Shown: piece after piece, positions 1 through 64,000 of the stretch
Layout of the letters: every line of letters starts with the position of its first letter
How positions within the stretch are numbered: position 1 is the first letter of the stretch
Assembly (NCBI GenBank): GCA_035519555.1
Contig: DATIWG010000074.1
Coordinates: 1,292-65,291 of the forward strand
Direction of reading: 5' to 3'
Source of the DNA: Nitrosotalea sp.
GTDB lineage: Bacteria; Methylomirabilota; Methylomirabilia; Rokubacteriales; CSP1-6
Length of the DNA stretch: 64,000 nucleotides
The notes under the pieces: generated by a model
Databases searched by the model: none
Told to the model about the DNA's origin: nothing
Seen by the model: only the letters and a program-made list of their open reading frames with translations
Program-made: the position numbers and the translations under genes

Positions 1-2082
1 TGAAAATGACGTGGTGAGGGGCTCGCTCCCGGTCGCGGGATGAGCGCGCAGGGTGATGACGTTCTCGCCCAGGTCGGACACGCTCACCGTGACCGCGTGG
101 GTCGCGGTGCCACCGGACTGGCTCGTGGCGACGGCGGTGAGAGTGGCCGAGGGCGACGCGACCGGCACCATCGCGGCGAAGGCGCCCCCCTGTATGGCCG
201 CCACGACGCCATTGACGGTGAGGCCTACCTCGGCGTCACCGGAAATGACCGTACCACGAACCAGCAGCACTCCCGCAGGAACGGTGGCTCCCGCGGTGGG
301 CTCGGTGATGGTCACCTGCGCGCCCGAGACCGTGAAGGTCCGCTGCGCGGGGGTCGGGTCCTCGTTGCCCGCCTGGTCACGCGCCTTGACCGCGAAGGTA
401 TGCGGACCCGAGCCGAGCCCGGCGAGCGTCGCGGCCGTCGCGCTACCGAATGGGCTGAAGGCCCCGCCGTCCAGCCGCCAGGCGAACGCCAGACCTGAGG
501 CGGGCGAAAGGTTGTCGGTGCCGGCGAAGGTGAAGCTCGCGCTCGAGGTGGAGATCGGGCCGGCCGGCCCGTCGGTGATCTGGGTTTCCGGCGGCGTGTT
601 GTCCACGATCACCGTCCGGCTGGCCGTGGCGGCGTTCTGCGCCGGATCGGTCGCGGTCGCCGTCAGCGTGTGCACGCCGTCGGCGACCGAGCCGGTGCTC
701 CAGCTCGCTGTCGCCGTGACCGCGCTCGCAGGTGGGCTCGGAGCGAGCGTCGGCGTCAGCGGCTGGCTGTCGGCGCGCAAGGTCAAGCTGGAGATACCGC
801 CGGTGGTATCCGTGGCCTGCGCCTGGACGCTGACCACGCCCCGCACGTGGGCGTTCAGCGGCGGCGACTGGAAGTCGACGGCCGGCGGCTCACCATCGCG
901 CCTGGCCTCGACGGCGCCGATGTCGAAGCGCGCCGGGCCGCCGGCCGTCCCGGCGGCAGGCCGCACCCCTTCGCCGAAGTAGTCGGCCTCGAGGCGCGCG
1001 TTCAGGTCGGGAGTCAGCACCGTCCGCGGATCGAGACCGCGATCGATGAGGGGGGATGCCGGCGCGGGGGTCGGATCGTCCAGCGTGCTCGGCAGCGGGT
1101 CTCCCCCGATGAGACCCCGATAGACCGTGGCGGGATTGCCGCACCCGGGACTCGGCGTGACGCCAGGCCCCTCGGCACCGGTCGGCGTGAAATTGGCGCC
1201 GTCCGTTCCATCGAGGACCGCGCCCGCGATCTCACCCCGCCGGTTGCCGCAGACCAGATTGTTCCGCAGCACGAGCGCGGCCGCCAACGATCCCGCGGCC
1301 GGGTCTCGCCAGACGCCCACGCGGCCGCCCGTGGAGCCGGGCTGCGTGCCGTTCCCGGTGATCGCGTTGTTGACCAGCAGCAAGGCGTGCGCCCGGGTGA
1401 CGCTCACCCCGTTCCAGCCATTGCCGTGGATGGTGTTCTGCACGATGGTGTGCAGGCCGCCCTCTGGATCCGTCGTGGCGATGCCACTGCGCCCATTGGC
1501 GATGATCAGGTTGTTGAGGATCACGGTGGCGAGATTGCCGCCCGCGATCGTGATGCCGCCATCGCAGCCGGAGCCGCCATTCCCCGCGATCCGATTGCGC
1601 TCGATGCGCACGGCCACGTTCTGGTCAGTGCCGCCGGCCAGCACGATGCCGGCGCCGCCGGCGCCGCTGATGGTGAGGCCCCGGATCGTGATGAAGCGCG
1701 ATTGCCCGAGACGGATGGCGTGCCCCTGCGCGCATTGCTGAACTGCCCCACGCACGACCACGCTTCCGGGTGGGGCGCCGGGGTCGGCCTCGATCACGAT
1801 CCGGCTACCCTCGGCTTTCGCGAACGCATTCTTGCCGGCGATGCTCACCTGCTCGACGTACGTCCCCGCCTGGATCTGGACCGTGTCCCCGGCCTGCGCC
1901 GCATTCACCGCGGCCTGGATGCTGCCGTAGCACGGGGAGCGGCCATCGCACGAGGGGTCCGCGCGATTGACGTGACGGATCGTGGCGCCCTCGGCGAGCC
2001 GGACCGGGGCCAGCGTGATCGTCGAGATCGCCAGGGTCAGCACCAGGAGCAGGAGATCGACAGGTCGTGGGTTCGGGGCCAT
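1..2082 (-). CDS. secreted right-handed beta-helix (NosD/pectin-lyase-fold-like) protein with C-terminal Ig-like modules; C-terminus runs off the window
   Basis: Not in the ORF track (no stop inside the window). My minus-strand translation from ATG 2082-2080 gives MAPNPRPVDLLLLVLTLAISTITLAPV (signal peptide). Repeated beta-helix turns follow (IERNRIAGNGG, ILNNLIIANGRSG, VQNTIHGNGWNG, LVNNAITGNG, LRNNLVCGN). Then come Ig-like modules (VIVDNTPPETQITDGP...FTFAGTD...HTFAVKARDQAGNEDPTP). The frame stays open to position 1. Confidence 0.8.
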   Translation of the reverse strand, partial: MAPNPRPVDLLLLVLTLAISTITLAPVRLAEGATIRHVNRADPSCDGRSPCYGSIQAAVNAAQAGDTVQIQAGTYVEQVSIAGKNAFAKAEGSRIVIEADPGAPPGSVVVRGAVQQCAQGHAIRLGQSRFITIRGLTISGAGGAGIVLAGGTDQNVAVRIERNRIAGNGGSGCDGGITIAGGNLATVILNNLIIANGRSGIATTDPEGGLHTIVQNTIHGNGWNGVSVTRAHALLLVNNAITGNGTQPGSTGGRVGVWRDPAAGSLAAALVLRNNLVCGNRRGEIAGAVLDGTDGANFTPTGAEGPGVTPSPGCGNPATVYRGLIGGDPLPSTLDDPTPAPASPLIDRGLDPRTVLTPDLNARLEADYFGEGVRPAAGTAGGPARFDIGAVEARRDGEPPAVDFQSPPLNAHVRGVVSVQAQATDTTGGISSLTLRADSQPLTPTLAPSPPASAVTATASWSTGSVADGVHTLTATATDPAQNAATASRTVIVDNTPPETQITDGPAGPISTSSASFTFAGTDNLSPASGLAFAWRLDGGAFSPFGSATAATLAGLGSGPHTFAVKARDQAGNEDPTPAQRTFTVSGAQVTITEPTAGATVPAGVLLVRGTVISGDAEVGLTVNGVVAAIQGGAFAAMVPVASPSATLTAVATSQSGGTATHAVTVSVSDLGENVITLRAHPATGSEPLTTSFS

Positions 2083-2310
2083 GCCGCCGCAGGGAAGCAC
2101 CGCCTGTGCCACGAGCCACGCCGCGCATTCGGGCAGGGTTGTCGCCACGTTGGCCGGTTGCCGCCTCCAGCGCCCGGGCCGAGACCTCAATGGCCTGTGC
2201 AGTCCGGGGCTGCCGCTGCCACGTCCGCCGGGCAGCCACGACCTCGCTGGAATATGGTCCAGACCTGGAGGTTGCCGTATAGTTGGGCACGTTCTGCGAG
2301 GGAGGAACCC

Positions 2311-3183
2311 GTGAGGCTACCCCGCGACCGCTTCGACTACTCGCCATTCCCCGCCCGCAAGCCGTGGAAGCTCCCCAAGGGCGCCCGCATCGCGGTGTGG
2401 ACCATCGTCAACATCGAGGAGTGGGACATCGAGAAGGCGATGGCGCGTCAGTACCTCACCGCGCCTCAGGGCGTGGCCACCGTGCCGGACGTGCCCAACT
2501 GGGCCTGGCACGACTACGGCATGCGCGTGGGGTTCTGGCGTCTGCTGGACGCGCTCGCAAAGCGGAAGATCCGCGCCACCACCTCCATCAACGCCCACGT
2601 GGTCGAGTCGTACGAGCCGGTCGCCCGTGCCATGCTGGACGCGGGATGGGAGTTCATGGCCCACGGGGTCATCCAGGGGGCGATGCATCTCCTGCCCGAT
2701 CAGCGCGCGGCCATCCGCGAGTCGGTCGCGCTGCTGCACAAGTTCACCGGCAAGAAGCCGAGGGGCTGGCTCGGCCCCGGGCTCACCGAGACGTGGGAAA
2801 CGCTCGACTACCTCGCCGCCGAGGGCATCGAGTACGTCTCCGACTGGGTCAACGACGATCAGCCCTACGAGATCCGCACCACCTCGGGGCCGCTCGTGTC
2901 CGTGCCCTACACGCTCGAGCTGAACGACATCCCGATGATGGTGATCCAGCACCACACCTCCGGCGACTGGCTGCAGCGGGCGAAGGACCAGTTCGACCGG
3001 CTCTACGCCGAGGGCGCGAAGAACCCGCGGGTGATGGCGCTGGCCGTCCACCCGTACATCTCGGGCGTCCCGCATCGCATCAAGTACTTCGAGGCGGTCT
3101 ACGACTACATGCGCAAGAAGCCCGGGGTGTGGATGACCACCGGTGAGGAGATCTACGAGTGGTACAGGCAATCGCACCGGTGA
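2311..3183 (+). CDS. polysaccharide deacetylase family protein (PuuE/allantoinase-like)
   Basis: C-terminal 290 aa of track ORF 670..3183. GTG 2311 follows GGAGG (2301-2305). Recognisable blocks: RIAVWTIVNIEEWD, WEFMAHGV, ALAVHPYISGVPHRIKYFE. The upstream part of that track ORF is Arg-rich antisense of the beta-helix gene. Confidence 0.75.
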   Translation: MRLPRDRFDYSPFPARKPWKLPKGARIAVWTIVNIEEWDIEKAMARQYLTAPQGVATVPDVPNWAWHDYGMRVGFWRLLDALAKRKIRATTSINAHVVESYEPVARAMLDAGWEFMAHGVIQGAMHLLPDQRAAIRESVALLHKFTGKKPRGWLGPGLTETWETLDYLAAEGIEYVSDWVNDDQPYEIRTTSGPLVSVPYTLELNDIPMMVIQHHTSGDWLQRAKDQFDRLYAEGAKNPRVMALAVHPYISGVPHRIKYFEAVYDYMRKKPGVWMTTGEEIYEWYRQSHR

Positions 3184-3190
3184 TACCGTC

Positions 3191-4381
3191 ATGAATCGCT
3201 GGGTGATGCTGCTGGTGATCTTCTTCACGCGGACCTCGCTCGGCTTTCAGTTCCAGTCCATCGCCGCCCTCACCCCGTTCCTCGTCACCGTCTTCGACCT
3301 GTCCTATGCGCAGGTGGGGCTGCTGATGGGGCTCTTCATGCTGCCCGGCGTGGTCTTCGCCTTGCCCGGCGGCCTGCTCGGGCAGCGCTTCGGAAGCCTC
3401 CGCGTGGTGGTGGCCGGGCTCGGGCTCATGGTCGTGGGCGGCATCATCGTGTCGTACAGCCACGGCTTCAACGCGGCCGCCCTCGGCCGGACCCTCTCGG
3501 GAACGGGCGGCGTGCTGGTGAACATCATGCTCGCCCGCATGGTGGCCGACTGGTTCCGCGGGCGCGAGCTGCAGACTGCGATGGGCATCATGCTCGCGGC
3601 GTGGCCGTTCGGGATGGCCCTGGCCCTGATGATCCTGGGCTCCTTCGCCGCCGCCTCGTCGTGGCGGCTGGCCGAGTACGCCACCGTGGTGGCGGGCGGC
3701 CTCGCGCTCGGCCTGATCGGGCTGATGTACCAGGACCCGCCCAATGCGGCCGCGGCCGAGCGCACCGCGCTCCGGCTCAACGTGCCGCGTCGGGTGTGGG
3801 CGCTCGCGGTCAGCGCCGGCATCAGCTGGGCCGTGCTCAACGCCAGCGTGATCGTGGTAGCGAGCTTCGCGCCCTCGTTCCTGATGTCCCGCGGCTCGTC
3901 GGTCACCGAGGCGGGCCTGATCACCGGCGCCGCGCTCTGGATCAGCATCGTGGCGGTGCCGCTCGGCGGCCTCGTGGCGGACCGCGTCAACCGGCCGCAG
4001 CTCCTGATCGCCGTCAGCTGCCTGCTCTCCGCCATCACCATCGCGTGCATCGCGCGTGCGCCCATGCCCGCGCTGTGGATGGTGCTGAGCGGCATCCTGC
4101 TCGGCCTGCCGCCCAGCATCCTGATGTCGCTGCTGCCGCGCGCGGTCCTCGCCGAGCACCTGGCCACCGCGCTCGGCGTGTACTACGCGCTGTTCTACCT
4201 CGGCATGGCCGTCTCGCAGACCATGGCCGGGCTGCTGCGGGACCTCACCGGCGACCCGGGAATGCCCTTACTCTTTGCCGCCCTCTTGATGGCGGCCACC
4301 GTGCCCGCCGTCTTCGCCTTCTGGCGCATCGAGGCCGGTCGCGTACCCGAGCCGGAGATGGTCACCGCCGACCGGCCATGA
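3191..4381 (+). CDS. MFS transporter
   Basis: Track ORF 3143..4381. Multi-TM hydrophobic profile with an MFS-type loop (LPGGLLGQRFGSLR). Start moved to ATG 3191 (MNRWVMLLVIFF), 8 nt after the upstream stop. Confidence 0.8.
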   Translation: MNRWVMLLVIFFTRTSLGFQFQSIAALTPFLVTVFDLSYAQVGLLMGLFMLPGVVFALPGGLLGQRFGSLRVVVAGLGLMVVGGIIVSYSHGFNAAALGRTLSGTGGVLVNIMLARMVADWFRGRELQTAMGIMLAAWPFGMALALMILGSFAAASSWRLAEYATVVAGGLALGLIGLMYQDPPNAAAAERTALRLNVPRRVWALAVSAGISWAVLNASVIVVASFAPSFLMSRGSSVTEAGLITGAALWISIVAVPLGGLVADRVNRPQLLIAVSCLLSAITIACIARAPMPALWMVLSGILLGLPPSILMSLLPRAVLAEHLATALGVYYALFYLGMAVSQTMAGLLRDLTGDPGMPLLFAALLMAATVPAVFAFWRIEAGRVPEPEMVTADRP

Positions 4382-4403
4382 CCGGAGGCGTAGACTGAGC
4401 CCC

Positions 4404-5846
4404 ATGCGCGAGGCGGGCGACATCCTCCTAGTGGCCTGCTACGAGCTCGGCCATCAGCCCCTGGCGGTGGCATGGCCGGCGGCGTTCCTCGAGCGCGCCG
4501 GCTACCGACCCGCGCTGATGGATGTCTCGGTGGAGCCAGTGGACGACGAGAAGCTCGCCCGCGCCAGGGTCGTCGCCGTCTCGGTGCCGATGCACACCGC
4601 GCTGCGCCTGGGGCTCGAGGTCGCCGCGCGGGCCCGCGCCGTGAATCCCGCCGCCCACGTGTGCTTCTTCGGGCTCTACGCCACGCTCAACTCCGAGTTC
4701 CTCTTCGCGCACGGCGTCGATAGCGTGATCGGTGGCGAGGCGGAGACTCCCCTGTGCTCGCTCATCGACGCGCTCGAGCGGGGCGACGCCGGGTCACTGC
4801 CCGCGGTGGCGCGCCCGGGCCGGCCGGCCGCGCCGTACCTCGAGCGGCTCGACTTCCCGATGCCGAGCCGCTCGGCGCTGCCCTCCATCAAGAAGTACGC
4901 GCACCTCGAGCGCGACGGGCGCATGGAGCTGGTGGCCTATGCGGAGGCCAGCCGCGGCTGCCTGCATCGGTGCCGGCACTGCCCGATCCCGCCGGTCTAC
5001 GGCGGCCGCTTCTTCGCGGTGCCGCGGGAGATCGTGCTGGCCGACGTGCGCCAGCAGATCGAGGCGGGCGCGCGCCACGTCACCTTCGGAGACCCGGACT
5101 TCCTCAACGGGCCGACCCATGCGCTCGCAGTGGCGCGCGCCGTCCACGCCGAGTGGCCGGACGTCACCTTCGACTTCACCGCGAAGATCGAGCACCTGCT
5201 ACGCCATCGCGGCCACCTGCCCGCGCTGCAGGCGGCGGGCTGCCTCTTCATCGTCTCCGCGGCCGAGTCGCTGAGCGACGTCGTGCTCGGACACCTGGAG
5301 AAGGGCCACACGCGCGCCGACATCGCGACCGCGCTCGCGGTCACGCGGCAGGCCGGCATCGCGCTGCGGCCGACGTGGGTGGCCTTCACGCCGTGGACGA
5401 CGCTCGACGATCACCGCGCGTGGCTCGACTTCCTGGCGGTGGAGAACCTGATAGACGCAGTCGATCCGGTGCAGTACGGCCTGCGCCTGCTGGTGCCGCC
5501 GGGCTCGCGGCTGCTCGAGACCGCGGCGCTCGAGCCCCACCTGGGCCCGCTCGAGCGGGAGACGCTCTCCTACCGCTGGACCCATCCCGATCCGCGCATG
5601 GACGCGCTGCAGGTCGAGACGGCGCAGGTGGTGGCCCGGAGCGTGGAGGAAAAAGCCGACGCGCCCGCCATCTTCGACCGCGTGCGCGCGCTGGCCGCAG
5701 CCGCGGCGGGCGTCGCGGCCCCTTCGCCGGTGACCGCAGGCATGAGCAAGGGCCGCAAGCGACCGCCTCGGCTCACCGAGGCGTGGTTCTGCTGAGCGGA
5801 GCCCACCCGGGGCCAGTTGGCCCTGACCTCACCAACGCTTCTCTAG
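4404..5846 (+). CDS. B12-binding-like/radical SAM protein with C-terminal Cys-Sec 'CUAEP' tail (selenoprotein; TGA 5793-5795 read as Sec)
   Basis: Track ORF 4404..5795 ends ...RLTEAWFC + TGA. The next codons are GCG GAG CCC (AEP) and the frame stays open to TAG 5844-5846. The radical SAM CX3CX2C motif is present (SRGCLHRCRHCP). A hairpin lies 13 nt downstream of the TGA. Confidence 0.8.
5808..5825 (+). other. candidate SECIS hairpin for the radical SAM UGA
   Basis: CGGGGCC-AGUU-GGCCCUG: a 7-bp stem (one G-U pair) with an AGUU tetraloop, starting 13 nt 3' of UGA 5793-5795. Confidence 0.5.
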
Positions 5847-5865
5847 CTCAGCGGACGTGGGTCGT

Positions 5866-5909
5866 CCCGGCCACGTGGTGTCGGAAGGCACTCGGCCGGG
5901 CGTTTTCTC
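5866..5909 (+). terminator. weak candidate intrinsic terminator after the radical SAM gene
   Basis: CCCGGCC (5866-5872) pairs with GGCCGGG (5894-5900), followed by CGTTTTCTC. The 21-nt loop is large, so this is weak. Confidence 0.25.
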
Positions 5910-5969
5910 ATGCGGATCTCATGCGAGCCTCATGGTCTGGTTGTTTCATGGCCGGAGGAGGAAATTGCC

Positions 5970-6470
5970 ATGAGACAGAGGATCGCAGCAGGCATCGGCG
6001 CCGGGCTCGTCGCCGGCGTGATCTTCGCGGTGGTGATGCGCATCTTGCCGGTTGCGGCCCCGGACGGGCGCCAGCTCACCATGACCGCCTACGCGGCCCG
6101 GCTCATCCATGCCGTGAGCCCACGGGCCGGCTGGCTCGTCTACCTCGCCTACGCGGTCCTGCTAGGCGCGCTCTACGGCGCGGCCTTCTTCGCGGGCCGG
6201 ACCGGCGGGCTCCGGGCCGCCATCCTGGGCGGGGCGTGGGGACTCGGCTGGTTCGTGCTGACCGGGTTCGGGGTGGTCCCGGCGCTGCTCGGTGACCACC
6301 CGTTCTCCGCCGCCGCGCTCCAGGAGTTGACACGCATCGGGGTGCCGCTGCTGGTGGGCCACATCGTCTACGGCCTGGTGCTCGGGTCGGGCTTCAACCT
6401 GATCATGGGCGCCGTCACCAGACCTGGAAGCTCGGGTCACACGCAGCACGGTATACGGCGGGCCGCGTGA
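5970..6470 (+). CDS. hypothetical integral membrane protein
   Basis: Track ORF 5910..6470. Start moved to ATG 5970 behind GGAGGAG (5954-5960). Several Gly/Ala-rich hydrophobic helices. No family recognised. Confidence 0.6.
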   Translation: MRQRIAAGIGAGLVAGVIFAVVMRILPVAAPDGRQLTMTAYAARLIHAVSPRAGWLVYLAYAVLLGALYGAAFFAGRTGGLRAAILGGAWGLGWFVLTGFGVVPALLGDHPFSAAALQELTRIGVPLLVGHIVYGLVLGSGFNLIMGAVTRPGSSGHTQHGIRRAA

Positions 6471-6488
6471 GTCCGAGGAGGACAGATC

Positions 6489-6920
6489 ATGAGAACGAAC
6501 GCGAATCGGTGGGCTCTCGCTCTGGGCAGCGCGCTCCTGGTCGCTCCGGCAGCATGGGCGGCCGACATCGTCGAGCATTCGGGCAGCGTGACCGCGGTGG
6601 ACGCGGCGCGACACACCATCACGATCGAGGAGATGGGGTCGTGGCACCCCGGCAAGAGGAACGTCAAGCGCGAGGTCTTCGCGCTGACGCCCGAGACTCG
6701 GGTCGAGCTGGCGCGCCGTCAGGAGGTGCCCGGCGGCTACCCCGGTCAATGGACCGAACAGGCGTTGACGTCGTCGGCTCCGCGCGTCGGAGACTTCGCC
6801 ACGATCACCGCCCAGCGCGAGGGCGGACGGCTCCAGGCCACCGCGGTCGTGGTGGTGCGGCCGGACGGCTCGGGACAGCCGCCCGGCCCTCCCGAGGGGC
6901 GGGTGAAGAGCCGGATCTGA
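6489..6920 (+). CDS. hypothetical secreted protein
   Basis: Track ORF with a signal-peptide-like N-terminus (ALALGSALLVAPAAWAAD) and coding-like codon usage. No family recognised. Confidence 0.55.
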   Translation: MRTNANRWALALGSALLVAPAAWAADIVEHSGSVTAVDAARHTITIEEMGSWHPGKRNVKREVFALTPETRVELARRQEVPGGYPGQWTEQALTSSAPRVGDFATITAQREGGRLQATAVVVVRPDGSGQPPGPPEGRVKSRI

Positions 6921-6996
6921 CGCGCCGGGCGAGAGGGCCTCGAGTTCTCATCTGGCCCTCATGGTCCTCTCACGACCCGGTGGTACCGATGATTCC

Positions 6997-8217
6997 ATGA
7001 GCGGTCGACGCGCGCCCCTGGCTGCCCTCGCGCTCGTCGCGCTGGCCGGCACCGGTGTGGTGGCCGCCGCCGGAGTGGGCAGCGCGGATACCTACCAGGC
7101 CATGAGGCTCTATGCCGAGGCGATGTCCGCCATCCACGACGGCTACGTGGACGAGCTGGCGTGGACCAAGATGGTCCGGGATGGCATCCGCGGGGCTGTT
7201 CAGGGTCTCGACGGCGACAGCACGGTGCGCGAGCCGAGCCCATCCGCGGACCATGGGCACCACGCCATCCTGGAGGCGGGCGATGTCGGGCTTGCTTTGG
7301 CCCGTCGCGCCGGATTGCTCACCGTGGTCGCGGCGCCGGCCGGGCTGCCGGCTGCGGGCGCGGGAATCCGATCCGGCGATCGCATCCTGACCTTCGACGG
7401 TGAGGCCGTCGAGGCCGCGACGGCAGAGACGGCCGCACGGCGCCTCCGCGGCCTGCCCGGCAGCCAGGTCTCGCTGACCGTCATCCGGAGCGGCTGGGCC
7501 GAGGCCAAGCCCTTCACCCTCACCCGGGTCGACCCGCCACCCACCGCGCCGAGTCATCGGCTCCTGGACGGCGCGATCCTCTACGTGCGCATTCCCCGGG
7601 TGGACGACACGGCCGCGCGGACGCTCGGCCATGTGCTGACCGCGAGTCCGGCGGATCGGGCCACCGGGCTGGTGCTGGACCTCAGGGACACCGCGGGCGG
7701 GCAGATCGAGGCGGCGCGGGCAATCGCGTCGCTGTTCCTCGATCCGGGCTGCGTGATCACTCACATCGAGAGCCGCGGGTCCGGAACGCCACCGACGCTC
7801 ACGACCGTGAGCGCGCCGTCACGGTGGAACCGGCCCGTGGTGCTCCTGGTGAGCCGGGGCACCGCCTCGGCGGCCGAGGTCCTGGCGGGCGCGATGCAGG
7901 ACACGCGCCGGGCAGTCATCGTGGGCTCGCCGACGTTCGGCGACGCCTCGACCCAGTCCACCATCCCGCTCTCGGACGGCTCCACGCTCTCGCTGACGAC
8001 CGCCCGATATCTGACCCCGCGGCGTCATCCGATCACGGGCCACGGCATCGCGCCCGACGTCGCGCCGTCCGGGGGGCCGCGCGGCGCGACGGCCGGGACC
8101 GACCCCGAGCTGGAGCTGGCCTCCGAGATGGTAAAGGCGGCGAGCATTCTCGAGCACGGCGGCGTGGGTGCGGCCCCCGCCGAGGTCGCGCTCGGGCGCT
8201 GCGACGCTGCCGCCTGA
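6997..8217 (+). CDS. S41 family C-terminal processing peptidase with PDZ-like domain
   Basis: Track ORF 6961..8217, start moved to ATG 6997 (MSGRRAPLAALALVALAG). PDZ-like GIRSGDRILTFDGEAV. Nucleophile block VLLVSRGTASAAEVLAGAMQD. Confidence 0.7.
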   Translation: MSGRRAPLAALALVALAGTGVVAAAGVGSADTYQAMRLYAEAMSAIHDGYVDELAWTKMVRDGIRGAVQGLDGDSTVREPSPSADHGHHAILEAGDVGLALARRAGLLTVVAAPAGLPAAGAGIRSGDRILTFDGEAVEAATAETAARRLRGLPGSQVSLTVIRSGWAEAKPFTLTRVDPPPTAPSHRLLDGAILYVRIPRVDDTAARTLGHVLTASPADRATGLVLDLRDTAGGQIEAARAIASLFLDPGCVITHIESRGSGTPPTLTTVSAPSRWNRPVVLLVSRGTASAAEVLAGAMQDTRRAVIVGSPTFGDASTQSTIPLSDGSTLSLTTARYLTPRRHPITGHGIAPDVAPSGGPRGATAGTDPELELASEMVKAASILEHGGVGAAPAEVALGRCDAAA

Positions 8218-8249
8218 GGAGTGAACCGACGTCTTGCAGGAGGTGCGTG

Positions 8250-8732
8250 ATGGGAACCGTGAAGATGAAGCTGGCCGTGATCGTGGCGCTGCTCCTCGGC
8301 GCGAGCACCGTCGGAGCAACGGAGCAGACGTACACCGCGAAGCTGGACGGCGCCGCCGAGGTGCCCCCGGTCCGGAGCACGGCGTCCGCCGAGGCGACCT
8401 TCACCGTTTCGCCCGACGGCAAGAAGATCGACTACACCCTGATGGTTCGTGATCTCAACGACATCACGATGGCGCACATCCACCTGGGCACGGGGGGCAA
8501 GAACGGCCCGGTCGTGGCCCGGCTCTACCCGATCACGGGCACGTCCAAGCTGATCAAGGGCCAGGACAACGGCCAGCTGGCGAAGGGGGAGATCAGCGAG
8601 GCCAGCCTGCTGGGACCCGAGAAGGGCAAGCCTCTCGCCACCCTCGTCAAGGCCATCCAGGACGGCGACGCCTACGTGAACATCCACACCGCCGAGCACA
8701 AGGCAGGCGAGGTGCGCGGCCAGATCAAGTAG
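8250..8732 (+). CDS. CHRD domain-containing secreted protein
   Basis: Distal part of track ORF 7824..8732. ATG 8250 follows AGGAGG. Signal peptide, then AKLDGAAEVPPV...ITMAHIHLGTGGKNGPVV...YVNIHTAEHKAGEVRGQI, typical of CHRD. Confidence 0.8.
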   Translation: MGTVKMKLAVIVALLLGASTVGATEQTYTAKLDGAAEVPPVRSTASAEATFTVSPDGKKIDYTLMVRDLNDITMAHIHLGTGGKNGPVVARLYPITGTSKLIKGQDNGQLAKGEISEASLLGPEKGKPLATLVKAIQDGDAYVNIHTAEHKAGEVRGQIK

Positions 8733-8740
8733 CGAGCCAG

Positions 8741-9253
8741 CTAGGCCGGACGCGGCACCACGTGCCCGCACTTGCGACAGGTGCGGTGCGCCTGGGCGCC
8801 GTAGAAGTCGGCGTACACCTCGGAGACCGGATCGTCCCGCCAGTCGCCGACCTGCCGCACCGCCTCGTAGAGCAGAGCGCCGCAGGCCGGGCAGTACCAG
8901 AGGAATCGGTCCGACTCGGCCGCCCGCCGCCGGCGCTCGAGCACGAGCACGTACGCGTCCCGCGCGAAGCGCGGCGAGTGCGGAGTGCCGGCCGGGCAGT
9001 GCAGGATCTCGCCCTCGCGGATGACCGCCACCTTCTCCTCGCCGTCGGGCGTGCGGTAGTGCAGGTTCATGTCGCCCTTGATCATGTACATGACCTCGTC
9101 GCTCGGGTCGACGTGGAACTCGCTCCGGCCCTCGCGGCCGCGCGCCACGAAGGCGATCGAGTCGTCGGTCTGCCACAGCACGTTGATCGGCTTGGTGGCC
9201 GACCCGATGATGGCAGTGATCTGATCGAGGTCCAGTGCGCGCATGGCATTCAT
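8741..9253 (-). CDS. nbaC: 3-hydroxyanthranilate 3,4-dioxygenase
   Basis: 170-aa cupin (FHVDPSDEVMYMIKGDMNLHY...GEILHCPAGTPHSP) with a C-terminal rubredoxin-like CPACG...CRKCGH, as in bacterial HAAO. Confidence 0.85.
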   Translation of the reverse strand: MNAMRALDLDQITAIIGSATKPINVLWQTDDSIAFVARGREGRSEFHVDPSDEVMYMIKGDMNLHYRTPDGEEKVAVIREGEILHCPAGTPHSPRFARDAYVLVLERRRRAAESDRFLWYCPACGALLYEAVRQVGDWRDDPVSEVYADFYGAQAHRTCRKCGHVVPRPA

Positions 9254-9266
9254 GGGTCCTGCCTCC

Positions 9267-10301
9267 TCAGTCGATGGTGAGCAGCCGGCGCGGGTTGTCC
9301 ACCAGGATGGCGTCGATCTCGGCCTGGGAGAAGCCTCGCCGGCGCATCATCGGCACGACGTTGGTGAAGATGTGGCCGTAGCCGTGGCCGCCCCAGCGCA
9401 CGAGGCGGGAGCGGTAACAGATGTCGTGCGAGATCAGGATCTGGGCCAGGTGCCCGCGCTCGATCAGCCCGCGGATCGCGCGCAGGCGCACCGCGTCGTT
9501 GGGCATGTCGATGTCGGCCAGCCGGTAGTACGACGACTCCTGCCCGAAGAGGTCCCACTCGAGCACGCATCCCGAATCGGCCAGGCGTCGGAGCCGATCC
9601 GCGTCGAAGACGGTGCGGTCGATGTGGCTGATGATGACCCGGTCCATCCGGCCGCCCTTGACGCGGATGAAGTCGGCCACCTCCTGGGGCTGGTCGGGGT
9701 GGCGGCCCGGGTGGACGTTGATCGCGGCGCCGGTCTGCCGCTGGGCGAGAACCGCCCCCAGCATCACTCGCTGCTCCTGCTGGGTCCACGGCGCTCCGCA
9801 GCCGATCTCCCCGATGATGCCTGCCCGCACGCTCGTGCCCCACGCGCCGTCCTCGATCGACTCGACCATCTCCTCGGCCAGGTCCTCGACGGTGCGTGTC
9901 GCGTTGGCCGGATCCTGGTAGTCGTGCACATAGTGGCCGCAGCCCATCACGATATGAGCGCCGGTGGCGCGGGCGATCTCGACCAGCCCCAGCGGATCGG
10001 GGCTGAGGCCGCCCGAGGAGAGATCGACGACACTCCGGCCGCCCACGGCGAGCATGCGCGACACCTCGTCAGTGGCCACGTCGTGGGCGTCGAGCAGGTA
10101 GTTGCGCGCGGCGTCCTTCACGGTGCCGTAGTTGATGGCCCACACGTTGTCGAGGGCCAGCTCGGGCCCGAGGGCCTCGGGCTTGCGCTGCGACGGGTGG
10201 CGGATGTCGCACAGGAGGTGCTCGTGCATGAGCGTCGGCCCGAGATCGGCCGGCGCGATGGGGCCGAGCACGGTCTGCACGCGGGGCCGTTGTGTGGTCA
10301 C
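9267..10301 (-). CDS. phosphotriesterase-related protein (PTER/amidohydrolase superfamily)
   Basis: GPTLMHEHLLCD N-terminal metal motif, a TIM-barrel amidohydrolase pattern (INVHPG, ISHID, ISHDI) and a length of 344 aa. Confidence 0.85.
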   Translation of the reverse strand: MTTQRPRVQTVLGPIAPADLGPTLMHEHLLCDIRHPSQRKPEALGPELALDNVWAINYGTVKDAARNYLLDAHDVATDEVSRMLAVGGRSVVDLSSGGLSPDPLGLVEIARATGAHIVMGCGHYVHDYQDPANATRTVEDLAEEMVESIEDGAWGTSVRAGIIGEIGCGAPWTQQEQRVMLGAVLAQRQTGAAINVHPGRHPDQPQEVADFIRVKGGRMDRVIISHIDRTVFDADRLRRLADSGCVLEWDLFGQESSYYRLADIDMPNDAVRLRAIRGLIERGHLAQILISHDICYRSRLVRWGGHGYGHIFTNVVPMMRRRGFSQAEIDAILVDNPRRLLTID

Positions 10302-10687
10302 CTACCGATGACCTCGTCCGCCCGCTCGACCAGAGACGCCGGCGCGCAGACCGCCTCCGACCACGAGGACATCCACCGCGCCGCGGACGAGGTCCGCCGC
10401 GAGGGCGGGAACCCGGTCGAGGACACCGCACGCGTACCGATACTCGATGACGATACCCTGCCCCTCGGTGTACCCGAGCTCACGCAGCCCTTGCCAGAAC
10501 GCGCCCAGGAAGGATCACTGGGCGAGGGCGAGCGCCCCCCGATCACGCCGATGCGGGGCACCCGCGACGGCCGCTGCGCCGCCGCGACGAGCGGCGTCGT
10601 GAAGAGGCCGAGGGTCAGGATGGTCGCCACCGCCGTGCGCAGAGTCAGCACGGCGGCGATTCTCCGACAGCCCTCGATCCTGTGCAA
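10298..10687 (-). pseudogene. decayed ABC_sub_bind-type substrate-binding protein gene (frameshift plus large internal deletion)
   Basis: The ORF frame gives signal peptide + AQRPSRVPRIGVIGGRSPSPSD, then nonsense. Shifting +1 near 10505-10519 restores FLGAFWQGLRELGYTEGQGIVIEYRYA..LDRVPALAADLVRGAVDVLVV, typical of the family. The original frame then ends PASLVERADEVIGR, a typical family C-terminus. About 250 aa of the middle is missing. Confidence 0.6.
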
Positions 10688-10736
10688 CGTTCAATGCGCG
10701 CCCGTGATCCCTCAACCCTTCCGGGTGATTGGTGTC

Positions 10737-10765
10737 TTGACGAGCGCTCGCCGCCAGCGCAGGAT
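10737..10765 (+). promoter_or_regulatory. weak sigma-70-like promoter candidate upstream of the Sec-PrxQ gene
   Basis: TTGACG (10737-10742), 17 nt spacer, CAGGAT (10760-10765). A strong AAGGAGG RBS precedes ATG 10801. Confidence 0.25.
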
Positions 10766-10800
10766 GAGGCGCCCCGCTCCGACGGGGAAAAGGAGGACTC

Positions 10801-11235
10801 ATGCTCAATCCAGGAGACAAGGCGCCGGATTTCGCGGGCCGCGACCACACCGGCCAGACGGTGCGGCTGGCCGACTTCAAGGGCAAAACGGTCGTGCTCT
10901 GGTTCTACCCGAAGGCCGACACCCCGGGCTGAACCGCGGAGGGTTGCGGGTTCCGCGACCTGAAAGCCGAGTACGACCGGAAGAACGCGGTGATCCTCGG
11001 CGTGTCGTTCGACACCCCGGCCGAGAACAAGCACTTCGCCGAGAAGTTCTCCTTCAACTTCCCGCTGCTCTGTGACACCGACCGGACGATCGGCACCGCC
11101 TACGGCGCCAACGTGGACCCGCAGAAGGGGGCCCAGCGCGTGGGCGTGGTGATCGATGGGAGCGGCAAGATCAAGGAATGGCACGCCCGTGTGGACGCCC
11201 GCGCCTGGCCCGCCGAGGTGGTGAAGACGCTCTAG
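10801..11235 (+). CDS. PrxQ/BCP-type peroxiredoxin with selenocysteine at the peroxidatic position (TGA 10930-10932 read as Sec)
   Basis: My translation: MLNPGDKAPDFAGRDHTGQTVRLADFKGKTVVLWFYPKADTPG-U-TAEGCGFRD, continuing in frame into track ORF 10990..11235. E. coli BCP has FYPKAMTPGCTVQACGLRD at this site, so U aligns with the peroxidatic Cys and the +5 Cys is kept. Strong RBS. Confidence 0.85.
10936..10956 (+). other. candidate SECIS hairpin for the PrxQ UGA
   Basis: GCGGAG-GGUUGCGGG-UUCCGC: a 6-bp stem (one G-U pair) and a 9-nt loop, starting 4 nt after UGA. Confidence 0.45.
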
Positions 11236-11306
11236 CCCCCTCCTCCTTGATCAACGCCCGTGTTCGTGAGACAAGCAGAGGCCAAAATTCCCGCGGAGGC
11301 CTGCTC

Positions 11307-12322
11307 ATGAAATGTGCTGTCGTCCTGATCGCGCTCCTCGCCGCTACGCTCGCGCCGCCTGCTCGCGCGCACGCTCAGCAGACCACGCTCGTTGTCACCG
11401 GCTACGGCGGCCGGTGGTCGGAGGTGATGAAGAAGGCCCTCGTCGAGCCCTTCGAGAAGAAGCACGGCGTGAAGGTCGAGGTGGTCACGGGCATCACCAC
11501 CGAGTGGGTGGCCAAGCTCCTGGCCGCCGGTCCCGACAACCCGCCCTACGACGTAGTCTTCGGCAACGAGCCGGCCTTCCCGATCCCGCGCGAGCGCGGG
11601 TTCTTCGACAAGCGCAATGAGACCCTGGCGCCCAACATCAGGAACCTCTATCCGAAGGCGCTCATCGGCGACACGAGCCTGGCCATGTTCTGGGGGCGCA
11701 TCGGCCTCGCCTACCGCACCGACCTGGGCCTCAAGAAGCCCACATCCTGGAAGGACTTCTGGGACGAGGCCTACGTGGGCAAGCGGGCCACCTACGTCAT
11801 CGGCAACACCCTCGGCATCAACTTCCTCTTCATCGTCTCGAAGATATTCGGCAAGGACTACTTCGACATCGACGCCGGGGTCGCGGCGATCAAGCGCGCC
11901 CAGCCCAAGCTGGTGGACTTCACCGGCACGGTGGAGAAGCAGCTCGAGCAGAAAGAGGTCGTGATGGCGGTGCTCCACGACGCCTCCACCTACGACCTGC
12001 AGAAGCGAGGCATCCCGGTGGACTGGGCCGCCCCCAGCGAGGGCCTGCCGATCCTCGACCAGATCGTCCAGGTCACGCGCGGCTCGAAGAACAAGGAGCT
12101 GGCGTGGAAGTTCATCGACGCCTACATCTCGCCCGAGGTCCAGCTGGCCTTCGCCACCGAGCTCTTCTGGAGCCCGACCAACAAGACGGTGAAGGTGCCC
12201 GCGGACGTGGCGAAGAAGATCATCAGCGGGCCGGCCGACGTGGACAAGCTCGTCCTCTTCGACTGGGCTGCCGTCGCCAAGCAGCGACCCCAGTGGACCG
12301 AAAAGTGGAACAAGGAGATGCG

Positions 12323-12326
<4 letters not shown>
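11307..12326 (+). CDS. ABC transporter substrate-binding protein (PotD/extracellular solute-binding family 1-like)
   Basis: Distal part of track ORF 11178..12326, from ATG 11307 (MKCAVVLIALLAATLAPPARAHA signal peptide). PotD-like layout (VVTGYGGRW..., GLPILDQIVQVTRGSKNKELAWKFIDYI-type block). Confidence 0.85.
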
Positions 12327-13395
<1,069 letters not shown>

Positions 13396-13399
<4 letters not shown>

Positions 13400-14073
13400 C
13401 AAAGGTTGGCTTGATCACGGTGGGGCAGGCCCCGCGCAGCGACGTGGTACCGGACATGGCGGCCATCCTGGGCGGCGACGTCGAGATCGTCGAGGCCGGC
13501 GCGCTCGACGGGCTCGCCCGCGAGCAGATCGCCCCGCTCGGCCCCGAAGGCGACGACGAGATCCTGGTCACCCGGCTGGCCGACGGCTCGTCGGTCTTCG
13601 TCAGCAAGACCAAGATGATCCCCCGCATCGAGGCGAGGATCGCCGCCCTCGAGGATCAGGGCGTCGCCCTCAACGTGCTGCTCTGCACCGGCGAGTTCCC
13701 GAAGCTCGCCGCGCGCCGGCCGTTCCTAGAGCCACAGCAGCTGCTGCTGGGTCTCCTCCGAGCGATGGTCTTCCCGGGGCGCCTGGGTGTGCTCACCCCA
13801 TCCGAGCGCCACGTGCCGCAGACCACCGCGCGCTGGCGCGCCTCGGGCTTCGACGCCCACGTGGCCCCGCTCTCTCCCTACGAGGAGAACGACCCCGCCG
13901 CGGTCCGCCGGGCCGCGGACGCGCTGCGGGCCGGGGGCGCGGGCCTGGTGGTCATGGACTGCATCGGCTTCCGCCGCAAGACGCGCGACGAGATCGCGGC
14001 CCTGACCGGCGCGCCGACCCTGGTGGCGAACCTGCTCGTGGCCCGCGTGGCCGCGGAGCTCCTCGGGCGCTGA
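13396..14073 (+). CDS. aroM: AroM family protein
   Basis: 225 aa, collinear with E. coli AroM as I recall it. N-terminal ITVGQAPRSDVVP. The C-terminal LVVMDCIGFRRKTRDEIAALTGAPTLVANLLVARVAAELL matches VIMLDCLGFHQRHRDLL...LLSNVLIARLAAELL. ATGA overlap with the upstream gene. Confidence 0.9.
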
Positions 14074-14076
14074 TCC

Positions 14077-14922
14077 GTGACCCGCAGCGCTCGCGTCCTG
14101 CTGCTGGGGCCCTACGTCCTCCTCTTGGTGGCGTTCTTCGTGGCCCCCCTCCTGCTGATGCTCGCGATCAGCTTCTCGCGCCAGTCGTACGGGCAGCTCG
14201 AGTGGGCCTTCACCCCGCAGCACTACGTCCACTTCTTCACCGACGCCTACTACCTGGGCGTGCTCGGGGACACCCTGTGGCTCGGGGTGATCACTACCGC
14301 CGTCTCGCTGCTCCTCGGTTACCCGCTGGCCTACCACCTGGCCCTGACCCCCTCGCGCTGGAAGCCGCTCCTGATCGTCTTCATCCTGTCGCCGCTCCTG
14401 GTCGGCATCGTCATCCGCTGCTACGGGTGGATGATCCTGCTCGCCGACCGCGGGCTCATCAACGAGACCCTCGTGCAGGGCGGCTGGATCACGAAGCCGC
14501 TGCCGCTCATGTACAACAAGTTCGGGGTGACGCTCGCCCTCGTGCACGTCTTCCTGCCGTTCATGGTCCTGTCGCTCACCGGGGTGCTCAAGCGCATCGA
14601 GCCGCAGCTGATCGAGGCCTCGCAGACGCTGGGGGCTTCCCCGTGCCGCGCCTTCCTCGAGGTGACCCTGCCGCTCTCGCTCCCCGGCATCATGGCCGGC
14701 TCGCTGCTGGTCTTCTCCCTCGCCATCAGCTCGTTCGTGGTGCCGATCCTGGTGGGCGGCTTCAAGGTGCACGTGCTACCGATGGTGGTCTACGAGCAGG
14801 TGCTCTCGGTCTTCGACTGGCCGTTCGGCGCCGCCAACGCCTTCGTGCTGCTCCTGATCTCCGTGGCCCTGATCGGCGTCTATATCAAGGTCACCGAGCG
14901 CGCGCTGCGCGGAATCGTATGA
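14077..14922 (+). CDS. ABC transporter permease (PotB-like)
   Basis: Six-TM profile with an EAA-type loop (LIEASQTLGASPCRAFLEVTLPLSLPG). Confidence 0.9.
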   Translation: MTRSARVLLLGPYVLLLVAFFVAPLLLMLAISFSRQSYGQLEWAFTPQHYVHFFTDAYYLGVLGDTLWLGVITTAVSLLLGYPLAYHLALTPSRWKPLLIVFILSPLLVGIVIRCYGWMILLADRGLINETLVQGGWITKPLPLMYNKFGVTLALVHVFLPFMVLSLTGVLKRIEPQLIEASQTLGASPCRAFLEVTLPLSLPGIMAGSLLVFSLAISSFVVPILVGGFKVHVLPMVVYEQVLSVFDWPFGAANAFVLLLISVALIGVYIKVTERALRGIV

Positions 14923-15692
14923 TCCTCCGATCGGTCGTGGGCCTGGTCTACGCCTTCCTGCTGCTCCCGATGGTCATCGTGGTGCTGGCCGCCTTCAACG
15001 CGGGCAACTACTTCACCTTTCCCCCGCAGGGGTTCTCGCTCAAGTGGTTCGCCAACTTCTTCCAGCGCCGGGAGTTCATGCAGGCCCTCTGGCTCTCCAC
15101 CGAGCTGGCGGTGTGGACCGCGGTCGCCTCCACCGTGATCGGGACCGCGGCGGCCATCCCGCTCGTGCGGGGCCGCTTCCGCGGGCGGGATCTCCTCAAC
15201 GCGTTCGTGACCTCCCCGCTGCTGCTGCCACAGATTCTCACCGGGGTCGCGCTGCTCCAGTTCTACACGCTCCTCAAGATGCAGGCCTCCTATGCGGCCC
15301 TGCTCATCGGCCATATCGTGGTGACCACGCCCTATGTGATCCGCACCGTGACCGCCACCCTCACCCACTTCGACATGGCGCTCGAGGAGGCGGCCCAGAG
15401 CCTGGGCGCCAATCCGGTGCGCGCCTTCTTCGAGATCACCCTGGGCGTGATCAAGCCGGGCGTCGTCGCGGGGGCGATCTTCGCCTTCGCCATCTCCTTC
15501 GACAACTTCACGCTGTCGCTCTTCCTGACCAGCGCGAAGCTGACCCCGCTCCCCATCGAGCTCTTCGCCTATCTCAAGTACTCCTTCGACCCCACCGCCG
15601 CCGCGGTCTCCGCCTTCGCCATCGGGGTCGCCCTCGTCCTCGTCCTCGGCATCGCGCGCTTCATGGGGCTCGAGGAGTTCACGGGGTTCTGA
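14919..15692 (+). CDS. ABC transporter permease (PotC-like)
   Basis: Distal part of track ORF 14202..15692 from ATG 14919 (ATGA overlap). EAA-type loop LEEAAQSLGANPVRAFFEITLGVIKPG. Confidence 0.9.
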   Translation: MILRSVVGLVYAFLLLPMVIVVLAAFNAGNYFTFPPQGFSLKWFANFFQRREFMQALWLSTELAVWTAVASTVIGTAAAIPLVRGRFRGRDLLNAFVTSPLLLPQILTGVALLQFYTLLKMQASYAALLIGHIVVTTPYVIRTVTATLTHFDMALEEAAQSLGANPVRAFFEITLGVIKPGVVAGAIFAFAISFDNFTLSLFLTSAKLTPLPIELFAYLKYSFDPTAAAVSAFAIGVALVLVLGIARFMGLEEFTGF

Positions 15693-15705
15693 TGAGAATC
15701 GCGCG

Positions 15706-16779
15706 ATGAGACCGGTCGGGGCGGACGAGATCGAGAGCCTCGCCATCGGCGCCTGGATCCTGGGTACCGGCGGCGGCGGCAGCCCGTACCTCGCGCTGCT
15801 CAACATGCGCCAGCTCTACCGGAAGGGCGTGGTGTGCCGGCTCATGCAGGCCTCCGAGCTGGCCGACGACGACCTGGTGGCGGTGGTGTCCAACATGGGC
15901 GCGCCCCTTGTCGGTCAGGAGCGCCTCACCGATCCCAAGACGATGGCGCTCGCCGTCACCATGATGGAGGAGTACCTCGGCCGGAAGTTCCGCGCGGTGA
16001 TGTCACTCGAGATCGGCGGCGGCAACTCCATCCAGCCCTTCATGGCCGCCGCGATGCTGGACCTGCCGGTCATCGACGGCGACTGCATGGGCCGCGCCTT
16101 CCCCGAGGCCCAGATGACCAGCTTCGCCATCCACGATCTGAAGATGTACCCGCTCACTCTCGCCGACGTGCGCGATAACGCGGTGGTGGTGGCACGGGCG
16201 GCGAGCTGGAAGTGGATGGAGCGCATCAGCCGCAAGGCCTGCGTGGAGGTGGGCTCCATCGCCTCTACCTGCAAGGCCCCGCGCACCGGCAAGGAGATCA
16301 AGGAGTGCGCCATCCTGGGCTCCACCACCAAGGCCATCGGTATCGGCCGAGCGGTCCAGGCCGCGCGGCGGGCCCATCGCGATCCGATCGAGGCGGTGCT
16401 CGAGATCGAGGCCGGCATCAAGATCTTCGGCGGCAAGATCCACGACATCGGGCGGCGCACCACCGAGGGCTTCCTCCGCGGCACCGCCACCATCGAGGGC
16501 CTGGACGGCTTCCGCGGCCACACGTTCAGGCTCGCCTTCCAGAACGAGTTCGCGGTCGGCTGGCTCGACGACGAGCCCCGGGTCATGACGCCGGACCTCA
16601 TCTGCGTCCTCGACACGGTCTCCGGGGACGCCATCGGCACCGAGACCCTGCGGTACGGCCAGCGGGTGACCGTCATCGCCCTACCCGCGCCCCCGATCCT
16701 CCTCACCCCCAAGGGGATCGAGCACGTGGGCCCGCGCGCCTTCGGCTACGACCTCGACTTCCGCTCGGTCTTCGCGTGA
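15706..16779 (+). CDS. DUF917 family protein
   Basis: 357 aa with ILGTGGGGSPY and EIGGGNS blocks characteristic of DUF917. Sits next to a hydantoinase-family gene, as is common for this family. Confidence 0.85.
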   Translation: MRPVGADEIESLAIGAWILGTGGGGSPYLALLNMRQLYRKGVVCRLMQASELADDDLVAVVSNMGAPLVGQERLTDPKTMALAVTMMEEYLGRKFRAVMSLEIGGGNSIQPFMAAAMLDLPVIDGDCMGRAFPEAQMTSFAIHDLKMYPLTLADVRDNAVVVARAASWKWMERISRKACVEVGSIASTCKAPRTGKEIKECAILGSTTKAIGIGRAVQAARRAHRDPIEAVLEIEAGIKIFGGKIHDIGRRTTEGFLRGTATIEGLDGFRGHTFRLAFQNEFAVGWLDDEPRVMTPDLICVLDTVSGDAIGTETLRYGQRVTVIALPAPPILLTPKGIEHVGPRAFGYDLDFRSVFA

Positions 16780-18317
16780 GACGGCGCATCGGCATCGACG
16801 TGGGCGGCACCAACACCGACGCCGTCCTGCTCGAGGCAGACGCGGTCGCCGCCGCGGTGAAGACGCCGACCACCCCGGATGTGACCACCGGGATCACCCG
16901 CGCTCTCGCCGCCCTCGTGGAGCAGGCACCCGGCGCGCGCGAGGCCAACGCCGTGATGATCGGCACCACCCACTTCACCAACGCGGTGGTGCAGCGGCGG
17001 GACCTCGGCCGGGTCGCGGCGGTGCGCATCGGTCTGCCCTCCGGCGCCTCGCTGCCGCCCTTCGTGGACTGGCCCGAGGACCTGGCCGCCCTGGTCCGCG
17101 CCGAGGTCGTGATGCTGGAAGGCGGCCACGAGTTCGACGGCCGGCCGCTCGTGCCCTTCGACACGCGCGGGATGCGCGCGGCGGCCCGGCGCATCCGCGA
17201 GGCGGGGATCCGCTCGGTGGCAGTGGCGGCGGTCTTCTCGCCGCTCAACGCAGCGTGTGAGGAAGAAGCGGCGGCGATTTTACGCGACGCCTGTCCCGAC
17301 GTCGCGGTCACCCTCTCCCACCGGCTCGGGCGCATCGGCTTGCTCGAGCGCGAGAACGCGGCGCTGCTCAACGCCTGCCTCATCGAGCTGGCCCGGAAGA
17401 CGACACGCGCGTTCACGGAAGCGCTACGGGGAAGCGGCATCGCGGCACCGCTCTACCTCACCCAGAACGACGGCACCGTCATGCTGGCCGAGGTGGCCGA
17501 GGCCTACCCGGTCTACAGCTTCGCGTCGGGGCCGACCAACTCCATGCGCGGCGCCGCGTTCCTGTCCAAGCGCGACGAGGCCCTCGTCGTCGACGTGGGC
17601 GGTACCACCACCGACATCGGCAGCCTGCGCCACGGCTTCCCTCGCGAGGCCAACAACGTGGTCGAGATCGGCGGGGTGCGTACGCTGTTCCGCATGCCCG
17701 ATCTCCTCTCGCTGGGCCTGGGCGGCGGGACCCTCGTCGAGCGGTCGCCCCTCACCATCGGGCCGGCCAGCGTGGGCTATCGCCTCACCGAGCAGGCGCT
17801 GGTGTTCGGTGGCGACGTCCTCACCGTGACCGACGTCGCGGTCGCCGCCGGCCTCATCGACCTGGGCGACCGCGTGCGCGTGGCCTCGCTTCCCGCCGCG
17901 CTGGTGAACGAGGCGCTCGCCCGCATCCGCGCCATGATCGAGGAGGGCGTCGACCGCATGAAGACGGACGCGGGCGAGGCGCCGCTGATCGCGGTGGGCG
18001 GCGGCTCGTTCCTGGTGCCCGCGCGCCTGGCCGGCGTCTCCGAGGTGCTGAACGTGCCGCACCAGGCAGTGGCCAACGCGGTGGGCGCCGCCATCGCCCA
18101 GGTGAGCGGCGAGGTGGACCAGATCTTCCAGGACCTCACCCGGGACGAGGCCATCGCCCGGGCCCGCCGGGCGGCCGAGGACAAGGCGGTGGCGGCCGGC
18201 GCCGACCGGGCGACGATCAACGTGGTGGAGGTAGAGGACCTGCCGTTGGCCTACCTGCCAGGCAACTCCCTGCGCACCCGGGTGCGTGTCGTGGGGGAGA
18301 TCGCCGCGCAGCCGTAG
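16776..18317 (+). CDS. hydantoinase/oxoprolinase family protein (HyuA-like, short form)
   Basis: Distal part of track ORF 16212..18317 from GTG 16776 (GTGA overlap). IGIDVGGTNTDAVL and VVDVGGTTTDIG ASKHA-type phosphate motifs. Confidence 0.85.
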   Translation: MRRRIGIDVGGTNTDAVLLEADAVAAAVKTPTTPDVTTGITRALAALVEQAPGAREANAVMIGTTHFTNAVVQRRDLGRVAAVRIGLPSGASLPPFVDWPEDLAALVRAEVVMLEGGHEFDGRPLVPFDTRGMRAAARRIREAGIRSVAVAAVFSPLNAACEEEAAAILRDACPDVAVTLSHRLGRIGLLERENAALLNACLIELARKTTRAFTEALRGSGIAAPLYLTQNDGTVMLAEVAEAYPVYSFASGPTNSMRGAAFLSKRDEALVVDVGGTTTDIGSLRHGFPREANNVVEIGGVRTLFRMPDLLSLGLGGGTLVERSPLTIGPASVGYRLTEQALVFGGDVLTVTDVAVAAGLIDLGDRVRVASLPAALVNEALARIRAMIEEGVDRMKTDAGEAPLIAVGGGSFLVPARLAGVSEVLNVPHQAVANAVGAAIAQVSGEVDQIFQDLTRDEAIARARRAAEDKAVAAGADRATINVVEVEDLPLAYLPGNSLRTRVRVVGEIAAQP

Positions 18318-18393
18318 CCCGGCGGCCAGTTGGCCCTGGAGCGTAAGTTCGGGTACAGTAAGGGTGTACGCGAGAGTCCCGCGGAGGAGCCTC

Positions 18394-18672
18394 ATGAGCG
18401 ATGAGTTGATGACCAAGGTGCAGGACCTGATCGAGAACATGATCAACCCGGCCGTGGCTGGCCACGGCGGATTCGTCCAGCTCGTGGACGTCAAGGACAA
18501 CAAGGTCTACTTGCAGATGGGCGGCGGGTGCCAGGGCTGCGGAGCCGCGGACGTCACGCTCAAGCAGGGCATCGAGCGGCTGATCAAGGAGGAGATTCCC
18601 GAGGTGGAGGAAGTGCTGGACACCACCGACCACGCCTCGGGCGAGAACCCGTACTACCAGCCGTCGAAGTAG
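18394..18672 (+). CDS. NifU-like (Nfu) Fe-S cluster carrier domain protein
   Basis: ATG 18394 follows GGAGGAG. INPAVAGHGGFVQLVDV...GGGCQGCGAADVTLKQGIERLIKEEIPEV is the Nfu CxxC domain. Confidence 0.85.
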   Translation: MSDELMTKVQDLIENMINPAVAGHGGFVQLVDVKDNKVYLQMGGGCQGCGAADVTLKQGIERLIKEEIPEVEEVLDTTDHASGENPYYQPSK

Positions 18673-18707
18673 CTCGCCGGCTCTCCTCGCCTCACCTTCA
18701 CACTCCC

Positions 18708-19343
18708 TCACCCGACCCTCTCCCCCACCCGGGGGAGAGGGTTTCGGTTTCTGATGGCTCGGCGCAGCCAGTCCCAGGCGCGGACGGCCATCAAGAGGAC
18801 GAACGCCGCCGCGTAGTAGTACGGCTCCGGGTTCGCCTTCTTGGCTAGCCACAGGTAGTGGAGCACCGCGCACACGCCGGTCACGTAGACCAGCCGGTGA
18901 AGCCACTGCCATCGCGCGCCGCCCAGCCGCCGGATCGCCCCTGCCGTCGAGGTGGCGGCGAGCGGGATCATCAGCACCAGGGCGGCCATCCCCATCGTGA
19001 TGTACGGGCGCTTGAGGATGTCAGCGCCCATCTGCCGCCAGGCGAAGAAGTGGTCGAGGACCAGCCAGACCGAGAAGTGCAGCGACGCGTAGAAGAACGC
19101 GAAGAGTCCGAGCAGCCGCCGCAGCGTCACCGGCCACGACCAGCGGAAGAGGACGCGCAGCGGCGTCATGGCCAGGCTGGCCAGGAGGACGCGCAGCGTC
19201 CAGTCGCCCAGCCAGTTGGTGATGAAGCTGATCGGGTTGGCGGTCAAGTTACCCGCGAAAGCGCGGAAGCCGAGCAGCGCGAGCGGAGCCAGGCACGCGG
19301 CCCACGCGACGACCTTCAGCGCGACGCGGCCGCCCCGGGTCAC
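18708..19343 (-). CDS. msrQ: protein-methionine-sulfoxide reductase heme-binding subunit MsrQ (YedZ)
   Basis: Distal part of track ORF 18708..19586 from GTG 19343 (1 nt after the msrP stop). Ferric-reductase-type TM protein with conserved His (FFYASLHFSVW, WLHRLVY). Directly downstream of msrP. Confidence 0.8.
   Translation of the reverse strand: MTRGGRVALKVVAWAACLAPLALLGFRAFAGNLTANPISFITNWLGDWTLRVLLASLAMTPLRVLFRWSWPVTLRRLLGLFAFFYASLHFSVWLVLDHFFAWRQMGADILKRPYITMGMAALVLMIPLAATSTAGAIRRLGGARWQWLHRLVYVTGVCAVLHYLWLAKKANPEPYYYAAAFVLLMAVRAWDWLRRAIRNRNPLPRVGERVG
18716..18750 (+). terminator. intrinsic terminator-like hairpin downstream of the nfu-like gene (member of a GC-rich hairpin family)
   Basis: CCCTCTCCCCC (18716-18726) / ACCC loop / GGGGGAGAGGG (18731-18741): a perfect 11-bp stem followed by TTTCGGTTT. 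Confidence 0.5.
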
Positions 19344-19344
19344 C

Positions 19345-20298
19345 TCAGTACTGCTTCTTGAGATCCATCCCGGAGTAGAGCGAAGCGACCTGATCGTAGC
19401 CATTGAACATGAGCGTCTCGCGGCGGCGGAACTCGCCGATGCGCCGCTCCGTCGCCTGGCTCCAGCGCGGGTGATCCACCTTCGGGTTGACGTTGGAGTA
19501 GAAGCCGTACTCCTGGGGCGCCGCCTTGTTCCACGCCGTCTTCGGCTCGTCGGCGGTGAGGCGAATGCGCACGATGGACTTGGCACTCTTGAAGCCGTAC
19601 TTCCACGGGATCACGATGCGGATCGGAGCGCCGTTCTGGTTCGGCAACACCTGGCCGTACATCCCAACCGTGAGCAGCGTGAGCGGGTGGAGCGCCTCGT
19701 CGAGCCTGAGGCCCTCCGTGTAGGGCCAGTCGAGGCCGCCGAAGCTGAAGAGGCCCTTCTTCTGGGCCGGGAACTGCTCCGGATCGACCAGGGTGGAGAA
19801 CTCGACGTACTTGGCGGAGCCGGTCGGGTCGACTCGCTTGAGGAGAACGGAGAGTGGGAACCCGATCCACGGGATCACCATCGACCAGCCCTCGACGCAG
19901 CGCAGGCGGTATACGCGCTCCTCGAGTGGCGCCATCTTGAGCACGTCGTCGACGTCGAAGGTCTGGGGCTTCTGCACCAAGCCGTCGACCTGCACCTTCC
20001 ACGGCCGCGGCTTGAGTGTGCCCGCGAGCTGCGCCGGGTCCTCCTTGTTGACCCCGAACTCGTAGAAGTTATTGTAGGTGGTGGCGTCGTGGAACTTGGT
20101 GGTGGCGTCCGCGATGTCGAAGGCCTTGTTGCGGGTGGCCGCGAGCGGCGGCCCGGCCGCGGGGGGCGCAGCGGCCCCGGCCATGCCCGGGGCCAGGGCC
20201 AGCGCGGCTGCGCCCAGCATGAAGGCGCGCCGGTTCAGGTACAGCGCCTGGTCCGTGATCTCCCCGCTCTTGATCTCTCCACCCCGCTTGATCAGCAT
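19345..20298 (-). CDS. msrP: protein-methionine-sulfoxide reductase catalytic subunit MsrP (YedY)
   Basis: From ATG 20298 (MLIKRGG...). Tat-like leader [25 protein letters not shown] and CVEGWS blocks of the sulfite-oxidase-fold YedY family. Confidence 0.9.
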
Positions 20299-20469
20299 GT
20301 CGTCACCGTCCTCCTGTGGAGCCGAGTGTATCAGCGCCCGGCGCCGGGATGTCACGAGGGTGTGAATACGAGCCCCCACCGGATGCGGCCGTCGCCCGGC
20401 CATCCCCAAGCGCTGGCATCGCCGCAGGTCCCCTTATTCCTGCGGGCTTGGCGAACCCCCACTCCTAAG

Positions 20470-21177
20470 ATGATGGCGCCGACCATGGGGATCCGGTCTC
20501 GCGTGACGGCGATCGCGGCAGGGCTATTGCTCTCGGCCTGCGCGACGGCGCCCGAAGGCACGTACTACGCGAGCCCCACCGATCCGGGCACGGCCCGGGT
20601 CTCGCACATCCTGTATCGCGCGGCCACCGCCGCCGGCGACGATCCGGAGCGCTATGGCTTCTCGTTCATCAAGAGCCCGACGGCGGCCGCCTACAGCGAC
20701 GAGGACGCGACCTTCTACTTCACCGACGGCCTGATGCGTCATCCCACCCCGGTGGTCGAGGCGGTGGTGGCGCACGAGGTGGCCCACGAGGTGCTCGGGC
20801 ACGTGGGGACGCGTCGGAAGCTGTCCCTGTCGCTGACCGCCGGCTTCGGGGCGCTCGGCCTCTTCGCACCGGGCGCGGGCCTGCTCGACTTCGTGGTCAA
20901 CCCGCTGGTGGTGCGGGCCTTCAGCCGCCAGCAGGAGATGCAGGCCGATCAGAAGGCCGTCGAGATCCTGCGCGCCATGGGACATCCGGCGCCGCGGCGC
21001 TCGCTGGCCAACGCGCTGGAAGTGCTGGCCGCCCACACCCCGAAGGAACGCGAGGGGCTCGAGGGTCTGCTGGCCACCCATCCCACCCTCGACGCGCGCC
21101 TGGCCGCGCTCGAGCCGCTCGAGGCGCCCGCAACGACTCCGGTGAGCGCGGTAGCCCGGGTGAAGACTACGAAGTAG
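20470..21177 (+). CDS. M48 family metallopeptidase lipoprotein
   Basis: Distal part of track ORF 19168..21177 from ATG 20470. Lipobox LLLSAC, HEXXH (VAHEVAHEVLGH), downstream EMQADQKAV and THPTLDARL. Confidence 0.8.
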   Translation: MMAPTMGIRSRVTAIAAGLLLSACATAPEGTYYASPTDPGTARVSHILYRAATAAGDDPERYGFSFIKSPTAAAYSDEDATFYFTDGLMRHPTPVVEAVVAHEVAHEVLGHVGTRRKLSLSLTAGFGALGLFAPGAGLLDFVVNPLVVRAFSRQQEMQADQKAVEILRAMGHPAPRRSLANALEVLAAHTPKEREGLEGLLATHPTLDARLAALEPLEAPATTPVSAVARVKTTK

Positions 21178-21613
21178 AGACCGAAACGGGACGGGTCCCC
21201 GCGACCACATCGGAGAGCCCCCGCCGCTCGCGCGTGAACAGCACCGGCAGCCGGCCGAGCCCCAGCGTGAAGAGGCACAGGCCACCGCCCAGCACTCGCA
21301 GGAGCGCCCGACCGTAGCCGGCGGGTTGGCCGTCCCGGCGCACCACCGCGACACCCAGCAACATCTTCCCGAGCGTCTGCCCGCAGCCGCCGACCAGCAC
21401 CGTGTGATACACGACGTGGAGCATCACGCCCAGCAGCAGCACCCCCACGGCCAGCAGCCCGATGTCGAGCGCGTCGAGAGGATGGCGACGCCCCGGCAGC
21501 ACCGCGACCAGCAACCACATCGTGGCCAGGGCCCAGAGCATCATCCCCAGAGCCGCATCGGTGAGCGCGGCCGCGAGGAGGCGCCAGCGCGCGGCCGGAC
21601 GCAGGCCGCTCAC
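21167..21613 (-). CDS. RDD family membrane protein
   Basis: GQTLGKMLLGVAVVRRDG and RRGLSDVVAGT blocks flanking TM helices. Confidence 0.75.
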   Translation of the reverse strand: MSGLRPAARWRLLAAALTDAALGMMLWALATMWLLVAVLPGRRHPLDALDIGLLAVGVLLLGVMLHVVYHTVLVGGCGQTLGKMLLGVAVVRRDGQPAGYGRALLRVLGGGLCLFTLGLGRLPVLFTRERRGLSDVVAGTRPVSVSTS

Positions 21614-23655
21614 GACTCGCCGGCCTTCGACTTCTCACCGTACACGCGACGGTACTCCTCCCACGAGAGCATCACGCGCTTCACGAAGGCTCGTGTCTCG
21701 TTGTACGGGATCTGATCGACCCACACCTCGAGGTCGTCGCTGCGGCGGCCGGCCCACCACTCGCGCACACGAGTGGGCCCGGCATTGTACGCCGCCGCGG
21801 CCAGGCGCGCGTCACCGAACTCCCGCATGAGGCCCGCGAAGAAGGTGGTCCCGAGCTCGAGGTTGGTGACCGGCTGGTCGAGCACGTCGGCGTCGGGGAA
21901 CGGGATCTGGCGGGCCTGGGCGACCGCGCGGCCGGTATCCGGCATGAGCTGCATCAGCCCGCGCGCACCCACCCGGGAGCGCGCCCCCGGGTAGAACGAC
22001 GATTCCTCCCGTACCACCGCCGCGACCAGAAAGGGATCGAGCGAGACGCGATCCGCCGCGCTGGTGAGCGCCTGTCGCCAGCCGAGGGGGTAGAACATCT
22101 CGAGGAACTCGCGTGGCGAGGCCGCAGCGCTGCGGGCGACACCGAGGAAGTGGCGACGCAGGATGCGCAGGGCCATGTGATAGCGCTCGTCCGCCACGTA
22201 GGCGGCGGAGAGCGCGTAGAGGCGGCGCGGCTCGCCCACCGACGAGCGGGTGAGATCGTCGAGCTCCTCGTCGGCGAACTGGCGCAGGCCGACGCCGCGC
22301 AGCGCCTCCGCGCGGGCGAAGCGCGGGTCGCCCTGCAGCGCTTCGAGCGGATCGGCCGGGAACGTGAAAGGCATCCCGGTGCCAGGAGGGGCGGCGGGCA
22401 CGCGCTTGGCGGCCAGCAGGCCGTAGTACGTGCGCGGCGCGTCCCGCACGAGCTGGACGAAGAGCCGGGAGGCTTGCTCGCGATCTCCGCGACGCTCCCA
22501 CGCGCGCCCCAGCCAGTAGGTGGCCCCGTCACGCAGGCTCTGGCCGCCGCGAGCCGTCTGCAGTCGGGCCCATCGCGCGGTGGTCTCGACGTGATTGCCC
22601 CGGAACCATGACATCCAGCCGAGGCGCCAGAGCGCGGTGGCGGCCTCGTCCTCGTCCGGATAGTCGGCGGCCAGCTTGACGTAGACCTTCTCCGCCTCGG
22701 CGGGCTTGCCGGCGGCCTCCAGGATCTCCGCCTTCAGCAGGAGCGCGTCCGGCGCGTCGCTGCTCTTGGGATAGTCCCGCACGAGCCGGTCCAGCGAGGC
22801 CAGCGCCGCCTCGCGGTCCCGGCGCTGGCGTAGCCGGCTCAGCTCGAGCAGCCAGGCCGGGCGGCGCTCCGCCGGGGCGGTGGCGAGCGCGTCGTTGGCC
22901 GCGGCCAGCGCGGCCTCGTCGCGCCCGAGCCGTCGCGAGGCGTTCATCACGACGCGCAGCGCGCGCTCGCGCACGTCGGACGCCGGCTTGTCGGCCACGA
23001 CGGCTTCGGCCTCCGCGCGGGCTCGCTCGAGCAGGCCCGCGCCAAGCAGCCGCTCCGCGCGCGTGGTCCGCTCGGCCGGCGTCGGAGCCAGCCCGGGCGC
23101 GCCGGCGTCGGCCAGGGCCTTGAGCTGCTGCTCCGCCGCGTCACCGTACGTCGCCGGCGCCTGCAACCACAGCGCCGAGAAGACGCGCGCGGCCTCCGGC
23201 GGGTCGCCCGCCCCGATGAGCGCCTCGCCCAGCGCGTAGCGGATCCGCGTCGCGTCGGGATGGTCCGGGTACCGCGTCAGGACCCGCCGCAACAGAGCCA
23301 CGGCCCCGCTCGGATCTCCTGCCTCGCTGAGCACACCCGCCGCCTGCACGAGCGCCGACGCGGTCAGCGCCGTCTCGGGCTTGCGGTCCGCGGCCCGCGC
23401 GACCAGCGCCCGCGCCTCCGCCGAATCGCCCTGACGTAGCACGCTCTCGGCCTGGAACAGCAGCGCATAGTCCTCGAGCGGTGTACCGCCCCACGACGGA
23501 TCTCCGAACTCCTGCGCCGCCGCGGTCCAGTCCCCCGCCTTCTGCGCCGCGAGCGCGGCCACGAACCGCTCCCGCATGTCTGGAGCCAGCCCGGCCGGCG
23601 CCGCGCCCACCAGGACGAGAGAAACGAGACACGCCGCCGCCGCCAACCGCCTCAT
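21610..23655 (-). CDS. soluble lytic murein transglycosylase (Slt70-like; superhelical/TPR N-domain + SLT domain)
   Basis: C-terminal EESSFYPGARSRVGARGLMQLMPDTG...AAYNAGPTRV with a long Ala/Leu-rich repeat N-domain. Start placed at ATG 23655 (MRRLAAAACLVSLVLVGAAPA); 23679 is an alternative. Confidence 0.85.
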   Translation of the reverse strand: MRRLAAAACLVSLVLVGAAPAGLAPDMRERFVAALAAQKAGDWTAAAQEFGDPSWGGTPLEDYALLFQAESVLRQGDSAEARALVARAADRKPETALTASALVQAAGVLSEAGDPSGAVALLRRVLTRYPDHPDATRIRYALGEALIGAGDPPEAARVFSALWLQAPATYGDAAEQQLKALADAGAPGLAPTPAERTTRAERLLGAGLLERARAEAEAVVADKPASDVRERALRVVMNASRRLGRDEAALAAANDALATAPAERRPAWLLELSRLRQRRDREAALASLDRLVRDYPKSSDAPDALLLKAEILEAAGKPAEAEKVYVKLAADYPDEDEAATALWRLGWMSWFRGNHVETTARWARLQTARGGQSLRDGATYWLGRAWERRGDREQASRLFVQLVRDAPRTYYGLLAAKRVPAAPPGTGMPFTFPADPLEALQGDPRFARAEALRGVGLRQFADEELDDLTRSSVGEPRRLYALSAAYVADERYHMALRILRRHFLGVARSAAASPREFLEMFYPLGWRQALTSAADRVSLDPFLVAAVVREESSFYPGARSRVGARGLMQLMPDTGRAVAQARQIPFPDADVLDQPVTNLELGTTFFAGLMREFGDARLAAAAYNAGPTRVREWWAGRRSDDLEVWVDQIPYNETRAFVKRVMLSWEEYRRVYGEKSKAGES

Positions 23656-23786
23656 ATGAAAGCAGTGTACCAGCCCCACCCCCCTCGCCCCCCCGCGGCT
23701 AACGGCCCGGAAAAGGGGCGAGCGGTGAAAGGAAAGCGGTCCTGGTCAATACCAGGTACGCCGACCACCTGGTCCCGTCGCGGGTG

Positions 23787-23832
23787 CCGCGGGGCGGGGA
23801 ACGGGTCCGGAGACCCTCTCCCCGCCCCGCGG
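23787..23832. repeat. 46-nt near-perfect palindromic hairpin element (GC-rich REP-like)
   Basis: CCGCGGGGCGGGGA (23787-23800) and TCCCCGCCCCGCGG (23819-23832) are perfect 14-nt inverted repeats. They enclose GGGTC-CGGA-GACCC. The element shares the 12-mer GACCCTCTCCCC with the hairpin at 18714-18725. Confidence 0.6.
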
Positions 23833-23870
23833 CGCCCACGACGGGGTCAGGGCCGGCCACGCGCTCGCGA

Positions 23871-24464
23871 CTAGTGCAGCGCGTCCTCCCGAGCCGTTAC
23901 CGCCCGCCGCGTGTAGAGGATCCGCTGGAACGCGGTCACGTTGGTGAGGATCGCGAGCACGATCATCGCCGGCGTGAGCAGGTTGAACGTCGACCCGGCG
24001 ATCAGGACGATGAGCCGCTCGGGCCGCTCCATGAGCCCGATCTCGCACGACACGCCGATGGATTGTGCCCGGGCCTTCGTGTAGCTGACCATGATCGTGC
24101 CGACCAGGGTGACCAGGGTGATGCCAACGCCGGGGGTGTCGGCGAGCCGCTCATAGTACAGCACCACGCCCAGCAGCACCATCAGGTCCGAGTAGCGGTC
24201 GACCACGGAATCCAGGAAGGCGCCGAAGGCGCTCACGCTGTTGGCGAGGCGCGCGAGCGCGCCGTCGAAGAAGTCGCACAGACCGGCCACCGCCAGCAGC
24301 ACCGCGGCCAGCCGCAGCTGGCCCTGGGCCATGGCGCACGCCGCCACGATGCTGACGCCGAGCCCCACCACGGTCAGGTGATTCGGTCGGACGTGGGCCC
24401 GGAGCAGAGCCCGCGCGACCGGATCGCCGAGCCGCGACAGCGGCGTCTTGTAGTGGCTCAGCAT
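23871..24464 (-). CDS. CDP-alcohol phosphatidyltransferase family protein
   Basis: DFFDGALARL...DSVVDRYSD matches the DGx2ARx8Gx3Dx3D signature. Multi-TM. Confidence 0.85.
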   Translation of the reverse strand: MLSHYKTPLSRLGDPVARALLRAHVRPNHLTVVGLGVSIVAACAMAQGQLRLAAVLLAVAGLCDFFDGALARLANSVSAFGAFLDSVVDRYSDLMVLLGVVLYYERLADTPGVGITLVTLVGTIMVSYTKARAQSIGVSCEIGLMERPERLIVLIAGSTFNLLTPAMIVLAILTNVTAFQRILYTRRAVTAREDALH

Positions 24465-27176
24465 CTAGAGCGGCTTCAGCAGGGCGTCTTCCAGGCTCTC
24501 GCGGATCCGGGCCATCGCCGACTCGTCCTCGAGCCGGCGACCGTGGCGATCGGTGACGTAGAAGGTGTCGTAGGCCTGGTCGATCTCGGTGGCGATCCGC
24601 GCGCTCGCGATGTCGAGGCCCTGGGCGGAGAGCGTCCGCGTGATGACGTAGAGCAGCCCCACCCGGTCGGGACACTTCACCTCCAGTACCGTGGAGCTGT
24701 CGGAGAGCTGGTTGTCGAGCGAGATCTTGGGCGGGCCGGCCACGCCCCCCTCGCTGCCCGCGTGGAGACTGCGCCGCCGCGCGAGCAGGTCCTCTACGCT
24801 GACCTCCCCCCGCAGCACGCGCCGCAGCGCCTCGAGCGTCCGGCGCCAGCGTGCCTCCTCGGTGACCGCCTCCCCGAACGGGTCGTTCACCTGGAAGGTG
24901 TCGATGACGATGCCGTCGGCGCGCGTGTGGATCTGAGCGGAGAGGATGTTGATCCCCTGCGCGGCGAGCGTGCCCGCGATGAGTGCGAAGAGGCCCGGGA
25001 CGTCCCGCGTGGCCACCACCAGCTCCGAGGAGCCGAGGTCCGGATGGTGGAACAGCTCGGTGGCGAGCACGCCCTCCTCGGCGAGCCGATCGAGCAGGCG
25101 CAGGTGGGCCGCGATGCGCTGGGGCGACATGGTGGCCAGATAGCGCTCGGAGAGCAGCGCGAGGTGCGCGGCCACCGTGGTGCGCGCGACCTCCCCGCGC
25201 ATCGCCTCGGTCACCCGCTGCGCCATCGCCTCCCGCGTCGGCCGCTCCCGCTGGCCGCCGGTGACCCGTGCCAGCGTCCGCGCGTAGAGATCCCAGAGAA
25301 TCTGGGCCTGCCAGCCGGTCATGACGCCGGGGCCCACCGCGCGCATGTCGGCGCACGTGAGCAGGTAGAGCATGCGCAGCCGCTCCGGCGTCCTGCACAC
25401 CTCGGCGAGCGACTCGACCGTCTTCGGGTCGTCGATGTCGCGCCGCTGGGCGATGTGCGACATCGTCAGGTGGTGGGCGACCAGGAAGATGACCTTGTCG
25501 GCGTCCTCGGGAGCCAGACCGACGCGCGTGGTGAGCGTCTCGATCAGCGGGATGCCCTTGGCGACGTGGCCGTGCCCCTTGCCCTTGCCGATGTCGTGCA
25601 GGAGCATCCCCATCATCAGGAGGCCGGGCCGCTCCAGCTCGCTCACCACCTGCGCGTTGCCCTCGGAGTCCGGCGACTGGCCGGGGGCGAGCGCCTCGAG
25701 GTTCTGCACCGCGAGGAGCGAGTGCTGGTCGGCGGTAAACTTGTGGTAGACGTCATACTGCACGAGGCAGGTCAGCGCCCCCCACTCCGGCAGGTACCTC
25801 CCCAGCACGCCCAACTCGTGCATCTCGCGGAAGGTCTGAGCCACCCGGCCCCAGTTCCGGCAGATCCCGAGGAAGAGGTCGCGGGCCTCGGGGGAGGCGC
25901 GGAAGGCGTCGTCGATGAGGTCGAGGGAGTCCTCGATGGCCCGCTCCACGTCGATGCCGAGCTCGAAGCCGAGCTGGTGGCTGTGCCAGAACACCTTCAG
26001 GAGCCGCAGCGGGTCCTCGCGGAACGCGCGCCCGTCCGGCTGGGCCAGGCGCAGCTGCTCGTCGATGACGATGAGCCCGTCGGCGAGCGCCTCCTGGCGC
26101 AGCCGGCGGTGCACGGAGGCGCGGCGTGACAGCGTCTCCCGGCAGCGGGCGATCAGGCGCCGTGACACGCGATGGATCACCCGCGCGTGCATGTAGTAGT
26201 CGCGCATGAACTTCTCGACGGGCAGCGACAGCTCGTCGCCGGTGTAGCCGAAGTTCTTCGCGATCTGCGGCTGGATGTCGCGCGAGAGCACGTCGTTCTT
26301 GTGGCCGGAGAGGAAGTGCAGCTCGTTCCGCACCCGCCAGAGGAGCGTCAGCGCCTCGTCGGTCGCCCGCTGCTCCCGCTCGGTGATGAGCCGCTTGTCC
26401 GCGAGCTCTCGCAGGGTCCGCGTGCCGAACTTGGTGGAGGCCAGCCACATCGCGGTGTGGATGTCTCGCAGGCCGCCCGCCGACTCCTTGACGTTGGGCT
26501 CACCCATGTACGGGGAGCCGCCGAACTTGCGATAGCGCTGGTCGCGCTCGGTGAGCGTGGTCTCCAGGAACTGGGCGAAGTCCTTCTGGTAGACGTTCTC
26601 GGCCAGGACTTTCCGGAAGCGGTTGAAGAGGCGGCGGTCACCTACCAGGAAGCGCGCCTGCTGCATGGAGGTGCGACTCGGAAAGTCGGTGCGGGCCATC
26701 GCCAGGCAGTCCGGCAGGCTCCGCACCGCGTGACCGACCTGCAGGCCCAAATCCCAGAGCGCGTAGAGGAGACCCTGGGTGGTCCTCTGCACGTACGTCC
26801 CCATCTCGCCGTCGTAGATCAGCATCAGGTCGAGGTCGGAGAGCGGGTGCAGTTCGCCGCGCCCGTAGCCGCCGAGCGCCACCAGCACCACCGGGGTCGG
26901 GGCGAGACCCTCGCGCTTGGCGTCGGCCACCGCCAGACGGTACAGGGTGGCCAGGAAGCCGTCCATGAACGAGGCGTAGGCCTGGACCGACTGCTGGCCG
27001 GATGCGCCGCCCAGATGCGCGGCACGGAGGAAATCGACGTTGGAGGAGAGGTGCTGGCGCAGCACCTCGAGCCTCAGCCGGCGCCGGCGCTCTGCAATCT
27101 CGGCAGCGCTGCCGTCGAATCCCTTCTCGGCCTGCGTCTCGACGCGGCGGACCTGTCTAAGCAGTTCCGCAGACAT
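24465..27176 (-). CDS. glnD: [protein-PII] uridylyltransferase / uridylyl-removing enzyme
   Basis: 903 aa. Nucleotidyltransferase GGYGRGELHPLSDLDLMLIY, HD domain LLHDIGKGKGHGH, two C-terminal ACT-like domains. Confidence 0.9.
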   Translation of the reverse strand: MSAELLRQVRRVETQAEKGFDGSAAEIAERRRRLRLEVLRQHLSSNVDFLRAAHLGGASGQQSVQAYASFMDGFLATLYRLAVADAKREGLAPTPVVLVALGGYGRGELHPLSDLDLMLIYDGEMGTYVQRTTQGLLYALWDLGLQVGHAVRSLPDCLAMARTDFPSRTSMQQARFLVGDRRLFNRFRKVLAENVYQKDFAQFLETTLTERDQRYRKFGGSPYMGEPNVKESAGGLRDIHTAMWLASTKFGTRTLRELADKRLITEREQRATDEALTLLWRVRNELHFLSGHKNDVLSRDIQPQIAKNFGYTGDELSLPVEKFMRDYYMHARVIHRVSRRLIARCRETLSRRASVHRRLRQEALADGLIVIDEQLRLAQPDGRAFREDPLRLLKVFWHSHQLGFELGIDVERAIEDSLDLIDDAFRASPEARDLFLGICRNWGRVAQTFREMHELGVLGRYLPEWGALTCLVQYDVYHKFTADQHSLLAVQNLEALAPGQSPDSEGNAQVVSELERPGLLMMGMLLHDIGKGKGHGHVAKGIPLIETLTTRVGLAPEDADKVIFLVAHHLTMSHIAQRRDIDDPKTVESLAEVCRTPERLRMLYLLTCADMRAVGPGVMTGWQAQILWDLYARTLARVTGGQRERPTREAMAQRVTEAMRGEVARTTVAAHLALLSERYLATMSPQRIAAHLRLLDRLAEEGVLATELFHHPDLGSSELVVATRDVPGLFALIAGTLAAQGINILSAQIHTRADGIVIDTFQVNDPFGEAVTEEARWRRTLEALRRVLRGEVSVEDLLARRRSLHAGSEGGVAGPPKISLDNQLSDSSTVLEVKCPDRVGLLYVITRTLSAQGLDIASARIATEIDQAYDTFYVTDRHGRRLEDESAMARIRESLEDALLKPL

Positions 27177-27237
27177 GGCGAAACGGTAGCCTGGACCGAC
27201 AAGAAAGTCAAACTTGGCGGGAACTTGTATCGCAGTT

Positions 27238-27243
27238 TACAAT
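27238..27243 (+). promoter_or_regulatory. -10-like TACAAT box 8 nt upstream of the hisC ATG (possible leaderless transcript)
   Basis: TACAAT at 27238-27243. No purine-rich SD lies between it and ATG 27252. TTGGCG lies 19 nt upstream. Confidence 0.25.
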
Positions 27244-27251
27244 GACGACCT

Positions 27252-28361
27252 ATGCGACGGCTGTGGCGGAGTGTGCTCGACCGCGTGGCGCCCTACGACG
27301 CCGGCAAATCCCTCGAAGCTCTGGCGCGAGAGCTGGGCGTCGACACGGTGCTGCGCCTGTCGTCGAACGAGAACCCGCTGGGCCCGTCGGCCCGGGTCAT
27401 CGAGGCCATCCGGCGCGAGGCGCCACGCGCGCACCTCTACCCCGACGGCGGATGCACCGAGCTCCGCGAGGCGCTCGCGGGCCGGCTCGGCATCTCCGCT
27501 CAGTCCATCGTGGTCGGCAACGGCGCCGATGAGCTGCTGGCCATGCTCGCGCGGGCGGCGCTGGATCCCGGCGACGAGGTCGTGGTACCGCACCCGGCCT
27601 TCGAGCCGTACGGCACCGAGGCGACCCTGTCCGGCGCCACCGTGGTGCCGAGCCCGCTGCGGGGTTACGAGCAGGATCTGGACGACATGCTCCGTCGCGT
27701 GAATCCGCGGACGAAGTGCGTGATCGTCTGCACCCCGCACAACCCGGCGGCGACCATCGTCCGGAGCGCGTCGCTCGAGCGCTTTCTCGAGGCGCTGGGC
27801 GACGACCCGCCGCTGGTCCTCCTCGACGAGGCCTACCGCGACTTCTGCGACGACCCGGACACGCCGGACGGCGTCGTGCTGCAGCGGCGCTACCCGACCC
27901 TCATCTCACTGCGCACCTTCTCGAAGATCGCGGGGCTCGCGGGCATGCGGGTGGGCTACGCGATCGCGCGGCCGGAACACATCGAGCGGCTGAACCGCGT
28001 GCGCGCGCCCTACAACGTCAACCGGCTCGCCCAGGTCGCCGGGGTGGCCGCGCTCGGCGACCCCGAGCATCTCGAGCGGACACGCGCCATCGTACTGGCC
28101 GAGCGACCCCGGCTGCAGGCGGCGCTGACCGAGCGCGGGGCGCCGTCACCGCCGTCCCAGGCCAACTTCATCCTGCCGAAGGTGGGCGACCAGGCGGGCG
28201 CGCTGCGAGCCGCGCTGCTCAAGGCGGGCATCCTCGTGCGGGACGGCGCCGGCGTGGGCTTCCCCGGTCACCTGCGCATCGCGGTCGGGACGGCGGAGCA
28301 CAACCGGCGGCTGCTGGAGGTGTGGGACGCGGTGCTGGGTCGACCGACGGAGCGGGCGTAA
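27252..28361 (+). CDS. hisC: histidinol-phosphate aminotransferase
   Basis: LSSNENPLGPS N-terminal block, class-II aminotransferase pattern (RTFSKIAGLAGMRVGY), 369 aa. Confidence 0.9.
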   Translation: MRRLWRSVLDRVAPYDAGKSLEALARELGVDTVLRLSSNENPLGPSARVIEAIRREAPRAHLYPDGGCTELREALAGRLGISAQSIVVGNGADELLAMLARAALDPGDEVVVPHPAFEPYGTEATLSGATVVPSPLRGYEQDLDDMLRRVNPRTKCVIVCTPHNPAATIVRSASLERFLEALGDDPPLVLLDEAYRDFCDDPDTPDGVVLQRRYPTLISLRTFSKIAGLAGMRVGYAIARPEHIERLNRVRAPYNVNRLAQVAGVAALGDPEHLERTRAIVLAERPRLQAALTERGAPSPPSQANFILPKVGDQAGALRAALLKAGILVRDGAGVGFPGHLRIAVGTAEHNRRLLEVWDAVLGRPTERA

Positions 28362-28369
28362 ATCGGGCG

Positions 28370-28732
28370 CTAGCGCCGTTCGGTCGGGTTGGTCGTGGCG
28401 GCGCCCTTGGGGGCGGGACGGGGGCGTGACTGGCGTTCCAGCTGGGCGATGCGCTGCTTCGCCAGGGCCGCCTCGGTGCGGAGCTTCTCGGCCTCGATGT
28501 AGACCTTCTTCAGCTCCGCCGAAAGCCGGTCGGCCCGGTCCCGGTTCTCCACCCACTTGCCCCACAAGGTCACGCTCAGCACCACCAGCAGCAGACACGA
28601 GCTGATCAGCAGCCACGGCCGCCTCGGCCTGATCCGGCGTCCGAGGCGAGCGTGCGGCCCCGCGGCCGCGGAGAGGGTCGCCCCATCTGGTCTCATGCCG
28701 GGAAGCCTACACCCGCCTTCCCGGGAAGCCAA
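28370..28732 (-). CDS. hypothetical membrane-anchored coiled-coil protein
   Basis: One TM (PWLLISSCLLLVVLSVTLW) followed by a heptad-like segment (LSAELKKVYIEAEKLRTEAALAKQRIAQLE). The start may be ATG 28696. Confidence 0.5.
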   Translation of the reverse strand: MASREGGCRLPGMRPDGATLSAAAGPHARLGRRIRPRRPWLLISSCLLLVVLSVTLWGKWVENRDRADRLSAELKKVYIEAEKLRTEAALAKQRIAQLERQSRPRPAPKGAATTNPTERR

Positions 28733-28786
28733 AGGTTTGCGCTATGATCGCCTCGGACCCGACCGGACAGCGAGAGGAGAACATCG

Positions 28787-29587
28787 ATGCGGACGTCCCT
28801 CATCACCTCGGTGATGATGCTCATCCTGCTCTCGGCCGCGACCGGCTGCAGCCGCCACTACTGGTCGAAGCCCGGTTCTACCCCGGAGCAGTTCACCCGT
28901 GACAGCCAGGAGTGCGCGAAGCAGGTGGCGGCCACGCTGCCGGCCGGCGTCGCCGTCGAGGCGGTCGAACAGTTCTACCGCGCGTGTCTGAACAGCCGCG
29001 GCTACGTGCGGGCCACGCAGTTCGACCCGCCGGCGCCCGGCTCGTACCGGGGCATCGAGGACGAGTCGGAGTACGCCGCGATCTGGACCATGTCGGCCGG
29101 AGCGCCGCGACAGACCTTCGAGCAACAGCTGGCCCACCTCGACGATCTGAAAGCGCGCGGACGCATCACCCCGGAGGAGTACGCCACGATGCGCAAGAAG
29201 CTGGTCGAGGAGACGAGCGCCGCCACGCTCGCTCCCGCCCCGCCAGCGCCCCCCCCGCCCCCGGCGGTGGGGCCGGCGCCCTCGTTGCTGGACGGACGCT
29301 GGTACGGCCGTACCGGCAGTACGCTCGACATCCGCCACGCCGGCGGAGCCGAGCTACAGTGGGAGTGGGAGTCGGCCCCCGGCGAGCGGACGACGACCCG
29401 AGCCTCGGGCACGGGAATGGTCACCGGAGACAAGATCACGATGACCGGACGGCTGTCGGCCGGCCCGCCGGGCGCCGCGGGCTCGTACACCTTCGAGTTC
29501 ACGCGAGAGGGCGATGTCCTGCGGGGCGTCTCCCGCGGATCCAACAACGTCCCGGTCACCGTCGAGTTCACGCGCACACGTCCCTGA
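28787..29587 (+). CDS. lipoprotein with SHOCT-like motif
   Basis: Lipobox LLSAATGC. LAHLDDLKARGRITPEEYATMRKKLV resembles a SHOCT domain. Pro/Ala linker. Confidence 0.7.
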   Translation: MRTSLITSVMMLILLSAATGCSRHYWSKPGSTPEQFTRDSQECAKQVAATLPAGVAVEAVEQFYRACLNSRGYVRATQFDPPAPGSYRGIEDESEYAAIWTMSAGAPRQTFEQQLAHLDDLKARGRITPEEYATMRKKLVEETSAATLAPAPPAPPPPPAVGPAPSLLDGRWYGRTGSTLDIRHAGGAELQWEWESAPGERTTTRASGTGMVTGDKITMTGRLSAGPPGAAGSYTFEFTREGDVLRGVSRGSNNVPVTVEFTRTRP

Positions 29588-29617
29588 GGCGCCGATCCGG
29601 CGATCCGATCTGCTACA

Positions 29618-30178
29618 GTGAGAAGCGTGCAGACGGGACTGCTCCCGCGCTTCTTCGAGAGCGTGACCCGGCAGGCGTTCGGTGACCTGGCGATCGACGA
29701 CGCGCCCGCCCTGCGCTACCTGACCGATCTCCTGACCCGCTTCGTCCGCTCCGAGGCCCTCCGGACGATCCGCGAGCTTCCCGGCCGGCGCCTGGACTCG
29801 GTCACGGACTCGCTCCTCGCCATCCAGCACGTGTGGGCGTCGGACTCGCCCGGCTTCAGCCCGGGCACGGAGCGCGTGCTGCGCCGCCAGATCGGCGACT
29901 ACACCTTGTTCATGACCGGTATCTTCCGCGACCACGTCGATCGCCTTTCGGTCACCGGCTACTACGAGCACGAGGGGCGCCAGGCCTACCGCTTCGTGGC
30001 CGAGGTGGCGCGCGCCCGGTCCGAGGCCGAGGCACCGCTCTACCGCCGCCTCTCGGACCGCTTCGAGATGTACGCGGGCGCGCTCACCTACGCGCGCAAG
30101 GTCTACTTCCGCGCGGACGCGGTCCCTTCCTCCGCCTGGCCCGCCGACCCTTTCATCCGCACGCTCTTCGCCGAATGA
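29618..30178 (+). CDS. hypothetical protein
   Basis: Track ORF with coding-like composition. No family recognised. ATGA overlap with the next gene. Confidence 0.6.
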   Translation: MRSVQTGLLPRFFESVTRQAFGDLAIDDAPALRYLTDLLTRFVRSEALRTIRELPGRRLDSVTDSLLAIQHVWASDSPGFSPGTERVLRRQIGDYTLFMTGIFRDHVDRLSVTGYYEHEGRQAYRFVAEVARARSEAEAPLYRRLSDRFEMYAGALTYARKVYFRADAVPSSAWPADPFIRTLFAE

Positions 30179-31377
30179 CCTCCGCCGCTCCGCACGGCGA
30201 GGCGGCGGCGTGCCAGGCCGCCCTCGAAGCCGCGATCGCCGGCGGGACCCTCCCCGCCCTGGAGTCCGTGAGCGCCGCCCTGCTCGACGAGGCCCTGCGC
30301 GCGCTCGTCAAGCAGCACGCCGCCGCCGCCCTCCCTCTGCTCGAGCGCCTGGCCGACGGCGCGGCCGACAAGGAACAGCGCCGTGCCGCGCGGCGCGCGC
30401 TGTACCGGCTGGCCCAATCCGGCGTGCGCCCCCCGCGCGCGGGAGCGGTGACCCCGGTCCGCCCGGTGGTCACGCGGGAGGCCGAGCACGCGGTCCGGGC
30501 CTGGCTCTCCGGCATCGACGGCAGCGGCTCGCGCGCCGCGTGGATTCTCTTCGAGGGCGGGCTCGGCGGGGGCCTGCGCCTCTGCTCACTGATCCTGAAC
30601 GACGAGGCCGGCATCATGGACGCAGCCGGCGGTCCCATCGCGCGAAAGCGGCTCGAGGCCGAGCTGCGGGGGCTGCGCGCGAGCCAGAAACTGCCGTGGG
30701 TGGAGGTGGACGGCCGCCGCGCGTGCGCGCTCGTGGCCGCCGCGCTCGCACTGCACGAGCGCCTTGGCACCGTGCCCCCGCCCGAGTTCGCCCGCTGGCG
30801 GCGGCTCTTTGCCGCCGGGCCGTTGCTTGGCGAGGTGCAGCAGTTGCCTGGCGAGGCGCAGCCGAAGGCAAGCCGAGCGGATACAAGAGAGAAGCTTCCG
30901 GTGGCATCGACTCCCGCCGAAGCAGACCCCACCCTCCTCGACCGCTCCACCTCGCTCCTCGACCTCCCCGAGCTCATGGGCTGGTTCGTGGATCCCGCGC
31001 GCGTGCAGCACGAAGCGCTGGCTCTCCTGCAGACACGAGAGAGCCGGCTCGTGGTGTCCGAGCAGATCAAGGCCGCGCGGGAGGCGAGCATCATCGACGG
31101 CGTGATCGAGGCGCAGCTGTCGCCACCGGCCCGCCAGCGCTGGGCAAACCGGCTCCGCGAGATGGCCGACATCTTCGCGCTGACCGGGCGCGACGAGCCG
31201 GCCGCGCTCGCCCGCGCGACGGCGGAGGCGCTCGCCGATCTGGAGCGGCCGGCCACCGCGCTGCCATTCGCCCGCGCCCTCGCCGGGCGCGGGCTCGAGA
31301 TGGCCACCGAGGTCGCGCTCGGCCGCGCCCGTCTGGACGACGTCAGCCGCGCCCCGGCGCGACGCGCCCGCTCGTGA
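30175..31377 (+). CDS. hypothetical protein (Ala/Leu-rich, helical)
   Basis: Distal part of track ORF 29833..31377 from ATG 30175. No family recognised. GTGA overlap with the downstream peptidase gene. Confidence 0.6.
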   Translation: MTSAAPHGEAAACQAALEAAIAGGTLPALESVSAALLDEALRALVKQHAAAALPLLERLADGAADKEQRRAARRALYRLAQSGVRPPRAGAVTPVRPVVTREAEHAVRAWLSGIDGSGSRAAWILFEGGLGGGLRLCSLILNDEAGIMDAAGGPIARKRLEAELRGLRASQKLPWVEVDGRRACALVAAALALHERLGTVPPPEFARWRRLFAAGPLLGEVQQLPGEAQPKASRADTREKLPVASTPAEADPTLLDRSTSLLDLPELMGWFVDPARVQHEALALLQTRESRLVVSEQIKAAREASIIDGVIEAQLSPPARQRWANRLREMADIFALTGRDEPAALARATAEALADLERPATALPFARALAGRGLEMATEVALGRARLDDVSRAPARRARS

Positions 31378-32315
31378 TCCCGGGCCTGCGCGTCGGCCAC
31401 GTCACCGACCCGGAGCGGCTCACCGGCTGCACGGTCGTGCTGACCGACGCGCCCGCGGTGGGCGGCGTGGAGATCCGCGGCTGGGCGGCCGGCGTGCACG
31501 GGCTCGAGTTCCTCGACCCGCGCCACCTCGTGCCCAGCATCGATGGCGTCGTCCTGGCCGGCGGCAGCGCGTTCGGCCTGGAAGCGATCTGGGGCGTGAT
31601 GCAGTACCTCGAGGAGCACGGGGTGGGGTTCCCGACCAGCCAGACGGTGGTGCCGCACGTGGCGGGCGCCATCCTCTACGACCTGGGCGTGGGAGACGCC
31701 GGCGCGCGCCCCGACCGCGCGATGGGTTATCGCGCCGCCGCCGCCGCTCGACCGGGGCCGGTCGCCGAAGGCAACGTGGGCGCGGGCACCGGCGCCACCG
31801 TGGGCAAGCTCAACGGCATCGCCCGCGCGACCAAGGGCGGGCTCGGCTGCGCGGTGATGGAGCGTGACGGGGTCCACCTGGGCGCGATCATGGCGGTCAA
31901 CGCGGTCGGCGACGTGCGCGATCCCGAGACGGGCCGGCTCATCGCGGGATCGCGCGACGCCGCCGACGGCCGGCGTCTCGTCGACACCGCGGCAGCCCTG
32001 GCCGCGGGCGCGCCCCATCCCGTCTTCCGCCCCACCAACACCACGATCGGCCTCGTCGCCACCACGGTCGCCCTCGACAAGATCCAGGCAGCGCGCGTGG
32101 CCCAGCTCGCCATGGACGGGTACAAGCAGGCCCTGTCGCCTCCGCATCTGAGCACGGACGGCGATGCGCTCTTCTGCCTGTCGGTGGGCAAGGCCCGCGC
32201 GGACGTGGAGGCGCTGGGCCGGGCCGCCGCGGCTCTCGTCGCGCAGGCGATCGTCCGCGCGGTGCGGGCGGCGACGGCGGCGGCCGGTCTCCCGGCCGCC
32301 CGCGATCTCGACTGA
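31374..32315 (+). CDS. P1/S58 (DmpA-type) aminopeptidase family protein
   Basis: Distal part of track ORF 30210..32315 from GTG 31374. GLRVGHVTD...TGCTVVL and PTNTTIGLVATTVALDK blocks typical of DmpA/BapA-type Ntn hydrolases. Confidence 0.85.
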   Translation: MIPGLRVGHVTDPERLTGCTVVLTDAPAVGGVEIRGWAAGVHGLEFLDPRHLVPSIDGVVLAGGSAFGLEAIWGVMQYLEEHGVGFPTSQTVVPHVAGAILYDLGVGDAGARPDRAMGYRAAAAARPGPVAEGNVGAGTGATVGKLNGIARATKGGLGCAVMERDGVHLGAIMAVNAVGDVRDPETGRLIAGSRDAADGRRLVDTAAALAAGAPHPVFRPTNTTIGLVATTVALDKIQAARVAQLAMDGYKQALSPPHLSTDGDALFCLSVGKARADVEALGRAAAALVAQAIVRAVRAATAAAGLPAARDLD

Positions 32316-32325
32316 GCCGCCGGCG

Positions 32326-33282
32326 CTACTTCCCGCCCGCTCCGCTCCCGAAGGTGAAGGCCGAGCCCACCGAGCTCGGCACCATCTCGCCGGGCAGACG
32401 GTGCAGCATGGTGGCCATCGCCTCGAGCCCGGTGCAGTGCTGCGGCACGACCCAGTCCACCTCGAGGTCGCGGAAGGCGTCGACCACGCGGGTGACCCGC
32501 TCCTCCTTGAGCCCACTCAGGTGAAAGCCGCCGATGACCGCGTGCACCTTGGGCACCCCGGTGATCCGCGCGGCGTGACGGCAGATGCCGACGATCCCGC
32601 GATGAGAGCACGACGTGACGACCACGAGGCCGTGACCCTTCAGGTTCATGATCAGCGTCTGCTCACCCATGAACGTGTCGGGGACGATGGCCCCGTCCCG
32701 CTCGACGCGGAGGTTGTCGGGGATTGGCTCGAAGGGCTCCTGCTCGTGCATCTCGCCGCTCAGCAGCACCCCGTCGGCAATCAGCAGCGGCGCTCGCACC
32801 GACTCCACCTGGATGTCGTAGCGCTCGATCTCGTCACGGTACAGGCGTCCCATCGAGACGCGATCGCTGCCGCGCTGGTTCCAGCGCGGGAGGAAGTGAT
32901 CCTCGCCCCCGTAGAACGTCAGTGCTTTCTTCATCGCGCGCCGGTAGGTTCGCAGGAAGCCGCGGAGCCCGCCCCAGTGATCCCAGTGCCCGTGGCTCAG
33001 GGCCAGCGCGTCGAGCGCGCCCGGATCGAGGCCGAGCACCCGGAAGTTGTGGGTGAGCGCGGTGTCGGAGGGGCCGAAGTCGAAGGCGACCCGGGTCGTG
33101 TCGCGCCCCCGGGTGATCTCCACGTAATGGGCGAGCCCGTGCTCGGCCCGCAGGTCCGGCATCTGGCGGGCCACGAACGCGCTGAAGCGGCGGGCCACCT
33201 TCTCGTCCTGCCGCAGCACGTCGATGTAGTTGTCGACCACGGTGGTGACCACGACTCGATCCACCTCGGCGAGCGAGAGCAT
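32326..33282 (-). CDS. MBL-fold metallo-hydrolase (COG1237-like)
   Basis: From ATG 33282. VVDNYID, AEHGLAHYVE, LSHGHWDHWGGL (HxHxDH), VVTSCSHRG, VIGGFHL, PQHCTG. Confidence 0.8.
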   Translation of the reverse strand: MLSLAEVDRVVVTTVVDNYIDVLRQDEKVARRFSAFVARQMPDLRAEHGLAHYVEITRGRDTTRVAFDFGPSDTALTHNFRVLGLDPGALDALALSHGHWDHWGGLRGFLRTYRRAMKKALTFYGGEDHFLPRWNQRGSDRVSMGRLYRDEIERYDIQVESVRAPLLIADGVLLSGEMHEQEPFEPIPDNLRVERDGAIVPDTFMGEQTLIMNLKGHGLVVVTSCSHRGIVGICRHAARITGVPKVHAVIGGFHLSGLKEERVTRVVDAFRDLEVDWVVPQHCTGLEAMATMLHRLPGEMVPSSVGSAFTFGSGAGGK

Positions 33283-34004
33283 CAGTCGACCCGGTTCTCG
33301 TCGCGGTACATGACTTTGTGACGCGTCGTCTTCACCCACTCGTCGATCTGCTCGTCGCTCATCACGCTCGCCGGGTCGAGCCGGTCCCAGCTCATGATCT
33401 GGTCTAGCCGCTTCTTCCAGCGCTTGTACGACGGCTTGAGCGGCGGGCCGAAGCACATCACGTCGATGATCGAGAGCGGCTCCGGCACGCCGAGCAGGGG
33501 CTTCACCTTCTTCTGGATGTCGTCCTGGCCGATCGCGGTGATCCACCACACCGCGTAGCCGAGCGCGGCCGCGGCCAGGTGCGCCGACATCGTCGAGGCC
33601 GCCACCGACTGGAGCAGGATGCGCTCGGCGTTCTGGTGGTAGAGCCGGTCGAGCCCGGAGCCGTCGTTGATCACCGGAAAGGCCCGCACGAAGCGGAAGT
33701 CGGCCACGATCACGATGAGGCCAGGCGCGCTCTTCACCCCGTTGTAGTTCGGAGTGGGAAAACCCATCCGCAGCCGCGCGCGCTGCTGCTGCTCGTCCAC
33801 GAAGCACTGACCGATCGCCTGCTTCATGGCCGCCTCGGTCACCACGATGTAGTGCCAGGGCTGGGCGTTGGCCCCCGACGGGGCGTGGCGCGCCGCCTCG
33901 AGGATCATCTCGAAGTGCGCGAGAGGAATCGGCCCGGGCGCAAAGGCCCGGTTGGTCATGCGGGAACGGACCACGTCCATCAACGCGTCGTAGCGCGCGT
34001 GCAT
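33282..34004 (-). CDS. nitroreductase family protein
   Basis: RMTNRAF...ILEAARHAPSGANAQPWHYIVV is the typical nitroreductase N-terminal block. Confidence 0.85.
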   Translation of the reverse strand: MHARYDALMDVVRSRMTNRAFAPGPIPLAHFEMILEAARHAPSGANAQPWHYIVVTEAAMKQAIGQCFVDEQQQRARLRMGFPTPNYNGVKSAPGLIVIVADFRFVRAFPVINDGSGLDRLYHQNAERILLQSVAASTMSAHLAAAALGYAVWWITAIGQDDIQKKVKPLLGVPEPLSIIDVMCFGPPLKPSYKRWKKRLDQIMSWDRLDPASVMSDEQIDEWVKTTRHKVMYRDENRVD

Positions 34005-34026
34005 GCGGCTCTCGGCCGGCGCGGAG

Positions 34027-35079
34027 CTAGCCAGCGGCTTCCTCGTGCCAGAGGCCGAGGGCCCGGAGCGCGGGCTCGTCGTTGAGGTGGAAGAGACAGG
34101 CGGGGGCCGTGCCCGAGCGGTTGCGGTGCTCGACCTCCTGCCACGGCGGCACCACGAAGGCGTCGCCGGCCTGCCAGTCCAGCACCCGGTCGCCGACCCG
34201 GCTCTCGCCCTGGCCCTCGATCACGTGCACGACCTCGCTCACCGTCCGGCGCCCGGCGCGGGACTCCTCGCCCGGACGCAGCCAGCGCGCCTCCGAGCCC
34301 ATGGTCCGCAGTGGATACTCCCCGGTGCGCGGGTTGACGTGGCGCAGCACCACCGCCGCGCGTCGGGCCGCGGTGGCGGCCAGGGACGCCAGGGCCGCCC
34401 GCACCGTGCGCCAGGGCCAGCGCACCTGTGGATAGCCCGTCTCCTCGTAGCGCGACCGGCGCGGCACGAGCCCGGCCGCGGTGAACTCGTCCTGCGAGGA
34501 GTCGATGTCGGTGGTGGGCGCGGCGGCCGGCTTCATGGGCGAGGCCCAGTTCGCCTCGATCCCGCGCACGAGCGGGATGTCGAGGCCGTCGAGCCAGATC
34601 ACGGGATCGCGACCCTCGTGGCCGTGATCGTGCCAGCGCATCGGCGGGGTGATGATGAGGTCGCCCGGCTCCATCACGCACTTCACGCCGTCCACCGTGG
34701 TGTAGGCGCCCTCGCCCTCGACGATCAGGCGGAGCGCGGCCGCGGTGTGGTGATGGCTCGGCGCCGCCTCGCCGGGGAGGATGACCTGGAACCCCGCGTA
34801 GAGGGTGGCCGTCGCCGAGAAGTTGCCGGGCAGCCCCGGGTTGCAGAGCACCAGCACGCGGCGCTCCGCCTGCTCGATGGGGACCAGGCGCGCCGCCTCG
34901 AGCAGCGGCCCGCGCAGCTCGCTCCAGCGCCAGCGATGCGGGACCACTCGGGTGACGCGCTCGTGCGGCAGCAGCGAGTGCAGCGCGGTCCACAGGGGCG
35001 CGAGGGAGAGGGACTCGAGCCGCTCGGAGTACGCGGCGGGCAGCTGCTCGTCCCGGGTCGACAGCGGCTGGACGCTCAA
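34027..35079 (-). CDS. gentisate 1,2-dioxygenase-like bicupin
   Basis: 350 aa. N-terminal LAPLWTALHSLLP. Two cupin modules (SHHHTAAALRLIVEGEGAYT; VHVIEGQGESRVGD). Confidence 0.75.
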   Translation of the reverse strand: MSVQPLSTRDEQLPAAYSERLESLSLAPLWTALHSLLPHERVTRVVPHRWRWSELRGPLLEAARLVPIEQAERRVLVLCNPGLPGNFSATATLYAGFQVILPGEAAPSHHHTAAALRLIVEGEGAYTTVDGVKCVMEPGDLIITPPMRWHDHGHEGRDPVIWLDGLDIPLVRGIEANWASPMKPAAAPTTDIDSSQDEFTAAGLVPRRSRYEETGYPQVRWPWRTVRAALASLAATAARRAAVVLRHVNPRTGEYPLRTMGSEARWLRPGEESRAGRRTVSEVVHVIEGQGESRVGDRVLDWQAGDAFVVPPWQEVEHRNRSGTAPACLFHLNDEPALRALGLWHEEAAG

Positions 35080-35089
35080 GTGGGAGCCC

Positions 35090-36379
35090 TCAGTGCGCGT
35101 CGGAGCGCGGGCGCAGCTCGTCGCGGGCGTCGGCCAGCCGATCCGCGAGCGCGCGGACCTCGGCCAGCCGATCCGGCCGGTGGACGAAGCGCGGGTCGGT
35201 GGTGTAGGCGGCCCAGCTCCGCATGTAGTCGGGCTGCGAGAGGCCGAGGGCGTGCTCGGAGATCTGCGCGGGGTTGGCGAAATCGGCCATGATCCCGACC
35301 TCGTTGTGGCGCGCCGGCCGGTGGCCGTCCATGAACGCCTGCAGCGCCGACGGCTGCGGGCCGTGCGGCAACCCGACCGGGTGCACCGTGACCATCCCCT
35401 CCCGGATCACGCCGCCGCGACTGAAGAAGTCGCCGAAGTGATAGGCGATGGTCTCGCAGTAGTCGAGGTTCCGGTGGAAGAAGGGCAGCCACATCCCTTC
35501 CTTCTCGACCGAGCGCACGGTGAAGACGCAGAGATAGCAGCCGGGCAGCTGGAAGACGGTGTGGCCGGAGGGCGGCACGTGCGAGCGGTCCGCGGTCAGG
35601 GGTCGCACATCCTCGACCGCGAAGCGGTACGGCAGGTAGTCGCCGCGCCAGCCCACCACGTCGAAGGGATGCGTGGGGTGTACCCGTCGCGTGTAGACCG
35701 AGCCGACCTTGGAGACGACCTCGAAGCGCCCCGCCTCGTTGCGGGTGTCGAGCGAGCGGGGGAAGCGATAGTCGCTGCGACTGTGGGTGATGAACTGCCC
35801 GGTGCTCGCCGCCTCCGACTTCTCGGGATCGCCCGCGAAGCTCTCATACACCCAATAGTAGTGCGGCCCCGGCGCGGTCTCGAAGCGATGGGGAATGCCC
35901 TTCGGCACCACCAGGAAATCTCCGGGCCCGTACGTGAGGGGGCCGAGAAGCGTCTCGAGCGTGCCCCGCCCCTGGTGGACGAAGATCACGAGGGTCGCCG
36001 AGTGGTGCTCGAAAACGTAGTCCATCGGCGCCGCCGGCGCGGTCACGTTCATGGCCACGGTGGCGTTGGCCACCAGGCGCGCCATCCCGCGATAGACGTC
36101 GCGCCCCTCCGGCGGCCGCGCGACGTCGAGGGCGTGATGCACACCGCCCACCGGCCGCAGGGGCGACTCCCAGAGCGGCGCGAAGTCCGGGAGCGCCGCG
36201 GTCTCGCCGGGCAGCCAGTTGTTCGGCGGATACAGATGATAGGTGTGGGTGACCTGGCCCGCGAAGCCCGCCCGCCCATGCTCCTGCTCGTAGACGTGCT
36301 GGAGCAGGGGGCCCACGTGCGGCGCCCGCGGAACGACGCCCACCTCCGGGATCCCGCTGAAGTACTCATACTTGTCCAT
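35090..36379 (-). CDS. homogentisate 1,2-dioxygenase family protein (divergent)
   Basis: From ATG 36379 after GGAGG. FFHRNLDYCETIAYHFG and VTVHPVGLPHGP resemble the HGD Fe-ligand blocks. 429 aa. Confidence 0.65.
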   Translation of the reverse strand: MDKYEYFSGIPEVGVVPRAPHVGPLLQHVYEQEHGRAGFAGQVTHTYHLYPPNNWLPGETAALPDFAPLWESPLRPVGGVHHALDVARPPEGRDVYRGMARLVANATVAMNVTAPAAPMDYVFEHHSATLVIFVHQGRGTLETLLGPLTYGPGDFLVVPKGIPHRFETAPGPHYYWVYESFAGDPEKSEAASTGQFITHSRSDYRFPRSLDTRNEAGRFEVVSKVGSVYTRRVHPTHPFDVVGWRGDYLPYRFAVEDVRPLTADRSHVPPSGHTVFQLPGCYLCVFTVRSVEKEGMWLPFFHRNLDYCETIAYHFGDFFSRGGVIREGMVTVHPVGLPHGPQPSALQAFMDGHRPARHNEVGIMADFANPAQISEHALGLSQPDYMRSWAAYTTDPRFVHRPDRLAEVRALADRLADARDELRPRSDAH

Positions 36380-36451
36380 GGGTCGGGCCTCCGTGGTCGC
36401 GCGGGCCATCTTACCGCGGGCCCGGGCCGTCGTCACCCGCGACGCGGGGTC

Positions 36452-37681
36452 CTAGCAGTGCCGGCACGGCGGGAACTCCCGCGAGTAGACCGGCTGCTCG
36501 AGAAACTTCTGCGGGTCGTACGTCCAGAACTGGCTCACCGCCGGGTAGGTGTAGATCACCGTGTTCTGGAGGCTCCCGCCCACCTTCTCCACCTTGCGAA
36601 TGTAGATGTTCTGGGTCGGGTTGCCGTAGGCGTCGATCTTGATCGGCCCCCGCGGCGCGTCTCCGATCTCGACCCGTCGCAGGGCGGCCATCAGGGCGGT
36701 CCGATCCTCGACGCGCCCGCCCGCCGCCTTCACCGCCTCCTCGATCACGCGGGCGCCCGTGTAGCAGTTCTCCGAGTAGAACGACGGCGGCCGCGAGTAC
36801 GCCTTCTCGAAGGCCGCTCGGAACCTCCGGTTGGCCGGCGTGTCGAGCGACGCCGAGTAGTGATGGGCGCTGATCACCCCGATCGCTTCGTCGCCGAGCT
36901 GGGAGAGCACGTGCTCGTCGGTGTAGGTGCCTCCCGCGATCAGCGGCATACGGCCCTTGAGCCCGCTCTCCCCGTACTGCTTGGAGAACAGCACGCTCCA
37001 GCGCCCGAGCGCCACCACGAATACCGCGTCGGCGTCGCGCTTCACCTGAGCGAGATACGGCGCGTAGTCCTGGATGTTCAGCGGCACCCACAGCTTCTGG
37101 ACGACCTGCCCCCCGTTGTCCTCGAAGGCCTTCTGGAAGCCGCCGACCGTCTCCCAGCCGAAGGCGTAGTCGAGCCCGATGGTCACGACCTTCTTGTACT
37201 TGAGCGTCTTGGCCGCGTACTCCCCGAACGGATGCATGTTGCCCCCGGCCGAGAAGCCGGTGCGTACGAGCCACTTCGGCCGCTTCCGCTGGGTCAGGTC
37301 GTCGGCCGAGTTGATCGGATAGATGGTGGGGATGCCGGCCGCTTCGATCGGCGGCACCAGCGCGTAGGCCACGTTGGAAAGAATGACTCCGGCGAGCAGG
37401 TTGACGTGGTCGCTGTCGATGAGCTTGCGAAGCTTGCTCACCGCGGTGGCGGGCTGGCCCTCCGTGTCCTCGAGGATGACCTCGAGCTTGCGACCCGCGA
37501 TCTGCATCCCGCTCTCATGCCAGTAGAGCTCGCAGCCGCTGTACATGTCCTTGCCGGCCTGCGCGATCGCTCCCGACATCGGCGAGAGGAACCCGATCTT
37601 GATCGTCGCCTGGGCGGCCACCGGACCGGCATCCACCCCGACGATCAGCCCAGCCAGCACGAGCAGCAGCAATGAGATCAT
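36452..37681 (-). CDS. ABC transporter substrate-binding protein (LivJ/branched-chain amino acid type)
   Basis: Signal peptide, then IKIGFLSPMSGAIAQAGKDM... of the Peripla_BP_6-type family. Confidence 0.85.
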   Translation of the reverse strand: MISLLLLVLAGLIVGVDAGPVAAQATIKIGFLSPMSGAIAQAGKDMYSGCELYWHESGMQIAGRKLEVILEDTEGQPATAVSKLRKLIDSDHVNLLAGVILSNVAYALVPPIEAAGIPTIYPINSADDLTQRKRPKWLVRTGFSAGGNMHPFGEYAAKTLKYKKVVTIGLDYAFGWETVGGFQKAFEDNGGQVVQKLWVPLNIQDYAPYLAQVKRDADAVFVVALGRWSVLFSKQYGESGLKGRMPLIAGGTYTDEHVLSQLGDEAIGVISAHHYSASLDTPANRRFRAAFEKAYSRPPSFYSENCYTGARVIEEAVKAAGGRVEDRTALMAALRRVEIGDAPRGPIKIDAYGNPTQNIYIRKVEKVGGSLQNTVIYTYPAVSQFWTYDPQKFLEQPVYSREFPPCRHC

Positions 37682-37762
37682 CCTCGGCTCCTCCGTGTCC
37701 GAAATGGGGTCCGGGCCGCGCCTAGTCTATCGCTTCGGGCGCGGCTGGGATATATCACCTGC

Positions 37763-38944
37763 GTGCGCATCGAGGTGCTGCTGACCGCGGTGGTGGGCCT
37801 CGGCGCCCTGTCCATCGACATGTTCCTGCCGTCGCTACCCGCGATCGCGGGCGCCTTCGACTCCCGCCCCGCGACCGTCCAGCTCACGGTCACGCTGTTC
37901 CTGATGGCCTTCGCGGCCTCGCAGCTCGTCTACGGCCCGCTCTCCGACCGCTTCGGGCGGCGCTGGGTGCTGATCGGCGGCCTGGCCCTCTACTCGGTGG
38001 CCGGGCTCGCCTGTGCGCTGGCTCCCACCATCGGCATCCTGATCGGCGCCCGCGTGCTGCAGGCTCTGGGCGGCGGGGCGGGGCCGGTGGTGGCGCGCGC
38101 GGTGGTTCGCGACCTGCACGAGCGCGAGCGCGCGGCTCGCGTCTTCTCCTACATGGCCATGGTGCAGTCGCTGAACCCGATGCTGGCCCCGGTGGTAGGC
38201 GGCTACGTCCACGAGAGCTTCGGCTGGCGCGCGGTCTTCTACGTGCTCGCGGCCGCGGGCGCCCTGTTCGTGGCCCTGATGGCCGCGGGCGTCCGGGAGA
38301 CCAATGTCCGGCGCGATCACACCGCGCTGCAGCCGGGGGCAATGGGCCGCAACCTGGCCGTCCTGCTCACCGATCGCGCCTACCTGGCTTACGTGCTGGT
38401 GAACGCCCTGATGTTTGGCGGCCAGTTCGCCTTCATCTCCGGCTCCTCCTTCGTGCTGATCGGCGCCCTCGGCGTCTCGCCGAGCATCTTCGGCCTCTGC
38501 TTCGGCGCCGTCGCCCTCGGCCTCACGACCGGCACCGTCCTGTCGGGCCGCTTCGGGGCCCGGCTCGGGCTCGATCGCACGATCCTCTGCGGCACCACCA
38601 TCGGCGCGGCAGCGGGCCTGGGCCTGGCCGCTCTGGCCTGGACCGGGATCCTCACGGTGGCCGCGATCATCGCCCCGATGTACGTCTTCGCGGTGGGCCT
38701 GGGCCTCACGCTGCCCAACGGCACGGCGGGCGCCGTCGGGCCCTTCCCCCGGATGGCCGGGCTGGCCGCGGCGGTGGCCGGCTTCCTCCAGATGACCGGC
38801 TCCGCGCTCTACAGCGTCGCGGTGGGCCACTTCTACGACGGGACCGCGCGACCGATGACCTCCGCGATCGCGCTCGCCGGCGTGAGCGCGCTGGTCTGCT
38901 TCTGGTGGCTGAGGCTCCGCCCGTCGCGGGGCGTGCTAGCATGA
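37763..38944 (+). CDS. MFS efflux transporter, Bcr/CflA family
   Basis: DMFLPSLPAIAGAF...LVYGPLSDRFGRR, 12-TM profile. Confidence 0.85.
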   Translation: MRIEVLLTAVVGLGALSIDMFLPSLPAIAGAFDSRPATVQLTVTLFLMAFAASQLVYGPLSDRFGRRWVLIGGLALYSVAGLACALAPTIGILIGARVLQALGGGAGPVVARAVVRDLHERERAARVFSYMAMVQSLNPMLAPVVGGYVHESFGWRAVFYVLAAAGALFVALMAAGVRETNVRRDHTALQPGAMGRNLAVLLTDRAYLAYVLVNALMFGGQFAFISGSSFVLIGALGVSPSIFGLCFGAVALGLTTGTVLSGRFGARLGLDRTILCGTTIGAAAGLGLAALAWTGILTVAAIIAPMYVFAVGLGLTLPNGTAGAVGPFPRMAGLAAAVAGFLQMTGSALYSVAVGHFYDGTARPMTSAIALAGVSALVCFWWLRLRPSRGVLA

Positions 38945-39225
38945 GTGCCATGAGCGCGCGACGCGCCAAGATCATCCGCTTGCCGATCCGACCACCGAAG
39001 GCCGCGTCGACGAGCGGGCTCGTCGAGGCCCGGCGCTGCCGGGACCAGGCGGAAGGCCTGGTGGTACGCGGTCTGCTCGAGAGCGAGGGGATCCAGGTCG
39101 TGCTACAGAGCCGTCTCGCGCAGTCGGTGTACCCCTTCAGCGTGGGCGACCAGGCCGAGGTCGTGCTCCTGGTCGCCGCCGCGGACCTGCCGCGGGCGCG
39201 GGCCGTGCTGAAGCGGCGAGCGTAG
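38941..39225 (+). CDS. DUF2007-like (putative signal-transducing) small protein
   Basis: ATG 38941 (ATGA overlap with the MFS stop). EAEGLVVRGLLESEGIQVVLQS...PFSVGDQAEVVLLV resembles DUF2007. Confidence 0.6.
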   Translation: MSAMSARRAKIIRLPIRPPKAASTSGLVEARRCRDQAEGLVVRGLLESEGIQVVLQSRLAQSVYPFSVGDQAEVVLLVAAADLPRARAVLKRRA

Positions 39226-39230
39226 CGTCC

Positions 39231-40010
39231 CTACTTGTAGAACTTCTCCGGGTCGGGGTCCTGCTTGCTGTTGAAGGCCCGGCCCATCTCCTTGGCCTCT
39301 TCCGTGTGGTAGTAGTTCGCCACCAGGTGGTCGATGGACACGCGCGAGAGACCGGTGACTCCGTTGTGGCGGGCGTGGAAGGCGGCCTTGAGCGCGGCGA
39401 GGGCCTGGGGCCCCCGCTTCTTCAACTCCTCGCACATCGCCTCGGTGCGCGCGCGCAGCTCGGCGTGGGGCGCCACGTCGTTGACCAGCCCCATCGCCTG
39501 CGCCTCCCGGGCGGTGTACTTGCGGTTGAGGTACCAGATCTCCTTCGCCCGCTTGCGCCCGACCGAGTCCTCCAGATACCACGTACCGAACCCGGCGTCG
39601 TAGGAACCCATGGCGGGCCCCACCTGCCTGAACGTCGCCTGCTCGCTCGCCACCGTCAGGTCGCACATGTTGGCGAGGACGTTTCCGCCGCCGACCGAGA
39701 AGCCGTTGACCATCGCGATCACCGGCACCGGCATCATGTCGATGAGCGTGTAGAGGTCCACCACCGGCGGCACGTTGTGGTAGTGCAGGAGCCCGTCGTT
39801 GGGCTCCTTCTCGCCGCCGATGCAGAAGAAGCGATCACCGGCGCCGGTGATCACCACCACCCGCACCCCCGCGTCGTTCCGGGCCTCATTCAGGGCGGCC
39901 GTCATCTCGAGGACGGTCTGGCGCCGGAAGGTGTTGCCCTTGTCGGGCCGGTTTATGGTGAGCCACGCGATCTGATTCTTGATCTCGAAGAGGATGTCCG
40001 AGTAGGTCAT
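39231..40010 (-). CDS. crotonase superfamily enzyme, 1,4-dihydroxy-2-naphthoyl-CoA synthase (MenB)-like
   Basis: From ATG 40010. IAWLTINRPDKGNTFR, VITGAGDRFFCIGG, VNGFSVGGGNVL, GPAMGSYDAGFGTWYL, and a C-terminal EEAKEMGRAFNSKQDPDPEKF MenB-like tail. Confidence 0.85.
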   Translation of the reverse strand: MTYSDILFEIKNQIAWLTINRPDKGNTFRRQTVLEMTAALNEARNDAGVRVVVITGAGDRFFCIGGEKEPNDGLLHYHNVPPVVDLYTLIDMMPVPVIAMVNGFSVGGGNVLANMCDLTVASEQATFRQVGPAMGSYDAGFGTWYLEDSVGRKRAKEIWYLNRKYTAREAQAMGLVNDVAPHAELRARTEAMCEELKKRGPQALAALKAAFHARHNGVTGLSRVSIDHLVANYYHTEEAKEMGRAFNSKQDPDPEKFYK

Positions 40011-40033
40011 GGCCGGCTCCTTCGTCGACGACG

Positions 40034-40819
40034 TTATCGGGGGTTGAGGCGGAACAGGCGACGCGCGTTCTCGGTGGTGGCCTCGCCCAGCGCGGCCAGC
40101 GTCACCCCTCGCAGCTCCGCCACGCGCGCGGCGGTGATGGCCACCCACGCGGGCTCGTTGCGCTGCCCGCGATGCGGATGCGGCGGCAGGAACGGACAGT
40201 CGGTCTCCAGCACGAGGCGGTCCGACGGCACGAAGCGGGCCACGTCGGGGAGCGCCTTCGCGTTCTTGTAGGTCACCGGGCCCGCCAGCGAGATCGCGAG
40301 ACCCAGGTCGAGGCAGTGCTTGGCCACCTCCACGTCGGCCGAGAAGCAGTGCATGACGCCGCCGACCTCGCCGACGCGCTCGTCGGCGAGGATCGCGAGA
40401 GCCTCCGGGTGCGCCTCGCGGCAGTGGATGACCACCGGCCTGTCGAGACGACGTGCCATGTCGAGCTGACGGCGCAGCACCGTCTCCTGCACATCGCGCG
40501 GGGAAAGATTGCGGAAGAAGTCGAGGCCCATCTCCCCGAGCGCCACCACCTTGGCCGATCCGCGGGCCAGACGCTCCATCGCCTCGAAGTCGGCCTCGGT
40601 CGCCTCCCCCGCGTCGTGGGGGTGGATACCCACGGTGGCGTAGACATCGGCGAGCGACTCGGCGAGCGCCACCGCGGCCGGGTTCGTCTCCCGGTCCGTG
40701 CCGATGGTAACCATCGAGGTGACGCCGGCCGCGCGCGCGCGCTCCAGCACCGCCTCGAGATCGGCGGCGAGCTCGGGGAAGTGCAGGTGCGCGTGCGTGT
40801 CGAACAGGGGCGCGATCAT
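40034..40819 (-). CDS. tatD: TatD family hydrolase
   Basis: From ATG 40819 (ATGA overlap). LFDTHAHLHF, GEMGLDF, VIHCREA, ETDCPFLPP. Confidence 0.9.
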   Translation of the reverse strand: MIAPLFDTHAHLHFPELAADLEAVLERARAAGVTSMVTIGTDRETNPAAVALAESLADVYATVGIHPHDAGEATEADFEAMERLARGSAKVVALGEMGLDFFRNLSPRDVQETVLRRQLDMARRLDRPVVIHCREAHPEALAILADERVGEVGGVMHCFSADVEVAKHCLDLGLAISLAGPVTYKNAKALPDVARFVPSDRLVLETDCPFLPPHPHRGQRNEPAWVAITAARVAELRGVTLAALGEATTENARRLFRLNPR

Positions 40820-42129
40820 GGCCGGCCGGGCTTCGCGGGCTCCGCTCTCACCTTCATGATCCGAGGACCGTCCATCTCCATGATCGTCCACCGCTGGCCG
40901 TTGGCCTCGATCGTCGTGCCGGGCCGCGGCACCACGCCGAGGCGCTGCAGCAGGAACCCCGCGATCGTCTGGTAGTCCGGCGACTCCTCGAGGGGGAGCC
41001 CGACCTGCTCGCGCAGGTCCCGGATCGTCGCGGTCCCGTCAATCATATAGGAACCGTCGGGCAGCCGGGACACCGACGACAGGCGCAGGCTCTCGCGCTC
41101 GTCCCGGATCTCGCCCACGATCTCCTCGAGCAGGTCCTCGGTGGTCACGAGCCCGGCGACCTGGCCGTACTCGTCCACCACGAGAGCAAGCTGGAGACGG
41201 CTCCGCTGGAACTGGCGCAGCACCTCGCTGACCGGCGCGGTCTCCGGCACGAAGAGGGGCGGGTGCATGAGCCGCTCGAGGTTCACCGGCTCGCCCAGGG
41301 CGGCGCACCGGAACAGGTCCCTGATGACCACTACCCCGATCGTCCCTTCGATGGAGCCCCGGTAGACCGGCAGCCGCGTGTGCCCGATCTCGGCGGCGCT
41401 CTTGAGCACCTGGTCCGGCGGCATCTCGACGTCGAGGCCCAGGATGTTCGGCCGGGGCACCATCACGAGGCGCACCGGAGTGTCGGTGAACTGGAACACG
41501 CGGTTGACCAGATCTCGCTCGGCGGCCTCGAACACGCCCTGCGCGGCGCCCTCACGGACGAGGTACTTGACCTCCTCCTCGGAGACGAGCGGCGCGGTCG
41601 GGGTGTCCCGCATGCCGAGCGCGGTCAGGATCAATCGGGTGGCCCAGGTGAGGACGCGACCAGGGCCGGCCAGCCCACGCACCAGCCGGGCAATGAGGGG
41701 GGCCACCACCGCGGCCCAGCGCTCCGGGTTCCGCAGCGCGAGCGCCTTCGGGGTCAGCTCGCCGATGACCAGCGACACGAACGAGATCAGGAGGACGACG
41801 CTGCCCAGCGCGACCGGGCCGCCCCACTTCTCCGCGCCGGGCAGCGCGAGCCCCTGTAACCGGGGGGTGAGGGCCTCCACCGCGGCGGCGCCGCCCACCG
41901 CGGAGGCGAGCGTGCCCACCACCGTGATCGCGATCTGGATGGTGGCCAGGAAGCGGTCGGGATCCCGCTTGAGCTGCTCCGCCACCGCCGCGCCGGGCAG
42001 GCCCTCGCTCCTGAGCTGGTTCAGCCGGCTCGGGCGTGCGGACACCAGCGCGATCTCGGAGCCCGCGAAGAAGCCGTTGGCGAGGATCGACACCCCGATC
42101 AGCACGATCTCGACCCAGATGCTGTCCAT
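40816..42129 (-). CDS. hemolysin-family/CNNM transporter (DUF21 + CBS pair + CorC_HlyC)
   Basis: N-terminal LANGFFAGSEIALVS, TM region, CBS-like middle, C-terminal transporter-associated domain. Confidence 0.9.
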   Translation of the reverse strand: MDSIWVEIVLIGVSILANGFFAGSEIALVSARPSRLNQLRSEGLPGAAVAEQLKRDPDRFLATIQIAITVVGTLASAVGGAAAVEALTPRLQGLALPGAEKWGGPVALGSVVLLISFVSLVIGELTPKALALRNPERWAAVVAPLIARLVRGLAGPGRVLTWATRLILTALGMRDTPTAPLVSEEEVKYLVREGAAQGVFEAAERDLVNRVFQFTDTPVRLVMVPRPNILGLDVEMPPDQVLKSAAEIGHTRLPVYRGSIEGTIGVVVIRDLFRCAALGEPVNLERLMHPPLFVPETAPVSEVLRQFQRSRLQLALVVDEYGQVAGLVTTEDLLEEIVGEIRDERESLRLSSVSRLPDGSYMIDGTATIRDLREQVGLPLEESPDYQTIAGFLLQRLGVVPRPGTTIEANGQRWTIMEMDGPRIMKVRAEPAKPGRP

Positions 42130-42139
42130 GGCCTTGTCC

Positions 42140-43159
42140 TCAGGGGGTGACGGTGAAGCGCAAGCGGCCGATGAGCTGGCCCGACGTGGTGAGCACGTCC
42201 ACGCGGTAGTGCCCCACGACGGGCGGCCTGGGATCGGTGTAACGGGAATAGGTACGGAAGCCCTGCATGCGCCCGCCCATCACCGGCGTGGGCAGGGCCA
42301 CGTCCGCCAGCATCAGCCGGTCCCGCCACCACACATGACGGATGACCTGCCGCACGCCGGCCGGGGCATACACGGCAGTGTAGGCCGCCAGCTCACCCCA
42401 CTCCAGCACGGTCGCCGCGGACAGGATGCGGCCGTCGACCGGGTCCACCGGCTCGAGGTCGGCGACGCCGCGAGCGACCACCGCGCGGGCCAGGAAGAGG
42501 GGCGCGGGGGGCACCAGTACCCGCGCCGACCAGACCAGCGCGAGCGCCGCCACCGCGGCGGCCAGCGCCATCGCGTGGGCGCGCATCCAGCCGAACCTCC
42601 CCTCGCGACGAAAGGCGGGGGCGAGCGCGAGGGCGGCGAGCACCGCGCTGCCCTCGAGGGCCAGGATCGGGCGCACGCCGACCAGCGGTAGCGCCACGTT
42701 GAGGGCGGCGAAGAACGAGAAGCCGAGCAGCGAGTGATTGAGCCAGGGCCGCGGGTGCACCAGCCGCCGGTACAGCGGATCGATCGCGGTGATCAGCGCG
42801 CCCGCCGCCACCAGGGCCGGGAACACCGCGTTGGCCGAGTCGAGCGTGGCCGCCGCGTAGTAGGCGGGGAGCACGAACAGGAGCAGGTTGTGGTAGAGCG
42901 TCTGGATCGTGTAGTCGGCGGCGGTCAGCACGAGGCGCTTGCCGCGCTCGAGCAGCGGCGCCCGCAGCTCGGTGATCAGCACGAAGAGGAGCCACAGGAG
43001 CAGCAGGTAGCCCACGATCCAGGCCACGTGGGGCAGCCCCCGACGGAAGACCAAGAGCGCGCCGAGACCGAGAACCAGCGACGCGATCGAGACGGGCCAG
43101 CCGCCGAGCCAGCCCACCAGCGGCAGCCGCGGGGCGGGCGCCGCGTCCGGCTCGGTCAC
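42140..43159 (-). CDS. membrane protein with C-terminal DUF2914-like domain
   Basis: Distal part of track ORF 42140..43834 from GTG 43159 (GTGA overlap). Multi-TM, then HVWWRD...GGRMQGFRTYSRY...GHYRVDVLTTSGQLIGRLRF, which resembles DUF2914. Confidence 0.65.
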   Translation of the reverse strand: MTEPDAAPAPRLPLVGWLGGWPVSIASLVLGLGALLVFRRGLPHVAWIVGYLLLLWLLFVLITELRAPLLERGKRLVLTAADYTIQTLYHNLLLFVLPAYYAAATLDSANAVFPALVAAGALITAIDPLYRRLVHPRPWLNHSLLGFSFFAALNVALPLVGVRPILALEGSAVLAALALAPAFRREGRFGWMRAHAMALAAAVAALALVWSARVLVPPAPLFLARAVVARGVADLEPVDPVDGRILSAATVLEWGELAAYTAVYAPAGVRQVIRHVWWRDRLMLADVALPTPVMGGRMQGFRTYSRYTDPRPPVVGHYRVDVLTTSGQLIGRLRFTVTP

Positions 43160-43911
43160 GTGGCCACGGGCTCGATCCGCGCCGGGATCCCCTGCTTTCG
43201 CCAGTAGAAGAGGAACAGCGCGATCGTGAAGAGCGACTGGCTCACCGCCAGCGCGCAGTCGAAGAGAACTCGCGCCACGAAGTGATTGGCGCCGGGCACG
43301 GTCCGGAAGACCTGTCCACCGATCACCGCGAGGCCGAAGATCACCACGAAGAGGACGGCGGCGGTCCAGAAGATGCTCCAGCGCTGGCCGGCGGTGAGCT
43401 CGGCGGCCTGCCGCCACGCGGTGAGCGGCGAGCCGCCACCCAGGACGACCGCCGAATCGACGACCGCGAAGCGGATCAGCAGCAACAGAATGGCCACCGA
43501 CACCGCGGTCAGCACCAGGCCGCCCGCGAGCTGGATCGCGGGGCCGGCCGTGTAGATGCCGAGCCAGCCGAGGGACGGCAGCAGGAGCACCCAGATGATC
43601 GTGAAGCGCACCAGCATCAGGCGGGGCCACGCGGCGAACCCTTCGGCCAGGGCCTGCCAGTAGCTGACCGGCACGCCCTGCTTGATGCGCGCGAGGGCGG
43701 AGAGCATCGCGCTCACCACGAAGGGATCGAGCACCACCTGGGCGGTCAGCACGATGCGCAGCGCGCGCCCGGCCGCGTCCTCGCCCGGCTCGAAGAACTC
43801 GAGGTAGTTGAGCAGCACGTGGATCGGCAGCCACACCGTCAGCGAGAGCAGGGTGAACAGATACAGGTGGCGGGCGAGGAGGTGGAACGTCTCCCCGAGG
43901 ACGGCGCGCAC
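43156..43911 (-). CDS. hypothetical integral membrane protein
   Basis: Track ORF (GTG start overlapping the metG stop by 1 nt). Six hydrophobic helices. No family recognised. Confidence 0.6.
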   Translation of the reverse strand: MRAVLGETFHLLARHLYLFTLLSLTVWLPIHVLLNYLEFFEPGEDAAGRALRIVLTAQVVLDPFVVSAMLSALARIKQGVPVSYWQALAEGFAAWPRLMLVRFTIIWVLLLPSLGWLGIYTAGPAIQLAGGLVLTAVSVAILLLLIRFAVVDSAVVLGGGSPLTAWRQAAELTAGQRWSIFWTAAVLFVVIFGLAVIGGQVFRTVPGANHFVARVLFDCALAVSQSLFTIALFLFYWRKQGIPARIEPVAT

Positions 43912-45842
43912 TACTTGACCTTGGAGCCCGAGGGCACGTCCTTGTCGAGGGTGAGGAGCGACACCGTGCCCTCGTGCGAGGCGGCCAAGACCATGCCGTT
44001 GGACTCGACCCCCATCAAGGTGGCGGGCTCGAGATTGGCCACGATCACGACCTTCCGGCCGACCAGGCTCGCCGGCTCGTAGTGCTCGGCCACGCCCGCG
44101 ACCAGCGTGCGCGTCTCCTCCCCCAACCGGATCGTGAGCTTGAGCAGCTTCTTGGACTTCGGCACACGCTCGGCGGCCAGCACCTCGGCCACCCGCAGCT
44201 CCACCTTCTGGAAATCCGCGATCGGGATCTTCCCGGTCCCTGCTCCCTCGGCCCCCGCGCTCCCCTCACCCTGCCCCCTGGCTCCCTCTCTGCCCGCCTT
44301 GGGGAGAGAGCCGGGGTGAGGGGCCTTCGTATCGATCCGTGGAAACAGCCCGGAGATCTTGTTCACCCGCGGCACCGCGGTCAGCCGCCCCACCACGGCC
44401 GCTTCGAGCGTGGGCGCCGCGGTCTGCCCGAGCGCCTCACGAATCTTGCGGGCCGCGTCCGGCAGGAACGGATCCAGCATGATGCCGAGGAACCCCAGCG
44501 AGTCGGCCAGCGTGCACAGCACCCGCTCGAGCCGCGGTCGCCTGGCGGGATCCTTGGCCAGCGCCCACGGCGCGCTCGCGTCTACGTACCGGTTCACGGT
44601 GCCGATGAACGCCCAGATGCCACCGAGCGCCTTCTGGAAGGCGAATTCCCGCATCGCCCGCTCGACCGCGCTCCGCGCCGTCGTCGCCGCGTCTGCGATC
44701 TCCCGATCCGCCGCCTCGATCGGCGCGGTCACCTGCGCCACGGGCCCGGAGGCGGCGATGAGCGTGGTCGCCCGGCTCGCGAGATTGCCGAGGTCGTTGG
44801 CCAGATCGGCGTTCAGCCGGTCGACGAGCGCCTCCTCGCTGAAGCTGGCGTCGAGACCGAAGTTCATCTCGCGCATCAGGAAGTAGCGGAACGCGTCGTG
44901 GCCGTACTTGTCGGTGAGCTGGAAGGCCTCCACCACGTTGCCGATGGACTTGGACATCTTGCTCCCGCCGAGCGACCAGTAGCCGTGGACGTTGAGCCGC
45001 CGATAGAGCGGGATGCCCGCCGCCTTCAGCATGGTGGGCCAGTACACGCCGTGCGGCTTTAGGATGTCCTTGCCGATCAGATGCTCGACGTGTTCCCAGA
45101 GCCCGCGCGTCTTCTGATTCGCCGGGTCGGACACCGCCGAGTAGTAGTTCAGCAACGCGTCGAACCAGACGTAGGTGACGTAGTCGTCGTCGAAGGGCAG
45201 CGGGATGCCCCACACGACCCGCGACTTGGGCCGGCTGATCGACAAATCCTGGAGCGGCTCGCGCAGGAACCCCAGCACCTCGTTGCGGTACCGCTCGGGC
45301 TGGATGAAGCCGGGGTTGTCCTCGAGGTGCTTGATCAGCCAATCCTGGTACTTCGACATCTTGAAGAAGTAGTTCTTCTCCTTGATGAAGGTGAGCGCGG
45401 TCTGGTGATCGGGACACTTGCCGTCCACGATCTCCTTATCGGTGTAGAAGCGCTCGCACCCGTAGCAGTACCAGCCCCCGTACTCCCCGAAGTAGATCTC
45501 CCCCGCGTCGAAGAGCCGCTGCAGGATCTCCTGCACCACCTTCTTGTGCCGCGGCTCGGTGGTGCGGATGAAGTCGTCGTTGGTGATGCCAAGACGCCGC
45601 CAGGTCTCCTGGAAGACCGCCGCGATCTCGTCCGCGTAGGCTTGCGGCGACACTCCGGCCTTGGCCGCTACCTGAGCGATCCGTTCACCGTGCTCGTCGG
45701 TGCCGGTCAGGAGGTACACGCGGTCGCCGGCCAGACGATGGTAGCGGCACATCGCGTCGGCCATGATAGTGGTGCACGCGTGCCCCAGGTGCGGGCGGGC
45801 GTTGACGTAGTAGATCGGGGTGGTGAGGTAGAAGGTGCTCAT
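43911..45842 (-). CDS. metG: methionine--tRNA ligase (with C-terminal tRNA-binding domain)
   Basis: TPIYYVNARPHLGHA (HIGH), KMSKS, four-Cys knuckle (CYGCERF...CPDH), C-terminal Trbp111-like FQKVELRVAEVLAAERVPKSKKLLKLT. Confidence 0.95.
   Translation of the reverse strand: MSTFYLTTPIYYVNARPHLGHACTTIMADAMCRYHRLAGDRVYLLTGTDEHGERIAQVAAKAGVSPQAYADEIAAVFQETWRRLGITNDDFIRTTEPRHKKVVQEILQRLFDAGEIYFGEYGGWYCYGCERFYTDKEIVDGKCPDHQTALTFIKEKNYFFKMSKYQDWLIKHLEDNPGFIQPERYRNEVLGFLREPLQDLSISRPKSRVVWGIPLPFDDDYVTYVWFDALLNYYSAVSDPANQKTRGLWEHVEHLIGKDILKPHGVYWPTMLKAAGIPLYRRLNVHGYWSLGGSKMSKSIGNVVEAFQLTDKYGHDAFRYFLMREMNFGLDASFSEEALVDRLNADLANDLGNLASRATTLIAASGPVAQVTAPIEAADREIADAATTARSAVERAMREFAFQKALGGIWAFIGTVNRYVDASAPWALAKDPARRPRLERVLCTLADSLGFLGIMLDPFLPDAARKIREALGQTAAPTLEAAVVGRLTAVPRVNKISGLFPRIDTKAPHPGSLPKAGREGARGQGEGSAGAEGAGTGKIPIADFQKVELRVAEVLAAERVPKSKKLLKLTIRLGEETRTLVAGVAEHYEPASLVGRKVVIVANLEPATLMGVESNGMVLAASHEGTVSLLTLDKDVPSGSKVK
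44262..44323. repeat. 62-nt imperfect palindromic GC-rich element lying in-frame in the metG interdomain linker
   Basis: CCCCTCACCC (44262-44271) pairs with GGGTGAGGGG (44314-44323). Inner CTCCCTCTCT (44282-44291) pairs with GGGGAGAGAG (44301-44310) with one mismatch. The element encodes APHPGSLPKAGREGARGQGEG. Confidence 0.45.
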
Positions 45843-45863
45843 GCGTCGAGGTGGCCGGCCGCC

Positions 45864-46751
45864 TCAGGCCGGCTTGATGTGGTCGCGGCCTTCCCAGGTG
45901 AGCTGGGCGAGCGGGACCTCCGCCTCGGTGCCGTCCGGGAAGCCGACCACCACCGATTGCTTCAGCACCCGGAGCGAGCGCACCTTGCCGGTCATGCAGC
46001 CGCCTCCGCCGCAATCGGCCGAGCAGGCGCTGTTCACCCGCGGGAGCCGGGAGCGCAGCTCCTCGTAGGTCGAGAACTCGTAGAGCAGGCAGCACTTGAG
46101 CCGCCCGCAGTTGCCGAGCAGGCGGCTGTCGGTGAGCGGCATGTCCTGCCCCTTCGCCATCTTCACCGAGATCGGATCGAACTTGCGCAGGTGCGACGAG
46201 CAGCAGAGCTGCCGGCCACAGGGGCCGATGCCGTCGAGCAGCTTGGTGGTGTCGCGCGCGCCGATCTGGCGCATCTCGATCCGCGCGTGGAACTCGCGGG
46301 CGAGGGCGCGCACGAGGTCGCGGAAGTCCACCCGCTCCTCGGAGTTGAAGAACACGGTGACCCGCCGACGCGACGGCTCGATCTCCACGTCCACGATCTT
46401 CATGGCCAGGGAGCGGCTCCGCGCCAACCGCTGGGAGGTCTCGACACCCTTCACCTCGCGGGTCCGGCGCTCGCGCCAGTCCGTCACCTCGGCCCCGGTG
46501 GCCCGGCGGACGACCTTGCGGTACATGCGGTCCCGCCTGAACTCGGGGATCGGGCGCCGGGGCCGGCGCACCTCACCCACCGTGGTGCCGCCGCCCGTCT
46601 CCACCACCACGAAGTCGCCCACGTGAAGGTCGGCGGCGGTGGTCTGGTAGTCCTCGGCGAGCAGTGGCTCGCGGAGGCGCACACCGATGAGATAGCGGGG
46701 CGTCTCGTCGACCGCGGCCGCGGCGATGGTGGGTTCCATGGCCTCGCTCAT
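45864..46751 (-). CDS. ricT: PSP1 domain protein (YaaT/RicT-like)
   Basis: PSP1 C-terminal block with Cys cluster GPCGRQLCCSSHL...GNCGRLKCCLLYE. Conserved tmk-holB-yaaT synteny. Confidence 0.9.
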   Translation of the reverse strand: MSEAMEPTIAAAAVDETPRYLIGVRLREPLLAEDYQTTAADLHVGDFVVVETGGGTTVGEVRRPRRPIPEFRRDRMYRKVVRRATGAEVTDWRERRTREVKGVETSQRLARSRSLAMKIVDVEIEPSRRRVTVFFNSEERVDFRDLVRALAREFHARIEMRQIGARDTTKLLDGIGPCGRQLCCSSHLRKFDPISVKMAKGQDMPLTDSRLLGNCGRLKCCLLYEFSTYEELRSRLPRVNSACSADCGGGGCMTGKVRSLRVLKQSVVVGFPDGTEAEVPLAQLTWEGRDHIKPA

Positions 46752-46755
46752 GCGA

Positions 46756-47649
46756 TCACGCGCCCTCTCCCGCGAGGCGCCCCAGCAGCACCTCGACGGT
46801 GAGCCGCGGGGAGACGTTGCCCTGGATGGCCAGCCACGCCTCGCGGCAGTCGCGGAGCGCGCCCGTCACCCGCTCGAGCGAGCGCTCGCGCGCCGCCGTC
46901 ACCGCGTCGCTTCGCAGCATCAGACGCGCGGGAGCGTCGGCGAGGCCGCACAGCAGGTCCCGGTACCATAGCCAGCACGCCTCGACGAAGGTCTCCGCGG
47001 CCTGGCGGTCACGGCCCACCTGCTCGCCGAGCCTCAGGATGGCCTCGACCCCGCGCTCCCGCGCCTCGGCGAGGAGCCGCAGGCTGCCCGCGTGGGCGTC
47101 GGTGCGCACGTCGGGGAGCAACGCGGGCACGCCGTCGGTGAGGCGCGGGCGGAAGCGCACGACCTGGCAGCGGGAGAGCACGGTGGCGGGCAGCGCGCGG
47201 ATCTGCGAGAGGACCAGGACGATGACGGTCTGCGCCGGCGGCTCCTCCAGCGTCTTGAGAAACGCCTGGGGCGTCGCCGCGGTCATCTTCTCGGCCTCAT
47301 CGACGACGAAGACCTTCCACGGCGCCTCCATCGGCTTGAGCGCGGCCAGGCGCTCGAGCTCGCGGACCGTCTCGATCCGGAGAGCGTGGGCGCCCTTCGG
47401 ATTGCCCGCGGGCGGCGTGGGCCCGAGCAGGTGCACGTCGGGATGGCGCCCGCGCTCCACCCGCGCGGCCGCGGGCCCGCCGCCGGGCGCCACCAGCGCC
47501 GACGCGAAGGCCAGGGCCGTCGCCTTGCGACCCGAGCCCTCGGGACCGACGAAGGCGTAGGCGTGGGCCACCCGCGACGTGGCGAGCGCGCGGCGCAGGA
47601 GCGTCACCGCCTCGGGCTGGTCGCGGATGCCCTCAAGCGCCACCGGCAT
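46756..47649 (-). CDS. holB: DNA polymerase III subunit delta'
   Basis: HAYAFVGPEGSGRKATALAFA (degenerate P-loop), VFVVDEAEKMT, TVLSRCQ. Confidence 0.85.
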   Translation of the reverse strand: MPVALEGIRDQPEAVTLLRRALATSRVAHAYAFVGPEGSGRKATALAFASALVAPGGGPAAARVERGRHPDVHLLGPTPPAGNPKGAHALRIETVRELERLAALKPMEAPWKVFVVDEAEKMTAATPQAFLKTLEEPPAQTVIVLVLSQIRALPATVLSRCQVVRFRPRLTDGVPALLPDVRTDAHAGSLRLLAEARERGVEAILRLGEQVGRDRQAAETFVEACWLWYRDLLCGLADAPARLMLRSDAVTAARERSLERVTGALRDCREAWLAIQGNVSPRLTVEVLLGRLAGEGA

Positions 47650-48271
47650 CTCCTCGACGGGCCAGGTACTCGTCGACCGCCCGCACCACCTCGACGTGCA
47701 GGACGTCGGCGTCGCGGCCCGCGTCGAGCACCACGACCCGGCGCTTGTCGCTCCGCGCGATCTCGAGATATCCCTCGCGCACGCGCCGGTGGAAGGAGAG
47801 GTCCATCTTCTCGAACGTGTCGAGCGCGCGCGCGCGGATGCGCTGCATGCCGACCGCCGGGTCCAGATCCAGCACCAGCGTGAGGTCCGGCAGCACCCCG
47901 CCGGTGGCGAGCATGTTCAGCTCCTTGATGGTTTGCACGTCCATGCCCTGCCCATAACCCTGGTAGGCCACCGTCGCGTCGGCGTAACGATCCGAGATCA
48001 CCACCGCGCCGCGCGCCAGCGCGGGCGCGATCACACGCGTGACGTGCTCCTGACGGGCCGCCATGAAGAGAAAGGTCTGGGTCAGCGGCGTCGGCGTCGG
48101 GCCGTCGGCCTCGAACAGCGCACGAACGCGCAGGCCCAGCGGCGTGCCGTCGGGCTCACTGGTCTGGACAACTTCGAGGCCCCGGCCGGACAAATAGCGT
48201 GCGAGACGCGCGCACTGGGTCGATTTCCCCGAGCCCTCGACGCCTTCGACCGTGACCAGCGCCCCTCGCAT
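47633..48271 (-). CDS. tmk: dTMP (thymidylate) kinase
   Basis: From ATG 48271. LVTVEGVEGSGKSTQ P-loop, SDRYADATVAYQG, LVLDLD. Confidence 0.9.
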   Translation of the reverse strand: MRGALVTVEGVEGSGKSTQCARLARYLSGRGLEVVQTSEPDGTPLGLRVRALFEADGPTPTPLTQTFLFMAARQEHVTRVIAPALARGAVVISDRYADATVAYQGYGQGMDVQTIKELNMLATGGVLPDLTLVLDLDPAVGMQRIRARALDTFEKMDLSFHRRVREGYLEIARSDKRRVVVLDAGRDADVLHVEVVRAVDEYLARRGDAGGA

Positions 48272-48420
48272 GGGCGTAACTGTAACACACTGATTTGCCG
48301 GGGGCCGCGTCGCCACCATCGTGCCGGCTCAGGGAAATTCGTTCCCTAGTCCTGGCCAAATCGGTTCCTAACGCAAGGCAGCGTAAGGCGCTCGGGCAGG
48401 CATTTCGGCGGCTTTCCCCG

Positions 48421-48436
48421 TGGCCCGGCTCTTGCT
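48421..48436 (+). promoter_or_regulatory. sigma-54 (-24/-12)-like promoter candidate
   Basis: TGGCCC-GGCTC-TTGCT has the exact GG-N10-GC spacing of TGGCAC-N5-TTGCW. It lies in the only long, lower-GC intergenic region, about 180 nt upstream of ATG 48617. Palindrome AGGGAA-N5-TTCCCT (48331-48347) lies about 75 nt upstream of it. Confidence 0.3.
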
Positions 48437-48690
48437 CTACCAATGAAACGCCCGGAGCGGAGCGCGGGTTAACAAAGCACGGGTCCCTCGCCACACACCG
48501 GTTCTGAGCGAGGGAGACCCGCCTCCGCTCTCGGGTCCAAACATCTCGCGCACGCGCGGGGTGGGCGGGAGAAACGAAGAGCAGGATCCGAGCGTCGTAG
48601 TGATGAGAGGGCAAACATGAACTCACGCATCACGCACGTGGGGCTCGCGGGACTGATCAGGACGGCGGTGCTCGTCGGACTGGGGGCGAT

Positions 48691-49047
48691 ATGGCTACTG
48701 GGTGCTTGACGCTACACGGTGTAGGTCTCCGGGGCCGCACGCTCGGCTGGAAAGCAGAGCGGTGCACGAACCCCGACAGCTGTGAGCTGCATCTCTGCGT
48801 CTCGGACGGCCGCGGCGGCTACTGGCATCCCGACGATCCGCTGGCCTTCGCCAAGTGGCGCATCCGCGCCGATCTCGACGTCATCCCGGCCCACGTGCTG
48901 GTCAAGGTAGGCCGCGGCTGGGATCTGATCCGGCGCGGCGCGGTGGTGGGCGCAGTCGGACTCGGCGGCGCCGCGGCGGTGCTCGGCGTGCTCTGGGGAC
49001 GTCAGAGGCGCTTTTCCATGAAGACGCTGAGCGGATCCGGCGCGTAG
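48691..49047 (+). CDS. hypothetical Cys-rich protein with C-terminal TM anchor
   Basis: Track ORF. Third-position GC becomes coding-like after about codon 10. C-terminal GAVVGAVGLGGAAAVLGVLWG helix. Overlaps the convergent GNAT gene by 46 nt. No family recognised. Confidence 0.35.
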   Translation: MATGCLTLHGVGLRGRTLGWKAERCTNPDSCELHLCVSDGRGGYWHPDDPLAFAKWRIRADLDVIPAHVLVKVGRGWDLIRRGAVVGAVGLGGAAAVLGVLWGRQRRFSMKTLSGSGA

Positions 49048-49460
49048 TCGCCGAAGGGCTCGCGCTCGGCGTAGCCTGCCGAGCGATAGAGCCCGAGCGC
49101 CTCGGGCTGGTGAATGCCCGTCTCGAGGCGCACACAGTCGAGACCTTCCTGCCGCGCCTGCTCCTCGATCCGGTCCAGGAGGCGCCGGCCCAGCCGGATG
49201 CCGCGCGCCGCCGGCGTCACGAACAGCCGCTTCAGCTCGCCGTAACCGGCCGCGTCGATGCGCAGCGCCGCGCAGCCCACCGCGGCGACTCCCCGACGGG
49301 CGACCAGGAACCGGATGTTCGGGGCGGCCAGCGCCTCGACGTCGAGGAAGTGGTTGCTCTCCGGGGGGTACAGCGCGCTCTGGTACGCGTCGAGCTCTTC
49401 CAGCAGGCGCGTCACGTCGGCCTGGCGCGGCGATTCCAGCCTCAGCGTGACGTCGGTCAT
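49002..49460 (-). CDS. GNAT family N-acetyltransferase
   Basis: From ATG 49460 (ATGA overlap with the upstream gene). ELKRLFVTPAARGIRLGRRLLDRIEEQARQEG is acetyl-CoA motif A. Confidence 0.85.
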   Translation of the reverse strand: MTDVTLRLESPRQADVTRLLEELDAYQSALYPPESNHFLDVEALAAPNIRFLVARRGVAAVGCAALRIDAAGYGELKRLFVTPAARGIRLGRRLLDRIEEQARQEGLDCVRLETGIHQPEALGLYRSAGYAEREPFGDYAPDPLSVFMEKRL

Positions 49461-50332
49461 CTCACACGCAGCCGACGCTCGGCGCGCCGGGCGACCGCCC
49501 AGTACCGGAGCGCGGGCGGAGCGAGCGGAAGCGCCCGGCGCGTGACGGCGGCCAGGACCCGAAGCGCACGCTCCCGCCGCCGGTCCCAGGAAAGCCCGTA
49601 CGCGGCGCGAACCGTGGGAGGCAGCAGACCCACCGTCGGCAGGGCGGCCAACCAGAGCGCGGGCCCGAGCACGCGGGAGGCGGATGGCGCCAGGATCTCC
49701 CGCGAGAGGCCGCGGGCGGTATCGGTGACCTCGATCGCACCAGACGCCAGCATCGTCTCGAGATAGTCGTGCAGATGCGCCTCGGTGCGGGGCAGATGGC
49801 CGGCCGGGATCCCGAGATGCATCTCGATCCCGCTCGCCTCCCCGCAGTACCGATCGGCGGCGGCCGGGCTGATCGGCCCCACGAAGAGCCGGTAGGCGAG
49901 GAGGAAGGAGTCCAGCAGGGTGGCGTGCACCCAGGTCAGCAGGGCCGGATCGTGAGCGCTGTAGCCGGCGCCGGCCGGGGCTCCGCCGGCGGGCTCGCCG
50001 AGCCGGCCATGCACACGGTCGTGGATGGCGTTGATCCGCGAGGCCGCGGCGCTGGCCTCCTCGGCCGGTCCGAAGGTGAGCGCGAGCATCGAGCGCAGGG
50101 TCCGGTGCAGGCGTCGGAGCCGGCCCCAGGGCTCGGTCGTGAAGGCGCTGTGCTCGGCAACCCCCCGGGCCACCATCGGGTGCGCGATCTGGAGCAGGAT
50201 CGCCCGGCCCCATCCCGCGAGCAGCACGCGCTCGCGATGGATTGTCCACGCCACGCCGCGGCCCGCGATACCATCGGGTTCGGGCCGATCGGCGACTGCA
50301 GACCGATCGGAGACTGCAAGCAGATCGGGCAT
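49457..50332 (-). CDS. oxygenase MpaB family (DUF2236) protein
   Basis: ERVLLAGWGRAILLQIAHPMVARGVAEHS, INAIHDRVHG, LTWVHATL blocks. The start is uncertain because codons 2-17 coincide with a tandem DNA repeat. Confidence 0.75.
   Translation of the reverse strand: MPDLLAVSDRSAVADRPEPDGIAGRGVAWTIHRERVLLAGWGRAILLQIAHPMVARGVAEHSAFTTEPWGRLRRLHRTLRSMLALTFGPAEEASAAASRINAIHDRVHGRLGEPAGGAPAGAGYSAHDPALLTWVHATLLDSFLLAYRLFVGPISPAAADRYCGEASGIEMHLGIPAGHLPRTEAHLHDYLETMLASGAIEVTDTARGLSREILAPSASRVLGPALWLAALPTVGLLPPTVRAAYGLSWDRRRERALRVLAAVTRRALPLAPPALRYWAVARRAERRLRVR
50285..50329. repeat. 18-nt tandem direct repeat, about 2.5 copies
   Basis: CCGATCGGCGACTGCAGA (50285-50302), CCGATCGGAGACTGCAAG (50303-50320), CAGATCGGG (50321-50329). 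Each unit carries a GATCGG core (the first two carry the CGATCG palindrome). Lies between or over the divergent mpaB-like and Sec-Prx starts. Confidence 0.7.
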
Positions 50333-50437
50333 GGACGCATTATGACGCGGCCGGGCAACTTCCGCCCCGCCGGGAAACTTCTACTGGTCGCCGGTCGTTG
50401 TGTGGTCGTCACCCCTCACTCTGGAAAGGAGAGCGCC

Positions 50438-50977
50438 ATGCGTCGAGCTGCCCCGCTGCTGGTCATGGCCCTGCTGCTGACCGGGCTGGTTCTGCCGGTC
50501 GCCGCCCTGGAAGTCGGCCAGAAGGCGCCCGACTTCACCCTGTCGGCCCCCGGCGGCAAGAAGGTCAATCTGTCGGACCTCACCGCCAAGGGACCCGTCG
50601 TCATCTTCACCTTCATCCAGGCCTTCACCGGCACCTGAACCAAGGAACTGCTCGGCTTCGAGGGGGCCCTGCCCCAGTTCGAGGCCGCCGGCGCCCAGGT
50701 CGTGGGCGTGAGTGCCGACCATGTCGCAACGCTGGAAGCCTGGGGCAAGCAGAACAAGATCAGCTACCTCCTGCTGTCCGATTTCGGCCGCACGATGCTT
50801 CCGGCCTACGACGCGATGGTCACCGACGAGAAGAGCCCGATCTTCCGGTACGCCAAGCGCGCGTACTACGTGATCGACAAGAACGGGGTGGTCCGCTGGG
50901 CCAAGATCCAGACGAACGCTCTCGACCTGCTCGACCCCGCCGACGTGCTCAAGGCGCTGAAGGACTCGGGCGTCTGA
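50438..50977 (+). CDS. exported AhpC/TSA-family peroxiredoxin with selenocysteine at the peroxidatic position (TGA 50636-50638 read as Sec); no Cys residues
   Basis: AAGGAG RBS then ATG 50438. MRRAAPLLVMALLLTGLVLPVAA signal peptide. ...VVIFTFIQAFTGT-U-TKELLGF... continues in frame into track ORF 50702..50977. U occupies the FTxxCTxE peroxidatic site. Confidence 0.85.
50645..50680 (+). other. candidate SECIS region for the exported Prx UGA
   Basis: GAACTG (50645-50650) pairs with CAGTTC (50675-50680). These enclose small GC stems CTCG-GCTT-CGAG (50651-50662) and GGGGC-CCT-GCCCC (50663-50675). The exact fold is ambiguous. Confidence 0.35.
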
Positions 50978-51531
50978 TGGTCGTCACGCGCGCCGCCGGT
51001 GGCCTGATCGCGGCGGCGCTCTGGGCCACGGCCGCGGCGGCGCAGCCCGCCGCCGCGCCGCCGGCCTGGGAGAAGATGGGCGTGCAGACGTACGAGCCGC
51101 CCAAGCCCGCGCCCGTCTTCGCCCTGCCCGCTCTCGACGGCCATACGGTGCGGCTCGAGGACTTCAAGGGCAAGGCGCTCGTCCTCTTCTTCTGGGCCAC
51201 GTGGTGACCGGACTGCCGGGAGGAGTTGCCTTCCGTCAACCGGTTGTACCAGGAGTTCAAGGGCCAGGGGCTCGAGGTCCTGCTGATCTCCTTCCGCGAG
51301 AGCGCCGACCTGGTGAAGCGCACCGCGGCCGAGCGCGGCTACACCGCGCCCGTGCTCCTCGACGCGTCCGGTGACGTCACGGGGCGAATCTACGGCGTGT
51401 GGGGGCCACCCACCGCCTACTTCGTGAACCGCGAAGGGCGTCTCGTCGGCCGGTTGATGGGGGCCAAGGACTGGAGCAGCCCCGCCGCGCGCGACCTGAT
51501 CCGCTCGCTCGTCGCCCCGGCGCCCCGCTGA
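50977..51531 (+). CDS. exported TlpA/ResA-like thioredoxin-fold protein with U-x-x-C active site (TGA 51205-51207 read as Sec)
   Basis: ATG 50977 overlaps the upstream TGA (TGATG). Signal-like GGLIAAALWATAAAAQP. ...ALVLFFWATW-U-PDCREELP... continues in frame into track ORF 51226..51531. It matches WxxWCxxC of TlpA/ResA, with U replacing the first Cys. Confidence 0.85.
51219..51234 (+). other. candidate SECIS hairpin for the TlpA-like UGA
   Basis: GGAGG-AGUUGC-CUUCC: a 5-bp stem (one G-U pair), 12 nt after UGA. An alternative CCGG-ACUG-CCGG lies at 51208-51219. Confidence 0.4.
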
Positions 51532-51541
51532 GCCGCCCCGG

Positions 51542-52111
51542 CTAGCCGCGCCCCGCCGCCAGCGGGGGCGGGCCCCCCTGATCCCGGGGAGCCCCGGCCA
51601 TCGCGATGAGCGCCCGCACCAGATCGGTGAGCGCGGCACGGGCGGCCGGATCCACGAGCCGGCCGTCCTGGAAGTGGCCGGACTCGAGGTAGACGCTCGT
51701 GGGCACCACCAGCGCGCCGAACCACGCGAGCACGCCGCGAAGCTGCCAGTCCACGCCGAGGTAGTGGTGCGGCGTGGCGCCCATCGCGACGATGCCCACC
51801 GGCTTGGCCCGCAGCGCCTCCAGCGGGGTGAGGTCGAGGAGGTTCTTGAGCGCCCCGGTGTACGACGCGCGGTAGACCGGGCTCGCCAGCAGGACCGCGT
51901 CGGCTGCGGCGAGCGCGCCGACCACGCGCGCCGTGTCGTCGGTGAAGCGATCGAGCGGCCGCCCGTCCGCGAACGAGACGCGGTGCTCGCCGAGGCTGAG
52001 CACGGTGACCGCGATGCCGGGCTCCGCGGCGGCGGTCTCCGCCGCGAACCGCACCGCCGCGTCGAGGCGGCCCGGTGGGGTGACCGCGCCGACGACCACG
52101 GCGAGCCTCAT
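51542..52111 (-). CDS. NAD(P)H-dependent FMN reductase (SsuE-like)
   Basis: From ATG 52111 (ATGA overlap). LASPVYRASYTGALKNLLD is the typical FMN_red block. Confidence 0.85.
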   Translation of the reverse strand: MRLAVVVGAVTPPGRLDAAVRFAAETAAAEPGIAVTVLSLGEHRVSFADGRPLDRFTDDTARVVGALAAADAVLLASPVYRASYTGALKNLLDLTPLEALRAKPVGIVAMGATPHHYLGVDWQLRGVLAWFGALVVPTSVYLESGHFQDGRLVDPAARAALTDLVRALIAMAGAPRDQGGPPPLAAGRG

Positions 52112-53202
52112 GCCGCCGGACGATCGCGCTCGCGGCGCGCCACCTCGGCGCGGACCAGCGGGATCAGCTCGCGGCCGTAGTCGGCGGCGTCGTTGAGCGG
52201 GTCGAAGCCGCGGATCAGGAGCGTGGTGACGCCGAGCTCGTAGTAGTCGAGCAGCGCCTCGGTCACCTGCTCGGGCGTGCCGACGAGCGCGGTGGTGTTG
52301 CCCGCGCCGCCGACCGCGGCCGCGATCGGCGTCCACAGCCGCTTGTCGTGCACCTCGGACTGCTGCGCGAAGTCCACCAGTCGCCGGGCGCCCACCGCCT
52401 CGGGCGCGGGCAGCGTGCGGTCGCCCTGCTTGGCCCGTACCCGCTCGAGGATGCTCCGGGCCTTGGCCCACGCCTGCTCCTCGGTCGGGGCGATGATCGG
52501 CCGGAGCGAGACGCTGAAGCGCAGATCGAGGGGCTCACGGCCGTGGCGCGCCGCCACCGCGCGCAGCGTCGCGATACGCTCGCGGATCGCGGTGAGCGGC
52601 TCGCCCCAGAGCATGTAGACCGCGCAGTGCCGGGCTCCGATCTGGTGCGCGGCCTCGGAGGCGCCGCCGAAGTAGAGCGGGATGTGCGGCGTCTGCCGCG
52701 GCTTCACGTCCGAGTAGGCCGCGGTGACGCGATAGAACTCGCCCGCGTGGTCGAACGGCCGCTCCTCCGTCCACATCCGGCGCATCAGGCCCAGGTACTC
52801 GTCGGTCCGGCGGTAGCGGGTGTCGTGCCCGACGAAATCGCCGTCCCGCGCCTGATCCGCGTCGCTGCCGCCGGTGATGATGTGCAGCGCGATGCGCCCG
52901 CCGGAGAGCTGGTCGAGCGTGGCCGCCTTGCGCGCGGCCAGCGTCGGAGCCACGAAGCCGGGCCGATGAGCGATCAGATAGCCGAGGCGCTCGGTGTGGG
53001 CCGCCGCATAACCCGAGACCAGGAAGCCGTCCGCCGAGGTCGACGTGTAGCCGACCAGGACCTTGTCGAATCCGGCCGCCTCGTGGGTCCTCGAGAAGTC
53101 GCGGATCCACGCCATGTCGATCGCGCCGCCGATCACGTGGACAGCCGCCCCGTCGGCGCCCTCCGGTCTCACCCCGATCATCCCGATGAACTCGATGGCC
53201 AT
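52108..53202 (-). CDS. LLM-class flavin-dependent monooxygenase (SsuD-like)
   Basis: From ATG 53202 after GAGAGGAG. Luciferase-like TIM-barrel pattern (LDQLSGGRIALHIITG, YFGGASEAA, LIRGFDP). Paired with an FMN reductase. Confidence 0.85.
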   Translation of the reverse strand: MAIEFIGMIGVRPEGADGAAVHVIGGAIDMAWIRDFSRTHEAAGFDKVLVGYTSTSADGFLVSGYAAAHTERLGYLIAHRPGFVAPTLAARKAATLDQLSGGRIALHIITGGSDADQARDGDFVGHDTRYRRTDEYLGLMRRMWTEERPFDHAGEFYRVTAAYSDVKPRQTPHIPLYFGGASEAAHQIGARHCAVYMLWGEPLTAIRERIATLRAVAARHGREPLDLRFSVSLRPIIAPTEEQAWAKARSILERVRAKQGDRTLPAPEAVGARRLVDFAQQSEVHDKRLWTPIAAAVGGAGNTTALVGTPEQVTEALLDYYELGVTTLLIRGFDPLNDAADYGRELIPLVRAEVARRERDRPAA

Positions 53203-53357
53203 CAGCTTCTCCTCTCGGCGGGAAGCGCCGCGCGTGACGCGATGCACTCGGCCAGGTGCGCGGCATCGTCCCCCACGCCGCAGAGCACCGGCCGCGCTCC
53301 AGGATCACCGTCTCGTGCCGCTCGCTCATGACCCGACAAGGCTACGGAGGCGCGCGT

Positions 53358-57637
<4,280 letters not shown>

Positions 57638-57641
<4 letters not shown>

Positions 57642-57931
57642 CGACCGAGGGCGTTGTTCAGGCCGCGGGTCTGGATGCCGCCGGTCACGTCGGGGTCGAC
57701 GTCCGGACGGCGGGGCGGAGTGGGCTGGGCCTTGCGGAGCACCTCGTCGGTCCGCCGGCGGTCGATCTCCCGCACCGCCTGCGCCGTGTCTTCCTCGAGC
57801 TTCTTCGGTGGCACCGGCCGGAGAGCAGGGGTGCGCGGCTTGTAGTCGAGATCGATCGAGCCCGACTTGCTCTGAGCCGGGACGGCTCCGGCACTCACCA
57901 CGACGATCAGCAGGGCCAGCAGGGTCCTCAT
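57638..57931 (-). CDS. hypothetical small secreted protein
   Basis: Signal peptide MRTLLALLIVVVSAGAVPAQS, then a Pro/Arg-rich mature part. No family recognised. Confidence 0.5.
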
Positions 57932-57982
57932 GACTCCCTCCGGTCTAGAGGGTAGGCACCGCCGAGCCAGCCTGTCAAACTC

Positions 57983-58654
57983 TCAGGCGCCGAAGACCAC
58001 CCGGGTACCGGTCGACGGCATGATCAGCTTGGCCGGCATCTCCCGGTAGACCGCCATGATCGTGTTGAGCCCGGTGCAGTGGGCCGGGACGATGTAGTCG
58101 GGGTCGATCGCCTTGAAGGCGGCGACGGTCTTGGCCACGACCTCCTCGGGCGCCGGCGCGAGGTGGAAGCCTCCGACCACCGCGTGGACCTTCTCGATGC
58201 CGGTCGCCTTCTGCACCTGTCGCACCGAGTTGATGACCCCGGCGTGTCCGCACGAGGTGATCACGACGAGCCCGCGGTCCTTCAGGTTGAAGGCGGTCGC
58301 GTGCTCGCCCTGGAAGTTGTCGGCGACCAGATCGCCCGGCTTGGCCTCGACCTTCACGAGCCCGAAGTGGGTGGCCGAGCATGCCGAGTCGGCCGCGCCC
58401 GCGCGCAGCCGCGCCGCCGCGGGGGGCTTCTCGAAGTCGGTCAGCCGCGAGATCTGGCCGGACGTGAACGCCTGTCCGGCCACGACGCTCGGCTGTCGGG
58501 CCAGGACCACCTGGAGACCGCGCGTCTCGAGACCCACCCGGTCGAGCTGCCCCTGGTCGACGGTGGCCGCGGGCGTCACCACCACCCGGTGGCAGAAGGT
58601 GTCCTCGCCGCCTGCGTAGACCGTGAGGCCGGGCTTGAACTTGCCTCCATCCAT
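57983..58654 (-). CDS. N-terminally truncated MBL-fold (COG1237-like) paralog; possible gene remnant
   Basis: Aligns by eye to residues ~98-319 of the 32326..33282 gene (GLVVITSCGHAGV, KVHAVVGGFHL, VPAHCTGL). It starts 3 nt after the MscS stop and lacks the HxHxDH-containing N-terminal ~97 aa. Confidence 0.6.
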   Translation of the reverse strand: MDGGKFKPGLTVYAGGEDTFCHRVVVTPAATVDQGQLDRVGLETRGLQVVLARQPSVVAGQAFTSGQISRLTDFEKPPAAARLRAGAADSACSATHFGLVKVEAKPGDLVADNFQGEHATAFNLKDRGLVVITSCGHAGVINSVRQVQKATGIEKVHAVVGGFHLAPAPEEVVAKTVAAFKAIDPDYIVPAHCTGLNTIMAVYREMPAKLIMPSTGTRVVFGA

Positions 58655-58657
58655 GCT

Positions 58658-59467
58658 TTACGGCGTGGAATTGACCAGCCGGACCTCTTGCCGGGGAACC
58701 GGCACCGCGATGCCGGCGACCCCGAAGCGCTCGGCGAGAGCCCGGTACATCTCGCCCTCCGCGGTGACCACGTCGGGAACCCGGACCCAGGGATGGATCC
58801 CGACCCGGATCCCGCCCACCTCGATCTGGGCCACCCCGATCACCGGGGAGGGCTGCGGCAGCACTCTCGGATTGGCCGTGACCACTTCACGCACCAGGGC
58901 CAGCACGGCGGCGAGGTCCGATCCGTGAGGCACCGTGACGGTCAGATGCAGCTGCCGCATCGTCCCGAAGTTGTGCAGGATCTCGCCCACGATCTTCCGG
59001 TTCGGAATGATGATCCGCGACTGGTCGGGGTGGACCAGCGTGGTCGAGAACAGCTCGATCGTGTGCACGTCTCCCTTCATGCCCACGATCTCGATGTGCT
59101 CGCCCACCCGGAACGGCTTGGTGAAGACGATGGTCAGGCCGGCGATCACGTTGCCGAGCACGCCCTGCAGGGCGATACCGATGCCGAGGCCGGCCACCCC
59201 GATTCCGGCCACCAGCGGAGCGATCTGGAAACCGAACTTGTCCAGCGCGATGACCAGCGCGAACAGCAGCACGACGACTCTCACGACCCGCACGATGAGC
59301 CGGAGCAGTGGCGGCTCGATCGCCATGCGGGTGAGCGGGCGCTCGACCGCGCTGCCCACCCACCACGCGACGAGGAACCCCACGAAGAGGATGACGATCG
59401 CGCCCAGCACCTGGAATCCGTAGCGGATGGCCAGATCCAGGATCAGATCTTGGGCCGGCATCGTCAT
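58658..59467 (-). CDS. mechanosensitive ion channel family protein (MscS-type)
   Basis: Three TM helices, then the conserved FRVGEHIEIVGMKGDVHTIELFSTTL beta-domain. Confidence 0.9.
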   Translation of the reverse strand: MTMPAQDLILDLAIRYGFQVLGAIVILFVGFLVAWWVGSAVERPLTRMAIEPPLLRLIVRVVRVVVLLFALVIALDKFGFQIAPLVAGIGVAGLGIGIALQGVLGNVIAGLTIVFTKPFRVGEHIEIVGMKGDVHTIELFSTTLVHPDQSRIIIPNRKIVGEILHNFGTMRQLHLTVTVPHGSDLAAVLALVREVVTANPRVLPQPSPVIGVAQIEVGGIRVGIHPWVRVPDVVTAEGEMYRALAERFGVAGIAVPVPRQEVRLVNSTP

Positions 59468-59503
59468 CTCCCGGTCATACGCGGGTCGTGAGAGCGAATC
59501 ACC

Positions 59504-60085
59504 TTACTTCTCCTTGGTCAGGAACGTGTCGTTGCGGTTCTTCGACCAGCAGGCCTCGTTCTTCTCGGTGCAGACCGGCCGCTCCTTACCGTAGGAGATC
59601 GTGGTGATGCGGCTGGCCTCGATGCCGTTGGCGACCAGATAGTTCATCGCCGACTTGGCTCGCCGCTCGCCGAGGGCCAGGTTGTACTCGGCGGTCCCTC
59701 GCTCGTCACAGTGCCCCTCGATCAGCACGAGCTGATTGGGGTTGGCCTTGAGGTACGCGGCGCTCGCATCGAGCACCTTCGCGTCGGCGGGACGGATGTC
59801 CGACTTGTCGAAGGCGAAGAAGACCTGCTTGAGCGCGTCGTTGGCGCGGTATTCCTTCGGCGGGGCGGGCGGCGGCGTGGGCGCCACGGTCGGCGGAGCC
59901 ACCGGAGCCGGAGCGGGGGCGGGCGGCGGGGGCGCCGGCGTCGGTGGTGCCGCCGCAGGCGGCGGCACGGGCGGGGGCGCACTGGCCTGGGTCATCGCGG
60001 GCCGCTTCGGACATCCGGCGAGTAGCAGCGTCAGCGAGAGCACCGGAAGCACCGTCAGCACTGAACGAAGTGGGCGTCTAGTCAT
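59504..60085 (-). CDS. pal: peptidoglycan-associated lipoprotein (OmpA family)
   Basis: Lipobox LLLAGC, Pro/Ala linker, FDKSDIRPAD...IEGHCDERGTAEYNLALGERRA...VSYGKERP. Confidence 0.85.
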   Translation of the reverse strand: MTRRPLRSVLTVLPVLSLTLLLAGCPKRPAMTQASAPPPVPPPAAAPPTPAPPPPAPAPAPVAPPTVAPTPPPAPPKEYRANDALKQVFFAFDKSDIRPADAKVLDASAAYLKANPNQLVLIEGHCDERGTAEYNLALGERRAKSAMNYLVANGIEASRITTISYGKERPVCTEKNEACWSKNRNDTFLTKEK

Positions 60086-60113
60086 TTGGATGACCTCCTG
60101 GGGTGTCGTGGCG

Positions 60114-61316
60114 TCATTGGGTGGTCGACTTCTTCATGCGCTGCTCGAGCCCGCGCAGGAGTCGCTCGGCCTGGTCGATATTGCGGCGGGCGTTGGCGTG
60201 GCTCGGGTCCATCTCGAGCACCACGCGCCACTCCGCGATCGCCTCCTTCAGCTTCTCCTCGCGATAGAACCGCACCCCCTGCGTGTAGTGCTGCTCGATA
60301 TTGCGGGTGCGGGCCTTCTTGAGAAGGGCGGAGGCGTCCTCGTAGTCCGGCTGCAGGCGTGTCAGCAGGGTCAGGCTGTGGATGGACTCGGGATACTGCT
60401 GGGCCTCCATCTGGCTCTTGGCCTGCCCGTAGAGCGCCTGCTTCTTCAGCGTGAGACCCTCCCGGTCCCCCGGCTTGCCGGCCAGGTACTTGTCCACCGT
60501 GCCGAGGGCGTCTCCGTAGTCGCTGCGCTCGAGGGCCTCGCGCGCTTCCGCCAGCAGCGGATTGACCTCCGGGGCGAGCTCCTCCTTCGGGGCGGCCACG
60601 CCCGGGGCCGCGGGCGGAGCCGGTGCGCCCGGCGCGGCGGGGGCCGGCCGAGGCACGTCGGGGGTGGGAACCGCGGCCACCACGGGCGCGGGCTTGCGCG
60701 CCTCCGGATGCACGAACGGTACCCCCGGGATCTCCGGGATCTTCAGCGTGGTGCCCGGGGTCAGGCGTGGATTGGGCGGGAGCTGATTGGTCTCCCAGAT
60801 GACTTCCAAGCGCGAGCGGTCACCGTAGTACCGCTGCGCGAGCCCGGCGAGCGTGTCCCCCGCCCGCACGGTGTGACTGATGAACTCCACCTCGCGGGTG
60901 CTGCTCTGTAGCGCCTCGAAGGCGGCGCGGTTGCCCGGATCCAGCGCGAGCGCGGTCAGGAACTTGCGCCGGGCCTCGACCTGCACCCCACGGGCGAGGG
61001 CCTTGCGCCCCTCGTCGATGCGCTCGGCCACCATCTGGTCGATCCGGGCCTGGAGCGCGCGCAGGCTCTCCCGCGCCTTGGCGTCGTCCGGCGTGATGGT
61101 GAGCACGATCTTCCACTCCTCGGCGGCGCGGCGGAGCTGGCCGTCGCGCTCGAGCGCCTCGGCCTGCTGGCGGTGACGCGCCGCGAGCGGATCGCGTGCG
61201 AGCGGCGCGGCCACCGCGCCGGGCGCACCCGACCCCGTCGTGCCGCCCAGGGAGGCGCAGCCGCCGAGGGCCAGCGCGGCCGCTGCAAGGAGGCCCAGGC
61301 CGTGCCCGCGCGTCAC
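60114..61316 (-). CDS. LysM- and TPR-containing lipoprotein
   Basis: Distal part of track ORF 60114..62348 from GTG 61316 (GTGA overlap). Lipobox ALALGGCAS. LysM HTVRAGDTLAGLAQRYYGD...IWETNQL. TPR-like helices at both ends. Confidence 0.75.
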   Translation of the reverse strand: MTRGHGLGLLAAAALALGGCASLGGTTGSGAPGAVAAPLARDPLAARHRQQAEALERDGQLRRAAEEWKIVLTITPDDAKARESLRALQARIDQMVAERIDEGRKALARGVQVEARRKFLTALALDPGNRAAFEALQSSTREVEFISHTVRAGDTLAGLAQRYYGDRSRLEVIWETNQLPPNPRLTPGTTLKIPEIPGVPFVHPEARKPAPVVAAVPTPDVPRPAPAAPGAPAPPAAPGVAAPKEELAPEVNPLLAEAREALERSDYGDALGTVDKYLAGKPGDREGLTLKKQALYGQAKSQMEAQQYPESIHSLTLLTRLQPDYEDASALLKKARTRNIEQHYTQGVRFYREEKLKEAIAEWRVVLEMDPSHANARRNIDQAERLLRGLEQRMKKSTTQ

Positions 61317-62356
61317 CGGAGATTCTCCTCCTGGAAGACGTTGAGGTTCTTCACGAAATCGTCGAGGGTCATCTCGGAGTAGATTTGGCTTCGGTGCCCG
61401 GCCAGCGGCCGCACGAACGAGGCGTTGCCCTGACGCCGCACCGAGAACGCGGCCACGTAACCGTACTCCTTGACCTTGGGCAGCAGGCCCTCTTCCCAGC
61501 GCCCGTAGGGATAGGCCAGGATCTGGCTCCGGCGGCCGAGGTTCTTGTTGAACAGCTCCTGCGGCTGCTCGAGCTCCACCTGCATGCGGCGCGCGTACTG
61601 CGCCTCGGTCTCCCCCATGGCGCGGCGCAGGTCGGCGTGCGTCTTGGTGTGTGCCTGGACGTCGAAGCCCTCGCCGGCCAGCTCGCGCAGATCGCTCCAC
61701 GAGAGCGCGCCGCGCCCGGCCCCCACCCAGTCCGTGTAGATGAAGAGCGTCGCGGTGAAACCCAGCTCCTTGAGCACGGGGTAAGCGTACTCCTTGAACG
61801 AGCGGTACCCGTCGTCGAAGGTCAGCACCACGGACCGCTGCGGCAGCTGGCGGTTGAGCCGGGTGAACTCGACGAAGTCGGCGAGGCTCACCACGCGATA
61901 GCCGTTCGTCTTCAGATAACGCATCTGCTCGCGAAAGCTCGCAGCCGCGAGCACCAGGCGGCCCTTCGCCTGCTCGGCCAGGTTGTGATACGTGAGGATC
62001 GGCACGATCTGGTAGCCGCCCGGGGTCACCCCGGACAGGTTCCACGGCCGGCGCGGGATCACGACCTCCTGGTCGGGCGCGAAGGCGCGGAGGCCCGTGT
62101 AGTCCTCGATTATCCACGCGCGATCGGCTCCACCCAGATAACGGGCGGCGAGCGTCTCGGGCGTGTCGCCCGGCTGGGCGAAGGTGATGATGAAGTCCTC
62201 CGACTGGTAGGCGGCCGGCCGAGGCGTCGGTTTGGCCGGGGCGGCGGTGGGGGTCGACGCCGGCGTGGGCGCCGGCGCGGCGGAGGCGCAGGCCGACAGC
62301 ACCAGGGCGGTGCCGGCCAGCAGGAGTGCCCGCGCCCGTGCGCAACAATTCATCAT
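61313..62356 (-). CDS. polysaccharide deacetylase (NodB homology) lipoprotein
   Basis: Lipobox LVLSAC. VVLTFDDGYRS, HTKTHADL, LAYPYG motifs. Confidence 0.85.
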   Translation of the reverse strand: MMNCCARARALLLAGTALVLSACASAAPAPTPASTPTAAPAKPTPRPAAYQSEDFIITFAQPGDTPETLAARYLGGADRAWIIEDYTGLRAFAPDQEVVIPRRPWNLSGVTPGGYQIVPILTYHNLAEQAKGRLVLAAASFREQMRYLKTNGYRVVSLADFVEFTRLNRQLPQRSVVLTFDDGYRSFKEYAYPVLKELGFTATLFIYTDWVGAGRGALSWSDLRELAGEGFDVQAHTKTHADLRRAMGETEAQYARRMQVELEQPQELFNKNLGRRSQILAYPYGRWEEGLLPKVKEYGYVAAFSVRRQGNASFVRPLAGHRSQIYSEMTLDDFVKNLNVFQEENLR

Positions 62357-62391
62357 CCCCTTATCCTAAACGACCGGGGCGGATAAGGGGA

Positions 62392-63852
62392 TCAAACTAC
62401 TGGAGCCAGCCCCAGGACCTCGTAGACCTCGACTTCCTCTTCCTTGCCCTTGACGCGGATCCGCCCGAGCGGGCGGGCGTCCACGAGGTCGCGCACGCGC
62501 TCGTAGGTCCGGTGGCTGATGAGGATCTGGCCGGGCTTGGCGTTGGACTCGAGGCGGGCGGCCAGATTGACGCTGTCGCCGATGACGGTGTACTCCATCC
62601 GGTCCTCGGTCCCGACGGTGCCCGCGACCGCCTCCCCCGCGCTGACGCCGATGCCGACGGAGATGGGCTCCTTGCCTTGGCGAGCGCGCCGCTCGTTGAG
62701 CCCGCCGATGCCCTCCTGCATGGCGAGCGCGGTCCGGATGGCGCGCGCGGAGTGGTCCGGGTGGGCGATGGGGGCGCCGAACACCGCCATCACCGCGTCC
62801 CCGAGGAACTTGTCGAGGGTCCCGTCGTGCTTGAAGGTGGTCTCGATCATGAGGTTGTAGAAGTCGTTGAGCAGGAGCACAACGTCTTCCGGGCTCATGC
62901 GCTCCGAGAGCGGCGTGAAGCCGCGCACGTCGCAGAAGAGCACGGTGACCTCCCGGCGCTCGCCGGTCAGGGCCAGCTGCTCCGGATTCTTCAGGATCTC
63001 CTCGACCACCTCGCGCGCCACGTACCGGGTGAAGGCGCGCTTGATCATCTCCTTCTCGCGCAGGCTCCGCGCCATGCGGTTGAACGACTCGGTCAGTGCA
63101 CCCAGCTCGTCGCGAGAGGCCACCGGGAGCGAGATGTTGAAATTGCCCGCCGCGATGGCTCCGGTGGCCCGCACGAGCCGGAAGATCGGGCGCGAGAGGA
63201 GCGCGGCGAGGCCGACCGCACCGCCCAGCCCGGCCAGCACCATCAGGAGCGTGATGAGCAGCGCTTGGTTGCGGGCGCTGGCCAGCGCCGCGTTGATGGC
63301 CTCCTCGCTGAAGCCCAGGTAGAGCGCGCCCACCGGCACCCGGCTATAGACGAGGGGCACCGCGAAATCGATGATGCGGCCCTGCGGCGTCTTGTAGGTC
63401 TGGACCAGGAGCCGGTTCTTGAGCGGCTCGAGGCCCTTCGGACGCTCCACCACGCTCTTCACCGCGGCCCGTGGGTCGGAATGGGCGAGGACCCGGCCGT
63501 CGTGATCGGCCACGATCACGTAGGCCACGTCGGGGTCCTTCATGGCGTCGGTGACGAGCACGCCCAGGGTGAGCTCGTCGCCGGTGAGCAGCGGGGTCTT
63601 GGCCCCGGCCGCGAAGTTCTCGGCCATGGTGAGGCCGCGCTTGGTCATCTCCGCGGTCAGGCTCTGCTGCTGCTCGCGGAGGAGGAAGAGGCCGACGAGG
63701 GCGACCGTGAGGACCACGAGCGCGGTGATGAGCAGGCTCAGCTTGACCTTCAGGGGCACCCGGATCGGCGAGGTCTCCGGGGGCGAGACGGCCGCAGCGG
63801 TGTCGGGGGTCGCCGCGGGCGTCGCGGCCGATTCGTTCGACGTGGCCGCCAC
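62392..63852 (-). CDS. membrane-bound class III adenylate/guanylate cyclase with periplasmic sensor and HAMP domain
   Basis: TM - extracytoplasmic domain - TM - HAMP (AAGNFNISLPVASRDELGALTESFNRMA) - cyclase (VTVLFCDVRGFT...FLGDAVMAVFG...TVIGDSVNLAARLE). Start set to GTG 63852 because track start 63936 overlaps the upstream gene's 3' end. Confidence 0.85.
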   Translation of the reverse strand: MAATSNESAATPAATPDTAAAVSPPETSPIRVPLKVKLSLLITALVVLTVALVGLFLLREQQQSLTAEMTKRGLTMAENFAAGAKTPLLTGDELTLGVLVTDAMKDPDVAYVIVADHDGRVLAHSDPRAAVKSVVERPKGLEPLKNRLLVQTYKTPQGRIIDFAVPLVYSRVPVGALYLGFSEEAINAALASARNQALLITLLMVLAGLGGAVGLAALLSRPIFRLVRATGAIAAGNFNISLPVASRDELGALTESFNRMARSLREKEMIKRAFTRYVAREVVEEILKNPEQLALTGERREVTVLFCDVRGFTPLSERMSPEDVVLLLNDFYNLMIETTFKHDGTLDKFLGDAVMAVFGAPIAHPDHSARAIRTALAMQEGIGGLNERRARQGKEPISVGIGVSAGEAVAGTVGTEDRMEYTVIGDSVNLAARLESNAKPGQILISHRTYERVRDLVDARPLGRIRVKGKEEEVEVYEVLGLAPVV

Positions 63853-63863
63853 GGGCCGGCGGC

Positions 63864-64000
63864 CTACAGCCCGTGCAGCGGGAAGATCCGCTCGTGGATC
63901 TCGCCCACCTGCCGCCGCGCGTACTCCTCCGCCCATCGGTGCGTGTCGGGGGGCACTGCCTCGAAGGGATCGGAGAGAGTCAGCTGCTCCAGCCCGAGTC
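63864..64000 (-). CDS. 3' end of an unidentified gene (N-terminus outside the window)
   Basis: My minus-strand translation: ...LGLEQLTLSDPFEAVPPDTHRWAEEYARRQVGEIHERIFPLHGL + TAG (63864-63866). Coding-like codon bias. No family recognised. Confidence 0.4.
   Translation of the reverse strand, partial: LGLEQLTLSDPFEAVPPDTHRWAEEYARRQVGEIHERIFPLHGL

Follow-up and report, generated by a model that had tools for sequence, protein, structure and literature searches.

A radical SAM gene with a predicted Cys-Sec 'CUAEP' tail: membership of a named selenoprotein family and kinship with ArsL

The family and its characterized relative

The nearest characterized relative of the enzyme described here is ArsL. 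As(III) binds to its C-terminal RCCLKC tail, which is required for formation of the C-As bond but not for cleavage of SAM. An ArsL variant with the tail MCCA, in which the vicinal CC pair alone is retained, was the most active on a methylarsenical. [quoted passage not shown] To our knowledge, there is no sequence determinant of ACP-type cleavage regiochemistry. Closer still is a family that has been named only, NF040546, the 'CUAEP/CCAEP-tail radical SAM (seleno)protein' of NCBIfam, which Haft and Gwadz (2022; bioRxiv 10.1101/2022.07.06.499078) cite as uncharacterized; the same authors report that CU dipeptides cluster in proteins of heavy-metal and organometallic chemistry. A literature search for CUAEP/CCAEP returned their preprint only, and the family is absent from the list given in a 2026 review of prokaryotic selenoproteomes.

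The gene at hand, whose features are collected in Table 1, lies in the window, that is, the whole 64-kb stretch of DNA that was analysed. From the ATG at 4404 the open reading frame runs to the TGA at 5793-5795, closing in ...RLTEAWFC. The frame then remains open through GCG GAG CCC ACC..., which translates as AEPTRGQLALTSPTLL, for a total of 16 sense codons before the TAG at 5844-5846. When searched with U entered as C, the protein scored 687 bits against NF040546 (cutoff 500; E = 1.2e-206), with a match that covers profile positions 1-467 of 468. Domain order, CX3CX2C motif, W-F-C-U-A-E-P tail and Sec/Cys alternation are those of the family and nothing of substance differs, making the protein a member. 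The first-pass annotation had given both the RefSeq name and the lack of an assigned function, and was right on each. It had also noticed a B12-binding-like N-terminal region and the CX3CX2C motif, and the Pfam domains for both were matched: B12-binding PF02310 at 40.1 bits (cutoff 32.1) and Radical_SAM PF04055 at 35.7 bits. The CX3CX2C columns are invariant across the family alignments, and outside them only one further Cys is invariant. Given this membership and the citation of the family by Haft and Gwadz (2022), the finding is already known. NCBIfam and RefSeq already contain this family under its name and with its Sec/Cys tail, close Methylomirabilota homologues carry the NF040546 name at NCBI, and little is added here as discovery.

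Table 1. Positions of the gene, its parts and its co-oriented upstream neighbours in the window
Feature	Position	Strand	Basis
PuuE-like polysaccharide-deacetylase-family gene, first of the co-oriented block	2311..3183	+	Pfam PF01522, 41 bits; GC3 frame analysis
MFS transporter gene, ending 22 nt upstream of the radical SAM start	3143..4381	+	Pfam MFS_1, 124 bits
CUAEP-tail radical SAM selenoprotein (predicted), full CDS, 480 codons including Sec	4404..5846	+	Translation; NF040546 match
N-terminal Rossmann-like 'B12-binding' domain, residues 9-120	4428..4763	+	Pfam PF02310
CX3CX2C motif CLHRCRHC, residues 186-193 (Cys186/190/193), radical SAM [4Fe-4S] ligand	4959..4982	+	Translation; Pfam
Tail motif L-T-E-A-W-F-C-U-A-E-P-T-R-G-Q-L	5772..5819	+	Conserved in Sec and Cys forms
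Predicted UGA Sec codon, residue 464, next to Cys463	5793..5795	+	Sec/Cys alternation in aligned loci
Predicted SECIS hairpin, 7-bp stem closed by an AGUU loop, CGGGGCC-AGUU-GGCCCUG	5808..5825	+	Folding and comparative data

Against the ArsL family profile NF040542 the protein scored 313.8 bits (E = 2e-93; profile positions 1-409 of 423), under that family's cutoff of 450 bits, and the next family reached 50 bits. ArsL-like proteins ending in RCC[IL]KC were also the next relatives in a search of 1.8 billion proteins. Judged by sequence, ArsL is the only close characterized relative, and the family of the window protein is its sister family. The two have in common a Rossmann-like N-domain and radical SAM core, a Cys-rich C-terminal tail that opens with a vicinal pair, and a small-molecule transporter encoded alongside (ArsQ in ArsL clusters, the MFS protein here). 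MAFFT places the CC of ArsL on the C[CU] of the family; because the ArsL HMM alignment ends before the tail, homology of the two tails is read from position and MAFFT only. Differences are as plain. ArsL ends in RCCLKC with three As(III)-binding cysteines, whereas CUAEP is followed by 10-40 residues and offers two chalcogen ligands, so that the vicinal pair alone is common to both. The linker before the tail is about 35 residues longer in the family of the window protein, which also uses Sec. ArsL lies in ars operons, but no ArsM, ArsR or ars operon is found near the window gene, and neither the window nor any of the related loci examined contains ars genes.

Other likenesses are more distant. 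AprD4 (6fd2, TM 0.66) is the best fold match of the family model, followed by TsrM and OxsB. AprD4 and the cobalamin-dependent (class B) radical SAM enzymes have the same two-domain architecture, with Pfam B12-binding above threshold in the window protein, but their sequence similarity to it is marginal and none has a Cys-Sec tail. ArsL homologues and AprD4 have been reported not to bind cobalamin. A sequence search of the PDB gave marginal matches only, to AprD4 (E about 1e-6) and MgmA, and hence no ArsL-like structure for comparison. The AlphaFold2 model is that of a Cys form (P0126) 49% identical to the window protein; its tail motif has a pLDDT of about 88-90 and is thus predicted to be ordered.

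The UGA codon and the hairpin behind it

The first-pass annotation had proposed that UGA 5793-5795 is read through as selenocysteine, and comparison of homologous loci bears this out. The aligned codon across 88 diverse metagenome loci is TGA in 46, TGC in 30 and TGT in 12 (Cys in 42 altogether), with AEPTxxQ 3' of the codon in TGA as well as in TGC/TGT loci. Rokubacterial loci have TGA at every readable tail, of which there are 75, distributed over 74 of the 80 loci. The motif [LM][ST]ExW[FY]C[CU][AS]EPTxxQ[LF] is kept in Sec and Cys forms in many lineages, and in the downstream GCN GAR CCN ACN variation is confined to third codon positions. An in-frame UGA aligned with the Cys of homologues is what marks a selenoprotein gene, and the sequence ...EAWFC-U-AEPT... 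(5772-5807) has the C-[U/C]-A-E-P after W-[FY] that characterizes the NF040546 tail. CCAEP orthologues, which the first-pass annotation had suggested looking for, do exist with Cys aligned to Sec; homologues carry tails rather than ending in WFC, and in relatives the AEP codons have changed at wobble positions only. On this comparative evidence, UGA 5793-5795 is a selenocysteine codon that gives the protein its vicinal Cys-Sec 'CUAEP' tail. In keeping with this, selenoproteins are reported to be very numerous in Methylomirabilota, with very large selenoproteomes.

If the UGA were instead a true stop, the product would be a 463-residue protein ending in WFC, and the hairpin downstream would act as a transcriptional or mRNA-stability element. 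All public gene calls of close homologues do stop at 463 aa, and no tRNA-Sec or sel genes were found within the 64-kb window; ARAGORN run over the whole window returned no tRNA of any kind. Against a stop, amino acids are conserved in frame past the UGA with variation at wobble positions only, and the same AEPTxxQ follows the TGC or TGT that stands at this codon in 42 of the 88 diverse loci. The hairpin has no U-tract, its loop is made of conserved codons, and terminator prediction gave none at its position. The curated model NF040546, moreover, covers the tail. A genuine stop is therefore rejected as very improbable, the comparative data having effectively refuted it.

Bacterial SECIS elements are stem-loops that lie shortly 3' of the UGA and carry G/U in the apical loop. 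The hairpin at 5808-5825, which begins 12 nt after the UGA, has this spacing and these apical residues. A 66-nt segment folds with an MFE of -27.4 kcal/mol (z = -2.1), and 6 of 200 shuffles fold equally well; taken alone the hairpin is mildly better than chance, but together with the comparative data it is far beyond chance. In 113 of 119 distinct Sec-form sequences a hairpin with an AGUU-type loop and a stem of 6 bp or more starts 12-13 nt past the UGA, whereas only 6 of 41 Cys forms have a hairpin of that length of any kind, and mean MFE is -14.4 kcal/mol in Sec forms versus -7.4 in Cys forms. The loop sits on the conserved Gln-Leu codons CAG-UUG. At these codons Sec forms have CAG in 117 of 119 and [UG]UN in all 119, and Cys forms have CAA in 10 of 41 and CUN in 14 of 41. 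Compensatory changes occur in five of the seven stem pairs among 35 sequences with a 5-nt loop, in which 53 double-change cells were counted against 16.7 +/- 4.5 after shuffling (0 of 500 shuffles reached 53); this formal count is restricted to the 5-nt-loop class because the joint MAFFT alignment shifted the 4-nt and 5-nt loop classes out of register. The specificity for Sec forms and the covariation uphold the first-pass reading of the 7-bp, AGUU-loop hairpin as a SECIS. Rfam, which has no general bacterial SECIS model, gave no match in the whole window at gathering thresholds.

Elsewhere in the window are two further genes with a UGA-encoded Sec, which add to the case for recoding; both specify redox enzymes, and their hairpins resemble the present one in type and spacing.

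Gene neighbourhoods and possible chemistry

The deacetylase-family gene, the MFS gene and the radical SAM gene are co-oriented and tightly spaced, and the MFS gene is probably in the same operon as the radical SAM gene. Against TIGR03212 (PuuE) the deacetylase scored 135 bits, under the cutoff of 425. The trio noticed in the first pass stands as a local arrangement, but its conservation is limited to close relatives (at least 82% identity). An MFS gene lies immediately 5' of the radical SAM gene in the close relatives L001-L015 only; one is present in 16 of 80 genome loci, 15 of these in the close clade, and the deacetylase in 12 of 80, which led us to reject the trio as a family-wide feature. 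An S41 peptidase gene (6961-8217) and the ORFs at 5910-6470 and 6489-6920 were likewise set aside as partners, having no counterpart beside the gene in related loci. Distant lineages have other partners, namely an L-amino-acid-ligase-type ATP-grasp protein and an NfuA-like protein. Among 65 Rokubacterial loci, about 41-49 have the ATP-grasp gene, with its LAL_C2 domain, next to the radical SAM gene, and it also adjoins Cys forms of 35-39% identity, where the genes are arranged differently. Of 30 diverse loci whose flanks were long enough, 17 contain it, the contigs of several distant Cys forms being too short to inform on neighbourhood. YggX and CDGSH genes are further neighbours. No ATP-grasp ligase gene was found in the window, and no ars, mer or other metal/metalloid gene in any neighbourhood examined.

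Our best guess, which we put forward tentatively, is that the protein transfers an aminocarboxypropyl group as ArsL does, its Cys-Sec arm binding the atom that receives the group. The hairpin, acting as a SECIS, would recruit SelB with Sec-tRNA so that Sec is inserted beside Cys463 and translation continues to the TAG at 5844. SAM would then be cleaved at the [4Fe-4S] cluster to yield the ACP fragment, most likely as in ArsL. With the C-terminal arm docked in the active site, the ACP group would be attached to a soft heteroatom or metalloid bound to the vicinal Cys-Sec (or Cys-Cys) pair, and the product would be an amino acid of the L-2-amino-4-X-butanoate type. The neighbouring ATP-grasp ligase of most lineages would ligate this product to another amino acid, and in the clade of the window organism the adjacent MFS transporter would probably export it. 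The NfuA-like, YggX and CDGSH neighbours may supply or repair the Fe-S cluster, or they could be housekeeping neighbours. Cleavage of the ACP type is an assumption drawn from homologues of 25-35% identity. Some observations count against this scheme: metal and metalloid genes are absent from the neighbourhoods examined while ArsL sits in ars operons, the tail offers two chalcogen ligands rather than the three of ArsL, and the window itself lacks an ATP-grasp ligase.

A live rival to the ArsL-like model, though an unlikely one in our estimate, is that the arm serves as a redox or H-atom donor. The Cys-Sec pair would cycle between selenol/thiol and selenenylsulfide, and the electrons or H atom that it delivers would quench a substrate or product radical or resolve a covalent intermediate. 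Parallels would be the GCUG tail in thioredoxin reductase and the cysteines that donate H in radical SAM epimerases; if SAM is cleaved as in ArsL, the product could be L-2-aminobutyrate. Vicinal Cys-Sec is able to form a selenenylsulfide, as in thioredoxin reductase, and an interchange of Sec and Cys like that observed here is typical of redox selenoproteins. Both further selenoproteins of the window are redox enzymes, and the lack of metal/metalloid genes nearby fits a metal-free reaction. Since substrate-free ArsL yields 2-aminobutyrate, an H-donor arm would also give the ATP-grasp ligase a defined amino acid to act on. Yet the homologous tail of ArsL is a substrate-binding site rather than a redox shuttle, no thioredoxin or reductase partner was found in the neighbourhoods, and a conserved motif of about 17 residues, predicted to be ordered, is unlike the floppy GCUG. 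The 'mobile selenenylsulfide redox arm' suggested in the first pass goes no further than analogy, the CU pair not being C-terminal since 10-40 residues follow it in the family. Mammalian thioredoxin reductase resembles the window protein in having adjacent Cys-Sec near the C-terminus, but its fold is unrelated and the FAD and NADPH domains have no equivalent here. Its Sec is penultimate, on a pyridine-nucleotide disulfide oxidoreductase, whereas in the window protein the CU pair lies 17 residues from the end, with 16 residues after Sec, and the flanking motif is long and conserved. The resemblance is chemical, not evolutionary.

It is less probable that the pair is itself the site of transient alkylation, taking a methyl or ACP group from SAM and passing it on like the methyl-cysteine of RlmN/Cfr, or that it provides an additional ligand for the unique iron or for a transient Fe-S species. 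Selenolates far surpass thiolates as nucleophiles, the Fe-C(ACP) species of ArsL has been proposed to undergo nucleophile attack, and the NfuA-like, YggX and CDGSH neighbours may point to damage or turnover of Fe-S clusters. Nothing, however, supports a second substrate or acceptor, and both versions are pure analogy; the single invariant Cys outside CX3CX2C would not suffice to ligate an auxiliary cluster.

Returning to the ArsL-like model, a wider and rather doubtful extension is that the family forms a second, far more widespread branch of noncanonical ArsL-type chemistry that transfers ACP onto a soft heteroatom, in the form of an As, Sb, Se, Te or S species bound to the Cys-Sec arm. The result would be a previously undescribed organo-element amino acid that is ligated into a dipeptide antimetabolite or exported by the MFS protein. 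If this were true, soil Methylomirabilota would make new glutamate- or methionine-mimicking natural products by means of a selenium-dependent enzyme. The sisterhood with ArsL and the recurrent L-amino-acid-ligase and NfuA partners could lead to new carbon-heteroatom chemistry and a new class of natural products.

Extent of the family and its truncation in public data

The family is large. A pattern scan caught 441 relatives in GTDB species representatives, and 509 representatives of 50%-identity clusters have E < 1e-30. Among the 120 closest clusters listed, every one that includes a C-terminus ends at WFC. Metagenome gene callers (ENA, JGI) thus cut essentially every Sec-form member at this point, and the truncation strips the Sec, which is probably the catalytic residue.

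Selenocysteine at the UGA codon

Four independent lines of evidence (the family model, the alternation of Sec and Cys forms, translation beyond the UGA and the behaviour of a putative SECIS element) establish on comparative grounds that the UGA at 5793-5795 of the CUAEP-tail radical SAM gene (rSAM) is a selenocysteine codon. The open reading frame runs to ...PPRLTEAWFC before this codon and continues beyond it as GCG GAG CCC ACC CGG GGC CAG TTG GCC CTG ACC TCA CCA ACG CTT CTC, read as AEPTRGQLALTSPTLL. The NCBIfam model NF040546, 'CUAEP/CCAEP-tail radical SAM (seleno)protein', has a cutoff of 500 bits and gives 687 with this protein; since the alignment covers profile positions 1-467 of 468, the tail is spanned by the family model. 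Pfam places a B12-binding-like N-terminal domain at residues 9-120 and a Radical_SAM core that carries CLHRCRHC. Re-translation and the local fold agree with the ORF, UGA, open frame and hairpin read in the first-pass annotation, which had also named the right RefSeq family. The gene is a true member of a selenoprotein family already catalogued, and the finding is therefore not novel; close Methylomirabilota homologues already carry the NCBI family name.

GTDB species representatives supplied 80 loci, almost all from Rokubacteria/Methylomirabilota. The tail is readable at 75 sites in 74 of them, and each of the 75 reads WFC, TGA and then, in the same frame, [AS]EP[T]xGQ[LVF]. A more diverse set of 88 metagenome and contig loci has TGA at this codon in 46 cases, TGC in 30 and TGT in 12, with AEPTxxQ downstream in all three classes; CCAEP orthologs that align Cys with Sec are thus found in 42 of the 88. 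The AEP codons are kept in relatives, and the columns that vary 3' of the UGA coincide with the third positions of GCN GAR CCN ACN. This alternation, the wobble-only variation and a covarying hairpin specific to Sec forms bear out the proposed read-through to a Cys-Sec tail. That the UGA is a true stop codon is effectively excluded; in a search of 1.8 billion proteins, the representatives either end at W[FY]C or continue as W[FY]CCAEPTxxQ plus 10-40 residues. The comparisons show the predicted product to be a 480-residue protein with vicinal Cys463-Sec464 within a conserved arm, made by SECIS-directed Sec insertion. The Ala codon directly 3' of the UGA (5796-5798) is GCG in 97 of 119 Sec forms vs 9 of 41 Cys forms, which may reflect codon context during Sec decoding, or no more than GC content.

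The hairpin itself behaves like a SECIS element. The local fold is at -27.4 kcal/mol (z = -2.1). Of 119 distinct Sec-form sequences, 113 form, from 12-13 nt past the UGA, a hairpin with 6 or more stem pairs and an AGUU-type loop; of 41 Cys forms, just 6 have any hairpin with a stem of that length (mean MFE -14.4 vs -7.4 kcal/mol). Where the loop is 5 nt long (35 distinct sequences), 89% of cells are paired, compensatory changes occur at 5 of 7 stem pairs, and double-change cells number 53 against 16.7 +/- 4.5 after shuffling, with none of 500 shuffles attaining 53; pairing collapses when the register is slid. The loop is encoded by conserved Gln-Leu/Phe codons, CAG in 117 and then [UG]UN in 119 of 119 Sec forms, and these are relaxed in Cys forms (CAA in 10 and CUN in 14 of 41).

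Two other genes in the window, each with a predicted Sec UGA, lend separate support to the use of Sec by this organism. The PrxQ/BCP gene has a GUU-loop hairpin beginning about 11 nt past its UGA and maintains 88-91% identity across that codon in related loci; an ORF finder shows it merely as an 81-aa fragment. In the ResA/TlpA-like candidate, the 3' hairpin GGGAGG-AGUUG-CCUUCC matches the rSAM hairpin in its AGUU loop signature and spacing of about 12 nt. Neither sel genes nor tRNA-Sec lie within the 64-kb window. A 2026 review lists one Methylomirabilota MAG with 63 predicted selenoproteins.

Features of the window discussed in the text
Feature	Position	Strand	Remarks
PuuE-like polysaccharide-deacetylase-family gene	2311-3183	+	GC3 frame analysis, Pfam
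MFS transporter	3143-4381	+	GC3 frame analysis, Pfam
rSAM	4404-5846	+	ATG at 4404; TAG 5844-5846
Candidate SECIS hairpin	5808-5825		CGGGGCC-AGUU-GGCCCUG; 12 nt 3' of UGA; local fold
Two ORFs	5910-6470, 6489-6920	+	directly 3' of rSAM; coding-like GC3 0.84-0.85
S41 peptidase	6961-8217
PrxQ/BCP peroxiredoxin, second selenoprotein gene	10801-11235	+	TGA 10930-10932 at peroxidatic Cys position (FYPKADTPG-U-TAEGC)
ABC ATPase	12104-13399		equivalent to that of locus L008
NfuA-like Fe-S carrier	18286-18672	+	12.6 kb downstream of rSAM
Secreted ResA/TlpA-like thiol-disulfide oxidoreductase, third selenoprotein candidate	50977-51531	+	TGA 51205-51207 in W-U-P-D-C (UxxC)

Gene neighbourhoods

The operon of deacetylase, MFS and rSAM genes suggested in the first-pass annotation stands insofar as the three are co-oriented, with 22 nt between the MFS stop and the rSAM start, but this order is restricted to a close clade (L001-L015, at least 82% identity). 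Upstream lies a large divergent beta-helix/Ig gene. Of the 80 genome loci, 16 have the MFS gene and 12 the deacetylase by tblastn; independent gene calls put MFS directly 5' of rSAM in 9. Neither of the two ORFs 3' of rSAM matches Pfam or NCBIfam, and the syntenic loci L001-L015 lack both; along with the S41 peptidase, the pair resembles an insert peculiar to the window genome. L008 carries a second copy of about 105 nt from the 3' end of rSAM, with the tail codons, UGA and SECIS (3230-3340 and 4490-4600). This copy directly follows an ABC-ATPase gene that is itself next after rSAM, and looks like a trace of the rearrangement through which that gene came in.

In other Rokubacteria, about 41-49 of 65 loci have two genes after rSAM, one for a 95-aa NfuA-like protein and one for a 413-aa ATP-grasp (PF13535 + PF18603) with the C-terminal domain of L-amino-acid ligases (LAL), and a divergent CDGSH Fe-S protein lies 5' in 22 Rokubacterial loci. 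The window's NfuA-like protein is 79% identical to the one adjoining rSAM in these genomes; no LAL-type ATP-grasp was found within the 64 kb. The same partners, in differing gene order, accompany Cys forms of 35-39% identity, for example NifU(-), LAL(+), rSAM(+) in L085. Diverse metagenome loci have LAL in 43 cases (17 of 30 where flanks reach at least 2.5 kb on each side), NfuA-like in 39, YggX in 13, DUF169 in 10 and formyltransferase-like genes in 6. Two neighbourhoods hint at natural-product biosynthesis: L081, with LAL before rSAM and an MbnB/TglH/ChrH-family (DUF692) gene at 5857-6696, and that of a divergent Cys-form member (L086/L087; L086 9457-16367), whose cluster holds PhyH, three GNATs, a KASIII-like protein, an amidohydrolase, an adenylating enzyme, a small carrier-like ORF and a flavoenzyme. 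MAG DASYUM01 (SMAG_U4595) holds two paralogous Sec-form copies, L016 and L035, which share 69% and 66% identity with the window protein; a genome can therefore have more than one family member, and MFS-linked and ligase-linked rSAM genes may be paralogues instead of orthologues.

ArsL and the possible role of the tail

The remaining interest lies in the function of the family. Its closest characterized relative is ArsL (NF040542, RCCLKC-tail), the radical SAM enzyme of arsinothricin biosynthesis, which is the second-best NCBIfam match (313.8 bits, E = 2e-93, profile positions 1-409 of 423) ahead of a third family at 50 bits. ArsL-like RCC[IL]KC proteins also come next in the representative search, and MAFFT places the CC of the ArsL tail on the C[CU] of CUAEP/CCAEP proteins. 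[quoted passage not shown] The C-terminal cysteines of ArsL bind As(III) and are needed for C-As bond formation, not for SAM cleavage; a variant with the vicinal pair alone (MCCA) has the highest activity on methylarsenical. ArsL homologues are reported to lack cobalamin binding despite a Rossmann-like N-domain. The AlphaFold2 model of a 49%-identical Cys form (P0126; pLDDT 95, pTM 0.93, high confidence) most resembles cobalamin-free AprD4, then TsrM and OxsB. Its tail motif, at pLDDT of about 88-90, exceeds the preceding linker (69) and extreme C-terminus (63), which suggests that the tail is docked rather than floppy.

We tentatively favour an ArsL-like reaction in which the Cys-Sec pair would hold a soft atom and the ACP group of SAM would be joined to it; the amino acid so formed would pass to the LAL ligase or be exported through the MFS transporter. 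This is argued from the sisterhood with ArsL, the equivalence of the two tails in position and alignment, the sufficiency of the vicinal pair in ArsL, the LAL partner and the link between CU dipeptides and heavy-metal chemistry; elsewhere the CU motif clusters in proteins handling mercury or organometallic chemistry (Haft and Gwadz, bioRxiv 10.1101/2022.07.06.499078). Against it, the tail offers two ligands alone and metalloid genes are absent nearby, with no ars, mer or other metal-resistance genes seen in any neighbourhood examined; ACP-type regiochemistry of SAM cleavage is unproven. The redox arm proposed in the first-pass annotation, extended here to an H-atom donor giving 2-aminobutyrate, is a serious though less probable rival, and a tail that is transiently alkylated or ligates a cluster is a minor and rather improbable alternative. 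The ACP-transfer proposal is specific and testable; neither it nor the conserved LAL/NfuA partnership is described in the literature searched.

Earlier records and public gene calls

In that literature the CUAEP/CCAEP motif has no mention beyond the Haft and Gwadz preprint, which cites the family as uncharacterized, and the family is absent from a 2026 selenoproteome review. ENA and JGI gene calls cut the protein short: the 120 closest clusters, among them P0001 (100% identical to the window protein), are mostly 463 aa, and every C-terminus read ends at WFC. One public gene call, P0093 (599 aa), joins part of the MFS transporter to rSAM; the fusion is probably an assembly or frameshift artefact, and the MFS and rSAM genes are therefore adjacent in that sample too.

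Follow-up and report, generated by a model that had tools for sequence, protein, structure and literature searches.

The 64-kb stretch of DNA analyzed here (the window) is part of a Candidatus Rokubacteria/Methylomirabilota metagenome-assembled genome (MAG) of 4.6 Mb with 70% GC and 84% completeness; the habitat given for this genome is soil or groundwater. Four genes in the window, g1 to g4, are interrupted by an in-frame TGA:

4404..5846, forward strand: g1, a predicted CUAEP/CCAEP-tail B12-binding radical SAM selenoprotein (480 aa; TAG stop at 5844)
10801..11235, forward strand: g2, a PrxQ/BCP-type peroxiredoxin (144 aa; PF00578 at 126 bits)
50438..50977, forward strand: g3, a secreted AhpC/TSA peroxiredoxin (179 aa; PF00578 at 106 bits)
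50977..51531, forward strand: g4, a TlpA/ResA-like periplasmic thiol-disulfide oxidoreductase (184 aa; PF00578, PF08534 and thioredoxin-like Pfam matches)

The TGA codons begin at exactly the positions given by an earlier, sequence-only reading of this DNA (5793, 10930, 50636 and 51205), with coding in frame on either side. That reading had placed each of them at a redox-active Cys/Sec position of a recognizable family, and homologue alignments, Pfam matches and paralogues bear this out: in all four genes the UGA aligns with Cys (or Sec) of homologues, and homology runs on past it. ORF calling with translation table 11 breaks the four genes into seven fragments, the number the earlier reading had expected from standard gene callers:

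4404-5795, forward strand: truncated g1 fragment
10801-10932 and 10990-11235, forward strand: g2 fragments
50438-50638 and 50702-50977, forward strand: g3 fragments
50977-51207 and 51226/51244-51531, forward strand: g4 fragments

Public protein collections hold five of the seven exactly, some under the label 'peroxiredoxin Q/BCP'.

The g1 product matches the NF040546 profile at 687 bits (cut-off 500) over profile positions 1-467 of 468. It contains B12-binding (PF02310) and Radical_SAM (PF04055) domains, and its translation shows the radical SAM CxxxCxxC cluster motif as CLHRCRHC. The next-best family, ArsL, was rejected as an assignment at 314 bits, under its 450-bit cut-off. The Sec codon (5793-5795) corresponds to U464 in an FCUAEP tail at residues 462-467, and among 80 related loci from several phyla this position is U in 71 and C in 9.

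Both peroxiredoxins have their predicted selenocysteine aligned to the peroxidatic Cys of the solved structure 2ywn (FTQVCTKEMC). In g2 the codon (10930-10932) specifies U44 within PGUTAEGC, where a resolving Cys follows five residues on and the PxxxTxxC(U) motif is present (YPKADTPGUTAEGC). Eight g2 paralogues in the same genome all have Cys at this position, and 17 genomes of the genus and 2 of the sister family retain the TGA. The g3 codon (50636-50638; FTGTUTKE) is kept as TGA in 20 orthologous loci and is replaced by Cys in three paralogues from its own genome. The g3 N-terminus is signal-peptide-like; the Thr at -3 of PxxxTxxC is present, the Pro at -7 is replaced by Ile (IQAFTGTU), and there is no resolving Cys at +5.

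In g4 (Sec codon 51205-51207), WATWUPDC aligns to WATWCPPC of 3kcm, and U takes the place of the first Cys in WCPPC. Every one of 20 genomes from the same genus shares the TGA, at 73-85% protein identity, as does the sister family, at 56-64%. The N-terminus, MVVTRAAGGLIAAALWATAAAA, resembles a signal peptide or anchor by eye only. The g3 and g4 frames overlap by one base, the ATG of g4 lying within the g3 stop (TGATG), and their secreted-looking products plausibly form an extracytoplasmic peroxidase/reductant pair. Curated NCBIfam equivalog cut-offs lie above the scores of g2 (106.6 vs 140 for PRK09437/NF006960) and g4 (95.8 vs 170 for the ResA subfamily), and g3 reaches none; we therefore treat the three as family-level members and not as those specific orthologues.

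Within the 64-kb window we found no sel gene and no tRNA, as the sequence-only reading had observed for selA, selB, selC and selD. The search it had proposed for these genes and tRNA-Sec located the machinery on other contigs of the MAG. A tRNA-Sec (C32:9393-9490) is adjoined by profile matches to selA (583 bits) and selB (384 bits, matched end to end by the standard model); selD (338 bits) itself carries a TGA, and a second selD is also present. The genome encodes tRNA-Sec, SelA, SelB and SelD, all scoring above their curated cut-offs. TGA is still its chief stop codon, ending 987 of 1698 long ORFs. A count of 27 selenoprotein genes, in a MAG that is 84% complete, agrees with the earlier suggestion of a selenoprotein-rich organism; SelD and a MerB-like lyase aside, these genes encode thiol-redox-type or function-unknown proteins (including nine UGSC proteins and the radical SAM enzyme). 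Two of the 27, on C49 and at C75:14145, were first found via a hairpin descriptor and so are not independent in hairpin statistics. The latter is supported independently by a TGA kept in 19 relatives and aligned to the MerB2 Cys, and the Ohr-family match of the former is weak, under the curated cut-off.

We compared the RNA downstream of 25 Sec sites, picked without regard to structure, with that downstream of 500 in-frame TGC codons. At 84% of Sec sites and 7% of controls there is a perfect helix with 6 or more Watson-Crick pairs whose loop begins at +19 to +31; requiring GU in the loop of this helix leaves 60% and 1%, respectively. The loop starts with GU at 17 and with GG at 5 of the 27 sites, and in 17 out of 18 cases the G of GU falls between +21 and +25. 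In the fdhF SECIS of E. coli, G23 and U24 are the corresponding bases. What these hairpins share is a helix of 6-10 bp closed by a small loop whose first bases are G or NG, mostly GU. The pan-bacterial consensus, given in PMC13188914 as a G in the first two loop positions and then G or U, is fitted with at least 6 Watson-Crick pairs by 23 of 27 sites, compared with 10% of controls. Downstream folding energy in this 70% GC genome is only slightly better at Sec sites than at control codons (-17.7 vs -16.0 kcal/mol, p = 0.014), so that the argument is built on helix geometry and on what the loops contain. Rfam has no family that matches these hairpins. The structures assigned to the four genes are as follows:

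5808..5825, forward strand: g1 SECIS hairpin, 7-bp helix 5808-5814/5819-5825, loop AGUU 5815-5818
10941..10961, forward strand: g2 SECIS hairpin, 9-bp helix 10941-10949/10953-10961, loop GUU 10950-10952
50648..50687, forward strand: g3 candidate recoding structure, two options from orthologue alignment and folding
51217..51235, forward strand: g4 SECIS hairpin, 7-bp helix 51217-51223/51229-51235, loop AGUUG 51224-51228

With helices of 7-9 bp, g1 (AGUU, +23 to +26 counted from the U of UGA), g2 (GUU, +21 to +23) and g4 (AGUUG, +20 to +24) agree with the bSECIS consensus. A g1 helix of 5-8 bp is kept in all 69 unique Sec-form sequences, with compensatory changes from C-G to U-A and from G-C to A-U, and is gone in seven of seven Cys forms. 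The g2 hairpin is invariant across 16 orthologues save one G-U to A-U change. Over 27 distinct g4 orthologues, 96.8% of helix cells are paired, and pair 16-28 is seen as G-U, G-C and A-U, a compensatory pattern. The Leu codons TTG and TTA used in the loops make up 2.6% and 0.09% of the genome's Leu codons, and CCT, used in the 3' arm of g4, 3.3% of its Pro codons. Together, the compensatory changes in g1 and g4, the loss of the helix in g1 Cys forms and the rare codons indicate that selection acts on the RNA. These genes offer a clean natural case of an RNA signal that overrides codon usage and shapes a protein tail, with codons of 0.09-3% frequency fixed in SECIS loops and arms.

The structure at g3 is less regular. 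A small hairpin (50648-50654/50659-50665) has a candidate loop GCUU at +20 to +23, with 84% of helix cells paired and zero compensatory change; the other option is a long irregular hairpin (50653-50687) whose apical loop spans roughly +31 to +36 and from which AG bulges at 50676-50677. Of the cells of this long helix 81% are paired, 2 compensatory pairs lie in the basal portion, and RNAalifold retains the base at -7.9 kcal/mol. The best-supported structure has no G in the first two apical-loop positions, and the options that bring g3 under the bSECIS consensus, GCUU or GAG, are both weak. It is possible, if doubtful, that g3 is recoded by a non-canonical element, a long irregular hairpin lacking a conserved apical G that would represent a distinct bacterial SECIS class. 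The basal helix (18-27/43-52), with its two compensatory pairs and invariant flanks, and a variable apical loop without G[G/U] point this way, and a review states that some bSECIS elements fall outside the model (PMC13188914). However, the small hairpin places a loop that begins with G (GCUU, with GUUU in a single orthologue) at +20 to +23, the canonical distance, and forms a perfect 7 bp in six orthologues, the invariant AGUUC is explicable by conserved Gln/Lys-Phe residues, and the comparison covers only 15 distinct, closely related sequences. We consider it unlikely that the g3 SECIS lies outside the G-first apical-loop model, as a long irregular hairpin whose base is conserved, whose apex varies and whose bulged AG-UU is invariant. 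If it did, Rokubacterial SelB would tolerate a different recognition geometry, or a second determinant would supply it, and the CGGG, CGGGAA and GAUC loops elsewhere in the genome could reflect the same relaxed specificity.

Four selenoprotein genes in 47 kb, where 0.38 are expected per 64 kb, could also be taken as a functional island whose density stems from co-regulation or joint transfer, and g3 and g4 do form one operon. In two relatives, the g2 and g4 orthologues share a contig, about 36-43 kb apart (G013, C14; G020, C62). We regard such an island as improbable. The independent loci number only three, and although the Poisson probability of at least three is about 0.006 per window, the genome holds about 72 windows, so that about 0.4 such windows are expected by chance. 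The neighboring genes are unrelated (MFS transporter, S41 peptidase, phosphotriesterase, ABC-type binding protein, GNAT acetyltransferase, luciferase-like monooxygenase and FMN reductase), the MFS neighbor of g1 is conserved within the genus only, and in most relatives the g2 and g4 orthologues lie on separate contigs.

The sequence-only reading had also proposed that (A/G)GUUG, at the apex of three candidate hairpins, may be a lineage-specific motif for SelB recognition. Its letters were correctly placed (CAGUUG 5814-5819, GGUUGC 10942-10947, AGUUGC 51224-51229 and AGUU 50676-50679), and the apical position stands for g1 (AGUU, 5815-5818) and g4 (AGUUG, 51224-51228), but not for g2, where GGUUGC falls in the 5' arm of the conserved 9-bp helix; an alternative 4-bp g2 helix drawn from that reading is broken in locus L050. 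In g3, AGUU is a bulge or 3'-arm segment and not an apex. A SelB that reads a special apex, unlike the general bacterial signal, would be in keeping with AGUU(G) loops in g1, g4 and a thioredoxin-like gene (C66:48365), with GUU loops in g2, an OsmC-like and an AhpD-like gene, and with the very rare UUG and UUA codons that build these loops; we nonetheless judge it highly improbable. Most other selenoprotein sites of the genome, the comparison then suggested, differ: GUUG occurs at only 4 of 27 sites and GUU at 6-7 of 27, and fdhA, named as a gene on which to test the motif, is a Cys form here. Seven UGSC-type hairpins carry AGUGU, AGUCU or AGUAU, and further loops read GGUC, CGUGU, GUG, CGGG, CGGGAA, GGGC and GAUC. 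The last loop base of g4 is G or A among the TlpA orthologues, A in about half, with one loop AGGUA; g1 orthologues also show AGGU and AGUUC; and AGUU recurs in the same radical SAM gene of Planctomycetota, Gemmatimonadota and Verrucomicrobiota MAGs. A G followed by G or U early in the loop is, moreover, the consensus reported across bacteria in PMC13188914, and selB fits the standard model from end to end. The apparent GUUG is the canonical SelB-binding GU in one codon frame, NAG followed by Leu-UUG/UUA or Phe-UUC.

Both gene callers and public collections read these TGAs as stops. That they are true stops, sequencing errors or pseudogene lesions, with separate genes or dead remnants downstream, is scarcely credible, given that dozens of independent MAGs carry an identical TGA at an identical catalytic position with the protein conserved on both sides, and given single Pfam domains that span the codon, downstream fragments without a catalytic residue of their own, and hairpins that accompany U forms and disappear in C forms (g1).

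Instead, open frames through the TGA, alignment of U with catalytic Cys in solved structures and paralogues, conservation of the TGA in many related genomes, the Sec machinery and hairpins that exceed controls lead us to conclude that three unlinked loci of the window very probably hold four selenoprotein genes of an ordinary bacterial kind, whose UGA is decoded as selenocysteine. By the established bacterial pathway, SelD would produce selenophosphate and SelA would turn Ser-tRNA(Sec) into Sec-tRNA(Sec). SelB-GTP carrying the latter would bind a short bSECIS hairpin that begins 8-12 nt past the UGA (+12 to +16) and offers a G-first apical loop some 20-25 nt from it, so that the tRNA, and not a release factor, would enter the A site. 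Selenocysteine would stand in for the peroxidatic Cys in g2 and g3, for the nucleophilic first Cys of CxxC in the TlpA-like oxidoreductase g4, and, in the radical SAM enzyme g1, for the second of the two Cys that form the C-terminal CC motif.

These data leave the established picture of selenocysteine decoding unchanged. Earlier publications already describe the protein families and the SECIS consensus, and they also report that Methylomirabilota are rich in selenoproteins; the present result is a good correction to annotation and no discovery. In public databases, these four genes and 23 or more others from this MAG appear as split or truncated fragments without the catalytic residue, which leaves Rokubacteria under-annotated for redox and radical SAM functions.

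Among known systems, g1 belongs to NF040546, the CUAEP/CCAEP-tail radical SAM family named as uncharacterized by Haft and Gwadz 2022 (bioRxiv 10.1101/2022.07.06.499078); the match is full-length, both domains (B12-binding and radical SAM) are present, the tail is FCUAEP exactly, and the protein shows no difference from the family. To this family we add that the approximately 16 residues past U (TxGQ-L/F/V-...) co-vary in a way that retains the SECIS helix, and diverge in Cys forms. Selenoprotein groups already known from bacteria include Sec-containing Prx-like and Trx-like proteins, among them PrxQ/BCP-type peroxiredoxins and TlpA/ResA/DsbE-like UxxC oxidoreductases (PMC1794560, PMC13188914). 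Like them, g2, g3 and g4 have the AhpC/TSA fold, with Cys paralogues in the same genome, and have U in the position of the peroxidatic Cys (g2, g3) or of the first CxxC Cys (g4); g3 differs from the Sec peroxiredoxin groups in lacking the Pro of PxxxTxxC and the resolving Cys. The bSECISearch model of Zhang and Gladyshev, as given in PMC13188914, allows a helix of 4-16 bp, a loop of 3-9 nt and a UGA-loop distance of 16-37 nt. The hairpins described here likewise lie in coding sequence just past the UGA and agree in helix, loop, G and spacing. Relative to that general model, their spacing is tighter (22 of the 27 sites have a loop start between +20 and +25), a bulged U is not apparent, and the fit is poor at g3 and perhaps at C12 and C105. 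For Methylomirabilota, PMC13188914 cites Deng et al. (its ref. 66) for one MAG predicted to hold 63 selenoprotein genes, against the 27 counted in our 84%-complete MAG; as described in that review, the MAGs of Deng et al. share with ours the phylum, a large selenoproteome and a predominance of redox proteins.

The four in-frame TGA codons proposed by the sequence-only reading, at 5793, 10930, 50636 and 51205, are all present in the window, and around each of them the same frame stays open with coding-type composition on both sides. The recoded genes (g1 to g4; U denotes selenocysteine, Sec) are the following.

4404-5846, + strand: g1, CUAEP/CCAEP-tail radical SAM (seleno)protein, NCBIfam NF040546; TGA at 5793 (U464)
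10801-11235, + strand: g2, PrxQ/BCP-type peroxiredoxin of 144 aa with U44 in PGUTAEGC; TGA at 10930
50438-50977, + strand: g3, AhpC/TSA protein of 179 aa with a signal-peptide-like N-terminus and U in FTGTUTKE; TGA at 50636
50977-51531, + strand: g4, TlpA/ResA-like thioredoxin-fold protein; TGA at 51205

Under table 11 these four genes fall into seven fragments, the number that had been anticipated. Exact copies of five of the seven are found in public protein collections: a 463-aa truncated radical SAM protein (g1), the 43-aa and 81-aa PrxQ halves (g2), and pieces of 66 and 76 aa. Several of the public fragments carry the label "peroxiredoxin Q/BCP". The 90%-identity public cluster of 43-aa N-terminal g2 fragments also includes 708-aa malate synthase entries, apparently an artefact of clustering such short sequences. 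Further same-frame TGAs, at 14071, 29585 and 45866 (minus strand) of the window, are ordinary stops between neighbouring genes. The annotation fix for g1 to g4 is real, and the observation behind it is correct.

Family assignments and alignments place each U at a recognizable site. The g1 product matches NF040546 over essentially the whole profile (687 bits; cut-off, 500), comprises B12-binding and radical SAM Pfam domains, and ends in ...AWFCUAEPTRGQLALTSPTLL; NF040546 was named as an uncharacterised CU-motif selenoprotein family by Haft and Gwadz 2022 (bioRxiv 10.1101/2022.07.06.499078). The other three products score above Pfam thresholds and below the curated cut-offs of named NCBIfam equivalogs, and are thus family-level members only. 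U44 of g2 lies opposite the peroxidatic Cys of the solved PrxQ structure 2ywn, and the Cys five residues on lies opposite its resolving Cys. The U of g3 likewise aligns with the peroxidatic Cys of 2ywn, and g3 has no resolving Cys. In g4, WATWUPDC aligns with WATWCPPC of the solved structure 3kcm. Among paralogues from the same genome, the residue facing U is Cys in 8/8 matches for g2, 3/3 for g3 and 5/8 for g4, the remaining three g4 matches having Thr.

Pseudogenes or sequencing errors cannot account for the conservation of these codons across relatives. In a comparison of 40 related genomes, all 20 same-genus genomes keep the g4 TGA, at 73-85% identity, as does the sister family at 56-64%, and remoter paralogues carrying Cys have no stop. 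The g2 TGA is kept in 17 same-genus and 2 sister-family genomes, and that of g3 in 20 orthologous loci. Species-representative genomes searched with g1 yielded 80 loci, from the lineage variously named Candidatus Rokubacteria, Rokuibacteriota or Methylomirabilota, with remoter copies in Planctomycetota, Gemmatimonadota, Nitrospirota and Verrucomicrobiota MAGs; the C-terminal motif is CUAEP or CUSEP in 71 of these and CCAEP in 9.

The machinery that such recoding presupposes was located in the source MAG, G000 (4.59 Mb in 115 contigs, 70% GC, estimated 83.6% complete). A single tRNA-Sec with anticodon TCA was detected by ARAGORN at C32:9393-9490 (C-numbers are contigs of G000; the window is C74:1292-65291), followed on the same contig by selA at 583 bits and by selB, whose 384-bit match covers profile positions 1-580 of 581; selD, with a TGA inside, lies at C48:18408-19349, and C82 carries a second selD-like gene. 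The sel locus is compact (G000:C32:7200-14400), with the gene of an AhpD-like CxxU selenoprotein (its TGA at 7486) ahead of the tRNA-Sec gene, selA (10925-12277) and selB (12499-14382). TGA terminates 987 of 1698 long ORFs and is still the main stop codon, so the code is not globally reassigned.

To survey the selenoproteome, we scored codon usage on either side of every genomic TGA, then applied family searches, a SECIS descriptor and a self-homology check. This yielded 27 selenoprotein genes in G000, bearing out the earlier suggestion of a selenoprotein-rich organism: the four window genes, nine of the UGSC family, four AhpD/YciW-like CxxU genes, three OsmC/Ohr-like genes, and one each of a further peroxiredoxin, a further thioredoxin-like UxxC protein, a SelL-related protein, PDO_seleno_TRX, a WAxxUGC protein, SelD and a MerB-like protein. 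Six of the 18 AhpC/TSA-domain genes in the genome contain a TGA. The hairpins measure 17-25 nt, with loops of 3-6 nt, and sit in unrelated genes; a covariance model of them would hold too little information for 9 Mb of GC-rich sequence. The explicit descriptor passed 79 of 3866 coding-context TGAs, and of those the 17 with a downstream coding score of 0.35 or more were selenoprotein genes (15 listed, 2 new), save two short low-scoring ORFs. Self-BLAST of read-through ORFs under relaxed coding filters returned mostly off-frame or antisense paralogue matches, and became informative once filtered for Cys alignment and coding signal. Candidates rejected include C39:1005 (an NHL-repeat protein followed by a membrane protein), C40:32778, C67:146494, C20:26704 and C95:80502 (antisense-like composition), and C55:40042, C57:54334 and C64:24445 (no family, no hairpin).

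Several genes outside the window merit description. Locus L149 (G000:C75:13891-14610, - strand) encodes a 240-aa protein of the MerB-like alkylmercury lyase family with an in-frame TGA. Its U, in PYYLUTGMNLF, lies opposite a Cys of MerB2 (structure 5c17), the catalytic one near its C-terminal end. Nineteen related genomes (81-92% identity) retain the TGA, a remoter copy has two TGAs, and the downstream hairpin has 7 bp and a GGUC loop at +23 (positions are counted from the U of UGA). Because L149 falls far short of both the MerB and the SaoL selenoprotein cut-off, it may represent a separate Sec-containing MerB-like subfamily. The nine UGSC-type paralogues are at C1:44444, C21:2827, C35:95114, C51:184836, C55:35313, C66:76237, C66:82483, C52:7725 and C75:8112; those at C66:76237, C52:7725 and C75:8112 extend ~440-470 residues beyond the UGSC domain, a fusion to a second domain. 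Seven UGSC-type genes share a near-identical SECIS core, GCAGUNUGC, with G at +23. An Ohr/OsmC-like ORF at G000:C49:15261 (- strand) has a TGA 20 codons from its end (...ETWQDRUPLYRT...), at the site of the family's second Cys. The ORF has a 7-bp hairpin and a GGUC loop at +24 and probably encodes a selenoprotein, its support being a weak match to the family at 22.7 bits.

Rfam returned no SECIS or other family on the hairpins, either across the whole window at gathering thresholds or at three loci at E up to 10. Folding energy discriminates poorly between Sec sites and control TGC codons at the 70% GC of this genome (-17.7 vs -16.0 kcal/mol), and in its place we used helix geometry and loop content, comparing 25 Sec sites picked without reference to structure with 500 control TGC codons. 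A perfect helix of at least 6 Watson-Crick pairs with a 3-7 nt loop starting at +19 to +31 occurs at 84% of Sec sites vs 7% of controls, and the same helix with GU in the loop at 60% vs 1%. The general model of the bacterial SECIS hairpin (bSECIS) places G at the first or second position of a 3-9 nt loop, mostly with G or U next, on a helix of at least 4 bp, with 16-37 nt from UGA to loop (PMC13188914). With at least 6 Watson-Crick pairs required, this consensus describes 23 of the 27 sites vs 10% of controls. The loop starts with GU at 17 of the 27 and with GG at 5; of 18 cases of GU, 17 have the G between +21 and +25. The recoding mechanism is predicted to be the standard SelB/bSECIS pathway.

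The sequence-only reading had also raised an (A/G)GUUG apex as a possible lineage-specific SelB recognition motif, and this does not hold. A GUUG apex occurs at 4 of the 27 sites (g1, g4, C66:48365 and C88:78598) and GUU at 6-7. Loops of the seven UGSC-type hairpins read AGUGU, AGUCU or AGUAU, and those at other sites GGUC, AGGUC, CGUGU, GUG, CGGG, CGGGAA, GGGC or GAUC. The final G varies with A among g4 orthologues: across 27 distinct TlpA sequences the loop is AGUUG in 14, AGUUA in 12 and AGGUA in 1, on a 7-bp helix that is 96.8% paired and in which one pair is seen as G-U, G-C or A-U. A helix of 5-8 bp is present in 69/69 unique Sec-form g1 sequences, with loop start at +23 in 64/69, loops of AGUU (39), AGUUC (11), AGUUG (7), AGGU (4) and AGUUA (3), and compensatory changes from C-G to U-A, G-C to A-U and C-G to G-C; seven Cys forms of g1 have only 2-6 bp and no such loop. 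These helices were counted per sequence, as an ungapped MAFFT alignment (A1) puts 4-nt and 5-nt loops out of register and defeats RNAalifold. The AGUU loop also appears in Planctomycetota and Verrucomicrobiota copies of g1, and so is not specific to this lineage.

The GUUG letters come from a NAG codon, for Gln or Glu, with Leu-UUG directly after it. Among Leu codons UUG makes up 2.6% and UUA 0.09%, and CCU, used in the g4 3' arm, makes up 3.3% of Pro codons. Such rare codons in loops and arms show selection on the RNA, for U after G and not for the tetranucleotide; here RNA structure clearly takes precedence over codon bias. At window positions 5815-5820 and 51224-51232, SECIS loops and arms use near-unused codons, and orthologues have Leu TTA. 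The g1 tail after U varies in step with the helix (GQLAL, GQFGP, GQLDP, GQVAL) and is largely a carrier for the SECIS.

Two of the hairpins had to be redrawn. In g2, GGUUGC at 10942-10947, earlier taken as the apex, lies within the 5' strand of a helix of 9 bp (10941-10949 with 10953-10961; loop GUU at 10950-10952), which is unchanged in 16 orthologues save one G-U to A-U change; the 4-bp helix first drawn is broken in locus L050. The AGUU at 50676-50679 in g3 is not an apex either, and two candidates compete as its recoding element. One, at 50648-50665, is a small hairpin whose GCUU loop spans +20 to +23, with 4+2 bp in the window and a perfect 7 bp in six orthologues (84% of cells paired, no compensatory change). 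The other is a long irregular hairpin from +18 to +52 (50653-50687) with two compensatory pairs in its base and a variable apex without a G-first loop (81% of cells paired; RNAalifold, -7.9 kcal/mol).

The g3 stop overlaps the g4 start ATG (TGATG, window 50975-50979), both products have signal-peptide-like N-terminal segments, and the gene pair is retained within the genus and in L055 and L062, two of 14 extra loci, both from the sister family. The arrangement, a secreted Sec-peroxiredoxin without a resolving Cys beside a Sec-TlpA-like protein that is also secreted, suggests a peroxidase/reductant pair at work outside the cytoplasm. Because g3 and g4 form one operon, the window holds three independent loci. 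At 27 genes in 4.59 Mb, 0.38 selenoprotein genes are expected per 64 kb; three loci have a Poisson probability of ~0.006 per window, or ~0.4 such windows per genome. This expectation argues against a selenoprotein island, as do the adjoining genes, which are functionally unrelated; the MFS transporter upstream of g1, considered as a conserved partner, is kept within the genus only. The local density is that of a genome rich in selenoproteins and not of an island.

Prx-like, Trx-like, AhpD-like, OsmC-like and UGSC selenoproteins are already catalogued (PMC13188914, PMC1794560), and a Methylomirabilota MAG with 63 predicted selenoprotein genes is reported to have the largest selenoproteome among bacteria to date (PMC13188914). 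A literature search pairing Rokubacteria with selenocysteine found nothing relevant. Of the 27 genes in G000, all but SelD and the MerB-like lyase are of thiol-redox type or of unknown function (UGSC, radical SAM). The formate dehydrogenase alpha subunit (FdhA; G000:C105:1338-3356, + strand; TIGR01591, 727 bits) has no in-frame stop and is therefore the Cys form, which removed it as an extra Sec-type test case for the GUUG apex. In this make-up G000 differs from most Sec-using bacteria, in which FdhA is the commonest selenoprotein.

Follow-up and report, generated by a model that had tools for sequence, protein, structure and literature searches.

Overlapping genes for a predicted exported Sec-peroxiredoxin and a TlpA/ResA-like UxxC protein in Methylomirabilota

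Positions 50438 to 51531 of the window (the whole 64-kb stretch of DNA that was analysed) raise the question of whether the region holds four small genes or two genes that are read through an in-frame TGA and, if there are two, whether their products work together. Gene callers divide the region into four ORFs and the pieces are labelled 'partial' in public annotation. The preliminary description of this DNA had joined the fragments across the TGAs into two selenoprotein genes. In agreement with this, Pfam AhpC-TSA/Redoxin matches span the TGA of both gene 1 (E 1.3e-30, residues 26-154) and gene 2 (E 8.8e-27, residues 43-156). The in-frame TGA lies between FTFIQAFTGT and TKELLGF in gene 1 and between FFWATW and PDCREEL in gene 2. 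The coding features are:

50426..50431, + strand: Shine-Dalgarno sequence AAGGAG of gene 1, 6 nt 5' of the ATG (direct reading)
50438..50977, + strand: gene 1, candidate 1-Sec peroxiredoxin (Prx) with a BCP/PrxQ- and AhpE-like fold; 179 aa, U67, Cys count 0
50636..50638, + strand: UGA-Sec codon of gene 1 at the peroxidatic position (T-G-T-U-T-K-E), from the ortholog column and Cys homologues
50975..50979, + strand: TGATG stop/start overlap of 1 nt, translational coupling (direct reading)
50977..51531, + strand: gene 2, predicted exported TlpA/ResA-like thiol:disulfide oxidoreductase; 184 aa, active site W-U77-P-D-C80
51205..51207, + strand: UGA-Sec codon of gene 2 at the N-terminal nucleophile of CxxC; TGA in 68 GTDB loci

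Conservation of the two in-frame TGA codons

To examine the U columns we surveyed orthologues in 80 GTDB species representatives, almost all of them Methylomirabilota. The Prx column is TGA in 79 of the 79 loci that cover it, and a TGA-containing TlpA-like gene lies directly 3' of the Prx gene in 68 of the 80. Other homologues have Cys at the same places. Seven Prx homologues with 50-57% identity (P0012, P0013, P0014, P0019, P0021, P0023 and P0050) carry Cys at the U column, and homologues of gene 2 with 56-63% identity read WCPDC. These data bear out the earlier placement of U at the catalytic Cys of a peroxiredoxin and of a TlpA/ResA-like WCxxC protein. Conservation of the coding sequence is strong both before and after each TGA. 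Among the true stops of the window TGA is likewise the most frequent, ending 25 of 38 long genes, so the organism does not generally decode TGA as sense.

The four called ORFs and their 'partial' labels would fit a reading of the TGAs as real stops (in pseudogenes, through sequencing or assembly errors, or between four small genes), but this reading is effectively refuted by the comparative data and has almost no probability left, since about 80 independently assembled species have this very codon at one and the same catalytic column, the TGAs have conserved sequence on both sides, Cys homologues and structured RNA 3', and the downstream 'ORFs' lack N-terminal domain halves of their own. We consider it nearly certain that gene 1 and gene 2 are both genuine selenoprotein genes. 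The annotation error in these genes is systematic. Hundreds of public entries for the two genes are 66-109-aa 'partial' or 'hypothetical' fragments, some JGI entries put Trp at the UGA, and the pair is usually annotated as four gene fragments.

Pfam annotation of the approximately 40 window genes gave no selA, selB or selD in the 64-kb window, and ARAGORN detected no tRNA of any kind there, tRNA-Sec included. In about 100 fetched loci tRNA-Sec was likewise absent, and ARAGORN gave only a tRNA-Lys and a tRNA-Arg, both in locus L019. A recent review reports heavy use of Sec in the Methylomirabilota lineage, with 63 predicted selenoprotein genes in one Methylomirabilota MAG (PMC13188914, citing Deng et al., 2026).

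Candidate bSECIS hairpins

Folding of the RNA 3' of the UGAs, a check proposed in the preliminary description, gave SECIS-like hairpins after both, with support from covariation. The hairpins lie 12-19 nt 3' of each UGA:

50654..50686, + strand: candidate bacterial SECIS hairpin of gene 1; lower stem GGCUUCGA/UUCGAGGCC, upper stem GGGGC/GCCCC
51214..51238, + strand: candidate bacterial SECIS hairpin of gene 2; core CGGGAGG-AGUUG-CCUUCCG (51217-51235)

The hairpin of gene 2 is uniform across the family. It folds at -20.9 kcal/mol (z -2.96) and has its loop GU at +21/+22 when the U of UGA is taken as the reference point. Pairing holds in 97.7% of cells, three pairs show compensatory changes (including CGGUCGG/CCGACCG) and RNAalifold recovered the stem. 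The codons within it are UUG/UUA-Leu in 68 of 69 sequences and CCU-Pro in 67 of 69. These are rare codons that the hairpin has kept; their usage in window genes is 2.8% for UUG/UUA-Leu and 4.4% for CCU-Pro. In Cys forms of gene 2 the hairpin has decayed.

In gene 1, the hairpin region (65 nt) folds at -33 kcal/mol and the hairpin can be extended to 50639-50700 in the window. Among 77 orthologues, 84.8% of cells are paired, with compensatory changes in 9 of 13 pairs, and this level of pairing was reached by none of 500 shuffles. The hairpin is in register with at least 11 of the 13 pairs in 51 of the 77 sequences and is lost in a Cys form (L004). Its apical loop is CCU, without G/U; SelB-binding loops typically have G/U. 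An alternative hairpin of 7 bp (50648-50665) with a GCUU loop has one mismatch in the window and is the sole, perfect hairpin in the subclade of L001 and L014-L017, in which the long hairpin is broken. As a family-wide SECIS, this 7-bp hairpin (+13 to +30) was rejected because it is 47.7% paired, no better than shuffles. Altogether the gene 1 orthologues have three distinct hairpin solutions in different subclades, and because of this heterogeneity RNAalifold found no single consensus structure for all 77 sequences. A scan of the whole window at Rfam gathering thresholds gave no match, including none to a bacterial SECIS family. The covariation and folding make the hairpins after both UGAs candidates for the kind that recruits SelB·Sec-tRNA(Sec).

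The window contains a third selenoprotein gene, which encodes a Sec-BCP with its TGA at 10930. Its hairpin matches the gene 2 hairpin in geometry.

Properties of the two proteins and conservation of the pair

Read directly, gene 1 starts with ATG at 50438 and stops with TGA at 50975-50977; the AAGGAG ribosome-binding site noted earlier was found, and most orthologues have a comparable Shine-Dalgarno sequence ahead of the chosen start. The product is free of Cys, as had been described, and the mature protein contains no Cys in nearly all orthologues. A PDB sequence search returned archaeal BCP/PrxQ (E 7e-22). For the structure, we modelled the Cys homologue P0014 with AlphaFold2 to stand in for the gene 1 protein of the window. 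This model matches Bcp4, PrxQ and AhpE with TM 0.8-0.9, and its closest structural neighbours are all true peroxiredoxins.

Gene 1 has the features of a peroxiredoxin (PF00578), namely an AhpC/TSA Trx-fold domain, a peroxidatic Sec, a Thr at -3 (T64-G-T-U67) and an Arg (Arg141, invariant in alignments). However, the Pro at -7 of the PxxxTxxC motif, which has been called 'absolutely conserved' (PMC3322552), is replaced by Ile in the window protein and by Ile or Leu across the family; in 2cx3 and 2ywn the residue aligned with this Ile is Pro. Peroxidase activity is thus not to be assumed, and the peroxidase chemistry of the protein may be altered by this replacement. Gene 1 also scores far below the cut-offs of all NCBIfam peroxiredoxin equivalogs, for example with 32.6 bits for PrxU (NF040737, cut-off 270) and 51.6 for BCP (NF006960, cut-off 140). 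Both observations, together with the lack of detectable peroxidase activity in Caulobacter PrxL, another exported Prx-like protein (PMC3322552), would agree with a protein that has a Prx fold but acts on another oxidant or substrate, such as a protein sulfenic or selenenic acid, a sulfoxide, or a metal or metalloid, and is still recycled by its TlpA-like partner. We regard this as doubtful, because the family retains the Thr at -3 as well as the Arg and the peroxidatic position, and the closest structures are true peroxiredoxins. PrxL, moreover, lacks the Pro, the Thr, the peroxidatic residue and the Arg, whereas the gene 1 family lacks the Pro only. On balance we lean slightly toward peroxide as the substrate. 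Because the protein is of the 1-Sec type without a resolving Cys, it needs a partner that supplies an external thiol or selenol.

Gene 2 starts with ATG at 50977-50979 and stops with TGA at 51529-51531, and its sole Cys is that of the UxxC. In a PDB sequence search the best match was 3kcm (E 7e-30), followed by ResA and TlpA. In this Trx-fold protein P145 of the cis-Pro loop does not vary among the aligned sequences, and its counterpart in 3kcm and ResA is also Pro. Scores were below the NCBIfam cut-offs for ResA (NF002854, 95.8 vs 170), TlpA (NF047696, 70.1 vs 230) and the WAxxUGC family (NF041054, 52.7 vs 300). Gene 2 is therefore a member of the TlpA/ResA superfamily only and not of the curated NCBIfam families. 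Public entries name its Cys homologues 'TlpA family protein disulfide reductase'.

The signal-peptide-like N-termini described earlier proved to be conserved in form across orthologues. We assigned the signal peptides of both proteins by rule rather than with a trained predictor:

50438..50506, + strand: predicted Sec-type signal peptide of gene 1, MRRAAPLLVMALLLTGLVLPVAA, with cleavage before LEVGQKAPDF
50977..51042, + strand: predicted signal peptide or N-terminal anchor of gene 2, MVVTRAAGGLIAAALWATAAAA, with cleavage before QPAAAPP

In about 90 orthologues of gene 1, a basic n-region is followed by a hydrophobic core 12-18 residues long, and AxA stands directly before the conserved mature start; the signal residues themselves are variable. 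In the AlphaFold2 model of P0014 the signal segment is disordered and its pLDDT is low. The same pattern of n-region, h-region and AxA is kept in essentially all orthologues of gene 2, and the gene 2 signal segment contains no lipobox. Both products are thus very probably exported.

Translational coupling had been proposed from the TGATG, which we also read in the window; with this, all claims of the preliminary description at the level of sequence hold. Prx/TlpA-like junctions are 4-nt overlaps (ATGA) in 58 cases, 1-nt overlaps in 17 and 2-nt gaps in 2, so that an overlap of -4 or -1 nt occurs in 75 of 81 scored pairs. The coupled pair is conserved in about 70 related species. Flanking genes vary among loci; thus, the pair alone is conserved. 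Either partner can have Cys in place of Sec. A Cys-Prx is paired with a Sec-TlpA-like protein in L004-L007 and L099, and a Sec-Prx with a Cys-TlpA-like protein in L090-L095. Next to the distant Cys-Prx of L098, an exported thioredoxin with WCPTC stands in for the TlpA-like partner. A Sec-Prx without the TlpA-like gene occurs in about 10% of loci (L048, L051, L052, L058, L069, L073 and L080). A search among close relatives for a Cys/Cys pair led to two Cys-Prx genes near contig ends: P0013 has its TlpA-like partner, with the contig ending 5' of the partner's active site, and for P0014 the contig ends at the Prx stop. A promoter/terminator consensus scan of 50150-51750 gave no match and is uninformative at 71% GC.

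A possible extracytoplasmic redox relay

In Caulobacter crescentus, TlpA reduces the periplasmic PrxQ PprX in the pathway ScsB -> TlpA -> PprX (Cho et al., 2012; PMC3322552). By analogy, our best reading is that the window pair may be a selenium form of this periplasmic peroxide reduction. Both systems consist of an exported BCP/PrxQ-type Prx and an exported TlpA-family protein in the envelope, with recycling of the one by the other being our proposal here, and in both the signal peptide adds about 20 aa to the N-terminus of an otherwise ordinary Prx. By contrast, the catalytic residues of both window proteins are Sec rather than Cys, and the window Prx has neither the motif Pro nor a resolving Cys, whereas PprX forms an intramolecular disulfide. 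Caulobacter belongs to the Alphaproteobacteria and the window pair to the Methylomirabilota, and ScsB is named as the membrane donor for Caulobacter only. The preliminary description stated that no characterised coupled exported pair was known. In Cys form, an exported Prx/TlpA relay has in fact been characterised (PMC3322552); its genes pprX (CC1673) and tlpA (CC2210) are unlinked, whereas the window genes overlap in one operon.

Three observations strengthen the case for the relay that the preliminary description had proposed: the pair stays coupled in about 70 species and is kept when one partner or the other switches between Sec and Cys, an exported thioredoxin fills the partner slot in a distant Cys relative, and the Cys analogue in Caulobacter is biochemically proven (PMC3322552). 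The Prx and the TlpA-like protein are probably a functional redox pair, and it is fairly likely that the operon as a whole encodes two selenoproteins that are secreted and act together as a redox couple outside the cytoplasm. We infer the relay between them, along with its enzymology, the export and the upstream electron donor.

In the relay that we propose, both proteins would cross the Sec translocon unfolded. The U67 selenolate of the Prx, activated by Thr64 and Arg141, would reduce H2O2 or an organic or lipid hydroperoxide and become a selenenic acid. Because the Prx has no resolving Cys, the U77 selenolate of the TlpA-like partner would attack this selenenic acid, giving a transient Se-Se bond between the proteins. 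Cys80 of the partner would then resolve this bond to an intramolecular selenenylsulfide, with release of the reduced Prx. The oxidised partner would be re-reduced by a membrane transporter of the CcdA/DsbD/ScsB type encoded elsewhere.

Neither the 64-kb window nor the 3-10 kb flanks of related loci yielded a gene for CcdA, DsbD or ScsB. This would suit a pair with the same chemistry and the reverse purpose, in which the Prx, driven by peroxide, oxidises the TlpA-like protein and the latter hands the oxidising equivalent to envelope proteins for disulfide formation or as a redox signal. The first two chemical steps would be the same as in the relay toward peroxide, and a 1-Sec Prx with an obligate partner fits such a design. 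Prx4/GPx7-PDI in the ER and Orp1-Yap1 are comparable cases of peroxide-driven oxidation or signalling. However, members of the TlpA/ResA family are established as reductants that are held reduced by CcdA/DsbD. Their electron donors are commonly encoded elsewhere, and thus the absence of a donor gene beside the pair is weak evidence. The proven Caulobacter pathway also works in the reducing direction (PMC3322552), and we judge the reverse purpose to be unlikely.

ResA, CcmG and TlpA serve the maturation of cytochrome c or Cu centres. Gene 2 is nearest to ResA, TlpA and DsbE, and the Prx stands alone at some loci, which could mean that the two genes are co-expressed and independent, with the TlpA-like protein acting in such maturation and the Prx being reduced in some other way. 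This is quite improbable given that no cytochrome-maturation or cytochrome-oxidase genes flank the pair at any locus, that the overlap is retained in about 75 loci despite changing flanks, that the Cys-free mature Prx needs an external thiol or selenol, and that the partner slot in L098 is taken by a different exported Trx-fold gene.

Within the relay reading, we suggest only tentatively that the relay is an obligate Se-to-Se one through a Prx-Se-Se-Tlp diselenide, in which the gene overlap may tie synthesis of the reductant to Sec insertion into the Prx. A ribosome that terminates at UGA-67 misses the TGATG, so selenium supply would set the stoichiometry of both partners. To our knowledge, an inter-protein diselenide intermediate is essentially without precedent in natural enzymology, and TlpA -> PprX is the only known bacterial pathway of envelope peroxide reduction. 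If the relay is real, this pathway would gain a selenium-based, operon-encoded form that marks an entire phylum of soil and groundwater, and the pair would be a natural redox relay with Sec in both partners. Its exported proteins, of the Sec-translocon type, would also join the few known extracytoplasmic selenoenzymes. With Sec/Sec, Cys/Sec and Sec/Cys pairs occurring naturally among sister lineages, the contribution of Sec to such a relay in an oxidising compartment, and the reason for its selection, could be tested cleanly.

Neither the two selenoprotein families nor the Cys relay is new; the new part is the selenium version. Our literature search returned no paper tying Rokubacteria or Methylomirabilota selenoproteins to a Prx/TlpA pair. 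Mycobacterium tuberculosis AhpE (1xxu, 4x0x) resembles the window Prx in being of the 1-Cys type, in size and fold (TM about 0.9 to the P0014 model) and in its dependence on an external reductant; unlike gene 1, it is cytoplasmic, Cys-based and keeps the motif Pro. AhpE is reduced by mycoredoxin/mycothiol. Gene 1 shares its AhpC/TSA domain and the Sec at the peroxidatic position with the Sec-Prx family (PF00578, TxxU), which includes PrxU of Eubacterium acidaminophilum (PMC13188914; PMC2398784). It differs from that family in being predicted to be exported, in lacking Cys, in its low PrxU score and in having Ile for the Pro of the reviewed motif PxxxTxxU (PMC13188914). Gene 2 fits the UxxC families described as Prx-like thiol:disulfide oxidoreductase and thiol-disulfide isomerase-like (cd02966, TlpA-like; PMC13188914; PMC2398784). 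These families are computational predictions without a partner or function, whereas gene 2 lies in a conserved coupled operon with a Sec-Prx.

Neighbouring selenoprotein genes have been described in metagenomes, as Prx/SelW-like and Prx-like/AhpD-like pairs and, in one read, a Prx/Prx-like 2 pair (PMC2398784; PMC13188914). An exported Prx (TxxU) with a TlpA-like protein (UxxC) is not among the operons in these two sources. As in the window, two redox selenoprotein genes stand side by side in those operons, an arrangement that suggests a shared pathway. For the window pair, conservation across about 70 species is shown together with switching between Sec and Cys.

Layout and identity of the two genes

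Re-reading the sequence bore out the reading-frame and TGA positions, their contexts, the AAGGAG ribosome-binding site and the TGATG overlap of the preliminary description. The features of the pair are:

50438 (ATG) to TGA 50975-50977, + strand: gene 1, the peroxiredoxin (Prx), 179-aa product
50426-50431, + strand: AAGGAG of gene 1, 6 nt ahead of ATG 50438
50636-50638, + strand: the one in-frame TGA of gene 1, context VVIFTFIQAFTGT-U-TKELLGF
ATG 50977-50979 to TGA 51529-51531, + strand: gene 2, the TlpA/ResA-like partner (Tlp)
51205-51207, + strand: the one in-frame TGA of gene 2, context LVLFFWATW-U-PDCREELPSV

The two genes overlap by 1 nt at the TGATG junction. Translation of gene 1 gave a 179-aa product with zero cysteines, which confirms the Cys-free peroxiredoxin claimed earlier, and the sole Cys of gene 2 forms the second residue of its UxxC motif. 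When U is replaced by C, each product has a Pfam AhpC-TSA/Redoxin match that is unbroken over the TGA (E 1.3e-30 over residues 26-154 for gene 1, 8.8e-27 for gene 2), and gene 2 also matches Thioredoxin_8 and Thioredoxin. The window has a G+C content of 70.8%. TGA is the commonest genuine stop in it (25 of 38 long genes), which excludes a general reassignment of TGA.

The nearest sequence relatives of gene 1 are archaeal BCP/PrxQ proteins (2ywn, 2cx3, 3hjp; E 1e-22 to 1e-20), together with 1-Cys AhpE. An AlphaFold2 model of a Cys homologue (P0014; pLDDT 87.6, first 25 residues disordered) gave top Foldseek matches that are all peroxiredoxins (Bcp4, PrxQ, AhpE; target-normalised TM 0.8-0.9). 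The Thr at -3 is present, Arg141 is invariant, and the Pro of PxxxTxxC is changed to Ile or Leu across the whole family. Gene 1 reached none of the curated NCBIfam peroxiredoxin models, PrxU included. Gene 2 is closest to the Geobacter thioredoxin-family protein 3kcm (E 7e-30), followed by ResA, TlpA and DsbE, and it retains the cis-Pro loop. Its scores against the NCBIfam ResA and TlpA models are under the cut-offs, it does not belong to the WAxxUGC family, and its Cys homologues carry the name TlpA-family disulfide reductase.

Selenocysteine at the in-frame TGA codons

Protein searches with each gene returned two types of relatives. Many are C-terminal "proteins" of 101-109 aa with 70-100% identity whose first residue lies just past the TGA, and these are orthologues cut off by gene callers. 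The others are full-length proteins with 50-65% identity, and in alignments these have Cys exactly at the U column, both for gene 1 (...TKDCAEEI, NKTCIDEI and AALCTAEI; P0012, 13, 14, 19, 21, 23, 50) and for gene 2 (WCPDC, WCPAC and WCPPC; P0122-P0133 and others). We also scanned one genome per GTDB species and applied tblastn to the loci returned. This yielded 80 loci, almost all from Methylomirabilota, Rokubacteria or NC10. Of the 80 loci, 79 extend over the Prx column and all 79 have TGA there; in 68 loci the gene directly downstream is TlpA-like and has TGA at its own U column. These comparative data stand against the idea that the two TGA genes are pseudogenes or sequencing errors, which is effectively excluded.

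The window is a member of the same Methylomirabilota/Rokubacteria clade. The closest loci have 85-90% identity and share the neighbouring MPAB_Lcp_cat, FMN-reductase, luciferase-like and Lhr genes with it. Upstream of the pair is a conserved housekeeping block (40816-48319, - strand: CNNM/CorC transporter, MetRS, PSP1, DNA polymerase III delta', thymidylate kinase). Its synteny with the nearest Rokubacteria contigs (L001-L003) confirms a chromosomal Methylomirabilota origin for the window.

JGI calls on short contigs (P0002-P0007, P0009, P0134) place Trp in the Sec column and also run on past the final TGA (e.g. ...SGAWAGR), so these contigs were evidently translated with the TGA=Trp code (code 4). 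The "Trp" homologues are false, a gene-calling artefact on TGA-containing contigs. At the catalytic column, the full-length homologues P0008, P0121 and P0138 have Gly (GGVGTKE in Prx; WGPDC in Tlp) or Leu (WLPDC), and they could be single-base TGA variants, inactive copies or errors.

The regions after both TGAs, which the preliminary description had marked for folding, form SECIS-like hairpins backed by covariation in orthologues (69 sequences for gene 2, 77 for gene 1):

51217-51235, + strand: gene 2 candidate SECIS, CGGGAGG-AGUUG-CCUUCCG, 12 nt past the UGA
50654-50686, extendable to 50639-50700, + strand: gene 1 main candidate hairpin, -33 kcal/mol when extended

The gene 2 hairpin folds with -20.9 kcal/mol (z = -2.96). 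Across the 69 orthologues, 97.7% of cells are paired and double compensatory changes occur at three pairs; stem variants include CGAGAGG/CCUCUCG in L028 and CGGUCGG/CCGACCG in L055, where two amino acids are altered too. RNAalifold recovered this stem independently. Codon choice is the most telling evidence for a gene 2 SECIS. The loop Leu is UUG or UUA in 68/69 (2.8% of Leu codons in window genes) and the 3'-arm Pro is CCU in 67/69 (4.4% of Pro codons in window genes). Cys forms of gene 2 often retain the REELPS peptide, yet have stem mismatches or a loop change (L090, L092, L094).

The main gene 1 hairpin has a lower stem of GGCUUCGA/UUCGA(A/G)GCC and a variable upper stem. Among 77 sequences, 84.8% of cells are paired with compensatory changes at 9 of 13 pairs, a result reached by none of 500 shuffles. 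At least 11 of the 13 pairs are in register in 51 of the 77, and most others shift the upper stem only. In L004, a Cys form of gene 1, the structure is gone. In the window this long candidate can form perfectly and a short candidate can form with one mismatch.

In the A5 alignment of this region, subclades have at least three mutually exclusive structures. In L001 and L014-L017, a 7-bp stem without mismatches carries the loop G(C/U)UU at +13..+30 after the Prx UGA, and L045, L059-62, L079 and L082 have the hairpin CCGGGC...GCCCGG. These differences suggest SECIS turnover inside one orthologous gene. Because of this heterogeneity, RNAalifold gave no consensus over the whole 77-sequence set and the 7-bp short hairpin fails on the family alignment as a family-wide gene 1 SECIS.

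The Sec machinery was not found within the 64-kb window. A 2026 review (PMC13188914) reports that 63 selenoprotein genes were predicted in one Methylomirabilota MAG. The window also contains:

10801-11235, + strand: cytoplasmic BCP/PrxQ gene with an in-frame TGA at 10930-10932 (Pfam AhpC-TSA, E 1e-36)

From its sequence this is a third selenoprotein gene, encoding a canonical cytoplasmic BCP. The product, MLNPGDKAPDF...VLWFYPKADTPG-U-TAEGCGF... (shorter context FYPKADTPG-U-TAEGC), is without a signal peptide and has an intact PxxxTxxU motif with a Cys five residues downstream. An AAGGAGG ribosome-binding site is present, and the hairpin after the UGA has a GUU loop at +21-23 with the same geometry as in gene 2.

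Export signals and the proposed relay

We compared gene 1 N-termini from about 90 orthologues. These have 1-4 Arg/Lys, a 12-18-residue hydrophobic stretch and an A-x-A that directly precedes the invariant mature start LEVGQKAPDF, the point where cytoplasmic Prxs such as 2ywn start. The residues vary and the architecture is constant. Gene 2 orthologues have the same three-part pattern before (A)PDFA.../QPAAAPP, and both proteins lack a lipobox and a conserved twin-arginine motif. By this rule-based call, both proteins carry predicted Sec-type signal peptides; the signal-peptide-like N-termini described earlier have an architecture conserved across orthologues.

Cys is absent from the mature Prx of nearly all orthologues, and only an external thiol or selenol could therefore resolve a selenenic acid on its UGA-encoded residue, U67. 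We propose that both proteins would be exported via the Sec translocon and that U67, helped by Thr64 and Arg141, would reduce a hydroperoxide and become Se-OH. U77 of the partner would then attack to form a transient Prx-Se-Se-Tlp link, and Cys80 would resolve this link to an intramolecular Se-S with release of reduced Prx. Re-reduction of the partner would fall to a CcdA/DsbD/ScsB-type protein encoded elsewhere. The relay claimed in the preliminary description has a direct precedent in Cys form, the Caulobacter ScsB->TlpA->PprX route, described as the first bacterial-envelope peroxide-reduction pathway (PMC3322552). For the coupled exported pair itself, we found no description in the literature of an exported Prx/TlpA operon that is phylum-wide and translationally coupled, has Sec in both products and encodes a Prx devoid of Cys and of the motif Pro.

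The missing Pro of PxxxTxxC favors a rival reading in which the Prx substrate is not a peroxide. In another rival, peroxide drives the pair as an oxidase or signalling relay, as in Prx4-PDI.

Sec-Prx (TxxU) and Prx-like/TlpA-like (cd02966) UxxC proteins are established predicted selenoprotein families (PMC13188914, PMC2398784), and adjacent selenoprotein genes have been noted before as Prx/SelW, Prx-like/AhpD-like and a single Prx/Prx-like 2 read (PMC2398784, PMC13188914). The Prx/Tlp pair is solid, testable and widespread, and would probably surprise a selenoprotein specialist little.

Conservation of the pair across loci

A further alternative to the relay is that gene 1 and gene 2 are functionally independent, and Prx stands alone in about 10% of loci. 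Evidence for joint action comes from comparing the loci. Stop and start overlap by 4 nt in 58 loci and by 1 nt in 17. The flanks vary by clade (MPAB/FMN_red, RHS/Big_7, ABC_sub_bind), so that only the Prx/Tlp pair is conserved. Cys-Prx occurs with Sec-Tlp (L004-7, L099) and Sec-Prx with Cys-Tlp (L090-95), and the pair persists through a Sec/Cys switch in either member. Outside Methylomirabilota, in L086 (Acidobacteriota) and L087 (Myxococcales), the order is reversed, with a Cys TlpA-like gene (GATWCxxC) directly upstream of Sec-Prx. At L098:897-1286, a distant Cys-Prx (P0050) is followed 37 nt on by an exported classical thioredoxin (signal peptide, WCPTC) that is not TlpA-like and is a non-orthologous partner replacement.

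In the subclade with Prx FIAAFTPT-U-TKEL, the gene after Sec-Prx (L058:3540-3953, L069:3542-3964, L080:3539-3952) is not TlpA-like. It encodes a conserved protein of ~137 aa whose N-terminus resembles that of lipoproteins (…SAAC…), a putative lipoprotein to which no family is assigned. Some genomes contain the Sec-Prx locus twice, and a Tlp partner may be present or absent (L040/L073, on the same contig ~14 kb apart; L018/L022; L019/L021; L052/L066). In L021, L030 and L060, Tlp is split into two HSPs and therefore appears frameshifted.
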